A DNA stretch of 64,000 bases from Proteromonas lacertae (lineage: Eukaryota), in NCBI GenBank assembly GCA_002245135.1, contig NGBS01000607.1, positions 1-64,000 of the forward strand. The letters run 5' to 3'. The position numbers were made by a program, and so were the translations under genes. The notes beneath the pieces are model-generated. The model had not been told where the DNA came from. It saw nothing but the letters and a program-made list of their open reading frames with translations, and searched no databases. Below are positions 1 to 64,000 of the stretch, in pieces. Positions within the stretch are counted from its first letter, which is position 1; every line of letters starts with the position of its first letter.

Positions 1-2474
1 TATTGGAATTGTTATAATTGGATTAGATCTGGATTTGACTAATGGAGGTAATTCAATTAATCATCTTCAGGAAGAATAAATTCATGATCTTTGATATTCG
101 TAATAAAAATTACATTTGCTAAATTCATTTTATCTTTTTTGACTTTGAATTATCTCTTTTATATACATATCCTTCTGGAATAAACACTTTTGATTGTATT
201 GGTTTTGGTTTTATAATTCTCTGTTTTTCTTTCTTAGTATTTTCTAATTCTTGAAGCTTTATTGAATATATTCTTTCAATTTCATTAATCTCCTTTTGAC
301 AATTATTAATATCATCTATTATGCCTCCAAAATCATTTCTTATTCCTTTTTGATATTTTTGGAATATGAAATATATGAATAATAATCATTTACAGAAGCA
401 AATAATTTTTTCATAAATATTTTATATATATCTTCTGTTAATCTACTCATTTCAACTTCATTTGCTTTTGTGCATTTCTTGGTATTGAAATACTTTGAAA
501 TTTTTAAGTAAGTGAACATTTTGATTAATAGGAAATATGTTTATATCTGAATCAAAATATGAATTATGTAGATTAATTCCATTATATCCATAATTATTAT
601 CAAATAAATATAATCTATAATCTTTATTTGAACTTCCAGATTTATTTCCACCTTTAAGTAAGAATGAATATTCATTAAACAATTCTTTATTAAAATCAGT
701 TGCAATCTAATCTCATTTTCTTTACAGAATTTTATCATATTTAACATCAAAGAACGAGAAAAAATAATCATTTTATTATCTGAATTAAATGGATGATATT
801 TATATTCAATTTCCACAGCACCATATTTCTTTGTTATTTCAACATTCACATCATAAGTTGATAATGGCAAAACAACATATAATTCTTTTCTTTCATTACT
901 TAAACCAAATTCATTCCTTATCCAATCTCCCCATCCTTCTTTAGAAGAAATATTATTTCATGATTTGTAAATCCCAATATAGAATCATCACCACAATGAA
1001 GTTTAAATTTGAAACTAGAATTCTTATTATATCTGAAAATAACAACTTTGAAATAAATAGAATCTGGTTCTATATTGTTTAATTTTGACTTGATAAAATC
1101 TGCTAAATTTGATTCATATGAATTAGTCTTTTCAATCATATGATTTATTGATTCATGATAATATAATGTCAAAATATAATTCTTAGCTTCTCTATTGATT
1201 CTATTGATCCATATTTCTTTTCAAATTCTTTATTATCTCTTTCAACAGCTTTTTTAGCATCTCTTTTTAATTTATCTTCCATTTGTTTATAATTATTTTC
1301 TAATTTGTTTTTATTATTCTTCAATTCATTATACTCTTTTTCTAATCTCTTTATCTTCTGATCTATTCCTTCTATTCCATTTTTATATTCATTTTGAAGA
1401 TATTCATCTGTTTTGGAATTATATCATCTATTGATTTTAGAATAGGATTTGTTTTAAAGAAATCTTTCAATGATATTTCACTCAATATTTCTAACACAAT
1501 ATCTGATAATTCATTGTGTAATAATGGACATATTAAAACTAATTTATCATGAAATGGCAGTGAAGAATTATATATTCCTTCATAGATATAAAACAAAGGT
1601 TCACTTTTCATATTATAATTTCTAATTTGATATTCATACTTTAAATCAGATGATGATACTATTGTTCCTGGTTCACATTTACTTGTGTAATTGTATGGTT
1701 CTAATGATAATATCTTATGTAAATCCAATTCTCTTTCATTTTCTTCTTCTACATATCTAATGATTCTCAATGCTTGTAATTCTAATTTATCTTCATAATA
1801 ATCTGTATTACATTTATCAATTATATGTGATAAATCATAATCAACTCTCCCATTGATAAATCTTTGTTTCGATTTAATCCATTCATTTCTAATAAAGTAT
1901 TTATGCACTATCTAATTGTTCTTGAGTTATTTTTCATGAATATAAAATGGAGCTTCTTTAATTATGGAATAATAATGATTCAAATCTACAGTTTTAGCAT
2001 AATAATTGATTCTAGCTGTCACATATATTTCTAAAGATTTTTTCATTACTTCAAAATTCTCAAAATCATGAATTAACTTATCTTTTGATATTTCTAATTC
2101 TCTCAATAATTCATAATATTGAACTATTGCTGATGCTGTATTTGACACTTCTAAAGCATATAAGAAATGACTACATTCTAAATATAATCTTGCATTATTA
2201 TCTTGAATTGATATAATCAATTATTGTATCTTTTATTTGTTTTATATCTTTAATAAATCATAAGCATCATCATCTATTCCTTCTATATTATTCTCTTCTT
2301 CAAAATCATTAACAAATTCACTCTTTATATTTGCTAATTCTCTTTTGATTTTGTTATAATTCCATTTGTCTTTGTCTTTTTCTTTTCATCTCTTATCATT
2401 GATATGCTTTTAAATCTTTCATTTCAGTATAAAATGATGAATATTCTTCAAAATATTTATCCATTCCATAGAAT
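1..2474 (-). CDS. Frameshifted C-terminal continuation of the giant pseudokinase-AAA gene (runs off the window); indel-broken by assembly error or decay
   Basis: About 1970-2495 aligns to the open copy at about 11525-12015 but carries several 1-nt indels (e.g. agtttttaaa vs agttttaaa). Consecutive same-strand ORF fragments at 1927-2220, 1372-1908, 918-1172, 541-870 and 458-682. Confidence 0.55.
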
Positions 2475-5400
2475 CTATTCAGTTTTTAAAGTTGTATCTT
2501 TCATTGTTTCATTAAATTCATCATATATTCTTTCAATATCATTAAATAATAAATCAGTCATTCCTGTGTTTTCTTTTGGTCTTCTTGATATATTTGATGA
2601 ATAACTTTTCAATAATCGAAGTGTTTTGTTTATTATATTCTCTATTACTTCTATTGGACCTAATTCATCTATCTTTTCAATTATATCACTAAACACATTT
2701 TGATATTTATTCCATTGAGAATCTTTATTATTCAATAATACTTTATCTTTACCTATTATATAACATAACAACAATTCATCTGAATCTTTTTTCAATTCAT
2801 AATATTCTTTTAATTTACATATTTCATTATCTTTGATATTAATCAAAGGGCATTTGTGCATTGACTTTAACTTTTCTGATGAAGATAGTTTGAAATATTT
2901 GAATAAAATCCATCTTTGAAGATTTGGATTACATTCAATTATTGTAGTATTTTTACCAAAATTCTTATTCACTGTTGAATATATCTGATAAAGTGGATAA
3001 TATAATAATGATGATGTGTAGTTAGAATTGATTATTTGGTATATTTGGGAATGTTCACTATTACTTCCTTTCCTGTTAAACATCAATATACTATCATTCA
3101 TTACTTGTTCTATCAAATCTTCAATTTTATCAACATTCTTATCTTTCAATCTTTTGATTAATATACTTATATTTGATGTATTAATTTCTGGAGGTTTTAC
3201 TAATATTGGGTATTTTGATTCTCTTCTCATATGAAATTCAAATTCATAACTTTCATCATTTGGATTATTCAAATATCTCAGTATATTTCTGAAATTGATT
3301 GGAATTTCTTTTCCAAAACATTTCACTTCATTTTCTCTCTCTTTTATATAACACAATTCTTGAGCAGATTCTATTGTGTTTAATGGATTAGCATATATCT
3401 CTATACAACGACTTAACAATGGAGCTGGAATTGTTGCTAGATTGGTTGTTGAAAAAGAGAAATAAATTCGGAAATTATCATGAATTCTATATTCAGCTTT
3501 GGGATTATCTCTTGTATATCTTATTTCTTCATCTCCATTTTCACCATTATATTCAGTTATTTTCAATTCTGGATTTTCTTCACATAATGAGTTTAATCTT
3601 TCCAAAATATCACCACTTGCTAGATTTATATCTTCTATTACTATCCAACATCCTTTTTCTATAGCTGTTAATAATGGACCTTTCTTAAATTCAAATGAAG
3701 TTTTCTTTTCTTCTCCACATGAAACTAATTCCATTCTACCTATTAATAAAGAACTTGTACTTTCACTATTCAATGGAACAACTATCAATGTCTGATTATA
3801 TAATTGTGCTAATCTTCTTAATACATAACTTTTGCCAGATGGAGATGGACCATATAATATCACTGCTCTTTTGGATATATATGATAAAGCTATTTTATAA
3901 GCTAAGGATTTTTCTGAGGTTGTAAATTGATTAAAATCAAATCCACAAGATTCTTTTGAGAATGGAATTGACCAAGGACCTGTTAATAATGTATTTTCTT
4001 CTTTACCTATCAGTTTTATATCCATCTTATTATTGATTGATAAAACTTTCTCAATTTCTTGAATATCATACTGATTGTATTTACATCCAAATGTCAACCA
4101 TAAAGCTGCTTTTATATCAGCTTTTATATTAAAACTTCTCCACACTTCTATTGCTTTGATTGGTTCTCTCAATGTAAATCCAATACCTATTTGTTTCCCG
4201 AGTCTTAAGGATTGTTCAAATAATTGATTGATTATTTGATTGAACTTTTCTATATCTTCAGCTCCATCTTCTGGATTTTCACTTTGCTTTAATATTTGTT
4301 TGCCTATTGTCAATAATTCAGATAATTGATATGATATATCATTATGGTATAAACTAATTGTTAATAAATTACTTGATAAAGAAGATCTGTTACTTGTCAT
4401 TGAAGCAGGATTTAAAGTACAAATTATATGAACTTTCTTTGGCAATTCTATTGTTCCATAACCATGAGCATCAAATGTTGTTTTATTCTTATCAGTACAA
4501 CATTTTATAAATGTGTAAAACTCATCCAAGACATCAGATGGAGCTAAATTCAATTCATCAAATAGAAATCCTATTTCTTCATCATCTTTATGATTTTCTA
4601 ATTCTGTTGTTATTATACCTGGTTTTCTTTCTTGATTTTGATCAGATCCAATTGTTAAACTACCAAATAATTCTTGAATTGTTATATTTGGTGATAAATT
4701 AAATCTGAATATTGGAATATCCAAAGCATTATAAACATGTTGAGCTGTTACTGATTTACCAACACCTGGATCACCTTCTAATATCACTGGTAAATTCGAT
4801 TGTATTCCCAATAATAATGTCAATATCATATGAACTGTGGTTGGAACTATATAAAATGATTCTTGAATATTCTTATTCAAATAATCTTGAATCTTATCAT
4901 ACACATCCATAAAATTAACACTAAATATTTCTTTCAATAATCCATCAACATCCAAATTCGCTGATACTTCTTCAGAATTCTTATTATCTAATTTGAATAG
5001 TCTTTGTAATGGTTGAGAAACAGATTTGGCTTTCTTAGATCTTAGTAATTCATATCTTGATTGATGATTTCTTGATATATAATCTAAATAAAACATTGAA
5101 TCAATTGGATTTCTAAAATACTTCTGTATTCTATTCTCTAATGTGTAAAAGTGTAATGAATATCTAATTATATCTTTACATAATGGAAATCTTCTGATTA
5201 ATTCTGTTTCTGTTGGATTTGGACAATAGATTGGCAAGAATAAAGATTTATCATTAATTCTATTAAAATCACTATCACTTATTACTCCTATCATCTTGGG
5301 TGGAACATAACTTCTTATATTCTTTATTTGATTCATTATATCTTCATAAACTGAATAAACATATTGATTGTCAATATTCTCCTGATATTTCATTGAACCT

Positions 5401-8400
5401 TTATATAATTCCAATAATCCTGTTATTCTGGGTAAAACAGATTCACTTATAAGATCAAAATGATTTAATATCAATGTTTCATCAGTTATAAAACTTGTCA
5501 TTATCAAACCAGGTTTGAAGAATAAACAAGATTCTTCATTATATTTCATTATTTCCTCCATATTATTCTTCCATTTAACAAATGAATTACTTGGATTTCC
5601 TTTATTGTAATTGTTATATGATGTTGCTATTTGATTCATTGTTGTTAATAACTCAGATGGACTGGAAATTAAAGTACTTCCTATCAAATAAGAAGAATCA
5701 TAAGATCTTGATAATTCGATAAATCTTCCATTATCTTCATATAAATCATTCATTAAAGACATTTGGAATGATTCACATGTGATATATAAAACTGGTGCTT
5801 GAAAATCACTTGATGATAATAACGATAATCGAAATAGACTTTCCAAATACCAATTATCTTGATTGTTAAACAATTCTTTTAATTCACATGTTGTTGATAT
5901 GTTATACTTTGATAGAGTATAATGATTCTTTTCTTTTGTGATTTGAATTTTACTTTTCAAAAATGTTTCTATTGTTACTTTTTTGATTATATCTTTGAAT
6001 ATTTCATCTAATAATGATATTTTACTTTCATCACAAAATAAACCAAGCAAATAAGGGAACTTATCTTTATATATTGATTTTAATGGAATTAAATAATGAA
6101 GTTGAGTCATTGAGAATAAATCATTTTCAAATATTTCTTTTGGTAAGTCAAATATCTTACTCTTTTCTTCATTAGTATATTCTTTTATTTCAAAACTTGG
6201 ACAATAACAAGGTATTGATTGAGTTGGTTTTTTATCACCAGATGTTGTGAAATTGAATATCACTCTGAAGGATGGATGTATTTTGAAGGTTTTATTCATA
6301 TATTCAAATTCATTAGTGGTTGGATCAATAAATGTTTCAAACAATTGTAATATATCACTTGATAATAAATGAGAATGTTCAATCACCAATACTACACCTT
6401 CTTCCATTGCAGATATAACTACACCTCGATGAAATTCTCTATCATCTGTGAAAAATCCTAACAATTGATCAATTTCAGTTTCTGGAGAGATATATAATGC
6501 TAGAGATTTTATTGGATTATAACTTCCATTCAATAGTTGTTCTATTAAATAACTTTTACCACTTTCTTTATGTCCAAATAAAGCTATTGATCTGTGTGTG
6601 ATTAATGATATTAATATTTCACTTAATAACTCTCTTCTTTCTTCAACTCCTTCAAATAATCCTTCATAACATTCTAAATATCTTGAGGGTTCTTCATAAT
6701 ATTTTGTTAATTCATTTATATGTTTCTTTGTTTCTTCTTTGAAGAATGATTCACAGAAAGTTTTTATCATCTCTTTTTTATTTTCATCACTTTCTTCAAA
6801 TGCATTTTCTATTTTTTCATCTGGTAAAGTAACTAATATAAATCTATTAATCAAAGCAGGAGAGAATTTCATTAAACCATTTTTTGAAACACTTGCAATT
6901 ATTCTGAAATTTGGATGAATATCAATTTCTGGTTCTTCAATTCTTTCATCAAATCTCACTTTCTGTTTACATCCATCATTTGGTATTATTTCTAACAAAG
7001 AATTCAATCTTTCGATTGAATTAGATTTCATATTATCTAATGATTGAAGAAAACAAGTTTCTCCATTGATTATACTTTTTACTAAAGGAGAATCATGCCA
7101 TTTTGGGGCTATTTTAATATCATTTCCACTTTCTTCATTATTATTATTTCCTTCTAATTGAAACATTCCAACCAAATTCTCAGTTGTTGTTCCACTTGTA
7201 CATCTTATAATATTGAGTTTTTCATTATCATGAATAGATTGGAGATATGATAATACATACTTTCTAGCTGTAAATTCATTCTCACTACATAATAAAATAT
7301 GACAACCTGATTTAAATATTGCTTTTATGTATTGACAAAGATTATTCCAAATAGTTTCATTCAATGGAAATAAAGTAGATTTACTAATTTCAAATGGTTT
7401 AGATAAATTCAGTTTATTTGTTGGTAATATATCGCCATAAACAATCTCTGTAGCTATTTTTGAAGAACATTTAGCTGATGTTATTAGAGTATTTGCTCTA
7501 ATACAATCTCTCAATGTATAAACTCTATCTGGATGATTGGCTAATGCATTTTGATGAGAATTTAAAATATCATTCACATTACTTTTTGAGATTTTTCCAA
7601 TTGATTCTAATATCTTGTTTAATTCTTCTCTTGTTATTTCTGGGAAGAATCTTGAATCAATATATCTGAATCTAGACATCATTGTTTCATCAATTTTGGT
7701 TCTTTTGTATATTGAAGCAGCTTGATTTTGAGTTGCTATTATTCTGAAACTTGGATTCATATCATATTTTGTATAACCACTTCCTATTGAATCAACATAT
7801 AATTCATGAGAATCTAAAACATTCATTATTGCTTGAACTACTTCAGCATTTGTTAATGACAATTCATCCAATAATATCACTTTTCCTTCAATAAAAGCTT
7901 CAGAAAATGGACCTAATTGGAATATTGGAGTTGATTTACCATCTATTGTTTTTATTATCACATTTCCTATCAATTCATCAATTATTGATGATGGACTGAA
8001 ATTATATCGAATTAACGGAATTTGACCATTCATACACACTTGCTCAACAGTGAATGTTTTGGCACTTGAAGTTTTACCTTCAACTAATAATGGAGTATTC
8101 TTTTCTATTCCATCTTCTATGATTTTCATTCTTTTTAATGCATTTTCAGTTAATACAGCTTGAGATCTTTTATTTATAGCTGTTACATCTCTATATGGTT
8201 CACAGATTATTTTCTTTCCTGTATCTTCATCAATTACTTCCAATGATTCATCTGGAGAATGAATAATCATTATATCAGTATGACAAGTAACAGATTTATT
8301 TCTTAATAATGGAAAACGATAGGATTTTTCTTTACATTCACATATTTGATAGAAATATATCTTTTCAGGAATAATGTTATTATCACTTCTTGTTTCTAAT

Positions 8401-10821
8401 AACGGTAATGTGAAATTGTTTCTTTTATTTTCTTGTCTATATTGAAAACCAATCTTAGAATCTTTTACTACATAATCTAATCCACAAATTAATGTTGATG
8501 GTAAAGATGAATATACTTTTCCTTCATTATTCTTAATGTATAAATTATCCAATAAAATACAATCAATTTCTTTAGTATCATTATATTGAATCAAAATAGA
8601 ACGCTTCACAAATGGATGATAATGAATTACATCTTCAATGGTAAAACCTGTTTTTATATTTAGTATCTTGTCAAATTTATATTCTATTTCAAGTTTTTCT
8701 TCATTATCAGAATCTGAGCAATATGAACTATCAGAATCTGAATCAGGATTCATAGCTCTTCTTCTTCTCATTCCTTTCTTGTGTTTATTTTCAGTTGGTA
8801 TATTACCATTATTATCTTCAGGTTTATTATCAACTATATGCTGTTGTTCTTCACTTATCGAAGATGGAAGGGGAGGATTTGAATTATCAAATGTTGGAGG
8901 AGGTGGTGGTAGTGGATTTACACCAAATGCTGGAGGAAATTGTTGAGGATTTACATCATATGGTGGTGGAGGTGGAAAAGGTTGATTAACACCAACATTA
9001 GGTGGTATAGTAGGATGAGGTTGTTGTGAATTTGTAGGAACAGGGGGAGGTGGATTTGGATATTGATAATTTGATTGAGGAGGTATAACATTTGAAGGAT
9101 TTTGATAAGCTGTTACAGGTTGTTGGTTATTGATATAAGGATACTGGTTTGTATAATTAGTTTCTCCATTATATTGATGAGATGTATTATTCGAATAATT
9201 ATAATTGTTATTACAGGAATGAAGTGGAGAGAAATTCTTCGAATTATTATAAAAGGATAAAAATTCTTCGAATATTTTTCTCATTCCTTTAAATCTATTC
9301 AGTTTGTATATTGGATCTTTCATTGTTTCATTAAATTCATCATATATTCTTTCAATATCATTAAATAATAAATCAGTCATTCCTGTGTTTTCTTTTGGTC
9401 TTCTTGATATATTTGATGAATAACTTTTCAATAATCGAAGTGTTTTGTTTATTATATTCTCTATTACTTCTATTGGACCTAATTCATCTATCTTTTCAAT
9501 TATATCACTAAACACATTTTGATATTTATTCCATTGAGAATCTTTATTATTCAATAATACTTTATCTTTACCTATTATATAACATAACAACAATTCATCT
9601 GAATCTTTTTTCAATTCATAATATTCTTTTAATTTACATATTTCATTATCTTTGATATTAATCAAAGGGCATTTGTGCATTGACTTTAACTTTTCTGATG
9701 AAGATAGTTTGAAATATTTGAATAAAATCCATCTTTGAAGATTTGGATTACATTCAATTATTGTAGTATTTTTACCAAAATTTTTATTCACTGTTGAATA
9801 TATCTGATATAGAGGATAATACAATAATGATGATGTGTAGTTGAAATTGATTGTCTGAAGTAATAATTCCATTTCATCTTTATTATACTGTGAAATATTT
9901 TCATGTACTATTTCTACTATTAAGTTTTCTATTTTCCCTTCATCTGATTTTAGTTTTTCAATCAATTCATATAAACAATTATTTATTAGAAACAACGGAT
10001 GAGTTTCTTGCACCAAAAGATGAGGAGTTGTAGTAATCTCTTTCAATATTTCTATAGCATCTATAATATCAATTCTATTTTCTCTTTCTTTTATTAGAAT
10101 TCTATTTATCAAGTTATTTATTTCTTTACTGAAATCTCCTCCAAATTTTTTATATTTACACTTCATAATGTTATTCATTGTTTCAAAAACATTATTACCT
10201 TCAAATGCATTAGTTTTACTTATTATATAATAACTAATACAACCAATTGACCAAATATCACTTTCTTTACTTATCTCTTTGTTTTCTAATACTTCAGGTG
10301 ATACATAAAATACATCATCATTATTATTTGCAACTACTCTCTTAAATAACTCAAGCTTACAATAATCACTCAAATAATAATGACTACCTTTGTCTATAAG
10401 GATATTGGAGGGTTTAATATTACCATGAATAATATCATTGGAATGTAAAATACTTAAACCAGTGTATATGCCTTTTAATACATCAAATACATTAACATCT
10501 TCAAAAAATGTCACAATATTGACTTTATCTAATGATAATTCGTATTTCTTCATAGCGAATAACAAATATTCTGAATCATTTTTTATATAATCATATTTAA
10601 CTATATTTGTAGAGTATAGTTCATTAATTATCTCAAGCTTTGATTTATATTGATTTATACACTCTTGTTGTATTTCTTGAATATTATATACTTTTAACAT
10701 TTTTTTTGAATGATTCTGAACATTATCAACAATATACGTATTTGAATATCTTGAACTGGGTATTTCTTTCAAAATCTATAGAGATTTATTATTGAAGGAA
10801 TACTTTATAATAATATTGCAT
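2475..10821 (-). CDS. Giant protein: N-terminal protein kinase-like domain (probable pseudokinase), helical module, Pro-rich linker, six tandem midasin/dynein-related AAA+ modules, second copy of the helical module
   Basis: Kinase motifs IIHGNIKPSNIL, YVSPE, SDIWSIG. Walker A-like GKTSSAKT, GHKESGKS, GDPGVGKS, GPSPSGKS; Walker B ILLDE, FLFDE, IVIED; midasin-type ERLNSLLE/ERLNSLCE and FRIIATQN. Likely 28-nt intron at 10776-10803 gives the start MQYYYKILKEI; further upstream exons are possible. Confidence 0.8.
2496..3033. repeat. Direct repeat copy A (about 540 bp, near-identical to copy B)
   Basis: Matches 9315-9852 with only a handful of substitutions near one end; offset 6819 bp. Confidence 0.95.
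9315..9852. repeat. Direct repeat copy B
   Basis: Encodes the same NYTSSLLYYPLYQ...FNETMKD peptide as 2496-3033. Confidence 0.95.
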
Positions 10822-11379
10822 TAATGAGATAAACCTATAATTATTTGATGGATCATTAACCTTTAATTGTAGATTAGAAGCTGTTTTTATGAATTTGTTT
10901 TCTTTTGGTGCTAATAAAGCATTTGGATGTATTACATTTTCTCCCATGTTTTGTTTGATATGATGCATTTCAGTGGAAATCTTTTCAACGAGTATTTGAC
11001 AATTTGGTACTAAATAGCTGCTGATTGGGTATTCGCATTGTAAAATTGATATTCCTCTTATATCATAGATTTTAAGTAAATTTTTATTCTCTTTTATAAA
11101 GTTCTAAGAAATAGTTCATAAAACAATACAGCCACCTCTTCATACAACACATTACAGTTATCATAAGAATTCAAGTTTATACTACCTATTAAATATCCAT
11201 TATATATCAAATTCACACTAAAACTCATTCAATTTAAATCTATTTTGAAAGATTACTTTTCATTTTAAATTTCATTTTTTGTGATATTAAAAAATAACTA
11301 ATAAGGAGTTATTATGATATTAAATGTAAGTCATTCGATATATTAGATTATAATTTATGTTAAAAATCCAATACGAAGT

Positions 11380-12478
11380 TAATTACTCTTCATCTTCTTC
11401 ATAATCTACACAACACTTATCAGTTACATGAGATACATCACAAATCATGTTGCCATTATCATTTTTTATCTTCTTGAGTAATGTTTCTACAAATACCAAA
11501 TAATCCTCTTCTTATTTTTATATAATAATGATTGAAACTACCATTCTTTGCATAATAATTGATTCTAGCTGTCACATATATTTCTAAAGATTCTTTCATT
11601 ACTTCAAAATTCTGAAAATCATTAATTAACCTATCTTTTGATATTTCTAATGCTGTATTTGATACTCCTTATGCATATAAGAAATGACTACATTCTAAAT
11701 ACAATCTTGCTTCTTTATCTTGAATTTGATGATAATCGATTATTGTGTCTTTTATTTGTTTTATATCTTTTAATAAATCATAAGCATCATCATCTATTCC
11801 TTCTATATTGTTTTCTTCTTCAAAATCCATTTCAAATCCACTCTTTATTTTTGCTAATTCTCTTTTGATTTTGTTATAATTCATTTGTCTTTGTCTTTTC
11901 TTTTCATCTCTTATCATTGATAATGCTTTTAAATCTTTCATTTCAGTATAAAATGATGAATATTCTTCAAAATATTTATCCATTCCATAGAATCTATTCA
12001 GTTTTAAAGTTGTATCTTTCATTGTTTCATTAAATTCATCATATATTCTTTCAATATCATTAAATAATAAATCAGTCATTCCTGTGTTTTCTTTTGGTCT
12101 TCTTGATATATTTGATGAATAACTTTTCAATAATCGAAGTGTTTTGTTTATTATATTCTCTATTACTTCTATTGGACCTAATTCATCTATCTTTTCAATT
12201 ATATCACTAAACACATTTTGATATTTATTCCATTGAGAATCTTTATTATTCAATAATACTTTATCTTTACCTATTATATAACATAACAACAATTCATCTG
12301 AAGGCTTATTACATTCATAATATTCTTTTAATCTACATATTTCATTGTTTTTTATATCAGTCAAAGGATGGTTGCTGAGTAATCTCAGTTGATCAGCACT
12401 GAAAGATTTAAACAAATAAGATATTATCGAAAATATTTTTTCTTTTGGTTCTGATGTATAATTATCACTTAAACTCAT
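11380..12478 (-). pseudogene. Truncated or decayed third copy of the helical module of the giant AAA gene
   Basis: About 11525-12301 is highly similar to about 1970-2783. Premature TAA at 11669 where the other copy has TTA (Leu), a 36-nt in-frame deletion (SAIVQYYELLRE), and in-frame homology continuing past the stop. Confidence 0.7.
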
Positions 12479-12754
12479 CGTTGTGTAGAAATTGCAGTAT
12501 TTACATACACTTTTACTTACTCTTTTTACATAAAAAAGAATAATGAAAATTAAGCATACATTTCATTCGATAATTCATTAATTTGATAAATTCATATTCA
12601 TTTTCATTCATTTTTTTATAATGAAAATTATATTCGTTACTACATATCAAATCATTTTTTCTATTCAAACCAAAGATTATAATGAAATAATATATATATA
12701 TATAATATAGATTATAAAATCAAATAAGTAATATTAGATTAGATTTTAATTATC

Positions 12755-14507
12755 TTAATCATTTTCTTTTTCATTATAGGCTTTCTTACATAAGGGACAA
12801 ACATTATTCTCTTCAAACCATCTCTGCATACAAGCCAACTGAATTTTTATTAAAGAACACTTAACATAAATGAAATAAAAAAAGGATATATGATAGAAAT
12901 GTCTACATTTCAATAACACTATTTTATCACCTTCTTTATATAAATCCAAACAAATTGGACATTCATTTAATTCAGGATGTTTAGATTTATCATAGATTAC
13001 ATATGGTAATTTCTTTATTTCTTCTTTATTTATTGCATGAAGTGGAGGTAATACAATTCGATGAGTTAAAATACCCCAAAATTGATCATTATCTTCAACA
13101 TTTGCTTCTTCATCATCTTCTGCTAAATCAATTTCAATTGAACCTCCTGTTGTGCCTACTCTTCTTCCCATTCGAGATGATGATGCAGATAACATTGAAG
13201 ATCGACGAGTTGTTTTGTTTCTTCTATAAAATATTACGACTAATAAACCAATTAACATCAATATGATTAATAATGAGATTATGATTATTATGATTGTAGC
13301 ACTTTTGGAATTGGAAAAATCACTTTTAGCTTCTTCTATTTATATATTATTAATAGTTATATATATATAGAGATATACTCAAAGGAAACGACTCTAGTTT
13401 TAATATTAACAAATTATTCTCATTCAAACTATGACCATATTGACTTTTACCTCCATAACTATATATTATTGAATTATCTTTTATTGATAATGAATGAAAA
13501 CATTTGGATGGACTATTACTAACATCCAACTATATAAATATTATATATTATATATATATACTTCAAACCATTCATATTTATTTGTATTTAATGGCATTAC
13601 TAATATCTTATTTGAATATCCATGTTCTTTCGCTCCATTTGAATAATAACCACCATAATAAACATAATATTCATTATTATAGATTATACTATCACCATTA
13701 CTTCGACTAAATCGAATATTATCAGGAGTTATTTCAACCCATTCATTTTTATTTATCCTATATTCCCATACATCACTCATTAATAATTCTCGATCATTCA
13801 CATCTAAACATAAACCACCATATATTATTATTGAACATTCACTGATTGTTTTACAATATAATATTCCATTATGAGCATATCGAGGTAATATATTATTCTG
13901 ATTATTATAATGGATTTCTTTCAATTCGTATGTCATTAGATTTATGGTGTATAGCGATGAAGATATATCGTTATTATAATTCAATCCTCCAAATATGTAT
14001 AAATATTGATTATTGTAATTTACTATGGAGTATTGAGATAAGTACGGATATGGAGTATTCTATTCATGACAATATTATATGCACTTATACTTTATTGCTT
14101 TTTTCTTCAATTGTGTTATTTTTAATGTTATAAATGAGTAAATGGTTTTTATTGTTTGCTTTGTCACTGTAATATATTGCTATATATTCATCATTGTTCA
14201 TTGTAAATGTCACCTAACCAATTATACATATTAAAAATACACTTGTGGATAAATCTGAGTTTAAACATTGTTCTTTTAGAAAATATGGTTGAAAATTGTT
14301 AGATTTTTCATCAATATCATTAAGGGATTTAATATTTAAGGGAGAGCAGGTATGTGAGTGTTTTATCGATAAAGTGAGTAAATCACTGTTCGTAGAAATT
14401 ACATATTGACTTGACTCGACAACATCATCAAGATTATTTAGGTATTTCCACTCTAATCCACTAGAGGAATAAAGCAACACGCAAAAAATCAAATTAAAAA
14501 ATAACAT
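12755..14507 (-). CDS. Signal peptide + Kelch-repeat ectodomain + single TM + cytosolic RING-H2 E3 ligase (multi-exon)
   Basis: MLFFNLIFCVLLYSSSG signal; Kelch motifs PRYAH..IIIYGG..SDVWEY....EW and VYYGGY; TM MLIGLLVVIFY followed by RRNK; CPICL...CRHFYH/LACMQRW...CPLC after removing the 12839-12889 intron. Confidence 0.8.
12839..12889 (-). other. U12-type intron, AT-AG, 51 nt
   Basis: 5' ATATCCTTT; branch site TTCTTTAAT; 3' TTCAG. Removal restores RING-H2 C-x-H-x2-H-x2-C spacing. Confidence 0.85.
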
Positions 14508-14693
14508 CGATTTGAAACGATCATATTTTTTATATTACCCCATTTCTATTCTTCATTTTAAATTCTGAACTTACTATAAACTGTCATGTTAATGTAAAAA
14601 AGGTATAATAAACACAATATGCATTTTAGAAGATTAGAAAAAAATAGAATTAACAAAAGCTTGAGAAGTAAGTTTGAAAAGAATATATTCTAA

Positions 14694-15616
14694 ATGGAAT
14701 TTAGCGATCTAGGAGCACATTGTGCATTAGAAGGATGTAATCAGAAAGACTTCTTGCCATTTGAGTGTGAATATTGCCATAAGAAATATTGTTTGGAGCA
14801 TAGGTTGGTAGCAAAGCATAACTGTGAAAAGTTAAGTGAAATTAATAACATAGTATGAATAGTAAATTAATTTTAAAATAGAAAATTGATTTTGATAATC
14901 CTCAATTAAAGAAATGTCCTGTAAAAGGATGTAAAACCAAGCTGACAATGAGTAATAGAATTGAATGTAAACGATGCCATAAATATTTTTGCATATCTCA
15001 TCGAGATCCACAAGATCACGTTTGCACAGGTCATCCTTTAGCAAATAAAACATTTACTCAACCTCATCCACCATCTTCGAATAAATCAAATAGAAAAGAA
15101 GTATGCCCCTTTTGTGGTGAAACTTTTTCAGATGTAATCTCATTAATCAATCATACAGAATCAAAGCATAACAATGGTACTCCATCTATATCACCTCCAC
15201 CTAAATCTCATCCTATAGCTAAACCATATAATTCACCAACACAACAACAAACACAAGCTTTAGTTTATTCACCAGATGAAATATTTCCTATATGTAATCA
15301 GAGATTTAGAAATACAATTGATTTGATCAATCACTGTGAAAGTATACATAATGGAAATAATACATCAGTGACAACAACTCATTCTACTTTATCACAAAGA
15401 GAGATATGTGATGTTTGTGGTAAATCATTTGCTACAATCAATGAATTAATTGCACATGGAGATCAAGTTCATGCTCATAACAATAGAGGTAATAATGGTG
15501 GAAGTGAAAAATGTCCCAAATGTAATGCTAGTTTCAGAACTCCAGAGGAATTAGTTGATCATTATGAGAGTAGTCATAACAACTGTGCAACTGGGAGTGG
15601 ATGTTTAGTTATTTAG
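14694..15616 (+). CDS. AN1-type zinc finger protein (ZFAND2/AIRAP-like): two AN1 fingers, four C2H2 fingers, C-terminal CaaX
   Basis: MEFSDLGAHCALEGCNQKDFLPFECEYC...; intron 14853-14881; CxxC-x12-HxxxxH repeats; ends in CLVI. Confidence 0.85.
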
Positions 15617-15773
15617 AAGGTAAAATATTATTTTTCCTCATAATATTATTTATTTATTCAAAATATGTGTTATTCTAACAATATATCTGAAATTTATTAA
15701 TTTAGTATCTCAAAAAAACAAAAATAAAAATTTATGAAACGAATATATTTTTTTGTTATTTTTTGAAAGTTTT

Positions 15774-16506
15774 ATGAGTTCTCCGCGATATGATATCATT
15801 TTTAAAAGTATTTCATTGTGAAGTATAATTAAAATCTTAGTCGTAATAATTGGTGATTCAGGAGTAGGAAAGTCGAACTTATTTCTTCGATTTGTCAAAA
15901 ATGAATTCAAACGAGAAACAAAGACTACTTTGGGAGTAGAATTCGCAGCAAAACAAGTGGGTCTTAAAGATAAAGTGATAATGGCTCAAATCTGGGATAC
16001 CTGTAAATATTTATTTATTATTTGATCTAGCTGGTGTTGAAAGGTATAGAAAGACAATTGGTAAATATTTCAAATCATCTTCAGGTGCATTAGTCGTTTT
16101 TGATGTAACAAGTCGACAGAGTTTTGAAAATATACCAAAATGGATCACTGAACTTCAAAATATAACTGATGCTGGTTTATGTGTAGTAATAGTAGGAAAT
16201 AAAACAGATCTTAAAGAACAAAGGGTTGTAACTAAAGAAGAAGCTGAAAAATATGCTAAAGCCAATGGCTTTCAGTATATTGAAACATCAGCCTTAGTAG
16301 ATGATGGAATAAAAGAAGGATTTATAAATCTCACCAATGAGATTTATACGTTAGGATATGAAAATAATGATTATACAGGAGATAAACCTAATGTGAAAAT
16401 TAATAACGATGATGATCAAAATGATGATAATATGAAGAAGAATGCCAGTAATTCAACAAATTCTAAACAAACGAATGTTAATGGATGTGGTTGTTATTTA
16501 ATGTAA
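15774..16506 (+). CDS. Rab-family small GTPase (Rab11-like, divergent), 2 introns
   Basis: [37 protein letters not shown]-terminal CGCYLM. Confidence 0.9.
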
Positions 16507-16683
16507 TAATAGTAATATTATTAAGTAAGTCATAAATTAAACATCTTATATAATGTCTTATATATATATGTAGTCAATTGTTGTGGTTTATTTTTTGGAT
16601 ATAAAAGAGATTGGCTTGATAACTAGGCTTGAAGAGTTGTATATGACGTAGTTATTTACATAAAATACATTTTTCTTCTAAAA

Positions 16684-17631
16684 ATGATACTTGACTTTGT
16701 TTTAGCGTATACCACTCTTAATGTGATGGCATTCTTGTATTTTTTGTATTTATTTATTCTAGTTATACATTCTATGCTTGTTTTACTCAACAATACACCT
16801 TCTTCTATCTTGTTGATTGTATATCCTTTAAATATATGAAATATATATTTTGTTTCTTTAATTTATGCAAATTACAAGGTATTATTTTAAAATCATTCCC
16901 AGAGTTAGTAAAAAATCAGAAGCTATAGAGAAAGGACCAATATTATACTTCTGCAATCATCGTTCTTGGGCTGATTTTTTCTTAGATAGTGCTTTAGTTG
17001 GAGGTGCTTCATATTTATCAAGATTGTTAGTTGCTTTAGCTTGTCCAATGCCAGCATTAATAGGATACTTATCTGCAGTATATTCACAAATGCTAATATT
17101 ATTTAATAGTCTGTTTGGTTTTTTAATAGACGTCCAGGAATAAATAGAGACTGGTTAGCTAAATTTTTCCTAGACCATTGGAAAATACGTCCAAAATCTG
17201 GTGTTATTATATATCCAGAAGGTCATAGGAATTTGAATGAAAAATCATTGAAATTAAAGACAGGTTGCACAGAAGTATCCTTCAAAACTAATGTTCCAAT
17301 ACAAATAATTATATGTACAAATAAAGAGAGTATTATGAATGAAAAAGAATACACTGTTCAAAAGAATGTTACAGTTGTTGCTAATGTTTCAAAACCAATT
17401 TATCCTAAAGATTATAAATCAAAAGAAGAGTACTTCCAAGCTGTACAAGACTTGTGGAATAAAACATGGGATGAAGCTTACAGTTGTCCTGAATCTGAAA
17501 CATTAGAAGGATCTTACCCGTTAAAAGGATGTGATATTTATTTTAGTAAATGTCCAAGGAGCAGAATTATTCCATATAGAATATTAGTATTGGTTATATT
17601 TGGATGGATTGTTAAGAAGATTTTCTTTTGA
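16684..17631 (+). CDS. Lysophospholipid/glycerol-3-phosphate acyltransferase (PlsC family)
   Basis: Catalytic NHRSWAD (HX4D) and YPEG motifs; hydrophobic N- and C-termini. Confidence 0.85.
16821..16870 (+). other. U12-type intron, AT-AA, 50 nt (alternative model AT-AC ending at 16875)
   Basis: 5' ATATCCTTT; branch site TTCTTTAAT at 16854-16862; the adjacent GT (16819) with the nearest AG does not restore the frame. Confidence 0.7.
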
Positions 17632-17773
17632 TTTGTGATAATGTTATGTAGTTTTTTTTCGTTTATAAGAAGTAATAAAAGTGATATGATATTAAGTTGT
17701 TTTTCTTCTTTCAATAGAAATAATACTAATCATAACATAATTTATATCATTACTATTAAAACTATTACAATAC

Positions 17774-19409
17774 TTACCTAAATGCGACTTGGAGTCTTTG
17801 AATATGATCATAATGTCGGTGTTTAATGTAATGGTTGTAATTTATATCACAATAAAATACAGAATTAAATATAGGAAGAGTTACAGGAAATGTTATACCA
17901 ACACCAACAGCTCCTCTTAATTTCACCATTGAATTTGACAAATCAAAAACTATTATAAAGATATAAAGAATATATATATATATATTTTATACTCTTCTTC
18001 TGTTTACTTGACCAATTAAATAGATTACCTGCACTTACATAGAATCTCACATCAATATCATTTGGAAGTGGAAATATCAATGAAACATTTCCACTGTATA
18101 ATATATCTCCACCTAAGAAATCTCCATGTGATTGTCCATCTATTAACAATGATAATAATAAATATGATAAATACGTTGAATTTGTGCTCTTGGTCCTAAA
18201 CCAGTACTACTAAATCCATAAATATAATTTGTATCAATTTTTAATTTATCTGATAAATGAATATTGTTTATATTACTTTCATTATTACTTAATGAATTAT
18301 ACTTTAGTGGATAAACTATTCCACCATTAAAACCAATAGTCACTAATGCACCATTCTTTGATTTTTCTATTGGAATTACTCCTTTATAATAAAATAACTG
18401 TTTGATATAATTTACATCACCATTAAATCCAGCATATTCTAATATGTATTTTACTCTTGATTCTGTATAATTAGAAATCCAATCTAATACAATAAAAATA
18501 ATAATAACAATGAGGAATACTTGATTTGAATTGATATGTAATTGAGTTCTTAATGGATGGTCTTAATTCCTGTAACATTCTATTAAAAAATTAAATATAA
18601 AAAATGAAAATTAATAAAGAAAAATACTCTGCTGATATTTTATAATTATTATGATTTATTCTAAACGCTGGAATGGAATCTCTTAATGCTGAGCTTACTG
18701 TGACTATATGTTTGAGATTAGGCTCGAATGATATATATAATCCATTCTCATGTGCTAATATTGAAGAACTTCTTGATAGATTTAGTTGAGCACTATATTT
18801 AAATAAATTATATGTAGATTTTTATACTGTAATGCTGTGATTTTTAAGCAGTTTTAAATCTCCAAATGGGTTTAATAACAGCTGAACACCATATTTAGGG
18901 TTTTTAAGTTGAACATCTGTATTGTATTCAAACTTAATTCTCTCATTTTGCCCAAATATTGATCGAATCTTTAAATACATACTCGATCGATATTTTCCAT
19001 CAGATGCTGGTGCTCTTGATATGCCGAATGTGTATAGTGGATAGTGTTTTAACAAAAAATTCACATGTACATTGTCTATACTACTGCTTTTTATTGGTAC
19101 TATATATGAATTATATTTTAAATAAATACATAATCCTATATGTATGTCTATATCCTTGAATAAGTCAAGGGATTTCAATCTTTTATATACAGCTGATGTT
19201 TCAGCAAATAACCTTGCAAAATTACAGTCTTTTGGAATTGACTATAAATGATATGTTTACTAATACATTTTTGATAAAATCTTCAAAGATTGTTTGACTA
19301 GTTGAATATAATGGTAGTTATACTGGTTATCATCATCACTATGCACATTGATATTACCAACATGCAATTCTTTGTCTCTGAGTACCTTTGGCAGATTAGC
19401 AAACTTCAT
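17774..19409 (-). CDS. SAM50: Sam50/Omp85-family mitochondrial outer-membrane beta-barrel assembly protein (multi-exon)
   Basis: POTRA-like MKSLDLFKDIDI; GLGPRA...DFLGGD..YSGNVSLIFPLP...RFYVSAGNL...RGAVGVGITFP. Confidence 0.75.
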
Positions 19410-19560
19410 TTTAAATTTTTTTCTGTCATTTCATAGTAAAACAAAAATCACTTGTTTCAAATGTAATACAAACAAAATAAACACTTAATAATATACAGTA
19501 CATAAGAATAAATTTAAGGATCAAACCATATATAACAATAAATATCATCATTCAACAACA

Positions 19561-22500
19561 TCACTTTTTCCCTTTTTTATTTGTTGAAATAAACTCATCT
19601 AAAGCATCATGTTCTTTACCATCATCTTCATCATCATCAAAACTATCCGAAAACTCATTATTCTTTCCATCATCATCAAAATATTCTTCATTCGTTGATT
19701 GGATAGTTTCTAGTTTACTATGTCTAGGAGGAGGTACATTTAAAGCAACTTGATGTTTACCAGCATCTTCCATAGAACTATAATAATCATAAATTAATTT
19801 GTTATTTCCCATTAATTCACATGAAACATCACCACTATATATATATTAAATAAATGAATAATAAATAATTAAAAATATACGAAACATCAAAGGGCTGATC
19901 AACATCATAAAATCTAGAATCACCAGTCAATATAATATCATCATCACAAATATTATCCAATTTTAAACCAATCATATTACTGGATTTACTTCGTGATGGT
20001 TCAAAATCAGTTGGTGATTCGGATGAACTATTGTGAGAATAATGTGCTGAACTGATTCTACCAACCTTTTGACCTGGTGTTAATGGATCTAATATAGATT
20101 TACCACTATATAAAACAATATATAAATAATAATAATAATATATATACGCTTGTTTAATAGATTGTTTCAACACATCTTTTTCTTTCTTTGGTGTAAAAAC
20201 ATTCGATATTTTACTAGGAGTCATAATCTTACTGAATTGTCTTGTTGGTGAAGATGATTGAGATGGTACAATATGTGGTTTGTTATTATTATTATTAAAC
20301 CTACCACGAGGTGTAATAAATTCATTTTCATCATTACTATTTGTAGTAGTTGGTTTGCGTGGAGTTTGAGACTTTAATGATTTAACAATTTCAAATTGTT
20401 GATGTAATTCTGATTTCAATATTTCCTGTTCTTCTTCTAATTTATGGCACATTTCAGCTAATTCATTGTAAGATGATGCATTACTATTACTATTATTAGA
20501 TTTGGCTTTAGAAGGTGACATTATAGGTGATTTACTACGAGTAATATCATAATGATGAGGTGTTGCTTGTATTGGTGAAATATTATTATTATTATCAACA
20601 TTAATAGAGGGTTTATGGAAGATTGGGATTTCTTCAGGATCAATTATATTATCATTACCTTTTACAGGTGAGATATAACTGACTTTACTATTATTGCTTA
20701 TTCTTTGTTGTTGTTGTTGTGATGGATGTTTTACGTTTTAATGCTGAATTTGGCTTTGGTATTAATGATGGTTTTATATTGTTATTGTTATTGTTGTTAT
20801 TATTATTTGTATTGAATCTAGGAGATTGTTTTGATTTGATTATCCTTCTATCTTCTACTTCATCATTGTCATCCTCCTCTTCCTCTTCTTCTTCGTGTAG
20901 TATTTGAACTTCTTTATTGATTGAAACATGTCTCTTTGGCTTGTTATTGGCTTCCCTGCTTGTTGGCTTGACTACATTATTAGAAGGTGTGGGTGTCATT
21001 TTTGTTGCATGAATACTTGCTCTTTTTACAGGTAATTTCACTGGATTTAATTCTTGTTGTATTTTTGACTTTTTCTTTTATTCTTTTTTCTCTTTCTTCT
21101 GCTTTTCTTTGTAATTCTTCTCTCTTCTTATCTTCTATTGCTTTCATTCGATGTGCTACATCATTATTGTACTTCTCTCTTTCTTTATCTTTCTTATAAG
21201 CATCAACTACTTTTTTCTTTTGTTTCTTTGGTTTATCTTCTCGTTGTTCATCACTATCATTATCTTCATGAATAACATCATTTTTAGATTTCTTTTTTAT
21301 ACTTAAAGAACGTTTTGGTTTTGATTCTACTTTAGCTTTGTTATTACTTTCATTGTTATTTTCGTCATTATTTTCTTCATCTAGTGGATTTGGGTTTATA
21401 CACTCTTTTTAATAAGTTTGATATACTTTCACCAGTATCTGGTATTGAAGGTAATTCTTCTTCATTATTATTAGTTGTTAAACTGTTGTTGTTGTTGTTG
21501 TTGTTGCATTTGTTGATTTGTTGATTCATATTCATCATCATCATATGTTGTTGCTGTTGTTGTGGTTGATTAATACTATTTATATTCATATTCATGTTAT
21601 TATTGTTATTCATCATCATTTGTTGTTGTTGATGAGATGGTGAAAATTGTTGGTTGTTGTTGTTGTTGTTGATTCATCATCATATTCATCATAGGATTAT
21701 TATTATTATTATTATTATTATATTGTATCTGTGGTTGTTGATTATTATATTGTGGAAATGGAGAGATACAAATTGGACCTTGTTGAATTGGTTGTTGTTG
21801 ATTCATCATTAAACCAGGAACATTTGTTGGATGTACAACATTATTACCATTATTATTATAACTCATATTTGGTTGCATTTGTTGTTGAAATTGAGGAAAA
21901 TTGGAAGGTAATGGAGATGGTGAATAATAATTCATATTATTCATTTGTGGCATAGCTTGAGGCATAGGCTTGAGGATTGAACTGTTTGTTGAACTGGCTG
22001 TGTTGTGGTTGGTGGGTAGAATCCATTGTATCCTTGATTCTTTAACTCTTCTTTACGGATTTGCTTCATCTAATTCTCTTTTTTCTTTGGCTTTTCTTTC
22101 TTGTTTTTCTTTTATTTGACGTTCTATATCCATACGGAAATTTTAATTGTTCTTGACGTTTTCTTTCTCTATCATCGAATGAAATTCCTCTCAATTCATC
22201 TAAAGCAGCTCCTCTAACCACTCCACCAGCACTTGGTGGAGCTTGTGCAGGAGGCTGAGGAGTATAGTTGTAATTATTAAAAGACTGTTCTGGTTGTTGT
22301 GCATAGTTTGGTTGCATTTGCTGAGGATATTGAGGTTGAGATGTATACATATTCTGATTCATAGGTGAAGGATTCTGTTTAATAATAATAATCAGTTATA
22401 CAAATAAATTACGATTAACAGGCATATTGCCTTGATCAGCTCTCATTCGATCTCTTTCAGCAATCTGAGATTCTAATCAGAATAAAAATTAGTATATACG

Positions 22501-22579
22501 CCACTCTTGTTGTAGTTGTTTCTGACGCTCAATCTTAGCTAATCTCTCTTCTTGTGAAAGGTGCAAATAAAGAGGCCAT
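19561..22579 (-). CDS. Large low-complexity (Q/N/P/M-rich) coiled-coil protein with CSPP1/CCDC66-like 'KQ..Q.EL..QI.E' motifs; frameshifted in this assembly
   Basis: Consecutive minus-strand ORF pieces with GT-AG introns; ERQKQLQQEWQSQIAERDR and ERKRQEQLKFRMDIERQIKEKQERK. Confidence 0.5.
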
Positions 22580-22677
22580 AATATTTATTACTATTTACAA
22601 TGAAGAATCGATGTGATATTTTTAAAAACAGAAATATAGGCTTGATTGAGCTTGAGATTATTTTTTTCTTTTAAAGA

Positions 22678-23901
22678 ATGAAGTTATTGATATTCTGTTT
22701 GTTTATAATGCATATGGTAATGGGATCATATGATAAAAGTCATAGTACCTCATGGAATTACGATTCTCCTGTTTCAATCAACACTTTTCGAAGTAGAGAA
22801 GATTATATTGAGACTTTGGTTGGAAGTGAAATGGTAGAACGTGATACAGAAGAAATGGTAGATGCATATGGAAGAAAATACACTTGTGAGCTTCCTTATC
22901 ATGAACCAGAGGAAGATGATTTAAACACATATATTCCATTACTAGAATTAAAAGATGAATGTACTTCAATAACATATTTGAGTTATACTTATGAAATATG
23001 TATAATGAATCAAATTCGAAAATTAAAGAAAGATGGAAATGAAAAAGTAGGTGAAGTTATAGGTAAATACAATAAATCATTATCACAAGCCTATAATCAA
23101 ACATATGTTTCTTCAACAACAAATGGAAGTGTTATGTATAAAACATTTGTTTTTATCTTTCTTTTAAAATAGTTTTAATTGTCCAGCAATAGATTCTCAA
23201 CAATTAAAAAAGACACCTAATACAAATACACTCTCTATATTACGTATAATAATATAATAATAGATTAATAGATTATTTACAATCAATAACAACTCCCAAA
23301 ATCACTTCCATTCAATTCAAAGATACAAACCATATTGAATTCAACATAACCACCCTTCGAGCCTGTTCAAACTATAATAATTTGAGTATAATATTCAGTG
23401 AATTAATGAATTACAGTTGTGTTAGTAAGAATGATGGTTGGTGGAGTTATACAGTATGTCCTGGTGGTAAGATATATCAATATCATAGTACTAAAGGTAA
23501 AGGTGATTATTGTGAATATACTTTGGGAGAATATAATCTTAATAGAAATATTGAATTGAATGAAAAAGTATATTTTTATTTATTTATTTTAGAATGAAAG
23601 CTTTGTTGAAAGTGATAATACCAAAACAAAAGATCCTTCAAAGATAGCTTATTACAAGGAAATTTATGAAAATGGAACTGAATGTGATATAAGTAATGTA
23701 AATAGAAGAGCAACTGTGTTATATACTTGTAAAGCTGATGGTGAAACGACATTGATAAGTGTAACTGAGTTTAAATCGTGTGAATATCAAATTGTTGTAG
23801 GAAGTCCAATTATATGTTATCATCCATTAATGGTGAATATAAATGAATTGAATAATCCAAAGAAGAGGGATTCAGTGATTAATTGCTATCCTAAATCATA
23901 A
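22678..23901 (+). CDS. OS-9/ERLEC1-like ER lectin with two MRH domains
   Basis: Signal peptide; YTYEIC and GWWSYTVCPGGKIYQYH; YENGTECDI..NRRATVLYTC..VTEFKSCEY. Confidence 0.85.
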
Positions 23902-24038
23902 TTTTCAATAATTTATCTTGTATAGGATGTTTTTATGTATAAATATGTTAAAATAAACACAAAAATAAGTTAAGAAAAGGGAAACTCACTTAAAAGTCTA
24001 TAAGTGAAAGAATTGAATGAATTATCATTATATTTAGT

Positions 24039-25241
24039 TTACAATTGAATAGTTCTTTGGTTTTCACAAGCATATCCGTAATATCCTTGGAAACAAGTAC
24101 ATAATCCAGTCTTTGAATCACACTAAACCTCTTCCAGCAACATAAAGTTGGTGTTAATTTCAGCTGATGCAGATATGTACCAGTTTACCATCTGATTTAT
24201 ATATTTTACCTTCTACTGGCGTAAATCAGTACTATTGGATATGTCCATTAGTCCTTCAGCAGCATGCTATTTACTTCGGATGATGTAAACTTGCTTGGAT
24301 CTGATGATTCAACAATAATATCAATCTGAGCTTCTGCTTCAGCAGTATTAGCATGATATTTGAACTGAAGATTGAGTTAGTGGAGCAACTGTTTGTAATT
24401 GCTCTTTTCATTCTCTTCTTGATAAGTATTGGCTAGGTTGTAGTCTTTATACAGTAGCATTGACATCATGCTTGTGTGCATTAACATTGCTAATGGCACA
24501 GCTCTTATTACTGGTGTTGGATATGTTACTCCATCATAAGTTACTTGCAAATAATATGGATCATGTAAGTTTTGATACTTGATTTGTATGTTCAAGTGTA
24601 TATTTCATTGTAGAACCAGAGAATTTCACTGGATCTAAACCCATTGGACATTGTCTCAAACTACAATCAACACCTTCATATCCAGCGTCACATTTACAAG
24701 GTAAAGAATTTATCTAATTCCCATCCATAATATGAACTACCTTGTTCTTTGGCATATGCTGTACTACTCATACAAACACCATTTCCACTACAACTTACTC
24801 CTTCTACACTACTAGGACAACTACGACGTTGACAAGCACTTCCTTCATATCCTTTATAACATACACAATCACCAGTTGTTCTATCACAACTTCCACTGTT
24901 GGAACATTCAGCATATCTGTGATGCTCTGCTCTTTGTGACATATCCTTTCAAATTTTCACTCAATCCATACTTAGGTCTCCATTCTGTCTTTACTACTGT
25001 ATTGTCTACATCACCATCATGATCTAAATCTCCCAGTGGAATATCGACCAAGGCTTCACCATAGGGACATGCTCCTATACTTATTATACTGTTAGAATAT
25101 ACTTAAAGAGCAATCAGCACCTCCCCAACCCATATAACACTCACACTTGTCTTTTGGACCACAATTACCATGTCCGTTACAATACTTGTAACAACCTAAT
25201 ACGCAAGATAAGTATAAAACCAACAAATAGATAGCTTTCAT
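24039..25241 (-). CDS. Stramenopile mastigoneme (tubular hair) protein, Sig1/Ocm1-like, EGF-like Cys-rich; frameshifted in this assembly
   Basis: Signal peptide; CNGHGNC..CECYMGWGGADCSLRACPYG.A.VDIPLGDLDHDG; EHHRYAECSNSGSCDRTTGDCVCYKGYEGSACQR; DCSLRQCPMGLDP; terminal GRGLCDSKTGLCTCFQGYYGYAC. Confidence 0.75.
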
Positions 25242-25408
25242 CGTCAAAATGAAATTTTCTAGTTTGAGATACGTTGATAGGGTTTTATAAACGAATATAA
25301 GAAAATTATAACCATTTTGTTATTTCTCTATAAAATATAACATAAATAAAATAAAAATGATAAATATAATAATAAATAATACACTACAACAACATTATTC
25401 TATATTTT

Positions 25409-26662
25409 TTAGTTTTCAATATTATATGTCACATTTAATCTATCTAAAATCATTAACACAACCTTATTAATTGTATTATTCAAATACACCAATCCATCAT
25501 CAGCAAGCCAACCAGTTTTACATACATTATCATTTCTTCTTCGATAATGATATATTATTCCTTCACTCTTCTTATCTACATTTCTCTCGTTTATTATTAA
25601 ACTACCATATGCAATATTATGTATATTAATATGATGGAATTTGTTTGTCATTATGGATAATATACTTTTGGAACTTACTAGCTGCCCATTCACAGTTTGA
25701 ATGGACTTTAAATATATCAAAATCTTTCATTCGATTAATTAACCATTTATTTTCATCATAATAAAACGTACGATAATCTTTACGATAGAAATAATATATA
25801 TCACTTTGATGATTATCGATTTTAGTTAATAATTCATCAATTGTTTTGATATTTCTATTGATTGGTACAATTATTTCATCCTGATCCATCATTATTATAT
25901 TCTTTGAATTTCCTTCGATATCTGTAAAAACAATCGTTCAATTTGATTGGCTGACCATAAAATGAATCTTTTGTTCGAATACTACTGTAAAAGGTGTAGT
26001 TTAATTCAATAATATCGATTATTCCCAGTTTATTGTAATATTTCATTATTTTATCAATTTCTTCATTCCATGACATCTTATATACTGCAAAATGATCAAT
26101 TCCATACAATCTATTGATTTCTAACCACTGTGTGAATGAATAAGAAACTGAATAACCAATGAATGTTGATAAACACATTGTATAATTGTACTTGATCAGG
26201 TTATTAGGTGAATTCATTATCTCTGGAGGTGGAATTCTCAGACACTTTTCATTTAAGATCAAAATTGTGGGTGAAAAATGTAATTTAGGAAAATAAATCC
26301 ACATATTGAAATAATTCTCAATATAATGATTATAAAACTTCAAAAATGCTTCACATTGTATTGAACTGTATGTAGATTTCAATTGACAAGAATATGGAAC
26401 GAGGCCTGTGATTTGTACCATAACCTAATATCCTATAATGACCCATTCTTTCATCATAAAACAATGATGTGATATAAATACCATCTTCTATCTCGAATGA
26501 GTTCATTTTTTCATAATCGAATATTGAACAATTATACCTGGTGATTACATGTAATGGTGGCTTGAGAGGATAAGTATACAAATTATAAAATGTGAAGAGC
26601 GGAAATGTGATGATTAGTATAAGGATCAGCGGCGGTATCTTCATAATCACCCTAAATCGCAT
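25409..26662 (-). CDS. Glycosyltransferase family 92 (DUF23)-like type II membrane protein; three apparent frameshifts
   Basis: N-terminal TM; MCLS..TQWLEINRLYGIDHFAVY; YGQ...NDCFYRYR; DQDE (DxD); KYII...HN...HYR. Confidence 0.75.
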
Positions 26663-26793
26663 ATACTAAAGACAATGAGCAAATGATAAACATTTTCATT
26701 GAAAAAATATATCACTTTTCTTAACTGTTATTTTTTAAAGAAAATTATTTTTATTTTGTTGTTGATATTTATTGTTAGTAAAAGTTATATAAA

Positions 26794-29700
26794 ATGAATG
26801 GACTCTTCTCAGAACAACTTGGCACACCGTTAGTTAGGCCAACAGCAACCAAATTCCCAGATGATCTTGTACCGAAAAGACCTAATGGATCAAGACCTGT
26901 GTCATCTATGAGTACACCTAGAGCAGGCAATAATCAGGATATTACAGCTATGTCACCAAGAAAAGCGAGATATTATCAAGGCTTAAGCAAATCAGAGGTT
27001 TCGCCTGAGTTATTATTTCATTTTGAAACTATTGAAAATGAAATACCTTATTTTTATCAAGTATATAGATGAAGATTATAAATTAATAGGGTGATGTTAC
27101 GAATTATACAACACAAACTGTGGCAATGAGATATGTATTGAAAAATAATATACAAATAAGAGGTGTAATAAAACGATTCTGGGATACACATACTAAAACA
27201 AAAAGTGGCGAAATTAACAAAGAAGAATATACAGGATTCTTAATAAAAGTACAGAGAGCATTATATGAAGATTTTGACTATGCCAAAGCAAAAGATATAG
27301 CTGAGAAAGAGTGGAGTCACGATTGTTCAAATTCTGATAGGTATAGATATAGATATATATGATAATATTTGGTTATATATGTGTAGTATGAATTTTCATG
27401 AATATTTTGATGCAATGTTTGAAATGGTAGATACTTGGACTGATGATATATCCGTTGAAAGTTATGTTGACTTTCTAGAGAAATTATATTCACGAATAAC
27501 CCAACAGAAAATGTCAGCATTCTTAATGGCATTGAAATATGGTAGAAAATGGAGGAATTTAATCAAAAAACAAAGTATCAACAGAAATTAACTATTATTT
27601 TATAGAAGTAGTAGATGGAATGGGTCAAAAAGGAGAAATGAGTGAAGAAGAAATCATGAAAGCACGTTTAAATATAGTATATATACAACTTAATTTATAA
27701 TTGAATTAATTAGACTGAAAAATATTCAAAGTTAGTAACAGCAACCAATTCATTATTATCCATCGCATGTCAAGAACGAGATATAAACGCGATCAAAATT
27801 ATTTTAGAAGATAAAAAAGGAGATGTTAATGAGATAGATAAAACAGGAGCAACATTACTAATGAAAGCATGTTTCAAAGGATATTATGACGTATGTAAGT
27901 TACTAATTGATTTAAAAGTCGATATAAATGTCCAAGATAACAATCAAAACACTGCACTTCATATAGCATGTAATAGAGGTTATAAAGATATAGTAGAATT
28001 GCTATTAACCAGTGGTGCATTAAGATTAAAGAATAAAGTAGGAGATAGACCAGCAATCCCGTAAGAAATTAAGACATTTTGTGAATGATAATGCTGCTGA
28101 TGCTTATGCATTGAAGAATGGTGGTAATAGAAGGAAGAGTAAAGTTGGTAATGGTAAAAGAAGATCATCCTATTGCTAGGAAATCAACTGTTGAAGATGA
28201 TGAAGCACCAAAGAAACCAAAGAAAGGACCAAAAGTATATATATATTCTTCTATTTTTTTTCTATTCTTTATTTTTATTTATTAAATATTATATAATAAA
28301 TAGAAAGGTGAATTAGTATCAGCAGTTAAATATGGCAATTTCAAATTAGTCTCATCTCTCTTAGATGATGGTGCAGATCCAAATGAACGTGATGTTGCTG
28401 GTAGTACAGCTTTAATGTTAGCTGCTTGGAATGGAGATCTCAGAATTGGTAGAGAATTAATCAAAAGAGGAGCTGATATAAATGCACAGAATCTAAGGTT
28501 AAATACTGCATTTACACTTTGCTTATGAGAAAGATAGAACTGCTTTTATTAAACTATTAGAGTCAAAAGGTGCAATGAAAACTGCCAATGCTTTAGGACA
28601 GATTCCATTAACAAAGAATGAGATATTAAGTCAAGAAAATTCCAATTTAAATATTGAATCAAATATTAGCTCAAGAAAATCTAAAAGCAAAGTATCGAAT
28701 GGCTGGTTTAGGTGTGTTAAGTGTAGCTGCTTTAGAAGGTAATGTAGAACAAAGTGATGAAGTGTTTATCTAAAGGATGTCAAGTCAATGAGAGAGATAA
28801 TAATGGAAGTACTCCTTTACATCATGCTACTTGGTATGGTAGAGTAGAAGTGGTAAGAATATTGTTACAATCAGGAGCTGATCCAAATGTATATATATAT
28901 ATATATATTATTTCTATATTTATCTTTTGTATAGTCTCAGAATATGAGAGGAAATACAGCCTTTACACTTTCGCCTATGAAAAGAATAATAAAGAAATCA
29001 TCTCTTTACTAGAATCACATGGTGCACAAAAGCTTCGTAACAGTTTAGGTCAAATACCAGGCCATCAAGCCAATAAAGAATCAATTAGCTAAAAAAAGAG
29101 AACAACAAAAACAACAACATAAATATAGTGCTGAAGGTTTAGCAATAGCCTGTAAGAATGGTGATATAAAAGGAAGTTACTATGATATTAGCTGCTGGTG
29201 TTAGTCCAAATGTACAAGATAGTAATTGTAGTACTCCTTTAATGCATGCTGTTTGGAGAAGTAATTATCAATTGTGTGAATTATTGTTAGATAGTGGAGC
29301 TGATCCAAATGTATAAATATGATGTTTTATATTATTATTTTATTTATTTATTTAGATTCAAAATTTGAGAAAGAATACAGCTCTTCATTTCGCTTATGAA
29401 AAAGATAATGAAGATATTATCAATTTATTAGAAACAAGAGGCGCTAGTAAAATGAAAAACTCATTAGGTGTATATCCAGGTGAAAAAATAGCTCCAGTGA
29501 AGAATGATAATAAAATAGACTTACCAATTAGCATAATAGATGCATCAAAATCAAATAATTTAGATTTGATAAAGACATTATTAAAACAGAAAGTAGATGT
29601 GAATATGAAAGATCCAAGTGGTTCAACTGCTTTGATGAGTGCAGCTTGGAATGAGAATAAAGAAATTATTGAAACTTTATTATTGAATAATGCTGATCCA

Positions 29701-31498
29701 AATGTATAAATATATTATTATTATTATTATTAATAGATTCAAAATTTGAGATTAAATACTGCTTTACACTTTGCCTATGAGAAGAACAATATTGAAATAA
29801 TCAAATTATTAGAAAAATATGGTGCAAAAAGAGTGAAAAATGCACTTGGTCTATATCCAGGAGATGTATTAAAGAAACAAATAGAGAATAATTCTATAGT
29901 TCTAATCACTAAAAATGATAGTTTATGTAGTGCAGTAAAATCAGGAAATATTGAGAAAGTGAAATATTTAATTGATCATGGAATAGATATAAATGAAAAA
30001 GATAAAAGTGGAAGTACACCAATGATTCATGCTGTATGGAAGAATAGATTAGATATTGTGAAACTATTGATAGAGAATGGATCAGATTTAAATGTATATT
30101 TTATTAATTATTTATTTTATATATAGTTGGCAAATCTACAAGGAAATACTCCACTCCATTTCGCTTATGAAAAAGATAATAAAGAAATAATCGAATTATT
30201 AGAAAGTAATGGTGCAAAGAAAGTAGCTAATACATTAGGTTTAAAACCAGGTGATACAATTCAACATCCTACAAATTTAATACCAACACAAAGTTTATCA
30301 GATGCAGTAAAAGGTAATGATTTTGATACTGTAAAGATATTAGTGGAAAATAAAGATTCCATTAAGAATTTCAATATTAATGAGAAAGATAAAAGTGGTA
30401 GTACTCCACTAATACATGCTGTATGGAATGGAAATATAGAAATAGTGAAGATATTGGTGGAAAATGGAGGAGATGTAAATGTATATATATAAACACTATT
30501 ATTTTTATTTTTATTATTTATAGATTGCTAATCTAAGAAAGAATACACCTCTTCATTTCGCCTATGAAAAGAAATATCAGAATATAATCGACTATTTAGA
30601 ATCACACGGTTCAATCAAATCACGTAATTCACTAGGTTTATTACCAGGACAAGATGCTAAAACATTACCACCACAAAACCTCAATACCTTAGATGAAAAG
30701 GAATTAGAAGCTTTAGAAGCCTTTTCATTTAATGATGTTCAAATACCAGACGAACCAATGTCTAGAAGAACAAGTATGATGTCATCAACAGGTAGAAACA
30801 GTGTAATGTCAGATAATAGTTCAATCAATAGATTATCAAAGTTAGAAAGGTATAACAAGGTAGGTATGAAAGAATATATTGATACAAATAAACCAGAAGT
30901 TATATTCTTAGATCCACCACAGACTTTATCACCATTGGCTAGTAGTTGTGCTTGTGGAGATATTGAGAAAGTGAAAGAATGTATATTGAGAGGTGATTTG
31001 ATTGATTTGAGAAGTAATGGTGGAAATACTCCGTTGATGTTTGCTGTATATATTATTTATTATTATTTATTATACTTAGTGTTGTAATGGTCATATTGAT
31101 ATTGTAAGATTCTTAGTGAATTGTGGTGCAAATATTAATGTATATATATTTTATTATTCTATTTTATTCTATTATTTATTTATTAGTATAAAAATAAATC
31201 TGGTCAAACAGCAGTTGATTTAGCAGATATTTATGAAAATACACAAATAATGAATTATCTAAATGGAAGTAGGAATGTTGAAGATATGTTATCTTCAGAA
31301 GAAGAAATAAAATATAAACGAAATATAAATTCTCCTGTTAGACCTAAAACTACACCATCTCCAAGAATGGGAATGAGAACGAGAAGAGTGAAAGAACAAT
31401 TATGTAGTACAACTCCCAGTAGAAGATGGCAGGAAAGTAGATTATCAGATAGAGGATCTTCCTTTAATCAATACAAACAAGAAGTTCATTTTCATTAA
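26794..31498 (+). CDS. EF-hand-like N-terminus plus eight tandem three-ankyrin-repeat units
   Basis: SGEINKEEY; repeated GSTPL(M/H)HA.W and NTALHFAYEK units; many GT-AG introns; a few indels. Confidence 0.85.
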
Positions 31499-31676
31499 TT
31501 TAATACTATAATTGATATTAAGTTGTTTTTAATTATATTGCTGTTTTTTTAATATAAAATGAATTAAACATAATGTAATTATAAAGAATTAAAAATGTAA
31601 TCAAGGTTTCAATGTAAAATATTTAACTTACAAATCAAAAGAAAAATGTTTGATGAATCTTCTTCATTTATTTGTT

Positions 31677-32501
31677 CTATTTTATCTGTTTGAGTTTATC
31701 ACCTGTTTTATTATCAATATAATACACTTTCCCATCTCCATCATCTTGGGTTGTCTCTACTCTTCCATCTGGATATTTGGTTGTTGTTGTTCTTCTTGTT
31801 ACTTTCTTACCATTTACATAAATTGTCTGTGTACGTGTTGACTTGGATATTCCACCTCCACCACCCATTGATGAAGAGGAAAATGAACTAAACGTTGAAC
31901 TACCACCTCCGCCAAAACCATCATCAAAACCTCCAAATCCACCAAATCCACCAAAACCACCTCCAAAGAAATCATCTCCAAATCCTCCAAATGGATCAAA
32001 GCCATGATGATTAGATCTATTATTGTTTCCTTTTCTTGGATGACCAAAACCATCAAAATCATCGAAATCATCGTCGAACATTTCAAATGGATTTCTTCCA
32101 CCAAAAAATTGTGAAAATATATCAGCAGCATTAGCGAATGAAAAGTCATGAAATCCACTATAATCCACCATCTCCTCCATCTCCTCCAACTGTTCCATAC
32201 ATGTCATATTCTCTACGTTTCTGTGGGTCACTCTAGCAAAGTAATTATATAAATATACTAAAACAGAGTAAGCTTCACCTATTTCTTGGAATTTTGCTGA
32301 AGCAGCTTCACGATTGTCTGGAATTTTTATCCTACAATATAATTGAATGGTATAGAAATACTGGATGCCATTTTACTATAAAAAATACAAACAAATAAAA
32401 AACATACAAGCTAATTTCCTATAAGCTTTCTTAATTTCATTCTCATCTGCATCTTTAGATACTCCTAATATCTCATAATAGTCTTTCTTGTTAGAAGGCA
32501 T
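31677..32501 (-). CDS. DnaJ class B co-chaperone (DNAJB6-like): J domain plus G/F-rich region
   Basis: [30 protein letters not shown]...[20 protein letters not shown]-rich region; STRTQT..VNGKKVT. Confidence 0.9.
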
Positions 32502-32623
32502 AACAAATAGAAAAATAGATTATTCTAGAAAAAATACATGTATTTACAGTTGTAATTTACACTAATTTACATATTCAAAAAAAACATACAACTATGTAAA
32601 AGAATAAATAATATATATTATTA

Positions 32624-33139
32624 TTACAACTCATTTTCATCTGTCTTTACACAAGGCATATTGTAATTCTCTTTGATAAAATTATCAATATTATCAAAAG
32701 TTGGTTCATCTTCAAATACTACAGGATCTGTTTTATCACATCTACTGAAATACTATTAATAAATTATAACTATATAATTGTTAAATACTAATAAATAAGG
32801 AACATCACTAATTCCTAAATCAATTCCTAACTTTTTATATTCTTCAAAATGCATTCCAGCTAATACTAACAATTTATCTTTTTCATATTTTATTCCTAAT
32901 TTCATCCATTTTGGAGCTAAATCAATTGAATGATCACTCCTAAAATGTAATTTATTAATAATATTCATACCAGCTAGCAAATACATTTAAAAATACATCT
33001 TTCTTTTCATCATATACTATTTTTCTGAAGTTTTTGGCATTAACAGGAACAACTATTGCCTATAAGATATATAATATGAAAATACATCAGCAGTTAATAG
33101 CGTTAGTAGTAATATTATGAAAATTAAATAATTATTCAT
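32624..33139 (-). CDS. Secretory-pathway single-domain thioredoxin/PDI-like protein, redox-inactive
   Basis: Signal peptide; spliced DVFLNVFASWSDHSIDLAPKW; VPYL cis-Pro loop; C-terminal ENEL. Confidence 0.7.
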
Positions 33140-33162
33140 TGAGAAAAAGGAAATTCAAAAAA

Positions 33163-33177
33163 TCAAGCAAAGCTTGA
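33163..33177. promoter_or_regulatory. Inverted pair of the candidate promoter motif (TCAAGC-aaa-GCTTGA) in a 67-bp divergent intergenic region
   Basis: Lies between the starts at 33139 (-) and 33207 (+); the same hexamer recurs upstream of several other genes. Confidence 0.5.
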
Positions 33178-33206
33178 AAATCTATTCTGAATTAATTGAT
33201 TATTTG

Positions 33207-33561
33207 ATGAATAGAGTGTTGAAGCGTAGTATTTTTAGTTGTATCGAAATATTTGTTATTGTAATGATTAATTAGTCATGAAAGGATTCTCTCAAAAAGA
33301 AGTAATAGCTGAAAAAGTGTTGCCTTTAATTGTTGATCCGTTAACAAAGGTATAAGCATATATTATGCAATATTTAATAGGAGAAATTAGTTTATGACAA
33401 ATCACAGAATATATTGGTTAATAACTCACTAAATTTGGCTTATATATCTTTTTATTATATATTATTATTCATTTATACACTTTAATGCAGTTTAAAGAAT
33501 AGAAGATGGAATTGTTATCTTAGATCCTCACGAAGCTATACCTTTAGATAGTTCAAAATAA
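33207..33561 (+). CDS. PYURF: PreY/Trm112-like (UPF0434) protein with a presequence-like N-terminus
   Basis: Spliced MNRVLKRSIFSFMKGFSQKEVIAEKVLPLIVDPLTKEKLVYDKSQNILVNNSLNLAYRIEDGIVILDPHEAIPL; absent from the ORF track because of 3 introns. Confidence 0.75.
33444..33495 (+). other. U12-type intron, AT-AA, 52 nt
   Basis: 5' ATATCTTTT; branch site CACTTTAAT; 3' TTTAA. Removal restores the Trm112-type AY-x-I-x-DGI motif. Confidence 0.8.
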
Positions 33562-33697
33562 AATTTTTGAGTAGCTTTATTTAAATATAATGATATTTAT
33601 GACATAAAATGTATTATTTCAAGAAAAATCATTCATTAAACAAAAAAAGGATTTGAATTTAAAAATTCGCGCCTTACTATTTAAAAGAGAAAATATC

Positions 33698-36595
33698 ATG
33701 ACTGCAGTTGAAATTTCTGAAATAGTTTATTTTAAATTACCTATTCAGTGAGTGTCAATACATTATGACAAACGAAGCATGCTTATCTTCAGTAATTTAT
33801 ACTGTTGAGATAAATCCAGCAGTTAAAAGGTTTTAAAATACTCTACTGACATTATCCCTAGGTGTAGAAATATTGTAACCAATGTTGAAGACATAGACCA
33901 GCTTAATGTCATTATTTCTGCTGCTTCTTGTTCAAATCTCAAAAATGAAGTAGAATCGTTAATGAATAATTATGTTCGAATAGATAATGAATGTAGTAAG
34001 ACTATAAATGTATATATTTTACTTTTTTATTAATTAGGAGCTTATAGACCATATTATCGAAGAAGATGAGAAAAACAAAGGAAAGTATGACAATGACAGT
34101 GGATCAGAAACAGAATGTGATTCAGAATATGACATTCCAACAGAAATGGGCAAACTCTCAAGCTTACCTGACTATTCAACCCCTTACGTTCGAGTCGCCA
34201 AACATTGTATATAGATATAAATACATTATTATAGCAATATGAATGTGACAAGTGTAAATCGAAGATTGATTCATACTCAGAGAATAGATACAAGTGTATA
34301 GAATGCCACAACATTGATTTATGTGAAAACTGCTATTTAAGTGGTGAAAGTATATATATATATATATATAATTATAAATAGAATATGAAAGTAAAAACCA
34401 TAAACAGAAACATCAAATAATAAAAATCCCAAAATATCAAACAATCAACAACTTACACTACAATCCAAACTTCCATTGCGCATTGGAAGATGAATTATCC
34501 ATTTTAAATGCAATTATTCTCTGTGGTTTAGATTTCGAAAGAATTAGTGTAATATGTGGTAAAGGAAATTATAAAAACTATGAAGAATATTTCTATTTGA
34601 AGTTATTACCATTATTCTCTAATAAAAATGATAATAATTATGGAAATGATGAAGAAGAAGATATGAAATATATCAATAGAAGTGTTGATTATAGTGTGGG
34701 GTATGAAAAGAATGAAAATATTTTCACACCCCAAGTCAAAGATGTAATTATTGGTAAATATGACACTAGAGATGGTAATAATAATAATAATGCATTTGAT
34801 TTATTGATTAGTAATTATGTCATTAATAATATAAGTGAATTGAAGAGTAAGAGAAAGTATAAAGATAAGAGTAAATATGATGTTGATCAATCATATATGT
34901 ATGGAATGATATGTATATATTATAAATAGTGTTTTATTATTAATATATTATAGGGTTATTCTTACCTGAAAGTAGTACTTTATCAGTATTAACGATAGAA
35001 AGATATAATGAGAACAGTAGTAAGTTCCAATTAAGATGTATTACTATATATTATAAATATTATTATAAATAGTAAATCGTGAAAGAATCTATACCAAATT
35101 AGAAGAGAGTGACTGTTGTAGTTATTTATACACAAAGAACAAAGAAATAATAAAAAGATTACAGAATAAAAGGAATAAGAAAATAAAGTTAGTGAAGAAT
35201 ATTACTATTAACGAAGATAGTGATAGTGATAGTGAAAGTGATGAAGACTCCATAAAGATATTTGACAAATATTTAAAGAAGATAAATGTATCAAAAATGA
35301 AAGAAAATGATAATAAAGTTGTTGTGAATAAAAACAGCAATAATAATGTTTATATAAAACCATCTATTACTTCATCATATCCATTATTGTATCCAATTAA
35401 TATCAGTAATATAGACTACTGTTGGGTATGTTTAAATAATAATAATAATAATAATCAAAACAATCCATTATTAGAATGTAAAATATGTTGTGGAGTTATT
35501 CACAAAGTATCTATCTATCTATCTATATCTCTCTATATATAATAGTATTGTTATGGATATAAAGATATCAATATAATCGATATTAATAAGTGGATTTGTG
35601 ATAGATGTAGTTATTATAAAGAAAAGTATTTAGATCATAATGAGTGTGCTATCTGTCCAATCAAAGGTAAAGGTGTAATGAAATGTAATTCAAAAGGCGA
35701 AACTGTCCATCCAGTATATATTAATATATATATATATATATAGTTGTGTTATTTCAGTAGTAATAATAATGGTAATTTCAGTAATATAAAAATAATTGAT
35801 AAAAATGATAATGATTTTATTATAGAGAATAATAGGAATAGTTTAATGCCAAAGTGTAAAATATGTTGTAATTTATATGGAGATGTTGTTTATTGTGGTT
35901 GTATGATTAAGAAATGTAAGTTCCCATGTCATGTTCAATGTGCTAATCTACACAATATATCATTTATATATATAAATATTATAATTATTATGTATTCTTT
36001 AATATTATTGTTTTAATTATGTTCAATTATTCAGAATGATGATGATAATAATAATGTTAGAATCACTCCTTATTGTCTTACTCATTATGAGAATAAACAT
36101 AAACCTGTTATTAATCATGAAATTAGTAACGTGATATTTCATTCGTGGAGTCCTGTCGTTATTTTGAAAACTAATGGTTATACATTTATTAAACCTTTAC
36201 CTTTTATTGCTCCTTGTTATTTGAAAGAAGAGAATAATATAAAGAAAGAAAAGGAAGAAGGAATTGAAAAAGAAAACATTAATAATTCTATTATTCTACC
36301 ATCTTCCAAACGTGTTGAAGTAAAAAGAGTATTAGCATTACATAATACTAATGTGAAAGAAGAAAATGAAGTAAAGAAGTGTAATGAAGAGAAGAAAGGA
36401 AAAGAGAATAATAATGAAGTTGTTTTACCATCACCAAAATGTGTAAAAGTAAAGAGAGTATTACCTATTCAAAATAGCAATATGAAAAAGGAGAAAAAAA
36501 GAAAAACAGCAAGAAGTAAAAGTATTCTGAATGTATATCCAACAAAAATTACAAGATCTATGAGAGATGATGATTTAATTATGGGTTTATTTTAA
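33698..36595 (+). CDS. Chromatin regulator with ZZ zinc finger, SANT-like domain and PHD-zinc knuckle-PHD (PZP) module
   Basis: YECDKC...RYKCIECHNIDLCENCY; EDELSILNAI...DFERIS; CWVC...LLECKICCGVIHKYCYG..WICDRC; CAICP..VHPLC; CKIC...CHVQCA...YCLTH. Confidence 0.8.
35957..36016 (+). other. U12-type intron, AT-AA, 60 nt (alternative AG end at 36034)
   Basis: 5' ATATCATTT; branch site TTCTTTAAT at 35995-36003; an in-frame TAA at 36014-36016 must be removed to reach the final PHD ligands (YCLTH). Confidence 0.7.
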
Positions 36596-36639
36596 AACAC
36601 AACACATTTATTATAATAACAATCATTTTATTATTTTGA

Positions 36640-39600
36640 TTATTCTTCATCAAATTTATGAGAAATTTCTTTGTATTTAGTTCCATCTTCATCATTTCCC
36701 TATTGTAATATATCTTTATAACTCATATTTATACACATAAATAAAAACTATCAGATAAACCTTTATAACATAACATCTTTTCTTTGTTACTTTCTGCAAA
36801 TTCTGTTGCTTTACTGTAATATGATATACTTTTTACTGTATCTTTCTATATTATCATTATTATTTTATTATCAATATACCATTTTCAAATAACAATTCCC
36901 TATCTCATTATTACATTCAAATCTTTCTTTATCTAATGAACAATTACTTAAACATTTCATCAAATATTCAATGGCTTCTTCTGGTTTATTCATTTGCATA
37001 TAACATAATCCTATATTTAAATCAGTTTCATATTTATTATCTCTAGTTTTTGCCTTTTCAGATGCAATAGTCAAATGAGATAATGCTTCTTCAAATTCTT
37101 CCTATAACAATACAACAACAATCATATATATATATATATTTACCATTTTACAGTAACAATCACCTATTGAAGATTCACAAATGAAAATTTCTTCTTCATC
37201 TTCTGCTGTTTCTAGTTTTGACTCAAATATTGGTATTGCTTCTTCATACAACCCCTATAACTATGTAATTTCTAAATGTAATACAAGACTATGATATGTA
37301 ACAGCAATATTTATATCATCTTCAATTTGTTTATCCTCATTTATAATAGATTCAATATTTATATTATTCTCTCTACATTGCTTTATATTTTCCTTTTAGT
37401 TTATATAAATATTTAAAAATACAATCTCTTTGTAACATAATTCTAACCTGCCATTCGCTTCACTCTTTTCCTCTTCAGATGATGAATATTTTATACCCTC
37501 TTTAAAATATGGGATAGCTTCTTCTGGTTTATCCTATTCATATATTATATATTTGTATATAGTATAAATACTCTATAGAAATAATATTGTCCTAAATTTA
37601 TATTCGCAGCATATTTTTCATCCTTTGCTTTTGCATTCTTTGACAAGAATATCCAATGAGGAAAAGCTTTTTCTTCATTATCCTATTACATACGAATATA
37701 GAAAAAACAATATACTAAATTACTATAACAACTACTTAATAATCTTCTGCATCTAATTATATCATCTTCATTATTTAATAATTTCAATTCATCTTCACAA
37801 TATTTTGCTGCTTCAATATCATCTCCCTATACAACAACAATAGAAACAAAAATACTATAGCATAACACATATTAGTAATAATATCCAACACTGCTTTTCG
37901 TTTATCGTCTGTTGATGCATATTTAAGAGCTTCTTTACAGTATTTAATTGTTGATTTGTAATCTTCCTAAAATTGTTATAACATATACATACAATTGAAA
38001 TATATTCTTTTGCTAAACTAAAATTACAATTATATCCTTCATCATCTGATGAAACATACTTTAAAGCATCTTTATATGTTGGTCTTAGTTTTTCTTTTTT
38101 CCCCTAAATCATTAATAACAATAAACATACAAGTTTTGTATAACAATCAATAACCATCATTTTACATTTATATGATTCATTCTTATTTGATGTATTATCT
38201 ACTGCTTTATTAAGATATTTAATTGCTTCATCATATTTTGACTATTATAAACATAATTATTGAATTAATACTGTCGCAATACACAATCCTGCTGCTGTAA
38301 AATCACATAAATACAAATTTTCTTTTTCACTTTTTGTGGCATATTTTTCTGCTGTTGTAATATACTTCAATGCTTCTTCAAATTCATGTTTTCAATATTA
38401 AACAGCGACCTAATTTGAAATTACTGTCAAATTTTAGTAAATCGGATTGGGCATGTTTTAATGCTTCTCTTAGATATGGAACTTGTTTCTCATATTCTTT
38501 CTATTATTTATATTATCAGATATTAGTTTTATACTAAATTGTAATAACATTCACTAATTCCATTATTTATATTCCATAATTCTTCTTCATTTAAAGATTC
38601 GTTCAAACATTGTTTAAATAATTCCATTGACTATTTATCAAATATACAAAATAGATATACTTTTTCATATTCTTTATTTTCTAATAATGAAACAGCAGTA
38701 TCTAAAAGATTATCAGAATCTGATTTTTCACCATTTTCATTCATATTCTGTTTTATATACTCTTTATCTTCATTAGATGTATTCTCTTCTATCATTTTTT
38801 CTAAATCATCTAGATGTTTCATTTCATTAGAGTCTTTTGCATATATTTTTGATTTTTGAATATAGTTTTTGGACTTTTCAGTATTTCCCTATTAAAGAAC
38901 ACAAAATATTAATACGATTTTTTCATAAGATAATCCTAAAATAATACTAAGCAGAATACTTTTCAATTTCAGATGAAGCATACATTAAACTCTTTTCTTC
39001 ATATTGTATTGCTTCTTTAGGTTTATCCTATAGACATAAATAAATATTTATCATAAAATACAATTGAGTAATAGCATGATCCCAAACCAGCATAAGCTAC
39101 GTATTTGTCATTCTTTGTTTGTGCATTATTTGCTACATATAACCAATGTGGAATTGCTTCATCGAATTTTTTCTATGAATAATAATATAACATGTTTTAA
39201 TACAATTTTCATATAACAACCAGCTAATTGTCTTCTACAATCAAAAATAGTTACTTTATTTGTAGAAATTTTTAATACACACTCTATAGTTTGAATAGAT
39301 TCTTCATATTTTCCCTATTATTATTAAATATGTTTAAAGAAATACTAAACCAAACTGACTCAATCCAATTGTGTATAATGGTGGAACTTTATCAATTTCA
39401 TTTGTTATATGATTTAATGCAAATTTGCTATATTTTATTGCAGTATCATATTCTTTCTACATCATAACAATATATATAAGTAGATATACAATTAGATATA
39501 AACATTTTCCTAACATTTTATTACATTCAAATTTTTCATCTTCTGTCGTTGAATCTTTAATTGCTATCTGGTAATATTCTATTGATTTATCATATTTTTT

Positions 39601-40380
39601 CTATATAATTATATTATTCGATTAAAGAATATACTGTTTTGAAATAACATTCAGCTACATAAAAGTTTGATACCCACTTTTCGTTTTTACTATGACTGTA
39701 TTTTATTGCTTTGCTAAAGTATTCCAATGATTGTTCCCAATTTTTCTAAAGCAGAAAATTATATATATATATATATATATACTAAATTATATAACAAATC
39801 ACCAAATGAAGCATAACAATGATATCTTTCTTCATCATTACTTGAAGAAGAAAACTTCTTATCACAGCAATCTTTTGCTTTTGTTATCATTACCCTATTT
39901 TATGTAAAAAAATATTGATATAGTACAATTTTGAGGTATGTACTAATTAAATCAGAATATAATTTATATTTCTTTGCATTATCATCTAGTTGATTGAATT
40001 GCAGCAAATAAGTATGGAATTCTTTTTTCATCCATATTCTAAAATCTGTTATATAAAACTAATACCAATGATTTATAACATTCATTGATATTTATACAAC
40101 AGCTATTTACATGATCTATATCTGTAGCATATTTAATGGCATTTTCAAAACATTCTATAGCCTATTAATATAAATATCATACTATACCTTCATGTACTCT
40201 TTCTGAAAACTGTAATCAAAAGCTTTACTGTATTCTATTCGATACTTCATGAATAAATCATCAGAACGTTTATTCACGGTTGTTAATTTTTTCACCATTT
40301 CATCTAGTTTCTTATTGCTCCCTTTATTCATTACTTAATGTCAAATAAACATTTAATAACAAGCCAAGTTTTTTATTCAT
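36640..40380 (-). CDS. Long TPR-repeat protein, about 23 introns
   Basis: Repeated IG.CY..L/GKY.EAI.Y units in exons of about 105-115 nt. Confidence 0.8.
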
Positions 40381-40508
40381 TTTTTTCAATAACCAAATTT
40401 TTTAAAATCAATTATTTCTTTTCTCATTCGTTAAAATAATAATAACAAGCAAACATTAATCTCAATAATATTTATATTTTTAAAAATTAAGCAATATTAA
40501 CATATTCA

Positions 40509-42421
40509 TTAGAGATATTCGTACTTCCTATCTCTTCACTTGTCAATGAGTTCATTGTTTCAGATTGTTTCACTTTTATATAACACATCACTCCAATTAG
40601 TATCACAATCACTAATAAACCACCTACTACTCCTAATATCACTTGTATATATTGTTCCATTATCTTTTACCATTATCATCATCTCCATCTTCATTTAATT
40701 CATGTAATATATCACTCACATTACCATTTTGAATTGTTTGCCATTTGAAATTCCATAAATCAGGTTGACCATCATGTTTTATATCTTTTAATTTACTTGT
40801 ACTCCATTGAAATGGAGGAACCATATCATTATAAGGAGGACTACTGATTATTTCACTTCTCATTTCATCTTCATATAGTTTATAACTCGTTACTTTGCAA
40901 TCTATTGTCATGGCTGATCTAAAACCAATTCTTGGATTGGGATAAATACCATCTGGTGGATTTAAATCAGCTCGAGATGCGATCGCTAAATAAGCATTCT
41001 CTTTTGGAATACAATTCTCACAAATACTAAATTCATCATTTTTATAATTGTTTTGTCTCATTAATTCTCGAACGCCTTTTATATCTTTTATCTTTACATG
41101 ATCTCGATTAAAAATCTTTGCTCGATTATTTTTAACATAATCATAATAATCACCATATTTATCTATCAATTCTTGAATATTATTTATCTCACGAATCTCA
41201 GAGAAATAAGCTAAATTATAAGATGGCCAGTAACTCTCTTCTCTCAAACGATTGGTCATATCTCGATATATCACTGTTCCAGGCATTTGTTCTAATATAT
41301 ATAATAATCCATCATTCAACTCATCTTTTCCTACTTCGAATTTTGATAAATCGACTATCATAAATTGATTATTATAACATCCATTATTATATTTCTTAAA
41401 ATATTCACACCATTCTTTACCATCTTTAGATAATCTATTAGCTATCATCGTTCTAATCCATATTGACATCAAGTTAGGTTTTATATATTGATTCAGTGTG
41501 ATGTTGTTATTACTCAAAGTTGTTTCTGTTACTACCATTTTGTTAGATAACATGTAGAAATCATCCTCACTGAATAAAATACCAAAATAGGATGAAAAAG
41601 AGATTGTTTGGTGATTTACCTTCTCTTCACTATTTGCACTTACTTTCCAAGGGAAAGTAAACACTTTCCATACTCTTAGTAATGTCTCTGGAACTATCCA
41701 AGTATTATGTGAAATTATTATATCTTCAAAATTTGGTAATATCTTTATTAATGCACTACATCGATCATATTTTACTAATTTACCTTTTAATATCTCTTGT
41801 ATATCTCTTATATCAGGTGAAAATATCATGTGATAGACTTGTTCTTTACTTAATACTTCGTTCTTATTCATGAATTTTTCATATCCATCTATCATTCCTT
41901 CACTTTGTTTTAATAATAAATGAACTTGATAATTATAAGGATCATTTAAATCTTTCGTTAATTCATTCATGAATTCTTTATTCGATTTTATAAATTCAAT
42001 CAATTAAACACAATGTTAAGGTTAAAACTAAACAAAAAACAAAAAACAAAAAAAAATAAATAAAAAAAATAATAAAAAATGATATTTTTTCATCAAATTC
42101 ACTTGGACCAATAAAATTGTTATATAACTCATACATTCGATGATGAGTAAAATAAGATTCTAAGTAACCAGCAGCATAAGCTTGTTCAGCATCACTGTAA
42201 CTATCATTCGTTTTTATACGTAATACACTCCAACCATTCTTGTCAATTGTGTCATTGAAACTACCATATGCAACACTAGTTTCTAACAAAACACCTTCAA
42301 CTACTTTATATTCGTTGTTTTCATACTCAACTGACGCGAATTCACCACCTATTATTTAATCTATATCAACATATATTATACAACAACTCACTATCAACAA
42401 AATCAAAATTAAATAATACAT
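40509..42421 (-). CDS. Phospholipase B-like (PLBD/Ntn-hydrolase) protein with signal peptide and probable C-terminal TM anchor
   Basis: NGWSVL..QAYAAGYLE; CSALIK nucleophile; SHNTW; ETT; NNGCYNNQF; EQMPG; YWPSYN; IASRADLN; IDCKV. Confidence 0.9.
42004..42085 (-). other. U12-type intron, AT-AA, 82 nt
   Basis: 5' ATATCATTT; canonical branch site CCTTAAC at 42021-42015; 3' GTTTAA. Joins FDEK to LIEFIKSNKEFM. Confidence 0.85.
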
Positions 42422-42547
42422 AAAATGACAAATACAATACAAGTGTATTGTATTGTATTTGTATTTTTTATTTTTTCATTTTTCTCTTTATTTCATTTAT
42501 TAAAACAACAATTTTATCACAATAATATCATCTTTTAAGGAAATTAA

Positions 42548-44968
42548 TTATTTCCTACTCGCACTCCTTTATATCTTTCGGAACTACTATTTTCTTCATC
42601 TTCACTTATCATAAGACTCTTCTTTCTTTGCATTACATGCTTCACTGAACATTTTCGAATATAGCAAATCATGATGAGGATTAGAATAATATTAGAACAT
42701 AATGTTACTCCAATAACAATTCCTATTATTTCAGCTGTTGTTAAACTACTTTGATTTTTATCTGATGTTGTTGGATTAGGAGTGCTTGGATTACTGATGT
42801 TGGTTTTATTGTTGGATTTGTTGTTGGATTTTCTGTTGGATTTATTGTTGTCGGATTTTCAGAATCATCTCTTATTCCTTCTTCTTTTCTTATTTGTTTG
42901 ATTCTATCTTCAAATTGTATAATCAATGCTATTCTTCAAATCTTCATTACATTCAACATATTCATTTTCTTTTATTCTATCATCTACATATTTATGATAA
43001 GTATTTGAATTGTTTTTAATATAACTAACCATCAAACCCTTCAACACTATTTAAATAATTTATATCATTATGAGTATTATAGAATGTATCTTTTCTTTTC
43101 TTGGAACTAAATTTTAATGCTGTCTTTGAATCTCCAACTGTATATACAGATAATAATAGAATATATTATTATATAATGACAATAGTATATCTTTTGATTT
43201 ATCAATCTCATAATACTTAATACATTTATTATCAGGTATTGGTTTTGTGATATTTGGTTATACTTTCGATTACTCTATTCAGTTCTGTTGCATCTAATTA
43301 GAACATTGAAATATGTAATACACTGTATTCACTAGGGATATTTTTTTAGAATCCAATCTTTAGTTTCATCATACATAACCTCTATTATAGATATTTATCA
43401 AAGATGTAACTAGCTATATATCCTTTCTAGATAGACTTTGTAATTTCAGTAGCATATTAATTCCACAAACCTATCATATTTATTCTTTATCTTTTAATGG
43501 AATAAATCTACTACATGATTGCATCATAATCTCCATTATTATCAATAATTTGGTTCTAACTCCACTCTTTTCTTTATCAATAGTTTACTTCTAATCATCT
43601 AAACTATTAATGTTGTATATATATCACCATAGTCATTAGTATTATTCAATTTAAAAACCTAATTTCACTTGTATCAATGTCTTCTGGATTATACATATAA
43701 CCATCTTCACTACTTTGTTGTATTATGTATATGTCACTATATGCATCAATCACAAATATCCTCTGTAATATCCATCATATGTTTCTCTTACATCTTCATA
43801 ATAATATCCATATGTGATGTTACTTTCTTTTATCACTTATTCTTTTCTTCTTCTTCTACTAAATATCTTCTTAGATTAGTTTCTGTTTGAATTAGATTTC
43901 TCTGGCATCATTATAGGCTTTGTTGTAAAGACTATTAAACTCACTATCAAAGTCATGAACGTTTTTCATATACATCATAATACATCCAATTGTCTTCATA
44001 ACTATTTATTCCTAATAATGTGTTTACAAGTCTACTGTCATAACATAAATAATAATAATCACCATCATAAATATAATTTGTTTCATTCTCTAATCTCACA
44101 AATCTACGATTAAATGTAAATATATTATTATTATATTCTACTTCCATGTATTTTTCATTTGTCATTTTCATATATCCACTAGAAGATTTAAAAACAAATT
44201 CTGTTGATGGAGAATAACTACCTATCTTCATGTTATTCACTATGTAGTTAATTTCATCCAATGTATCTATACAGCGTAAGTATATTATATATTATATACG
44301 ATTTTGATAAAGATTAGTAAATGAAGAAGAGGATGATGAAGATCCATATGGAAGATCTATTCTGAACAGTTATGATCACATGAAGATGTTTGATGCTTTC
44401 TTTAGCTACTTTTATCATTTCTTCTATCTCATCAACTCCTAAGTATACATTTCATTTTCAATTCTCTATAAAGATGATATGTGTTATAAATATTTATACT
44501 TATAACTGTATTCTTTCTCTAACTCTGCTTTACAAGCACCTAGATCATTATTTTCAGCTAAATAAGAACTTTGAATTATTCTCATCTATTTTTATATCAC
44601 TTAAGATATAGTGAATTATTCTTCACTTCAGATTTGTATGTAAATACCCATTTGTAATAATAATCATAACTTCTACCAATCACATATATTGATTTATCAG
44701 TAACAAATAAGAAATATCTTCCATAAGAATGATCACTTTCACCACTGAGGTGTAATAGAGTGTCTGGTAGTGGTGAATCTTTAATAACTGTCTTTCTCAT
44801 ACCTTTAGATCCATCTGAATTATCAAAACGAGGAGATTTTTCGCTCAAATCAGATCGAATATTCTTTCTACTCTCATTTAAACAATTAATGGGTAATAGC
44901 AGAATCAAAAACAGTAAAACTATTATCATTATATCAATATTATTATATATACTTCGAAAATTCAGCAT
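42548..44968 (-). CDS. Uncharacterised type I membrane protein (signal peptide, Tyr-rich ectodomain, PT-rich stalk, TM); frameshifted
   Basis: MIIVLLFLILLLPINC; PTTINPTENPTTNPTIKPT; IIGIVIGVTLCSNIILILIMICYIRK. Confidence 0.55.
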
Positions 44969-46703
44969 TTTTGTTAAGCAAGTTTTACGGATTTAAATAG
45001 GAATTACATACTTCACTCAGATCTTTACATCCATATTTTCAATTTTTTTGATCTTTTCTTTATATTTTTAAACATTATCCATATTAATCTCTTTTTTTAC
45101 TGATTATAAGTTGAAATTATTCAAATTTTGTATATTATACATCTAAATTTAAAATTTCCTTTAAAAAAATCTTACTTCTAATACATAAACTCATAGAAAT
45201 TATGTTTCTTTATATTTTAATATACTTCAATGAATATTAAGTCATTATTCATCAATTACTATTAGCAAATTGAAATTGATTCTACAACTTATTATCTCAA
45301 CTAGTAATTCTTTATATAATAATAACAATAATCCTCAAAATTTTGTAATACGGATAAAATTGATAATCTTCCTTATTCATTATTAATCTATTCATTCATT
45401 TTCTTATATAAATTCAAGCTTTTAACTAGCAGTATCCTACTTGAGAATATAATACCTATTTCTTTATTCTAAGTACTGTAGAAAATCCATTCTTTACAAC
45501 AACATTTCTATAACCAAATTACTTACATTACTTTTATAGACAGGAATATATTCAGGTATGTTTATAATCACCTCTATGATATAAAAATACATCTGTCTAT
45601 ATGGATGTATTGTATTATGCGTTTGTATAATACCATAAAACCAATTAAAGTCTTAATACCTACCTCATATCACATATAAAATTCTTTCACTGTTCATTTA
45701 AGCAAAACTCTAATGTTACTAATATTATACATATAAATATTTTATTGATAATAGCATTATGATTATTATATATGCATATAACAGACATTACTTTTCATAT
45801 GCAAGTTTTACGGATTTTTATAGGAGTTATATACTTTGTTTAGATCTTTTTACTCATTTTCTAATTTAGCATTTTAGTTATCCATCTATATGATGTTCTT
45901 ACTAACTCGCAATGTTTTTTTTGATTTTATTTCTGAATATTGTAGATTTAACTCAAATTTCTGTTATTATGGAAAATACTACTTCAGATGATAATATATC
46001 ATAAACTAACATGTAATAAAGTGTAATTGAAGATGCTAAGTAGATACTTTTGAAAATACATTCATTATAAATAATAATCTATTTAAACTATTTCAACATG
46101 TTGTTGTTTATATCATCATCACTTCAGTAAATTCAATACATGTTTATCATTCAATTTAAAACACTTTTTAATTCAATAGAAAATTTTCACTTATTTATTA
46201 TCAGCTTATTGGTTTCACTGTGTAATCCATCACAGCTTCCCTTTACTGTCAGTTATAATCAATTGAATACAACATAATAGACAGTTTTAGCATCATTTTA
46301 TGCATGATTAATTTTAACCATACTGATTTTTACTAATTTCTTTTTCTTGAATTTTTAATTCTAATAAAAATATTTGAATAATTTTATGGGTTATAATTTC
46401 TTTATTCTTTTTAACAATCAAAATCACATAATTCCATTTGCTATAATTTGCAAATCAATACACCGACATTGTACAATTTTAATTCTAAGTATAGAGTTTT
46501 AATGAATAAGGCTTACTTTAATTAATCATAAAATTTGAATTCTCTTCATTGATTGTATGGATATATATTATTGAATAATAAAACTATTAAATAACAACTC
46601 TTTCATTAAATACATTTTTTGTGTATTTTTTATCAAGTTTTTACTTGGCTTGTTTGGATTTGAATAATTAAATTTCAAAAACTCAAAGCCGTTTTCATAT
46701 TTT

Positions 46704-48688
46704 ATGGCGTCTACATTCATTATTCCAGAAGGAGAGTATTATTTTTAGTTATTATTATGATTAGATTTACCAAACATATATATGGATTGCTGAAAGATCA
46801 GAAATATATTGATGCTGTTGATATCTTAAGTGCTCAATTAGCAAACTTTCCCAAAAGTAGAGCTTGCTTATCCTTGTTAGGATACGCTTATTACCATCTT
46901 CAAGCATTTCCAGAAGCAGTTCAAACTTATGAAGAGTTAGTAAAACTATGTCCTGATGTTGTAGAATACAAAGTATATTTAGCACAAAGTTACTACAAAG
47001 CCACAAATTATATTGAAGCAACAAAAGCAGCGTTAAGAATTGATGATCCACAATACCAACAACGTCTATTAATGTTAAGAGTTGCAATAACATTTGAGCA
47101 AGAACAGCTAGAAGATTGTGAAAGTTTAGTATCTCAATGCCTACAAGATGATCCAACTACAATGGTTAATAAAGCAGCTTTATTATTCAAAAGAGACAAA
47201 TTCAATGAAGCAAAGAATGCATTTATTGAAGCAAAGAATGCATTATCTTACTCACCTGACTTAACATACAACATTGCCTTATGTAATTACCGATTACTTG
47301 AATATAAAGAAGCCCTTGAACATATCTCAGAAATAGTGGATGATGGATTAAGAAGACATCCTGAACTCAGTATAGGTAGTAATACAGAAGGAATTGAAGT
47401 TCATAGTGTTGGTAATTCTCAAGTATTAAAAGAAACAGCATTAGTAGAAGCATTTAATCTAAAAGCAGCAATAGAATATAAAATGAAGAATATTCCAAAT
47501 GCTAAAGAAGCTCTATCTGATATGCCACCACGTAATGAAGATGAATTAGATCCAGTAACTTTACATAATACGGGTTTAATCAATATGGATGAAGATCCAC
47601 AAGGTGGATTTAGAAAATTGAATTTCTTATTAGCAAATCCACCATTTCCACCAGAGACATTCTCTAATTTATTATTACTCTATTGTCAATATGAACAGTA
47701 TGATTTAGCTGCTGATGTATTGGCGGAACAAGCACATCTAACATTGAAACTATTAACACCAGAATTATATTCATTTATTGATGCTACAATTATTATACAA
47801 ACAACTCCAGAAGAGAGTTATCGTAAATATGAAGAGTTAACTAAACAACATATTGAGCAGTTACGTAAATGCACAAAATCAATACAAGATGCAAGACGAA
47901 GCCATGACACTGAGGCAATCAAATCAGCCTTGCAAGAATATGATAGTGAATTAGATAAATACATGCCAATATTAATGCATCAAGCTAAGATTTACTGGGA
48001 TAGAGAGAACTATGCGATGGTGGAGAAGATATTTAGACAAAATGCAGAGTTTTGTTCTGAAAGAGATGAATGGAAGTTGAATGTAGCTCATGTGTTCTAT
48101 ATGCAAAGAAATAAATTCAAACAAGCTATTCATTATTATGAACCTATTGTAGCCTCACATAAAGATAATTTATTAAATATTACTGCAATTGTATTAGCTA
48201 ATTTATGTGTATCTTATATCATGACTTCTCAGAATGAAGAGGCTGAGAATTTAATGAGAAAGATAGAAAAGGAAGAAGAAGATTTAGCAACTACTCATCC
48301 TGAAAAACCATCCTATCATCTGTGTATTGTTAATTTGGTTATTGGTACATTATATTGTTCGAAAGGTAACTTTGAATTTGGTATTTCTAGAATATTCACC
48401 AGTTTCCGTGACTTTGATAAACAATTATGTATTGATACTTGGTATCATACTAAGAGATGCTTCTTAGCATTATTTGAAAATATTGCTAAGCATATTGTGA
48501 TATTGACTGACTCTATATTTGCTGATTCTATAGCATTTTTAGATAAAATTGAAGAATTTGGTAAGAATATGAATGCTTCCGAACCTCCAGTTAATATTCA
48601 GGGAGTTGCTGATAATTTGAAGCGCAATACAATAGCTGATGAAGCTAAATTGCTTCATGCTTTCTTACTAAAAACAAGATTTCATTAA
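46704..48688 (+). CDS. IFT70: Intraflagellar transport protein 70 (TTC30/fleer/DYF-1)
   Basis: MASTFIIPEGE/FT..IY; SRACLSLLGY; HPELSIG; VEAFNLKAAIEY; DMPPRNEDELDPVTLHN; PPFPPETF.NLLLLYC; HLCIVNLVIGTLYCSKGNFEFGISR. Confidence 0.95.
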
Positions 48689-48884
48689 ATTTCTTCATAT
48701 TTTTAAATTAATTTTGTATTTGTAGGGTATAATGGGGTATTTAAATGAAAGTAACAAGTTTATATGTAATTCAAAGTATTGTATTTTGTACTATAAAAGG
48801 TGTAACTTTCTCAAGCATAAGTTCGTCATTTGAACCAATAGAATTGCATAATAGAACAAGATTCTTTTTTAGATAAAGTAACTA

Positions 48885-49376
48885 ATGCCAGGCAAGTTTG
48901 ATGACAATATTTATAGAACGTATAAAAATGAATATTATTTGTTTAGAGTCTTTTTGTCATTTAATGTAGGAAGACATATAAAAATTACTAAGAAGAAGGT
49001 AGAATGGGGAATGTTGTATAATAATCAAGTATAAAAAGATATATTCTAATCATATTTAGGAACACGTAGTAATGCTTAAACAATCCATTATTACAGGCAA
49101 AAAACAGATTTATTTAGATAAGCGTGTAATATTTGAAGATTCTAAGGTAATTATCTACTCATTAATTCTTAAATAGATGTTAGAAATTCAATTTAATCAA
49201 GAAATTGCTTTTGATGGAATGCATGTAGTTATATCATGCGAAATTAAAGATAAGGAAATCATTCATCGTATAGAATTATCTATATATTTTATGATTAGAT
49301 TTATCAATCAATGAAAAACCATATGAATCATTACCTTATTTAAATCGTGCCCAAGTAGCAAATGCTCAAAGATACA

Positions 49377-49418
<42 letters not shown>

Positions 49419-50240
49419 AGAGAAAAATTATTCCAGCCTGTTTATTATATGATGTTCCTCCAGGTGAGAATATTTCAATGTTTGAAGCCTCTAAGACAGA
49501 TCAAGCTGTAGAAAGAGCAAAAGCATATTTAGAAGATAGTTCCAGTGATGAAGAAGAGGAAAATGATGAAAGTTCATCTGATGATGATGATTCAAGTAGT
49601 TCAGATGAGGATAAGAAGAAAAAGAAGAGTAAAAGTAAGAAATCAAAGAAAGCAGCTAAAAAGAATAATAAAAAGAAATCTAAAGATAGTGATGATGATT
49701 CCTCTTCTTCTTCTGATGATGATGACGACGATTCAAGTAGTGACGATTCATCTGAAGATGAAAGTAGAAAGAAAAAGAAACAATTAGCCAAGAAGAAAGC
49801 TTTAATATCACAACGTAAGAAATCAATGCCTGCTGCAATATTAACTCAAAGAAAGAAGACAATGCCAGCTACAATTAAGCCACGTGCTAAATCTACTGTT
49901 AAGAAGGTCACTTGGGCTGAAAATATTGGAGATGACGATGATGAAGATGATGATGATGATGATGATGAATATGTTGTGACTAGAATTAATAAGACGAAAG
50001 TTAAAGTTCCTTTAAAACATTCCAAATTTATTTCTAGAAGCAGTGGAGAAGAATCATCTTCAGATGAAGAGGATTTACCAAAGAATAGAAAACCTATTAA
50101 AAAGATGACAAAGAAAAATATTCCTAAAGCACCAGCTATAGAAAAACCAGCTGCACAAGGTATTTATTTATATTATATACATTTTTTAATTATCATGTAT
50201 TTATATTCCAATAGATGATTTTGATGATTTATTTGCGTAG
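48885..50240 (+). CDS. Protein with a FAIM-like N-terminal beta domain and an S/D/E/K-rich disordered tail
   Basis: Spliced KKKVEWGMLYNNQEHVVMLKQSIITGKKQIYLDKRVIFE; 6 GT-AG introns; ends DDFDDLFA. Confidence 0.55.
49379..49411. repeat. Intronic (TA)n microsatellite
   Basis: Directly visible; a similar tract lies at about 61710-61740 in a CTP synthase intron. Confidence 0.9.
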
Positions 50241-50387
50241 TATACTTCTATGTATATAAAAATTTGTTTCTAGATATATTCTGTTATGTTTTTTATTAAA
50301 AATTGTCAAAACTTGGGCTTATTTTTATATACAATCTCTATTTAATTACTATATCTGAAATTGTCAAAATTCATATTTGTGTTGTAA

Positions 50388-51425
50388 ATGGAATCTACAG
50401 CACTTGCATTCTTTTTAACATTTCTTGCTGCAGCATCTACTACATTAGGATCAATTTCAATTTGTTTTACTGGTTTATTTCATGGCAAACAATATAAACT
50501 GTATTTATCAGGTATATAAAACTAAATTTAATTATAAAATAGGAGCTCTAAGTATGGCTGGAGGAGTTATGATATTTTTGTCATTCGAGGATATTCTAAA
50601 AGAATCAATCACTCATTTTGAAAGAGAACCTAAATATAAAAAGCATGCTACCAAATTTGCTTTGTATAAATTGTAAATATTCATTTAAATAGTGTCTCCT
50701 TTTTCTTAGGATGTATATTGGCAATGTTTCTTAGTTACATCACAACACTTCTCAGTAATACACAAAAATACATAAATAATAAGAAAACAGATAGAAAGAA
50801 GTTTAATAGTCTAAGTAGTAGTTATGATAAAGAAGAAGAACAAAGGTTTTTGAGTGATATAGAGAAAGGCAATTCCGCTAGTAATTTATACGATTCTCAA
50901 TCAGATTTAACATTATCTGGTATAGAAAGGAGAATAGAAAACAGTGAAGATGAGATTTCTGAAGAAGATAGAAGAAAGCTGTTTTTAATGAGCATTATAA
51001 CAACTGTAGCACTAAGTGTACATAATTTTCCAGAAGGAATTGCTCTGTATACTGCAACTATTGACGATGTTAAGCTAGGATTAACTTTAGGAATAGCTAT
51101 GATAATTCACAATTGTCCTGAAGGAATAGCAGTAGCAATACCAACCTATTTTTCAACAAGATCAAAGAAAAGAGCAATATTAATCACAGCAATTTCAGGA
51201 ATAGCAAATCCTTTGGGTGCTTTTGCTACTTGGAGTTTATTAAAAGATGGAGTTAGTGATTTTACATTCGGTGCGATGTTTGGATTAGTTGCAGGGATAA
51301 TGTCATTTATTACTTTACAGGAACTGTTACCAAGTGCTTATAAGTATGATAAAGAAGATAAAGTTGCTAGTAAATTTGTGTTTTTAGGAATGTTATTGGT
51401 CGGAAGTATAATGATGTTTTTGTAA
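50388..51425 (+). CDS. ZIP (ZupT/GufA) metal transporter, copy 1
   Basis: AGGVMIFLSF; HNFPEG and HNCPEG; GLVAGIM..ITLQELLP. Confidence 0.9.
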
Positions 51426-51659
51426 TTAATTATTCGTAATTCATTATAAATAATAATATAAAGTGTTTGTAACTAATCCAAACTCTACAATAGTCACTGT
51501 TATATCCATAATTAGCAAAACACATTATTTCTTGGTAAAAAATCTATCGAGTCGATCAAATACTCGACTTATCGATTTGCGTTTTATTAATAAAACCATA
51601 TAAATTATGCCTCATCTATCAAACCTTTCTCAAGCAATTGTGTTGTTTATAAAAAAATA

Positions 51660-52650
51660 ATGAACGATAAGGTGTTTGCATTTCTACTAACATTTGCAGC
51701 TGGTGTAGCTACTTGTGTTGGATCACTTACAGTGTTTTTTGCACATTTATTTAAAGGTAGAGCATATAAACTGTATCTTGCAGGTATTTTATTATTATTT
51801 GATGCTTTTAGGTGCATTAAGTTCTGCAGGAGGTGTTATGTTATTTATTTCTTTTGCGGATATTCTACCTGAAGGAAGTTGAGCATTTCAAAGAATATAG
51901 TCCAGAACATGCTACAAAATTTGCCTAGTATATTAATGCCTTTGATATTTATAATAGTTTGTTCTTTTTCCTTGGTTGTCTATTAGCTGTTGTGTTAGAT
52001 TTCATTACTGCTTCATTTACTGCAGAAAGACACTGAAATAACTGATGAAATGATTGAACAAATTGCTCTAGAACATAATCAAAAGCAAATGAAAACTATA
52101 AATCTTTTAGAAAAAAATTCACCTCAAGAATCTGATACATTTATACCAATTCATAAAGATGATGGTGGTGATGAAGTGATTTCAGAAAAAAGATAGAAAG
52201 CATTTACTATTTGTTAGCATAATAACTGCTGTTGCTTTGAGTGTTCATAATTTCCCTGAAGGTTTAGCTACATTTACTGCTGCTATGGATAGTTCTAAAA
52301 TGGGAATTACTCTAGGTATTGCCATGATTATACACAACTGTCCAGAAGGTATGGCTGTAGCAATTCCCACTTATTTTGCTACTAAATCAAAGAAGATATC
52401 TGTTCTTGTAACTGCTATATCTGGTGCTGCACAACCTATTGGTGCTTTGTTTGGATGGTTAATATTGAAGAATGAAGTAAGCCACTTCACATTTGGTGTA
52501 ATGTTTGGTCTAGTTGCTGGAATCATGACTTTTATCACCTTAGAAGAATTATTACCTAATGCTAATCGCTACGATAGAGAAGATAAGGTTACTAGTAAAT
52601 TTTTACTATTAGGTATGTCAGTGGTTGCTGCTATAATCATGTTTACATAA
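51660..52650 (+). CDS. ZIP (ZupT/GufA) metal transporter, copy 2 (indels in assembly)
   Basis: Same motifs and intron positions as copy 1. Confidence 0.85.
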
Positions 52651-52837
52651 TTCAATGAAATTTCAATTTTCTTTTGTCTATTTATGTGTTTATTTGAGTA
52701 ATAAAAAATCGATAAAAATCGGTTTTATTCGACGCACCGAAAATGTGTTAATTAACAATATATTATAACATTAAGCCTCTTACATGTTTTTAATTCAAAT
52801 CTAAATTCAAACTTTTTTCATTTTTTGTTTAAACTCG

Positions 52838-53887
52838 ATGGATCCTAGAGGTTTTGGATTTTTATTAACAGTTTTAGCAGGTGTAGGCACTTGTTGTGGC
52901 TCTATAACTGTTTTTTTCGCTCATTTGTTCCATGGTAAAGCATATAAGCTTTATTTATCAGGTATACAATGAATAAATATATAAATCAGGAGCATTAAGT
53001 TCTGCTGGTGGCGTTATGTTATTTATATCATTTGCAGACATCTTGCCTGAAGCTCTTGATCATTTTGGTCAAGTAGAAAATCTTAAAAACCACAAAACCA
53101 AATTCGCATAGTATGAACATACTTATTTATTATTTCATATAGTCTATTTTTCTTTACAGGTTGTTTATTAGCTGTATTCTTAGATTTTATAACCGCAAAG
53201 TGCAGTCCTAAAGAAACAGTTATAACAGATGAAATGATGGAAGAGATTGCAAGAGAACACGATGAACTTCAACAGCAAAAGAGATTAAAAGCAATGGAAG
53301 AAGGAAACACTACTCCATCTATTGAAATGTCTCCTAAAACAGAAGATGAACTTGCTAGTATAAGATTACCAACTGAACTAAATAATCAAATTGAATTACA
53401 ACATGAAAGGGATGATATATCAGCCAAAGATAGAACTCATCTTTTATTCGTTAGCATAATAACAGCAGTGGCATTGAGTGTTCATAATTTCCCTGAAGGT
53501 TTAGCTACATATACAGCTGCAGTTGATGATCAGAATATGGGTATTGCTTTAGGTATTGCTATGATCGTACATAATATACCTGAAGGTATGGCAGTGGCTA
53601 TTCCTACTTATTTTGCTACAAAGTCAAAAAAAATAGCTGTTCTTGTAACTGCCATATCTGGTGCTGCACAACCTATTGGTGCGTTTTTTGGATGGTTGAT
53701 CTTGAAAGATGGTGTTAGTCACTTCGTTTTTGGAATGATGTTTGGTTTAGTTGCTGGAATCATGACATTTATCACCTTAGAAGAATTATTACCCAATGCA
53801 AATAAATATGATCCTGAAGATAAAGTCTTCAGCAAATTTTTATTTATTGGAATGTTAGTTGTAGCTCTTATTATTATGTTTATCTAG
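52838..53887 (+). CDS. ZIP (ZupT/GufA) metal transporter, copy 3
   Basis: HNFPEG and HNIPEG; same two introns. Confidence 0.9.
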
Positions 53888-54010
53888 TTTTTGTACATTT
53901 GATACTCTTGTATTTCTTTTTATTGTGGTTATCAATTTGACACAATTGAAGAAAAATAAAGAATAAGAACAGCTTGGCTTGAACATTTGTTTTTTTTCAT
54001 TCTAAATTGA

Positions 54011-55092
54011 ATGGATTCTAAAGTGCTTGCCTTTCTTTTAACTATCTTATCATTTGTTTCTACGGTGTTAGGCTCATTTACCATATTTATTGCATATAGG
54101 TTCCATGGCAGAAAATTTAAGCTGTTTCTTGCTGGTATAATTTTCATGTGTTATATGTTACAAATAGCAGCACTAAGCGCTACAGCTGGGGTAATGCTTT
54201 TTATTTCGTTTGTTGACATACTAAATCAATCAATTCAGCATTTTGGTAATATAAAAGGTCAAGAAAAACATGTTTATAAATGGGCATTGTATGAATAAAT
54301 TATTTATAAATAATTATATAATATAGTTTATTCTTTTTCAGTGGATTGTTATTAGGTTTTATTCTAGATGTAGTATTAGAAAAAATAAGTCATGAATCTC
54401 ATTCAGAAATGACTGAAGAGATGTTAGAAACATTAGCATTACAACATCATGAAAAACAACTAACATCTCAAGAAGATGATAGAAAGATAATAAAAATTCA
54501 ATTGAAATAGATATTGACAATATAAAACCAGCTGATAGTGAAACAGAAAATAAAACTGAAAGAAACTCGTCTATAAGACATAGTAGATATTCAAATATAC
54601 AAATAAATAACGATGAAACAATCACAGATTCAGAAAAGAAGAAATTATTAAGAGTTAGTATTGTTAGTGGCATTGCTTTAGAGTGTTCATAATTTCCCTG
54701 AAGGTTTAGCTACATTTACTGCTGCTATGGATAGTTCTAAAATGGGAATTACTCTAGGTATTGCCATGATTATACACGATTGTCCAGAAGGTATGGCTGT
54801 AGCAATTCCCACTTATTTTGCTACTAAATCAAAAACTATAGCGATTGTAGTAACTGCTATATCTGGAATATCGCAACCGCTTGGTGCATTATTTGCTTGG
54901 CTGATAATCAAAGACGGTGTTAGTGATTTTGTGTATGGTCTTTTATTTGGATTGGTTGCTGGAATTATGACTATGATTACATTGGAAGAGCTACTGCCAA
55001 GTGCAATTAAATATGATCCAGAGGATAAAGTTACTACAAAAGCATTAATTTTAGGAATGGGTGTAGTTGCATTGATATTAGCTTTTCTATAA
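54011..55092 (+). CDS. ZIP (ZupT/GufA) metal transporter, copy 4 (indels in assembly)
   Basis: HNFPEG and HDCPEG; same two introns. Confidence 0.85.
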
Positions 55093-55208
55093 TTGCTACA
55101 AATGCGAATGTATGTTAATATTTAGTATATATGTTTTACTTAATGTGATATTTTTGTTTTTAATTTCAAACATGTTTGATCTTATTTTTCTTCTATAAAG
55201 CTTATAAA

Positions 55209-58200
55209 ATGAGTAAATTATACAATATAAATAGGATTGAGAAAAGACCTATAAAAGCTACTGATTTAGATGTATAATTTGTATTGTAGCTCATTAATTT
55301 TAGAATTCTGCTGATGTAGTGAAGAAAATATCTAAAGTTCAAACGTATTATATTCTTTGATAGTATTATTATATTTTAGTGTTGAATTATCATCAATATC
55401 AGAAGTAATTCCTTCCACTCCTCTTAGTTTGAAATCTTCATCGTATGAACAATTGGTATGATATGTATATTTACTAGTATTATATCATTCAAATCACCAT
55501 ATTCCGCAACTACAGCAATTTCAGAAGATATATCAATCCCTCCATGTGAGATGTGTGACAACACATGTAATGAACATTGTCAATGTCCTTGTCATGGAGA
55601 TATATTACAGTATAAATATTTAATATATATATTATAGTGGAGAAGATTATTGTCCATATTGTGATTCATATTGTAATGAAAAGTGTGAATGTTTTTGTCA
55701 TGACGGATATGAAGAATATGAAAGGCAAAATTACTATTATATGTATATTTCTAACTATATAAAAAATTATAGTGGAAATGATCATTATTATCCAGATGAT
55801 TTAATAAGAGATAGTGATAATGATTATACAAATAAAGTGAATGAAATTAGTAAAGATGAAGAATTGAATGAATATTTTGATCAGCCAGAGGTATCTAAAG
55901 ATGTTGATAAGTTGGAGACAATTAATGAAGAAGAAGATAAAAGTATAGAAACAAATGCAAATACTGTTAATAATCAAGAAAATCAATATAAAATCAAAGT
56001 AAGACCAAAAAGAAGAAAAGATGATTTAAAACCGTTTAATCCACATGTTGGTCATAAATTCACTCCATTAACATATGAAGAAACTCAAAGAAAGAATCAA
56101 GAAGTATGAATTATTATTATTATAAACTAGAATATTATAAGGCAGAGAAGAAAAAGAAAAGAATTGAAAAATAAACAGAAAGAATTTGTAAAAGAAATAA
56201 AAAAAGAGAAAAAAGATAAACCTCCATCTATACTTCAGAATCCAGATTTAGTATTTATTTTTATTATTGTTATTATTATTAGCAAAATGCAAAAGGATAT
56301 AAAATAGGACTAGATTTAAACAAAGTGAAAGAAAATCTAGAGAATGAGAAAAGGAAAGAAATAATAGAAAAAATAAAAGCAAAAAGACAAAGAAAAGAAA
56401 TAATGGAACAAATGAAAGATATTGATATTATAAAGAAAGATCCTACCAAAATAGAATCAAAGAATACAAAACAGTACAAATTCACTGGTGATGAATTTGA
56501 GGAGAAAAGAAAGAAATTGGAGGAAGTATTATTTATGTTATTATATATATTATTATTAGGAAGAAAAAAAGAAAAACAAGAAGAGGATTTGTTAAAGTAT
56601 AAAAGAGAACAATATAGATTAGAAGTTCTAGTATTTATATATAACATTATTATATTATATTGAAATAGAAACAACAACAAGAAAAAGAAGAATTAGAGAG
56701 ACAAAAGAAAGAAGAAGAAGCAGAAAAACAAAAGCAAAAAGAACCAACAGAAAAAGAGATTAAATATAATATGATAAGAGAAATGAATAAAGGTAAAATC
56801 ATTGAAATTGGACCAGGATATTATAATCCAAAACCAATTCAAGAAAAAGAACCAGAATATACAATATCAAAAGCAGATAAAGAAATTAAAAAGTATTAAT
56901 ATAAAAATGATTTATATTATTATTTGTTTAGTCCAAAAGCTGATATTCCTGGTCCAACAGATTATAATATAAAAACACCATCACCAAAACCAACTACAAG
57001 AGTGTATAGACCATTTGGATGTATAAATTGTAAAGGAGCTGGTTGTGAATTATGTAGAGAAAGTATAATAATAATAATTATTATTATTTATTTAAATAGG
57101 AGATGAGAAATTAAAGGAAAGATTAGAACTTCGAGACATTCTTCAATCAAAGCCTGACTTATATATTGATGAGTATGTAAATGAAGCGAAAATAGAAAAA
57201 ATCAAAAAACATAAACACAAAAAAAGAAACATAAAAGAGTACATTTTGAAGATGAAAGAAAAGAGAATGAGCCAAAATCCTTCAATAAATCTGAGAGTAA
57301 ATTCTCAGAAAGCAAAATGCAAGAAGAGGATGAATTTAAAGATGATTTCTTATCAGAGAGTAAAAGAGAATCAACATTATTTTCAGAAAGTAAGATTTCC
57401 GAAGGTAATAAAATCAGTTCTTCTTCATCATCTTCATCTTCTAGTGAAAGTGAAAGTGAGAGTGAAAGTGAAGAAATGATATTCAAACGAAAAGAACCAC
57501 AACCACCAAGACAAATGTATGATGAAAGAGTATTAACATGGAAAGAAAAAAGAGCATTTTATAATCGTCAGAAAGATGAATCAGATCAAAATAGATTTTA
57601 TTACGATATTAACTATAATTTAGTAGAAGAAAGACCAATAGTAAAAGCAAATTTCCAACAAGAAATGATTTCTAGAAAAAGTGTAGAAAGAGACTTAGGT
57701 AAATACAGAGAAAGGAATGAAATATTGAAAAGACCACCAGAAGGGTTTTTAGAACCACAATTACATCATGAATGGGATATTGGAAAGAATATTCCATCAC
57801 CAAAACCATACAATCCACCAACACCTATTAAAGAAAGAATTGAAGCAATAAAAGAGATGAATAAAGAATACGATGGATTTTATGAGAATCAATACCATCA
57901 AGAATGGAAACCTCCTGATATCGTTTATACTGATTATGATAATATTAAAGGAAGAGAAGCTAAAGAGATTAAATATAAAAATGATGTAAAAATTATTCCA
58001 TTTGATGAGATTATTCCTGAAACACCAAAAGATGATGAAAGTATTAAATCATTATCTAATGAATGGTTGAATATAAAAGGTGGTGAATTTGGTAAAGTAT
58101 TTATAATATAATATATATTCTAATGTATAAATCAATAGAATGTTCCTCGTAATAAAGCTGCTGGACCATTTGGAGAAAGACCAGAAATAGCAGTAGAAGA

Positions 58201-59405
58201 AGAGAGAAAATTGACTGTATTTGTTGTTTATATCTTTTATTTTTATTTATATAGGAAGAACCTTATTATGATGTAGAAAAAGGTCAAAAGTATTTAGATC
58301 CTGATAGAGGTTATACATTCCCAAAAGCAGTAGAGAAAGAAAATATTGATCATGATGGTGACAATATCGTATTAGATGTAAAAGATGATTTAGTCAAACC
58401 AAAAGTTCCGCAATATGTGAATTACAAAGCAGATAAAGTAAAAAGAATAAATCCAGAAATAGAAGGAAAAGAAACAGAATATGAAGTGAAATTAGAACCG
58501 AATTATGATTATGGTAAAAAGAAACAACCAGTTTTTTCATTCCCCAAACATGAAGATAAACCGCCAAGTCCAGAACCAGAAAGATTAATATTAAATCCGA
58601 ATTATGATTTTGAAAAAACTAAAGTTCCTGTTTATGTAAATATGGCAAAACAAGTATTTTTTTATTATTGTTGTTTATTTATTAAATAGAGTAAAGATAA
58701 ACAACCAGATCCAGAATTTGATGAGAATTATAAACATGCTGAATATGATATTGATAAAGGATTAAAGTATTTAGAAAAACCAGCTCCAGTATTAGTGAAT
58801 ATGAAAAAGGATGAAAAAAGATGGACTGAACCAAAACCAAATGAAGAACAAATATTAATACTCAATCCACAGAAAGTAGAAACAAAACCAAAAGCATTAA
58901 TTGATATGGGAAAAGCACCTCCAAGATGGAAAGATCCAATTCCAGGTGAAGAGAAAGAAGGAGATGTTTTAGATTTAGAAGTAAAAACAGGAGTAACTTC
59001 AGAATATAAAAGACCAGTAACATTAGTAGATATGTCTAAACAATTAGGTAGAATGAGTTTGAATGAATTAAGACAATATAGTGAGGAGTTAATATTGAAT
59101 ATTGAATCTGCTCAAGACGCTGTTAAAACTCGAGTTGTTACTGCTCCTCCGTTGAATAAACAGATTAGTAGAGATGCTCCTGTTATTGGTGAAAAGAAAA
59201 CGACAGATACTTCCAATGTTGATTTTACTGATGTAGAAGCTGCGAAAGTTAAAGCTGGACATAAAGAGTTTATTCATGAAAAACCAAAACCTTTACCATC
59301 TGTTGAAACATTGTTGAAAGAAGAAAAAGAACCTGTATATTTATTGTTATTGTTATTATATATGAATAGGTTAAACGTAATCGTAGAAGGAATAAGAGGA
59401 AATAG
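55209..59405 (+). CDS. Large charged multi-exon protein with Cys clusters, SHIPPO/STPG-like GPG-x-Y motifs and repeated L.PNYD..K.K.PV units (probably axonemal/cytoskeletal)
   Basis: CEMCDNTCNEHCQCPCH and CPYCDSYCNEKCECFCH; IGPGYYNPK and IPGPTDYNIK; EPNYDYGKKKQPV and NPNYDFEKTKVPV. Confidence 0.6.
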
Positions 59406-59615
59406 ATGTAGCAGAATTCATTTTTTCAATATTCAAAGTAATTTGTCATAATTTAATAAATCTAAAAGTGTGTATGTATTTAATTACTACTTATTGTATA
59501 TTATACCATTTAAAGGAAACTGCAAGCTTTGTCTTTTTCACAAAAGAACAAAAGAATGTTTTAGAATTTGAAACGATTAGTTTTTTTAAAACAAAATAAT
59601 ATCTTTTTCATTTCA

Positions 59616-61243
59616 ATGGTAGTTCCATACAAAAAATCAGAAAAAACACAAGCTGTACTTGACAAACTTCGTGGAGGTTTAATTGTCTCATGTCAAGCTC
59701 ATGAACCTGATGGTTGTTATGGTGTTGATGTAATGACAAGAATGGCTGTTGCTGCTGAAATGGGAGGAGCTTCAGGTATTAGAGCTGATGATCCTGATCA
59801 TGTTGCATCCATTCGTAAAGCTGTGAAATTACCAATCATTGGTATATACAAACAAGATATCGAAGGTTATGCAACAAGAATCACATTGAATATGGACAGA
59901 GTAGCAGATATTGTCAATGCTGGAGCTGATATTATTGCTATTGAAGCAACAGACCGTCCACATCCATTCAACACAACTGGATTTGAACTTATCACGCAAA
60001 CAAAAGCTAAATATGATGTAGTTGTAATGGCTGATTGTTCAACAATTCATGAAGCTGAATTAGCTTACAAAGCTGGAGCTGATATCTTATCATCAACAAT
60101 GAGTGGATATACACCTTATTCATTGACACGTTCCAACACCAGATTATGAAATGGTTGCTGAAATGAAGAAGAGATTCCCTGATAGATTCATCATCTGTGA
60201 AGGTAGAGTAAATTCCCCTGAACAAGCTGGTAGATTAATCAGACACGGTGCTGATGCAGTATGTTGTGGTTCAAACATTACTCGTCCAATCTACGTCACT
60301 CAACATTATGTTGCTAAAATGAAACCATATCCATCAGGTTCTCCAATTTTAGCTGTTGATATTGGTGGTACAAAGATTGCCTGTGGTGTTGTATTACCTG
60401 ATGGAACAGTCTCTGGTGTAGAGAAAGTACCAACTCCAAGTGATACAGCTGAACATATTTATGAATCATTAATTGGAGTAGCAAAGAAGGTATTTAGTAT
60501 GTGGAAAGGTGATAAGATTGAGAAATGTGGTATTAGTACAGGTGGAACTATTAATTATAAAGGTGATATTATCTATGCAACTGATACATTAACAGGATGG
60601 AAAGGATTCCCATTAAAAGAAAGAGTTGCTGAAGCTTTGAATTTAACTGTGACTGTAGTTAATGATGGTAATGCTGCTGCTTTAGGTGAAGCTACTTATG
60701 GTATTGCCAAGAACTGTCATTCAGTATTAGGTATTACTGTTGGTACTGGATTTGGTGCTGGTGTTGTTATTGATGGTGAAATATACAGTGGAACTTTAGA
60801 TAATGCAATTAATATGGGAGCTATTATAGCACAAGTTGGAGGTAAGAAATCAGATAAAGTTGTTGGTGCTTTAGAAGCTTATGTTAGTGGCAGAGCTGTA
60901 TATAATGAGTATGTTGATAGAACAGGAGATGCTAATAAATATACAGATGGTAAAGCTGTAGGTGATGCTGCTTTAGCTGGTGATTTTGATGCTAAAAAAG
61001 CTGTTGAGAAAGTATGTGAATGGTTAGGTATTGGTATTGCCACTATTGTTGCTTGTCATAATCCAGAGATGGTTGTTATTGGTGGAAGTGTTGCTGATCT
61101 AGGTGATATGTTTATTGAGAATGTAAGAAGAGAATTTAAATCTCATGCTTTCCCTGCATTGAAAGAGACTCCAATTAACTTGGCTGAATATAAATCAAAT
61201 GCTAATCTTGCCTGGAGCTGCTGTTTATGCTTGGACACATTAG
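59616..61243 (+). CDS. nanEK: Fused N-acetylmannosamine-6-phosphate 2-epimerase (NanE) + ROK-family sugar kinase (NanK-like); intronless; two apparent 1-nt insertions
   Basis: GGLIVSCQA, GGASGIRA, LPIIGIYK, MADCST, STMSGYT, EGRVNSP, GSNITRP, then LAVDIGGTKI, NDGNAAALGE, TVGTGFGAG, NPEMVVIGGSV. Removing 1 nt near 60131 gives RPTPDYEMV; removing 1 nt near 61212 gives NLAGAAVYAWTH*. Confidence 0.9.
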
Positions 61244-61405
61244 ATGATTTGATATTATTTTGTGTATAGTGTAATAATAATAATATTGTCTTTGTTTTTG
61301 GTTTATAAATACAAACAAAATTTTAAAATAGAAAATTATAACAACAATCATTTTGTGTGAAGAAAAAAAGTATGCAATTTCCAACTAATACTTATCTACA
61401 AAACA

Positions 61406-61704
61406 TTATTTATCTAAAAATCTGTCAATGGCATTTTAGCAGCTGCTTTAATAAAACCAAGGAATAATGGATTTGGTCTTAACGGATGACTAGTAAATTC
61501 AGGGTGATATTGTGTAGCAACAAAGAAAGGATGTACTTTTGTGTCTAATTCAATAATTTCAACACGAAGATTATTGTCTCCCATTCCTACTATTCTTAAA
61601 CCATCTATAATTATAAAATAATTACATAATTAATATACTTGATTCTAATTCTTCTTTATAATCAAGATTCACTTCATATCTATGACGATGTCTTTCTCTA
61701 ATAA

Positions 61705-61745
<41 letters not shown>

Positions 61746-63194
61746 TTATACTCATATTCTTTGGTTTATGATATACATTATAACAAATGCAATCTTTTGT
61801 TAACAGAGTTGTATCTTTACCACCTAATCTCATTGTTCCACCAATAATAGTTGGATCAATTTCAGGCATAAATATAACAACTGGATCTCTTGTATTTTCA
61901 TCAAATTCAGTTGAATTAGCTTTTGGCTTTTTCAATATATTTCTAGAATATTCTATAACAGCTAATTGCATTCCCAAACATATTCCTAAGTATGGCATTT
62001 TATTTTCTCTTGCATATTTAATAGCAGCTATTTTTCCTTCAATTCCTCTTTCTCCAAAACCACCTGGTACTAATAAACAATGAGCTGTTTTTAATATTTC
62101 CCATGCCTCTTTATATCTTTCCTTTGCTTCTTCATCATCTTCTTTGGGTTTTTCTAAATCAGATGATTCAATAAATTCAATATTTAATCTATGTTCAATG
62201 GTAAATGATGCATGTAATAATGCCTTTCTTACTGATAAATAAGAATCTTCTAATTTTGTATATTTACCTACAAATGCCACTCTAATTTCAGGTAAAGATT
62301 CATCACCAATTATGCTGGTGATTTTATTCCATTCCTTTAAATCAATCTCTTTTCTTGGTTCTAATCCGAATTTCTTTAAAATAATTTGTGCAGCGTTTTG
62401 ATTATTTAACATATTTGGAACACCAAATAATATTGGACAGTCGTGTAAAGACAAACAATTCTCAGTTGCAACATTTGTGAATAATGATATTTTTGACTTT
62501 GTTTTTTCATCTAATTCAATTGGACATCTTAAACATAATATATCTGGGAATAAACCTACATTTCTTAAAGTAGCTACACCATGCTGAGTTGGTTTTGTCT
62601 TTAATTCACCAATCATTGGAACTAAAGATACGAATCCTAAACAGGTATCTTCCTTTGGTTTTGATTGGATGAATTGTCTTATTGCTTCTAAGAAAACTGC
62701 ACTCTCAATATCACCAACAGTTCCTCCTACTTCAATTAAACAAATGTCTGCTTTTCCTAACTCATCTATGTCTTTATCTGCTACTCTTTCAATCCATTCA
62801 ATAATGCAATTTGTAACATGAGGTACAATTTGAACGGTATGACCATTATATACTCCTGCTCTTTCTCTTTCAATTACAGATTGGTAAATCTTTCCTGTTG
62901 TGATATTATTATCTCGGCCTAATTTAACATCCAAAAATCTTTCATAATTACCTAGATCTAAATCACCTTCACAGCCATCATCACAAACAAAGACTTCACC
63001 GTGTTCATAAGGTGACATTGTGCCTGCATCAACATTCTGTGCATAATTAGAATTAAAATGTATACAAGGTAAGGATCAATCTTTATTGATGTGACTCTAA
63101 ATCCAGCCAATTTAAGTAGAACACCAATGGAACTGATGGTAGTTCCTTTACCAAGTCCACTAATTACTCCTCCAGGAAGAATGAAGTATTTCAT
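61406..63194 (-). CDS. CTPS: CTP synthase
   Basis: [72 protein letters not shown]. Confidence 0.97.
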
Positions 63195-63346
63195 AATGTC
63201 AAACAAAATGCAAATTCACAAGCCAAATCTATTTAAACATGTATTATGGAAATATAAACAGAAAAACAGTATTTAGAAGATGGAAAATTTTATATTACGA
63301 AATAAAAACACCTAATAACGATATATAATTTCTAACATCACAATCC

Positions 63347-64000
63347 TTATTCGAATAACAAATACTTACAGTTAGAATATGCAATACTCCTAATGGGTAA
63401 AGAATTCCTATATTCATCACAATCTATAAGCTCACTAGTTTTTTTCAACAAATCATTAACGGTAATTTCTGGATTTAATTCAATACAATTAGTATATACC
63501 TTTACAATCTTTGTATCTAATGGATTAACTGATTTCATAATATATTTTATTGTTTCTAGTAGAATTTGAATTAAAGATTCATTGGTAGTAGTTGTTTCTG
63601 ATAGTTGTGGTAACACTCTAATCACAAAATTGGAAGTAATATATATCGAAGATAATGGTAAAATATCTATTATACAAATTATAAAAAAATATGATTAAAA
63701 ATATACGATCAATATAATTAGAATGATTTGCAATATAATCATAACTATTTAACAAACATAAAATAGAATGAACACATTCACAATATTTCCATTGTATTAC
63801 ATTATTTTGACAATATAATATGAAATTATTCAAAGTATTTACTTCTCCATTATAAACTAAATAATATATATCATTATCTGTAGTATATCCAAATATTTCA
63901 CATATATTTGGATATTTCAATTTACAGTAATTCTTACATATTTCTTGTGGACTTACAGCGGATGTTATTGCTTCAGGAATTGTTATTTCTAATATTGAAA
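63347..64000 (-). CDS. Degenerate protein kinase-like gene, 3' part only (continues beyond the window)
   Basis: LKYPNICEIFGYT.....YLVY resembles kinase subdomains IV-V; catalytic motifs are not recognisable. Confidence 0.4.

Follow-up and report, generated by a model that had tools for sequence, protein, structure and literature searches.

The gene studied here raises the question of why a protein kinase stands in front of six AAA modules in a single polypeptide, and of what kind of machine such a polypeptide would form. Only a small number of single-chain hexa-AAA machines is known, and midasin is regarded as a single gene of ribosome assembly. In the window (the whole stretch of 64,000 nucleotides of Proteromonas lacertae DNA that was analysed) a single open frame, 10700..2475 on the minus strand, encodes 2741 aa and spans both parts. 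Pfam Pkinase matches aa 3-214 (E 6e-26) and AAA_5 matches in the same frame (E 2e-56), with six modules at aa 849-2493. This is the architecture given in the original prediction, which had also recognised a Pro-rich linker between the two parts. The features are the following:

11462..12562, minus strand: stalk copy C, a free-standing fragment; its 269-aa ORF ends at a nonsense codon, and it has a 36-nt deletion
10804..10821, minus strand: predicted first exon of the kinase, minimum extent
10776..10803, minus strand: predicted 28-nt GT-AG intron, whose removal restores the start of the N-lobe
10026..10775, minus strand: degenerate Ser/Thr-type kinase with HGN, DYC and a Gly-less loop; beta3 Lys and catalytic-loop Asn kept
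9231..10019, minus strand: stalk copy A (aa 228-490); core the same as copy B over 468 bp, flanks diverged but homologous
8691..9218, minus strand: Asn/Gln/Pro-rich, then basic and acidic low-complexity linker
8166..8663, minus strand: family-specific N-domain before the ring, with about 30% identity in Blastocystis orthologues and no Pfam matches
7470..8156, minus strand: AAA1; Walker A variant AKT, Walker B DE, sensor 1 and a conserved TLRD; predicted active site
6666..7361, minus strand: AAA2; Walker A and B lost, arginine finger NRF kept, no Mdn1-type helix-2 insert
5859..6650, minus strand: AAA3; Walker A kept, Walker B lost
5109..5849, minus strand: AAA4; all catalytic motifs lost
4125..4853, minus strand: AAA5; canonical Walker A, Walker B DE and sensor 1; predicted active site
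3222..3929, minus strand: AAA6; Walker A kept, ED for DE, arginine finger SRC kept
1..3221, minus strand: stalk/tail including copy B (about 2428-3230); interrupted by about 16 small indels, starting near 2487 and continuing downwards; extends past the window start

The longest frame that 2000 shuffles produced across aa 215-850 (636 codons) had 117 codons, and the two other frames contain 58 and 96 stops; hence the open frame there is not due to chance. The ends 2475..10821 that had been proposed for the gene do not hold. A start at 10821 requires the 28-nt intron, excision of which brings back the first strands of the kinase N-lobe and which is flanked by codon-model frame changes at 10805/10773. 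The statement that the gene has no introns over 8.3 kb is therefore correct only from 10775 down. Upstream of 10821 the frame has no stop until about 11100 and includes further ATGs in frame, at 10947 and at 10968. At the other end, comparison of 2784-2330 with the upstream stalk copy gave no substitutions and four one-base indels, each of them within a homopolymer run and the first near 2487. On this comparison the stop at 2475 results from the slip of a single base in an A-run. Coding sequence continues to base 1, and the C-terminus therefore lies beyond the window. A codon model followed the tail to base 1 (2.7 kb) with about 16 frame changes and no forced stops, scoring 171 against -247 to -293 in three shuffles. 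Moreover, pieces at 2220-128 match the tail of the midasin-like family described below in order (best E 1e-12), and about 1600 positions of the family profile fall beyond base 1. Since the gene's own vWA part would be located off the window, the gene may be truncated. Its neighbours are ordinary host genes. A false fusion through polyadenylation-made stop codons was considered and rejected, the TGTTTGTT element being found four times in the window and never within the gene.

The loss of Walker A in modules 2 and 4 was correctly predicted. Of the GK(S/T)-like loops proposed for modules 1, 3, 5 and 6, those of AAA3, AAA5 and AAA6 were confirmed, whereas the AAA1 loop ends in AKT rather than GKT. 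Judged by its motifs, the ring retains full catalytic sites only in AAA1 and AAA5, and AAA3, having Walker A without Walker B, is predicted to bind nucleotide without hydrolysing it. The same pattern of dead and alive modules was found in seven of seven aligned rings and is also common to both paralogues of Blastocystis sp. Blastoise. Although AAA2 has lost its Walker A, its arginine finger is kept in all seven; that of AAA6 is kept in six, the seventh sequence (P0006) being short and misaligned at this position.

The ring (aa 840-2460) is collinear with six Blastocystis-type proteins (6 of 25 matches), with 30-33% identity over 98-100% coverage, and has relatives in the metamonads Tritrichomonas and Kipferlia. 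In our trees, which were built without an RNF213 sequence, these rings form a non-canonical midasin-like family split from true MDN1 (UFBoot 100), a grouping that may partly reflect long-branch attraction given the long branches. The node joining the Blastocystis and metamonad groups obtained UFBoot 73. The gene has the family's N-domain followed by a collinear ring with dead AAA2 and AAA4. The uncharacterised proteins XP_012896857.1 of Blastocystis hominis and KAK8809840.1 and KAK8807361.1 of Blastocystis sp. Blastoise have orthologous ring, N-domain and stalk and the same motif pattern, but they lack the kinase and carry other N-terminal extensions. The description of the gene as lineage-specific and domain-shuffled thus suits the kinase and not the ring, which is conserved in Blastocystis.

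Midasin is the top solved relative of the family (E 1e-121, family profile against PDB), followed by CbbQ, NorQ, CobS and RavA, which places the ring among MoxR-clade ATPases. With Midasin/Mdn1/Rea1 the family shares a single chain of six tandem MoxR-clade AAA modules, followed by a long stalk and, in the orthologues, by vWA/MIDAS-like domains. It differs from Mdn1 in several respects. In the accessible part of PMC6286127 the functional sites of Mdn1 are AAA2-AAA5, while AAA1 and AAA6 have no Walker B; here AAA1 and AAA5 are the ones predicted to be active. Mdn1 has a large insert in helix 2 of AAA2 that plugs the pore; no such insert is present here, the distance between Walker A and B of AAA2 being 83 residues against 164-190 in five of five canonical midasins. 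The midasin lid domains lid_5/lid_7 (PF17865, PF17867) gave no match in the frame at E up to 0.1, and both were detected in the canonical P0011. The separate clade, the missing lids and the missing AAA2 insert agree with the original view that this is not the midasin of ribosome biogenesis.

Midasin has a D/E-rich region and a single C-terminal MIDAS; the orthologues have a variable N-terminus and a C-terminus with three vWA-like domains, arranged as vWA-vWA-GATase-like-vWA. In a predicted fold, low-confidence overall (6 sequences, mean pLDDT 55, domains about 70, pTM 0.33), the first vWA superimposes on the human MDN1 MIDAS (Z 16.6, rmsd 3.3, 211 aligned) and the last on integrin-type I domains (Z 16.9, rmsd 3.4, 192 aligned). 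The acidic residues at the MIDAS positions are mostly retained. A phmmer search of the orthologue tail against PDB gave no matches. The GATase-like assignment is a lead only, based on Atlas feature matches of 0.92-0.94, partly to IFT52_GIFT (21-26% of members), DUF4960 and DUF4092 clusters.

A likeness to RNF213 had also been proposed. RNF213/mysterin is, like this protein, a giant single-chain hexa-AAA protein with several dead modules. Nevertheless, midasin and then bacterial MoxR proteins are the nearest solved relatives, RNF213 is absent from the 35 profile and 16 single-sequence matches in PDB, and Pfam found no RING or E3 family in the six orthologues scanned. The likeness to RNF213 is best taken as an analogy only.

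The kinase has HGN in place of HRD and DYC in place of DFG, as originally described, and therefore has Asn where the catalytic Asp is expected. It had been said to have no Gly-rich loop: all three glycines of GxGxxG are indeed gone (PSSRYS, read across the predicted intron), but the loop segment itself is present. The helix-C Glu seems to have been lost, the aligned column holding a Lys, with another Glu two residues further. The kinase is likely to be catalytically dead. The beta3 Lys, the catalytic-loop Asn and the Asp at the DFG position are kept, so that binding of Mg-ATP would be possible. The domain belongs to a group of HGN/xDY kinases whose members were seen with LRR or Pro-rich tails.

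A kinase before the ring was found in six of 314 proteins of at least 1000 aa, namely the present one and five records of three Tritrichomonas-type genes; none of the six is a canonical midasin. The final scan was run in chunks and covered proteins above 6000 aa. The two sets of kinases fall in separate clades (UFBoot 94 and 98), which indicates no fewer than two origins of the kinase-ring fusion. The catalytic Asp is missing from two of the three Tritrichomonas-type kinases, and DFG from the third. Such a fusion is present in ENA and in NCBI, from independent sources and in both cases with 6157 aa. In the uncharacterised Tritrichomonas musculus proteins KAK8886803.1 and KAK8892654.1 the degenerate kinase likewise precedes a non-canonical hexa-AAA ring, and the vWA and GATase-like tail is that of the Blastocystis orthologues. 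There, however, the kinase is TKL-type, of separate origin, and is followed by what by eye appear to be Sel1-type helical repeats; the dead-module pattern differs and no duplicated stalk segment was seen. The attachment of a degenerate kinase in two unrelated lineages suggests selection for the pairing of kinase and ring.

No kinase was found in the Blastocystis orthologues scanned. A kinase about 4.5 kb upstream of Blastocystis ring genes was rejected as a candidate, being a separate gene on the opposite strand. At one Blastocystis locus (L001) a model free of stops, in which 12 introns of 30-31 nt are removed, joins at least five predicted ubiquitin-like repeats to the ring. It reaches about 3.1 kb, whereas none of 60 shuffles went beyond 351 bp. 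At L002 and L006 the spliced models ended at about 8470-8500 under the intron rule, and the ubiquitin-like exons are consequently not formally joined. In the literature outside subscription papers (the Proteromonas genome paper being among the latter) we found no description of this family or of the kinase-ring fusion.

The gene places a degenerate kinase before a six-module ring that belongs to a second midasin-like family, distinct from the ribosomal one, and we consider it probable that the product is an ATP-driven protein remodeller with the kinase serving as a non-catalytic adaptor or bait. The six modules would close into a ring that hydrolyses ATP mainly at AAA1 and AAA5, following the site logic in the accessible part of PMC6286127, each site being completed in trans by the conserved arginine finger of AAA2 or AAA6. 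The ring would move the long helical stalk, and the vWA (MIDAS-like) domains at its end, seen only in the orthologues, would grip and pull the substrate as in Mdn1 and in MoxR-vWA pairs. The N-terminus may be a targeting module that can be exchanged: in this gene and in Tritrichomonas it is a pseudokinase, in Blastocystis a set of predicted ubiquitin-like repeats. As the front end is swapped between lineages, this is likely to be a protein-pulling machine aimed by its front module. The kinase would derive from the host's own expanded kinase group, and the recombination that brought it may also have duplicated part of the stalk. The signalling or defence role first proposed for the gene is an inference.

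A tentative and more specific version takes the gene as a eukaryotic, single-chain counterpart, carried by anaerobic gut protists, of the prokaryotic MoxR-vWA ternary conflict systems. According to the accessible part of PMC7159879, these couple a MoxR-clade ATPase to a vWA protein, and the variable domains attached to them are in many cases inactive enzymes, among them Ser/Thr/Tyr kinases whose catalytic residues are disrupted. By analogy, the N-terminus of a midasin-derived puller would repeatedly capture dead host signalling modules as decoys, and binding of an invader protein would trigger ATP-driven extraction by the vWA arm. The modules in question are pseudokinases acquired twice independently and the predicted ubiquitin-like repeats. 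In that source the conflict systems are multi-gene operons with a third component and with the variable domain on the vWA protein, whereas here a single eukaryotic chain carries it before the ring; the likeness would thus be one of design, descent not being implied.

The stalk bears on two further explanations. A segment of about 265 residues is duplicated, one copy between kinase and ring and one after AAA6, with identical cores; that aa 228-490 are a second copy of the post-AAA6 segment had been overlooked. The identical tracts among the three stalk copies measure 468, 301 and 289 bp, and as near-identical blocks they mark an unstable locus, in which copy C is likely to be a relic or a truncated gene. 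At its edge copy A differs from copy B in four synonymous codons and one replacement codon. In a real but recent, non-adaptive rearrangement, recombination would have fused a pseudokinase gene to a decaying paralogue lying among clustered stalk fragments, and some of the tail indels would be genuine lesions. This would account for three copies with patchwork identity within 10.5 kb, for the lesions of copy C and for a stalk copy directly after the kinase that has no counterpart in the orthologues. We regard it as rather unlikely. The gene is free of stops for 8.3 kb at about 26% GC, its catalytic motifs are those of the orthologues, and the flanks of copy A are old and still in frame. The tail indels lie in homopolymer runs without substitutions, with no forced stops; the unrelated NanE gene is also split by an apparent single-base frame break (near 60127-60149), which points to assembly error.

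An assembly chimera, with the identical 468-bp block bridging a kinase gene and a ring gene that belong to different places, would explain why this block sits exactly between them, and uncorrected errors are present in the assembly. It is nevertheless improbable. Homology between copy A and the stalk reaches past the identical core on both sides at lower identity, and the score of the upstream flank alone was reached by only 6 of 2000 shuffles. A misjoin there would still leave a stalk copy before a ring. Moreover, the pattern of errors points to long reads, for which 0.5 kb is usually no obstacle, and two independent sources contain a fusion of this kind from Tritrichomonas.

It is very improbable that, instead of baiting outside partners, the kinase is weakly active or controls the ring in cis as an ATP-sensing allosteric switch. 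Pseudokinases of the HGN type, JAK JH2 for example, bind ATP and act as regulators in cis, and the residues kept here would permit binding of Mg-ATP; however, kinase and ring lie about 450 residues apart, 175 of these being low-complexity, the Gly loop and apparently the helix-C Glu are lost, and the orthologues function without a kinase. That the gene is a fast-evolving true MDN1 acting in 60S ribosome maturation, with an incidental kinase, is scarcely credible: midasin is the closest solved relative, the first orthologue vWA resembles MIDAS and no Blastocystis name occurred among the best 120 of 1264 matches to a Theileria midasin or among ten canonical-looking midasin representatives (both uninformative), but clade, lids, AAA2 and active sites all differ, and Supplemental Table S5 of PMC12129017 gives a lid-5-bearing midasin in Proteromonas lacertae and in five of eight Blastocystis strains.

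The locus thus reveals a second midasin-like family, with AAA1 and AAA5 predicted to fire, no pore plug, several vWA domains (in the orthologues) and an exchangeable N-terminus, which would show how a Mdn1-type ring becomes retargeted. Since one member occurs in Blastocystis, a gut eukaryote that is common and can be cultivated, the family is open to experiment. The same Table S5 records further AAA_5 proteins beside the lid-5-bearing midasin, and some of the 11-17 AAA_5 proteins filed under 'Dynein' for tortoise Blastocystis in the published table may belong to this family.

In P. lacertae the gene occupies a single frame of 2741 codons on the minus strand, from 10700 to 2475, in which a domain search placed both the kinase (aa 3-214) and AAA_5 modules. 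A profile built from the protein's own modules detected six AAA modules, and the interval from kinase to ring is an open frame far longer than expected by chance. The motifs quoted in the original prediction are present and the gene is real but mis-bounded, both of its proposed limits, 2475 and 10821, needing correction. At the 5' end one predicted intron supplies the first kinase strands:

10803-10776, minus strand, predicted intron of 28 nt

Under this model the segment of the Gly-rich loop, which had been thought missing, is present, although its glycines are indeed lost. The frame of the predicted first kinase exon stays open for about 100 codons further upstream (10790-11100, minus strand). 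These may extend the protein; they gave no match to the ring-family profile.

The stop at the 3' end sits after a one-base insertion in an A-run, and 2784-2330 differs from its upstream copy by no substitutions and four homopolymer indels. Below 2475, short frames match the family tail, in order, to about base 128, and under a codon model the sequence retains its coding character as far as base 1, with about 16 frame changes and no forced stop. We infer that this indel pattern is that of long-read error; about 1600 profile positions, including the vWA domains, would lie outside the window, past base 1.

A stalk block of about 600 bp is found three times: in its native place after AAA6 (copy B), between kinase and ring (copy A) and in an upstream fragment (copy C). 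The copies share identical tracts of 468, 301 and 289 bp, with homologous but diverged flanks. Copies A and B differ at the 5' edge by four synonymous and one replacement codon differences, and copies A and C in the 3' flank by four synonymous and 12 replacement differences. This can be read as an older duplication with recent gene conversion. The identity may also reflect homogenisation during assembly, and it is at this duplicated stalk that the case for a fusion in the P. lacertae genome is weakest.

Among named proteins, those of Blastocystis are nearest to the ring. Six of 25 matches span the ring in full with 30-33% identity, including XP_012896857.1 of Blastocystis hominis, and the kinase was found in none of these six. 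In all seven aligned sequences Walker A is lost in AAA2 and AAA4, AAA3 is without the DE of Walker B, and DE and sensor 1 are retained in AAA1 and AAA5. The arginine finger is kept in AAA2 (7/7) and AAA6 (6/7), as well as in the two paralogues of Blastocystis sp. Blastoise that were retrieved (KAK8809840.1 and KAK8807361.1). Because each ATP site takes its finger from the following module (PMC6286127), hydrolysis is predicted at AAA1 and AAA5.

Rea1 has its functional sites in AAA2-5, and its pore is plugged by an insert in AAA2 (PMC6286127). The P. lacertae ring has no such insert; midasin lid domains were likewise absent from the protein in the domain search. In unrooted, long-branched trees without RNF213, VWA8 or dynein among the taxa (FastTree, 163 six-module proteins from 178 examined; IQ-TREE, 22 of these), the ring grouped with Blastocystis (UFBoot 100) and apart from canonical MDN1 (UFBoot 100). 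The missing lids and insert, together with this split, bear out the earlier claim that this is not the ribosome-biogenesis midasin. The gene is not MDN1 and is a variant of the midasin/MoxR-vWA kind. A search of solved structures with the family profile ranked midasin highest and CbbQ/NorQ/CobS next; dynein scored no better than E 0.004, and RNF213 was not among the matches listed.

Next to this clade in the trees lay non-canonical groups of Tritrichomonas, Kipferlia and other relatives (UFBoot 73 at the joining node), and a third group comprised bdelloid/Hondaea proteins. Other non-canonical hexa-AAA genes without introns were seen on AT-rich contigs at L015:135-16121 and L016:56-16042 (>5300 codons) and L017:9896-18580 (>2890 codons), those of L015 and L017 grouping with Tritrichomonas proteins. 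The third group (P0007-P0010, P0146, P0151, P0153, P0157 and P0160, from bdelloid rotifers, Hondaea and others, up to 7954 aa) has a split, dead AAA4, and several members are database-labelled Midasin yet fall outside the MDN1 clade.

A lid-5-bearing midasin is recorded for P. lacertae and five of eight Blastocystis strains in Supplemental Table S5 of PMC12129017, which also gives 11-17 AAA_5 proteins in three tortoise Blastocystis strains versus 1-3 in human strains (PMC12129017). These entries fit an MDN1 distinct from a second family that has expanded, though the counts may take in fragments and other AAA_5 proteins, and two Blastoise paralogues were retrieved.

At the Blastocystis-type orthologue locus L001, a gene model with 12 introns, each of 30-31 nt, links the ring without a stop to five or more ubiquitin-like repeats plus one other domain; shuffled controls extend at most 351 bp. 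Comparable exons occur at orthologue loci L002 and L006, where the same intron rule connects them across the last six introns only. An apparent ubiquitin-like repeat array in intron-rich 5' exons precedes the intronless ring and tail at L001:6639-9749 (plus strand), L002:6566-9749 and L006:6599-9776. Since the ring and tail of L002 share a single 4485-codon frame, a core without introns is characteristic of the family. Both Blastoise paralogues carry other long N-terminal extensions, without a kinase, and the N-terminus of the family thus appears exchangeable.

The last 1186 residues of L002 were modelled (six sequences, mean pLDDT 55) and a fold search matched vWA folds: residues 46-265 with the human MDN1 MIDAS domain (Z 16.6, rmsd 3.3, 211 aligned) and residues 965-1178 with integrin-type I domains (Z 16.9, rmsd 3.4, 192 aligned). 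A middle vWA-like domain was recognised by motif. Between it and the last lies a domain with weak GATase-like leads, present in 28 of 314 proteins scanned, of Blastocystis and metamonad type only. Mdn1 is described as pulling ubiquitin-like domains via MIDAS (PMC8837202); a chain holding both ubiquitin-like and MIDAS-like domains could bind itself.

Kinase-domain proteins number 1100 in P. lacertae versus 130-330 in Blastocystis (Supplemental Table S5, PMC12129017). Among the best 150 matches of a HMMER search of 1.84 billion representatives, a kinase precedes the ring in three Tritrichomonas-type genes (KAK8886803.1 and KAK8892654.1 of Tritrichomonas musculus, and P0270). All three kinases are degenerate and share a clade with a plant receptor-like kinase (UFBoot 98), and the window kinase groups with seven relatives and two MAPK-labelled sequences (UFBoot 94), so the fusion seems to have arisen at least twice. 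Most of the seven relatives have HGN and xDY, and their tails are LRR, Pro-rich or of other kinds. The window kinase has lost the catalytic Asp and Gly loop but retains the beta3 Lys along with the metal-binding Asn and Asp, so that binding of ATP and of partners may persist in the absence of phosphotransfer.

We consider it rather likely that the gene product is a remodeller with a non-catalytic adaptor. ATP hydrolysis at AAA1 and AAA5 would drive the ring to move the stalk, pulling a protein gripped by the vWA domains, as suggested by Mdn1 and by MoxR-vWA pairs (PMC3495828). That this remodeller serves in defence is doubtful: the variable, dead N-terminal modules, the apparent expansion and the unstable locus favour such a role, whereas the one to three AAA_5 proteins of human Blastocystis and the gene neighbours common to L001 and L002 have a housekeeping look. 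The RNF213-like logic first proposed gives way to a closer analogy, prokaryotic MoxR-vWA conflict systems, in which inactive kinases are variable effectors (PMC7159879). We found no description of the family or fusion in the literature searched, though further supplements or papers under subscription could affect how novel they are; the SNP table of PMC9896827 lists a "Midasin-like protein" and no more.

The window itself is AT-rich (GC 0.23-0.32) and of eukaryotic character, with short, AT-rich introns such as that of 32 nt at 13561-13530. An intronless IFT70/TTC30 flagellar gene lies at 46664-48688 (plus strand; E 1e-239 against solved IFT70), and Supplemental Table S5 of PMC12129017 lists IFT70 in P. 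lacertae and in none of eight Blastocystis strains, which makes a relative of Blastocystis with flagella the likely source of the window. At 59565-61269 (plus strand) a NanE epimerase lies ahead of a ROK kinase; the two are probably parts of a single fused sialic-acid gene of bacteria-like type, whose frame apparently breaks by a single base near 60127-60149, where there is no intron signal. A coding region at 28773-30648 (plus strand) has internal repeats that are ankyrin-like by eye. Four tandem paralogues at 50400-55070 (plus strand) share 69-81% DNA identity and, in their motifs, resemble ZIP metal transporters.

What the first reader, a model, noticed from the sequence alone, without database searches (positions are those of the whole stretch)
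12839..42085. A family of non-canonical U12-type introns (AT-AA / AT-AG) at high density: an apparently transformed minor-spliceosome system
Seen: five introns in five unrelated genes share a 5' end ATATC[C/C/T/A/A]TTT and a branch-like CTTTAAT (4 cases) or CCTTAAC (1 case) ending 8-13 nt before the 3' end. In the preferred models none ends in AC: four end in AA and one in AG. They are 50, 51, 52, 60 and 82 nt, longer than most GT-AG introns here (about 26-45 nt), and all are phase 0. I found no GT-AG solution at these sites, and four restore a conserved motif. Known: the U12 consensus is RTATCCTT / TTCCTTRAY with GT-AG or AT-AC ends; such introns are normally rare and depleted in phase 0; expanded atypical sets are reported in Physarum and in Blastocystis ST1. 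Inference: this lineage has an expanded minor-intron class with a relaxed +6 donor position and a 3' site chosen mainly by distance from the branch point. Standard gene finders would mis-annotate all five.
Basis: partly seen in the sequence, partly recalled or inferred. Interest (0 to 1): 0.92.

Follow-up and report, generated by a model that had tools for sequence, protein, structure and literature searches.

The report
Dense minor introns with loose ends
Five genes of an AT-rich flagellated protist carry 50-82-base inserts with the signals of the rare 'minor' splicing machinery; they are predicted to be cut out at AA or AG rather than the usual AC and likely make up about 4% of introns, a more extreme version of what Blastocystis shows.

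Summary
The five sites are real. Of 26 ATATCNTTT motifs, 5 have a CYTTAAY branch motif downstream (0.49 expected). Only 1 of 87 ordinary GT-AG introns has C at +5 or that motif. Homologues fix the removed length at three sites: PLBD AT-AA 82 nt, RING-H2 AT-AG 51 nt, Trm112-like AT-AA 52 nt. Two ends are softer: the acyltransferase has an AT-AC alternative and the ePHD gene an AT-AG alternative. One rule, the first xAN 6-8 nt or more past the branch motif, gives all five ends. The assembly has about 1 frameshift per 1.4 kb, but that cannot explain several AA ends. No RNA, genome or minor snRNA was available, so splicing and a 'transformed spliceosome' are untested. Much is prefigured in Blastocystis ST1: about 1% minor introns, phase-0 rich, and 41 of 120 deposited ATATCC introns read here end AG, AA or AT. 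New here: AA-dominant ends (AC 0-1 of 5), relaxed +6 (3 of 5 versus 3 of 339), and about 4% density from one window. This scan earlier noted only single AT-AA minor introns, in other genomes. Verdict: new variant of a known kind.

The parts
12839..12889 (-). U12-type intron, AT-AG, 51 nt, phase 0, in a RING-H2 domain (gene about 12755-14507); branch motif CTTTAAT at 12849-12855
   Evidence: In-frame insert with no stop; RLIM 6w9a aligns residues 37-69 and 70-89 on either side with the 17-residue insert absent; enumeration
16821..16870 (+). U12-type intron, preferred AT-AA, 50 nt, phase 0, in an acyltransferase gene (16684-17631); branch motif at 16856-16862; alternative AT-AC end at 16875
   Evidence: Profile scores 295.6 vs 291.1 and 283.2 vs 280.2 bits for AT-AA vs AT-AC; coding statistics favour AT-AA; pairwise votes 21 vs 27 favour AT-AC
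16737..16762 (+). 26-nt GT-AG intron whose splicing decides whether the next intron ends AA or AC
   Evidence: Donor and acceptor lie within the range of the 87 reference introns (ranks 0.14 and 0.08); coding score -5.3 if read through
33444..33495 (+). U12-type intron, AT-AA, 52 nt, phase 0, in a Trm112/YcaR-like gene (33278-33561); branch motif at 33480-33486
   Evidence: 52-nt removal aligns without a gap to E. coli YcaR across the junction; exon 2 weakly matches PDB 2jny, E 1.2; nearby AG ends are out of frame with this donor
35957..36016 (+). U12-type intron, preferred AT-AA, 60 nt, phase 0, after an extended-PHD motif (gene about 33765-36595); branch motif at 35997-36003; alternative AT-AG end at 36034
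   Evidence: Insert holds in-frame stops and scores as non-coding (-16.7); Pfam PF13771/PF13832 weak matches end at the donor; the end rests on the first-xAN rule; no homologue alignment obtained
42004..42085 (-). U12-type intron, AT-AA, 82 nt, phase 0, in a phospholipase B-like gene (40487-42421); branch motif CCTTAAC at 42015-42021
   Evidence: Rank 1 of 1087 open-frame models (tied with its two slid equivalents) against the two closest homologues, 38 bits above the best GT-AG; P0124 residues 62 and 63 map to either side; no AC or AG within 25 nt after the motif

Best explanation
These five inserts are likely genuine minor-class (U12-type) introns that all start ATATC, and the minor spliceosome is predicted to cut them at the first xAN lying about 9-14 bases past the branch adenosine, whatever the last base is. 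Shown: the donor and branch signals, their absence from the GT-AG class, and the length that must be removed at three sites. Inferred: U11/U12 recognises donor and branch together; the C-to-T changes (+6T, CTTTAAT) would still pair as G-U wobbles; +6A would be a mismatch offset by the fixed TTT at +7 to +9; with the last base free, AT mutation pressure would drive it from C to A. Inferred also: the class is locally about 4% of introns and may be recently gained, because its phase pattern follows the major introns.
For: Donor-branch co-occurrence 5 of 26 vs 0.49 expected. C at +5 and CYTTAAY each in 5 of 5 vs 1 of 87 GT-AG introns; length 50 nt or more in 5 of 5 vs 2 of 87. Gap-free register with homologues at PLBD, RING and Trm112 sites. 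First Y-A-N at 6, 7 or 8 nt or more after the motif equals the model end at 5 of 5 sites; first AG matches 1 of 5 and first AC 0 of 5. U12 introns are defined by donor and branch, not termini, with an optimum branch-to-end distance of 11-13 nt (PMC3584512). Blastocystis ST1 has the machinery and shows a free last base in deposited introns: AC 79, AG 32, AA 7, AT 2 of 120 read.
Against: No RNA evidence and no genome. No minor snRNA in the window. The assembly holds about 37 predicted frameshifts in 51 kb of coding sequence. Two ends have canonical or near-canonical alternatives (AT-AC, AT-AG), and Trm112 has a 52-nt AT-AG model with a non-U12 donor scoring 67 vs 68. The rule's minimum distance was tuned: 3 of 10 values tried work. 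+6A is atypical: 0 of 339 ATATC-starting rows in the searchable Blastocystis file. PMC3584512 says AT-AG combinations appear disfavoured. The gene model's own 3' ends differed from the preferred ones, so codon statistics alone do not fix them.
Confidence: 0.72

Rival explanations
1. They are ordinary U12-type introns with mostly AC or AG ends; the AA ends come from assembly errors and wrong upstream models.
For: About 1 frameshift per 1.4 kb, 26 net insertions and 11 net deletions; relative P0123 changes frame against the window near 40660. AT-AC and AT-AG alternatives need no error at two sites.
Against: PLBD has no AC or AG within 25 nt of the branch motif. Losing exactly the last base at three sites has probability near 1e-11 at the measured rate. 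The nearest predicted frameshift is 0.7-6 kb from each site.
Confidence: 0.13
2. They are spliced by the major (U2) spliceosome, as AT-starting variants of the dominant GTAT donor or as converted minor introns.
For: Major donors here are GTAT in 96 of 103, one base from ATAT. U2-dependent AT-AC introns exist (PMC1557818 abstract start). No minor snRNA seen in the window.
Against: The five differ from the major class at +1, +5, branch motif, length and last base together; 87 of 87 reference introns end AG, 82 of them TAG.
Confidence: 0.08
3. The inserts are one recent transposon-derived (introner-like) family or are not spliced at all (retained inserts or decayed genes).
For: The RING insert is in frame without a stop. 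All are phase 0 in unrelated genes.
Against: The five bodies share only short AT-rich local matches, scores 18-33 at +2 per match, with no shuffled control run. Flanking exons are intact and conserved at 84-91% in relatives. Four inserts contain stops or shift the frame.
Confidence: 0.07

Closest known systems
Blastocystis ST1 minor introns (Gentekaki 2017, PMC5608401; Larue and Roy 2023, PMC10639083)
   Same: Expanded class (346 of 35,412), AT-starting, longer than the 30-nt major introns, 49% phase 0, A fixed at -2 with a variable last base (41 of 120 read are not AC).
   Different: Blastocystis keeps +6C (336 of 339), often varies +7/+8, uses CCTTCAC/CTTAAC-type branches about 4-8 nt from the end (read by eye), and is 66% AC and 6% AA. 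Here +6 is C, T or A with fixed TTT, the branch is mostly CTTTAAT 8-13 nt from the end, ends are AA 2-4 of 5 and AC 0-1 of 5, and local density is about 4%.
Physarum polycephalum expanded minor system (bioRxiv 2020.10.12.336362)
   Same: High density, +6T donors, non-canonical ends led by AT-AG (29%) and AT-AA (27%), branch at a narrow distance (9-12 nt).
   Different: Physarum has 20,899 minor introns, a changed TTTGA branch with compensating U12 changes, bias away from phase 0, and non-canonical ends are a small minority. Here the branch stays near canonical, all are AT-starting and phase 0, and no snRNA was tested.
Rare AT-AA and AT-AG U12 introns of animals and plants (PMC1557818 Table 2; PMC10639083 section 30)
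   Same: Same termini and signals; AT-AA is the commonest non-canonical pair in the 2023 survey.
   Different: They are about 1-6% of minor introns in those species; here they appear to be the majority.

Membership tests
U12-type (minor) spliceosomal introns | 5' splice site RTATCCTT | tested here: inconclusive
   ATATC and +7 to +9 TTT in 5 of 5; +6C in only 2 of 5
U12-type (minor) spliceosomal introns | Branch sequence CCTTAAC-like close to the 3' end | tested here: met
   CCTTAAC x1, CTTTAAT x4; branch A 9-14 nt from the end; 1 of 87 GT-AG introns has the motif
U12-type (minor) spliceosomal introns | Removal restores the reading frame and protein | tested here: met
   Gap-free with homologues at 3 of 5 sites; frame restored at all 5
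U12-type (minor) spliceosomal introns | Actually spliced out of the mRNA at these ends | not testable with these tools
   No RNA holder listed
U12-type (minor) spliceosomal introns | U11, U12, U4atac, U6atac and minor-specific proteins in the genome | not testable with these tools
   No whole genome held; none in the 64-kb window, which is uninformative
U12-type (minor) spliceosomal introns | Typical AT-AC or GT-AG termini and bias away from phase 0 (usual, not defining) | tested here: not met
   AC in 0-1 of 5; phase 0 in 4-5 of 5
Physarum-type transformed minor system | Changed branch consensus with compensatory U12 snRNA changes | not testable with these tools
   Branch is near canonical; no snRNA sequence available
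Physarum-type transformed minor system | Genome-wide expansion by recent gain | tested here: inconclusive
   5 of 92 to 5 of 139 introns in one window, 95% intervals 1.2-12%; orthologous intron positions not tested
U2-type introns with AT start | Donor, branch and acceptor resemble the genome's major class | tested here: not met
   Differ at +5, branch motif, length and last base
Introner elements | Copies share internal sequence | tested here: not met
   Only short AT-rich local matches among the five, no shuffled control

The most novel reading that the evidence does not exclude
This lineage has a minor-intron class of several percent of all introns, recently gained, in which AT-AC has been replaced by AT-AN with AA the majority end, and U11/U6atac have changed to accept any base at +6: a minor spliceosome that no longer reads the last intron base, second only to Physarum in scale.
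Probability: 0.3. Interest if true: 0.82.

Novelty: new variant of a known kind. Interest (0 to 1): 0.6.

Why it matters
If it holds genome-wide, it is a natural test of how the minor spliceosome picks its 3' site (branch distance versus terminal base pairing) and of whether minor introns can be gained in bulk, an open question raised for Blastocystis in PMC10639083. It also means gene models that allow only GT-AG or AT-AC would mis-annotate a few percent of introns in this lineage: my GT-AG-only model split, truncated or retained the insert at all five genes.

Tried and rejected
Whole genome: none held. RNA runs: no RNA holder listed; no evidence either way. Rfam scan of the window: one chance hit, no spliceosomal RNA; no tRNA. 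Metagenome scans: PLBD query, 0 of 47 candidates confirmed; acyltransferase alignment, 3 of 251 candidates with weak 38-42% matches over 41-45 residues, not usable. IFT70 tree of 48 rows left the window sequence unplaced on a long branch; lineage not established. ePHD homologue alignments: none useful. First gene-model run over-predicted introns and was discarded. Read-through with one frameshift at the acyltransferase site scored 4.9 bits below AT-AA in both profiles. GT-AG U12-type introns: 0 of 3 GTATCNTTT motifs have a branch motif. Two extra U12-like calls (675-799 minus, 45996-46187 plus) rejected as long and in poorly modelled regions. DNA of the 84-91% identical relatives could not be obtained, so conservation of the introns is untested.
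Full report
Setting. The window is eukaryotic, 27.1% GC, gene-dense. It encodes IFT70 (46704-48688), so the organism is likely flagellated, and a bacterial-type NanE-ROK protein. The best named IFT70 matches are stramenopiles at about 60% identity, but a 48-row tree left the sequence unplaced. A flagellated gut stramenopile near Blastocystis is a lead only: Proteromonas is listed at 27.0% GC and Blastocystis lacks flagellar genes (PMC12129017, passages and section 5). No genome and no RNA run were available.

Observation. A motif scan recovers exactly the five sites. Of 26 ATATCNTTT motifs on both strands, 5 have CYTTAAY 25-80 nt downstream; random placement gives 0.49, P 5e-5, optimistic because the motif was set after seeing the sites. 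I built a small gene model from the window. Of 134 predicted GT/GC-AG introns I kept 87 as a reference (start GTA, GC at most 20%, at most 70 nt; 47 dropped). They have median 33 nt, C at +5 in 1 of 87, CYTTAAY in 1 of 87, AG ends by construction, and phases 47/23/17. The five sites have C at +5, the branch motif and length of 50 nt or more in 5 of 5. They form a separate class.

Site by site. PLBD (42085-42004): among 1087 open-frame models, AT-AA 82 nt ranks first against the two closest homologues, tied with its two slid equivalents (AA-TA, AA-TT), and fifth against 21 homologues; the best GT-AG is 38 and 28 bits lower. P0124 residues 62 and 63 fall on either side. No AC or AG lies within 25 nt after the branch motif. 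RING-H2 (12889-12839): the insert is in frame; RLIM aligns on both sides with no residue to spare, which AT-AG 51 nt satisfies. Trm112-like (33444-33495): 52 nt must go for a gap-free match to E. coli YcaR; with the ATATC donor that is AT-AA, and the four nearest AG ends are out of frame; a 52-nt AT-AG model shifted by 2 nt scores 67 against 68 but starts ATCTTT. Acyltransferase (16821): AT-AA 50 nt needs the 26-nt GT-AG intron at 16737-16762; without it AT-AC 55 nt works. Profiles of 33 and 103 homologues favour AT-AA by 4.5 and 3.0 bits, coding statistics by about 13 log units in total, but pairwise votes favour AT-AC 27 to 21 among 57 scored of 91. I put AT-AA at about 75%. ePHD (35957): AT-AA 60 nt or AT-AG 78 nt; no homologue alignment was obtained.

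The 3' rule. The first Y-A-N ending at least 6, 7 or 8 nt after the branch motif is the model end at all five sites; other minimum distances from 3 to 12 fail at one or more. First AG matches 1 of 5 and first AC 0 of 5. Chance in-frame agreement is 1 in 243 for five sites, about 1 in 25 after allowing for the ten distances tried (my estimate). Three AA ends share TTTAA. This supports a branch-anchored end with a free last base.

Artefact check. Allowing frameshifts, the model finds 37 in 51,096 coding bases, 26 net insertions and 11 net deletions, so the assembly is error-prone; a relative's protein confirms one frame change. The five sites were still chosen. Turning an AA end into AC or AG with the same protein needs loss of one specific base, about 2e-4 per site. 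The nearest predicted frameshift is 708-5962 nt away. Error may touch one site; it is not a plausible source of the class.

Density. 5 of 92 (5.4%, 95% interval 1.8-12.2) or 5 of 139 (3.6%, 1.2-8.2); P of 5 or more at the Blastocystis rate is 0.002-0.012. The window was flagged for this cluster, so the estimate is biased upward.

Mechanism. From PMC3584512 (passages): donor and branch define the class; U11-48K reads the first three bases, U11 pairs further in, U12 pairs with the branch; optimum branch-to-end distance is 11-13 nt; non-canonical ends splice, often less well. Inferred: C-to-T changes keep G-U pairing (the facing snRNA bases are recalled, not from a call); +6A is a mismatch offset by TTT; a free last base drifts to A in introns of 7-18% GC. 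Phase 0 in 5 of 5 fits the major-intron pattern (P 0.046) better than the usual 22% (P 5e-4), which hints at recent gain, as proposed for Blastocystis (PMC10639083 section 29).

Comparison. Blastocystis ST1 has 346 minor introns of 35,412 and all minor snRNAs (PMC5608401 section 8). Its deposited intron table (supplement 32, cut when stored) has 336 rows starting ATATCC, 3 ATATCT, none ATATCA or ATATCG. I read 120 of the 336 (rows 1-30, 101-130, 201-230, 307-336): AC 79, AG 32, AA 7, AT 2 (counted by eye). The GTATCCT rows shown look like 30-nt major introns. So a free last base already exists in deposited data, though the section describes the ends as typically AT-AC. The window differs: AA 4 of 5 vs 7 of 120 (P 2e-4; P 0.04 if only 2 of 5), AC 0 of 5 vs 79 of 120 (P 0.006; 0.056 if 1 of 5), +6 not C 3 of 5 vs 3 of 339 (P 3e-5). 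Physarum (bioRxiv 2020.10.12.336362, part 1 of 4 and passages; supplements not seen) has 20,899 minor introns with AT-AG and AT-AA leading its non-canonical minority. In animals and plants non-canonical ends are about 4-5% of minor introns (PMC10639083 section 30; PMC1557818 Table 2). PMC11347168 (passages) gives 0.29% minor introns for B. hominis.

Novelty. Searches found no report of an AA-dominant minor class, and none holding both Proteromonas and U12; subscription papers are not covered, one relevant genome paper was not held, and supplements 13-31 and 33 of PMC5608401 were not searched. Earlier scan notes show only single AT-AA cases in other genomes and nothing for this DNA. Verdict: real, works like a U12-type class, membership unproven without RNA or snRNAs; new variant of a known kind; interest 0.6.

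Noticed in passing
window 24200-29200, 51870-52190, 54480-54690, 60120-60150 and others: Many single-base frameshifts in otherwise intact genes (ankyrin-repeat gene, ZIP transporters, NanE-ROK, EGF-like and GT92 genes); about 37 in 51 kb, mostly net insertions, which points to an unpolished assembly.
   Followed up: yes
window 59616-61269 +: Apparent NanE (N-acetylmannosamine-6-phosphate epimerase) plus ROK kinase fusion with no predicted intron and one frameshift near 60125; nearest Atlas clusters are all bacterial, so possibly a transferred sialic-acid-use gene.
   Followed up: partly
window 2475-11228 -: About 2900-residue protein with an N-terminal kinase-like part and several AAA-like (midasin-type, by eye) repeats; an 8.3-kb open frame. 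A 420-730-nt segment occurs three times (2125-3033, 9248-9852, 11642-12367) at 94-97% identity.
   Followed up: partly
window 50388-55092 +: Tandem array of four ZIP-type metal transporter paralogues (family by eye), 77-94% DNA identity in parts.
   Followed up: no
whole window, GT-AG introns: Major introns have an unusually fixed donor, GTAT in 96 of 103, and TAG in 82 of 87, with no clear branch consensus; this suggests changed U1 or U6 pairing regions.
   Followed up: partly
window 46704-48688 +: IFT70/TTC30 with one 29-nt intron; shows flagellar machinery, which Blastocystis lacks.
   Followed up: yes
P0121, P0145-P0151, P0123 (unnamed short-read contigs): Relatives at 84-91% protein identity occur on many contigs (17 for P0145); their DNA would test intron conservation free of this assembly's errors.
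   Followed up: no
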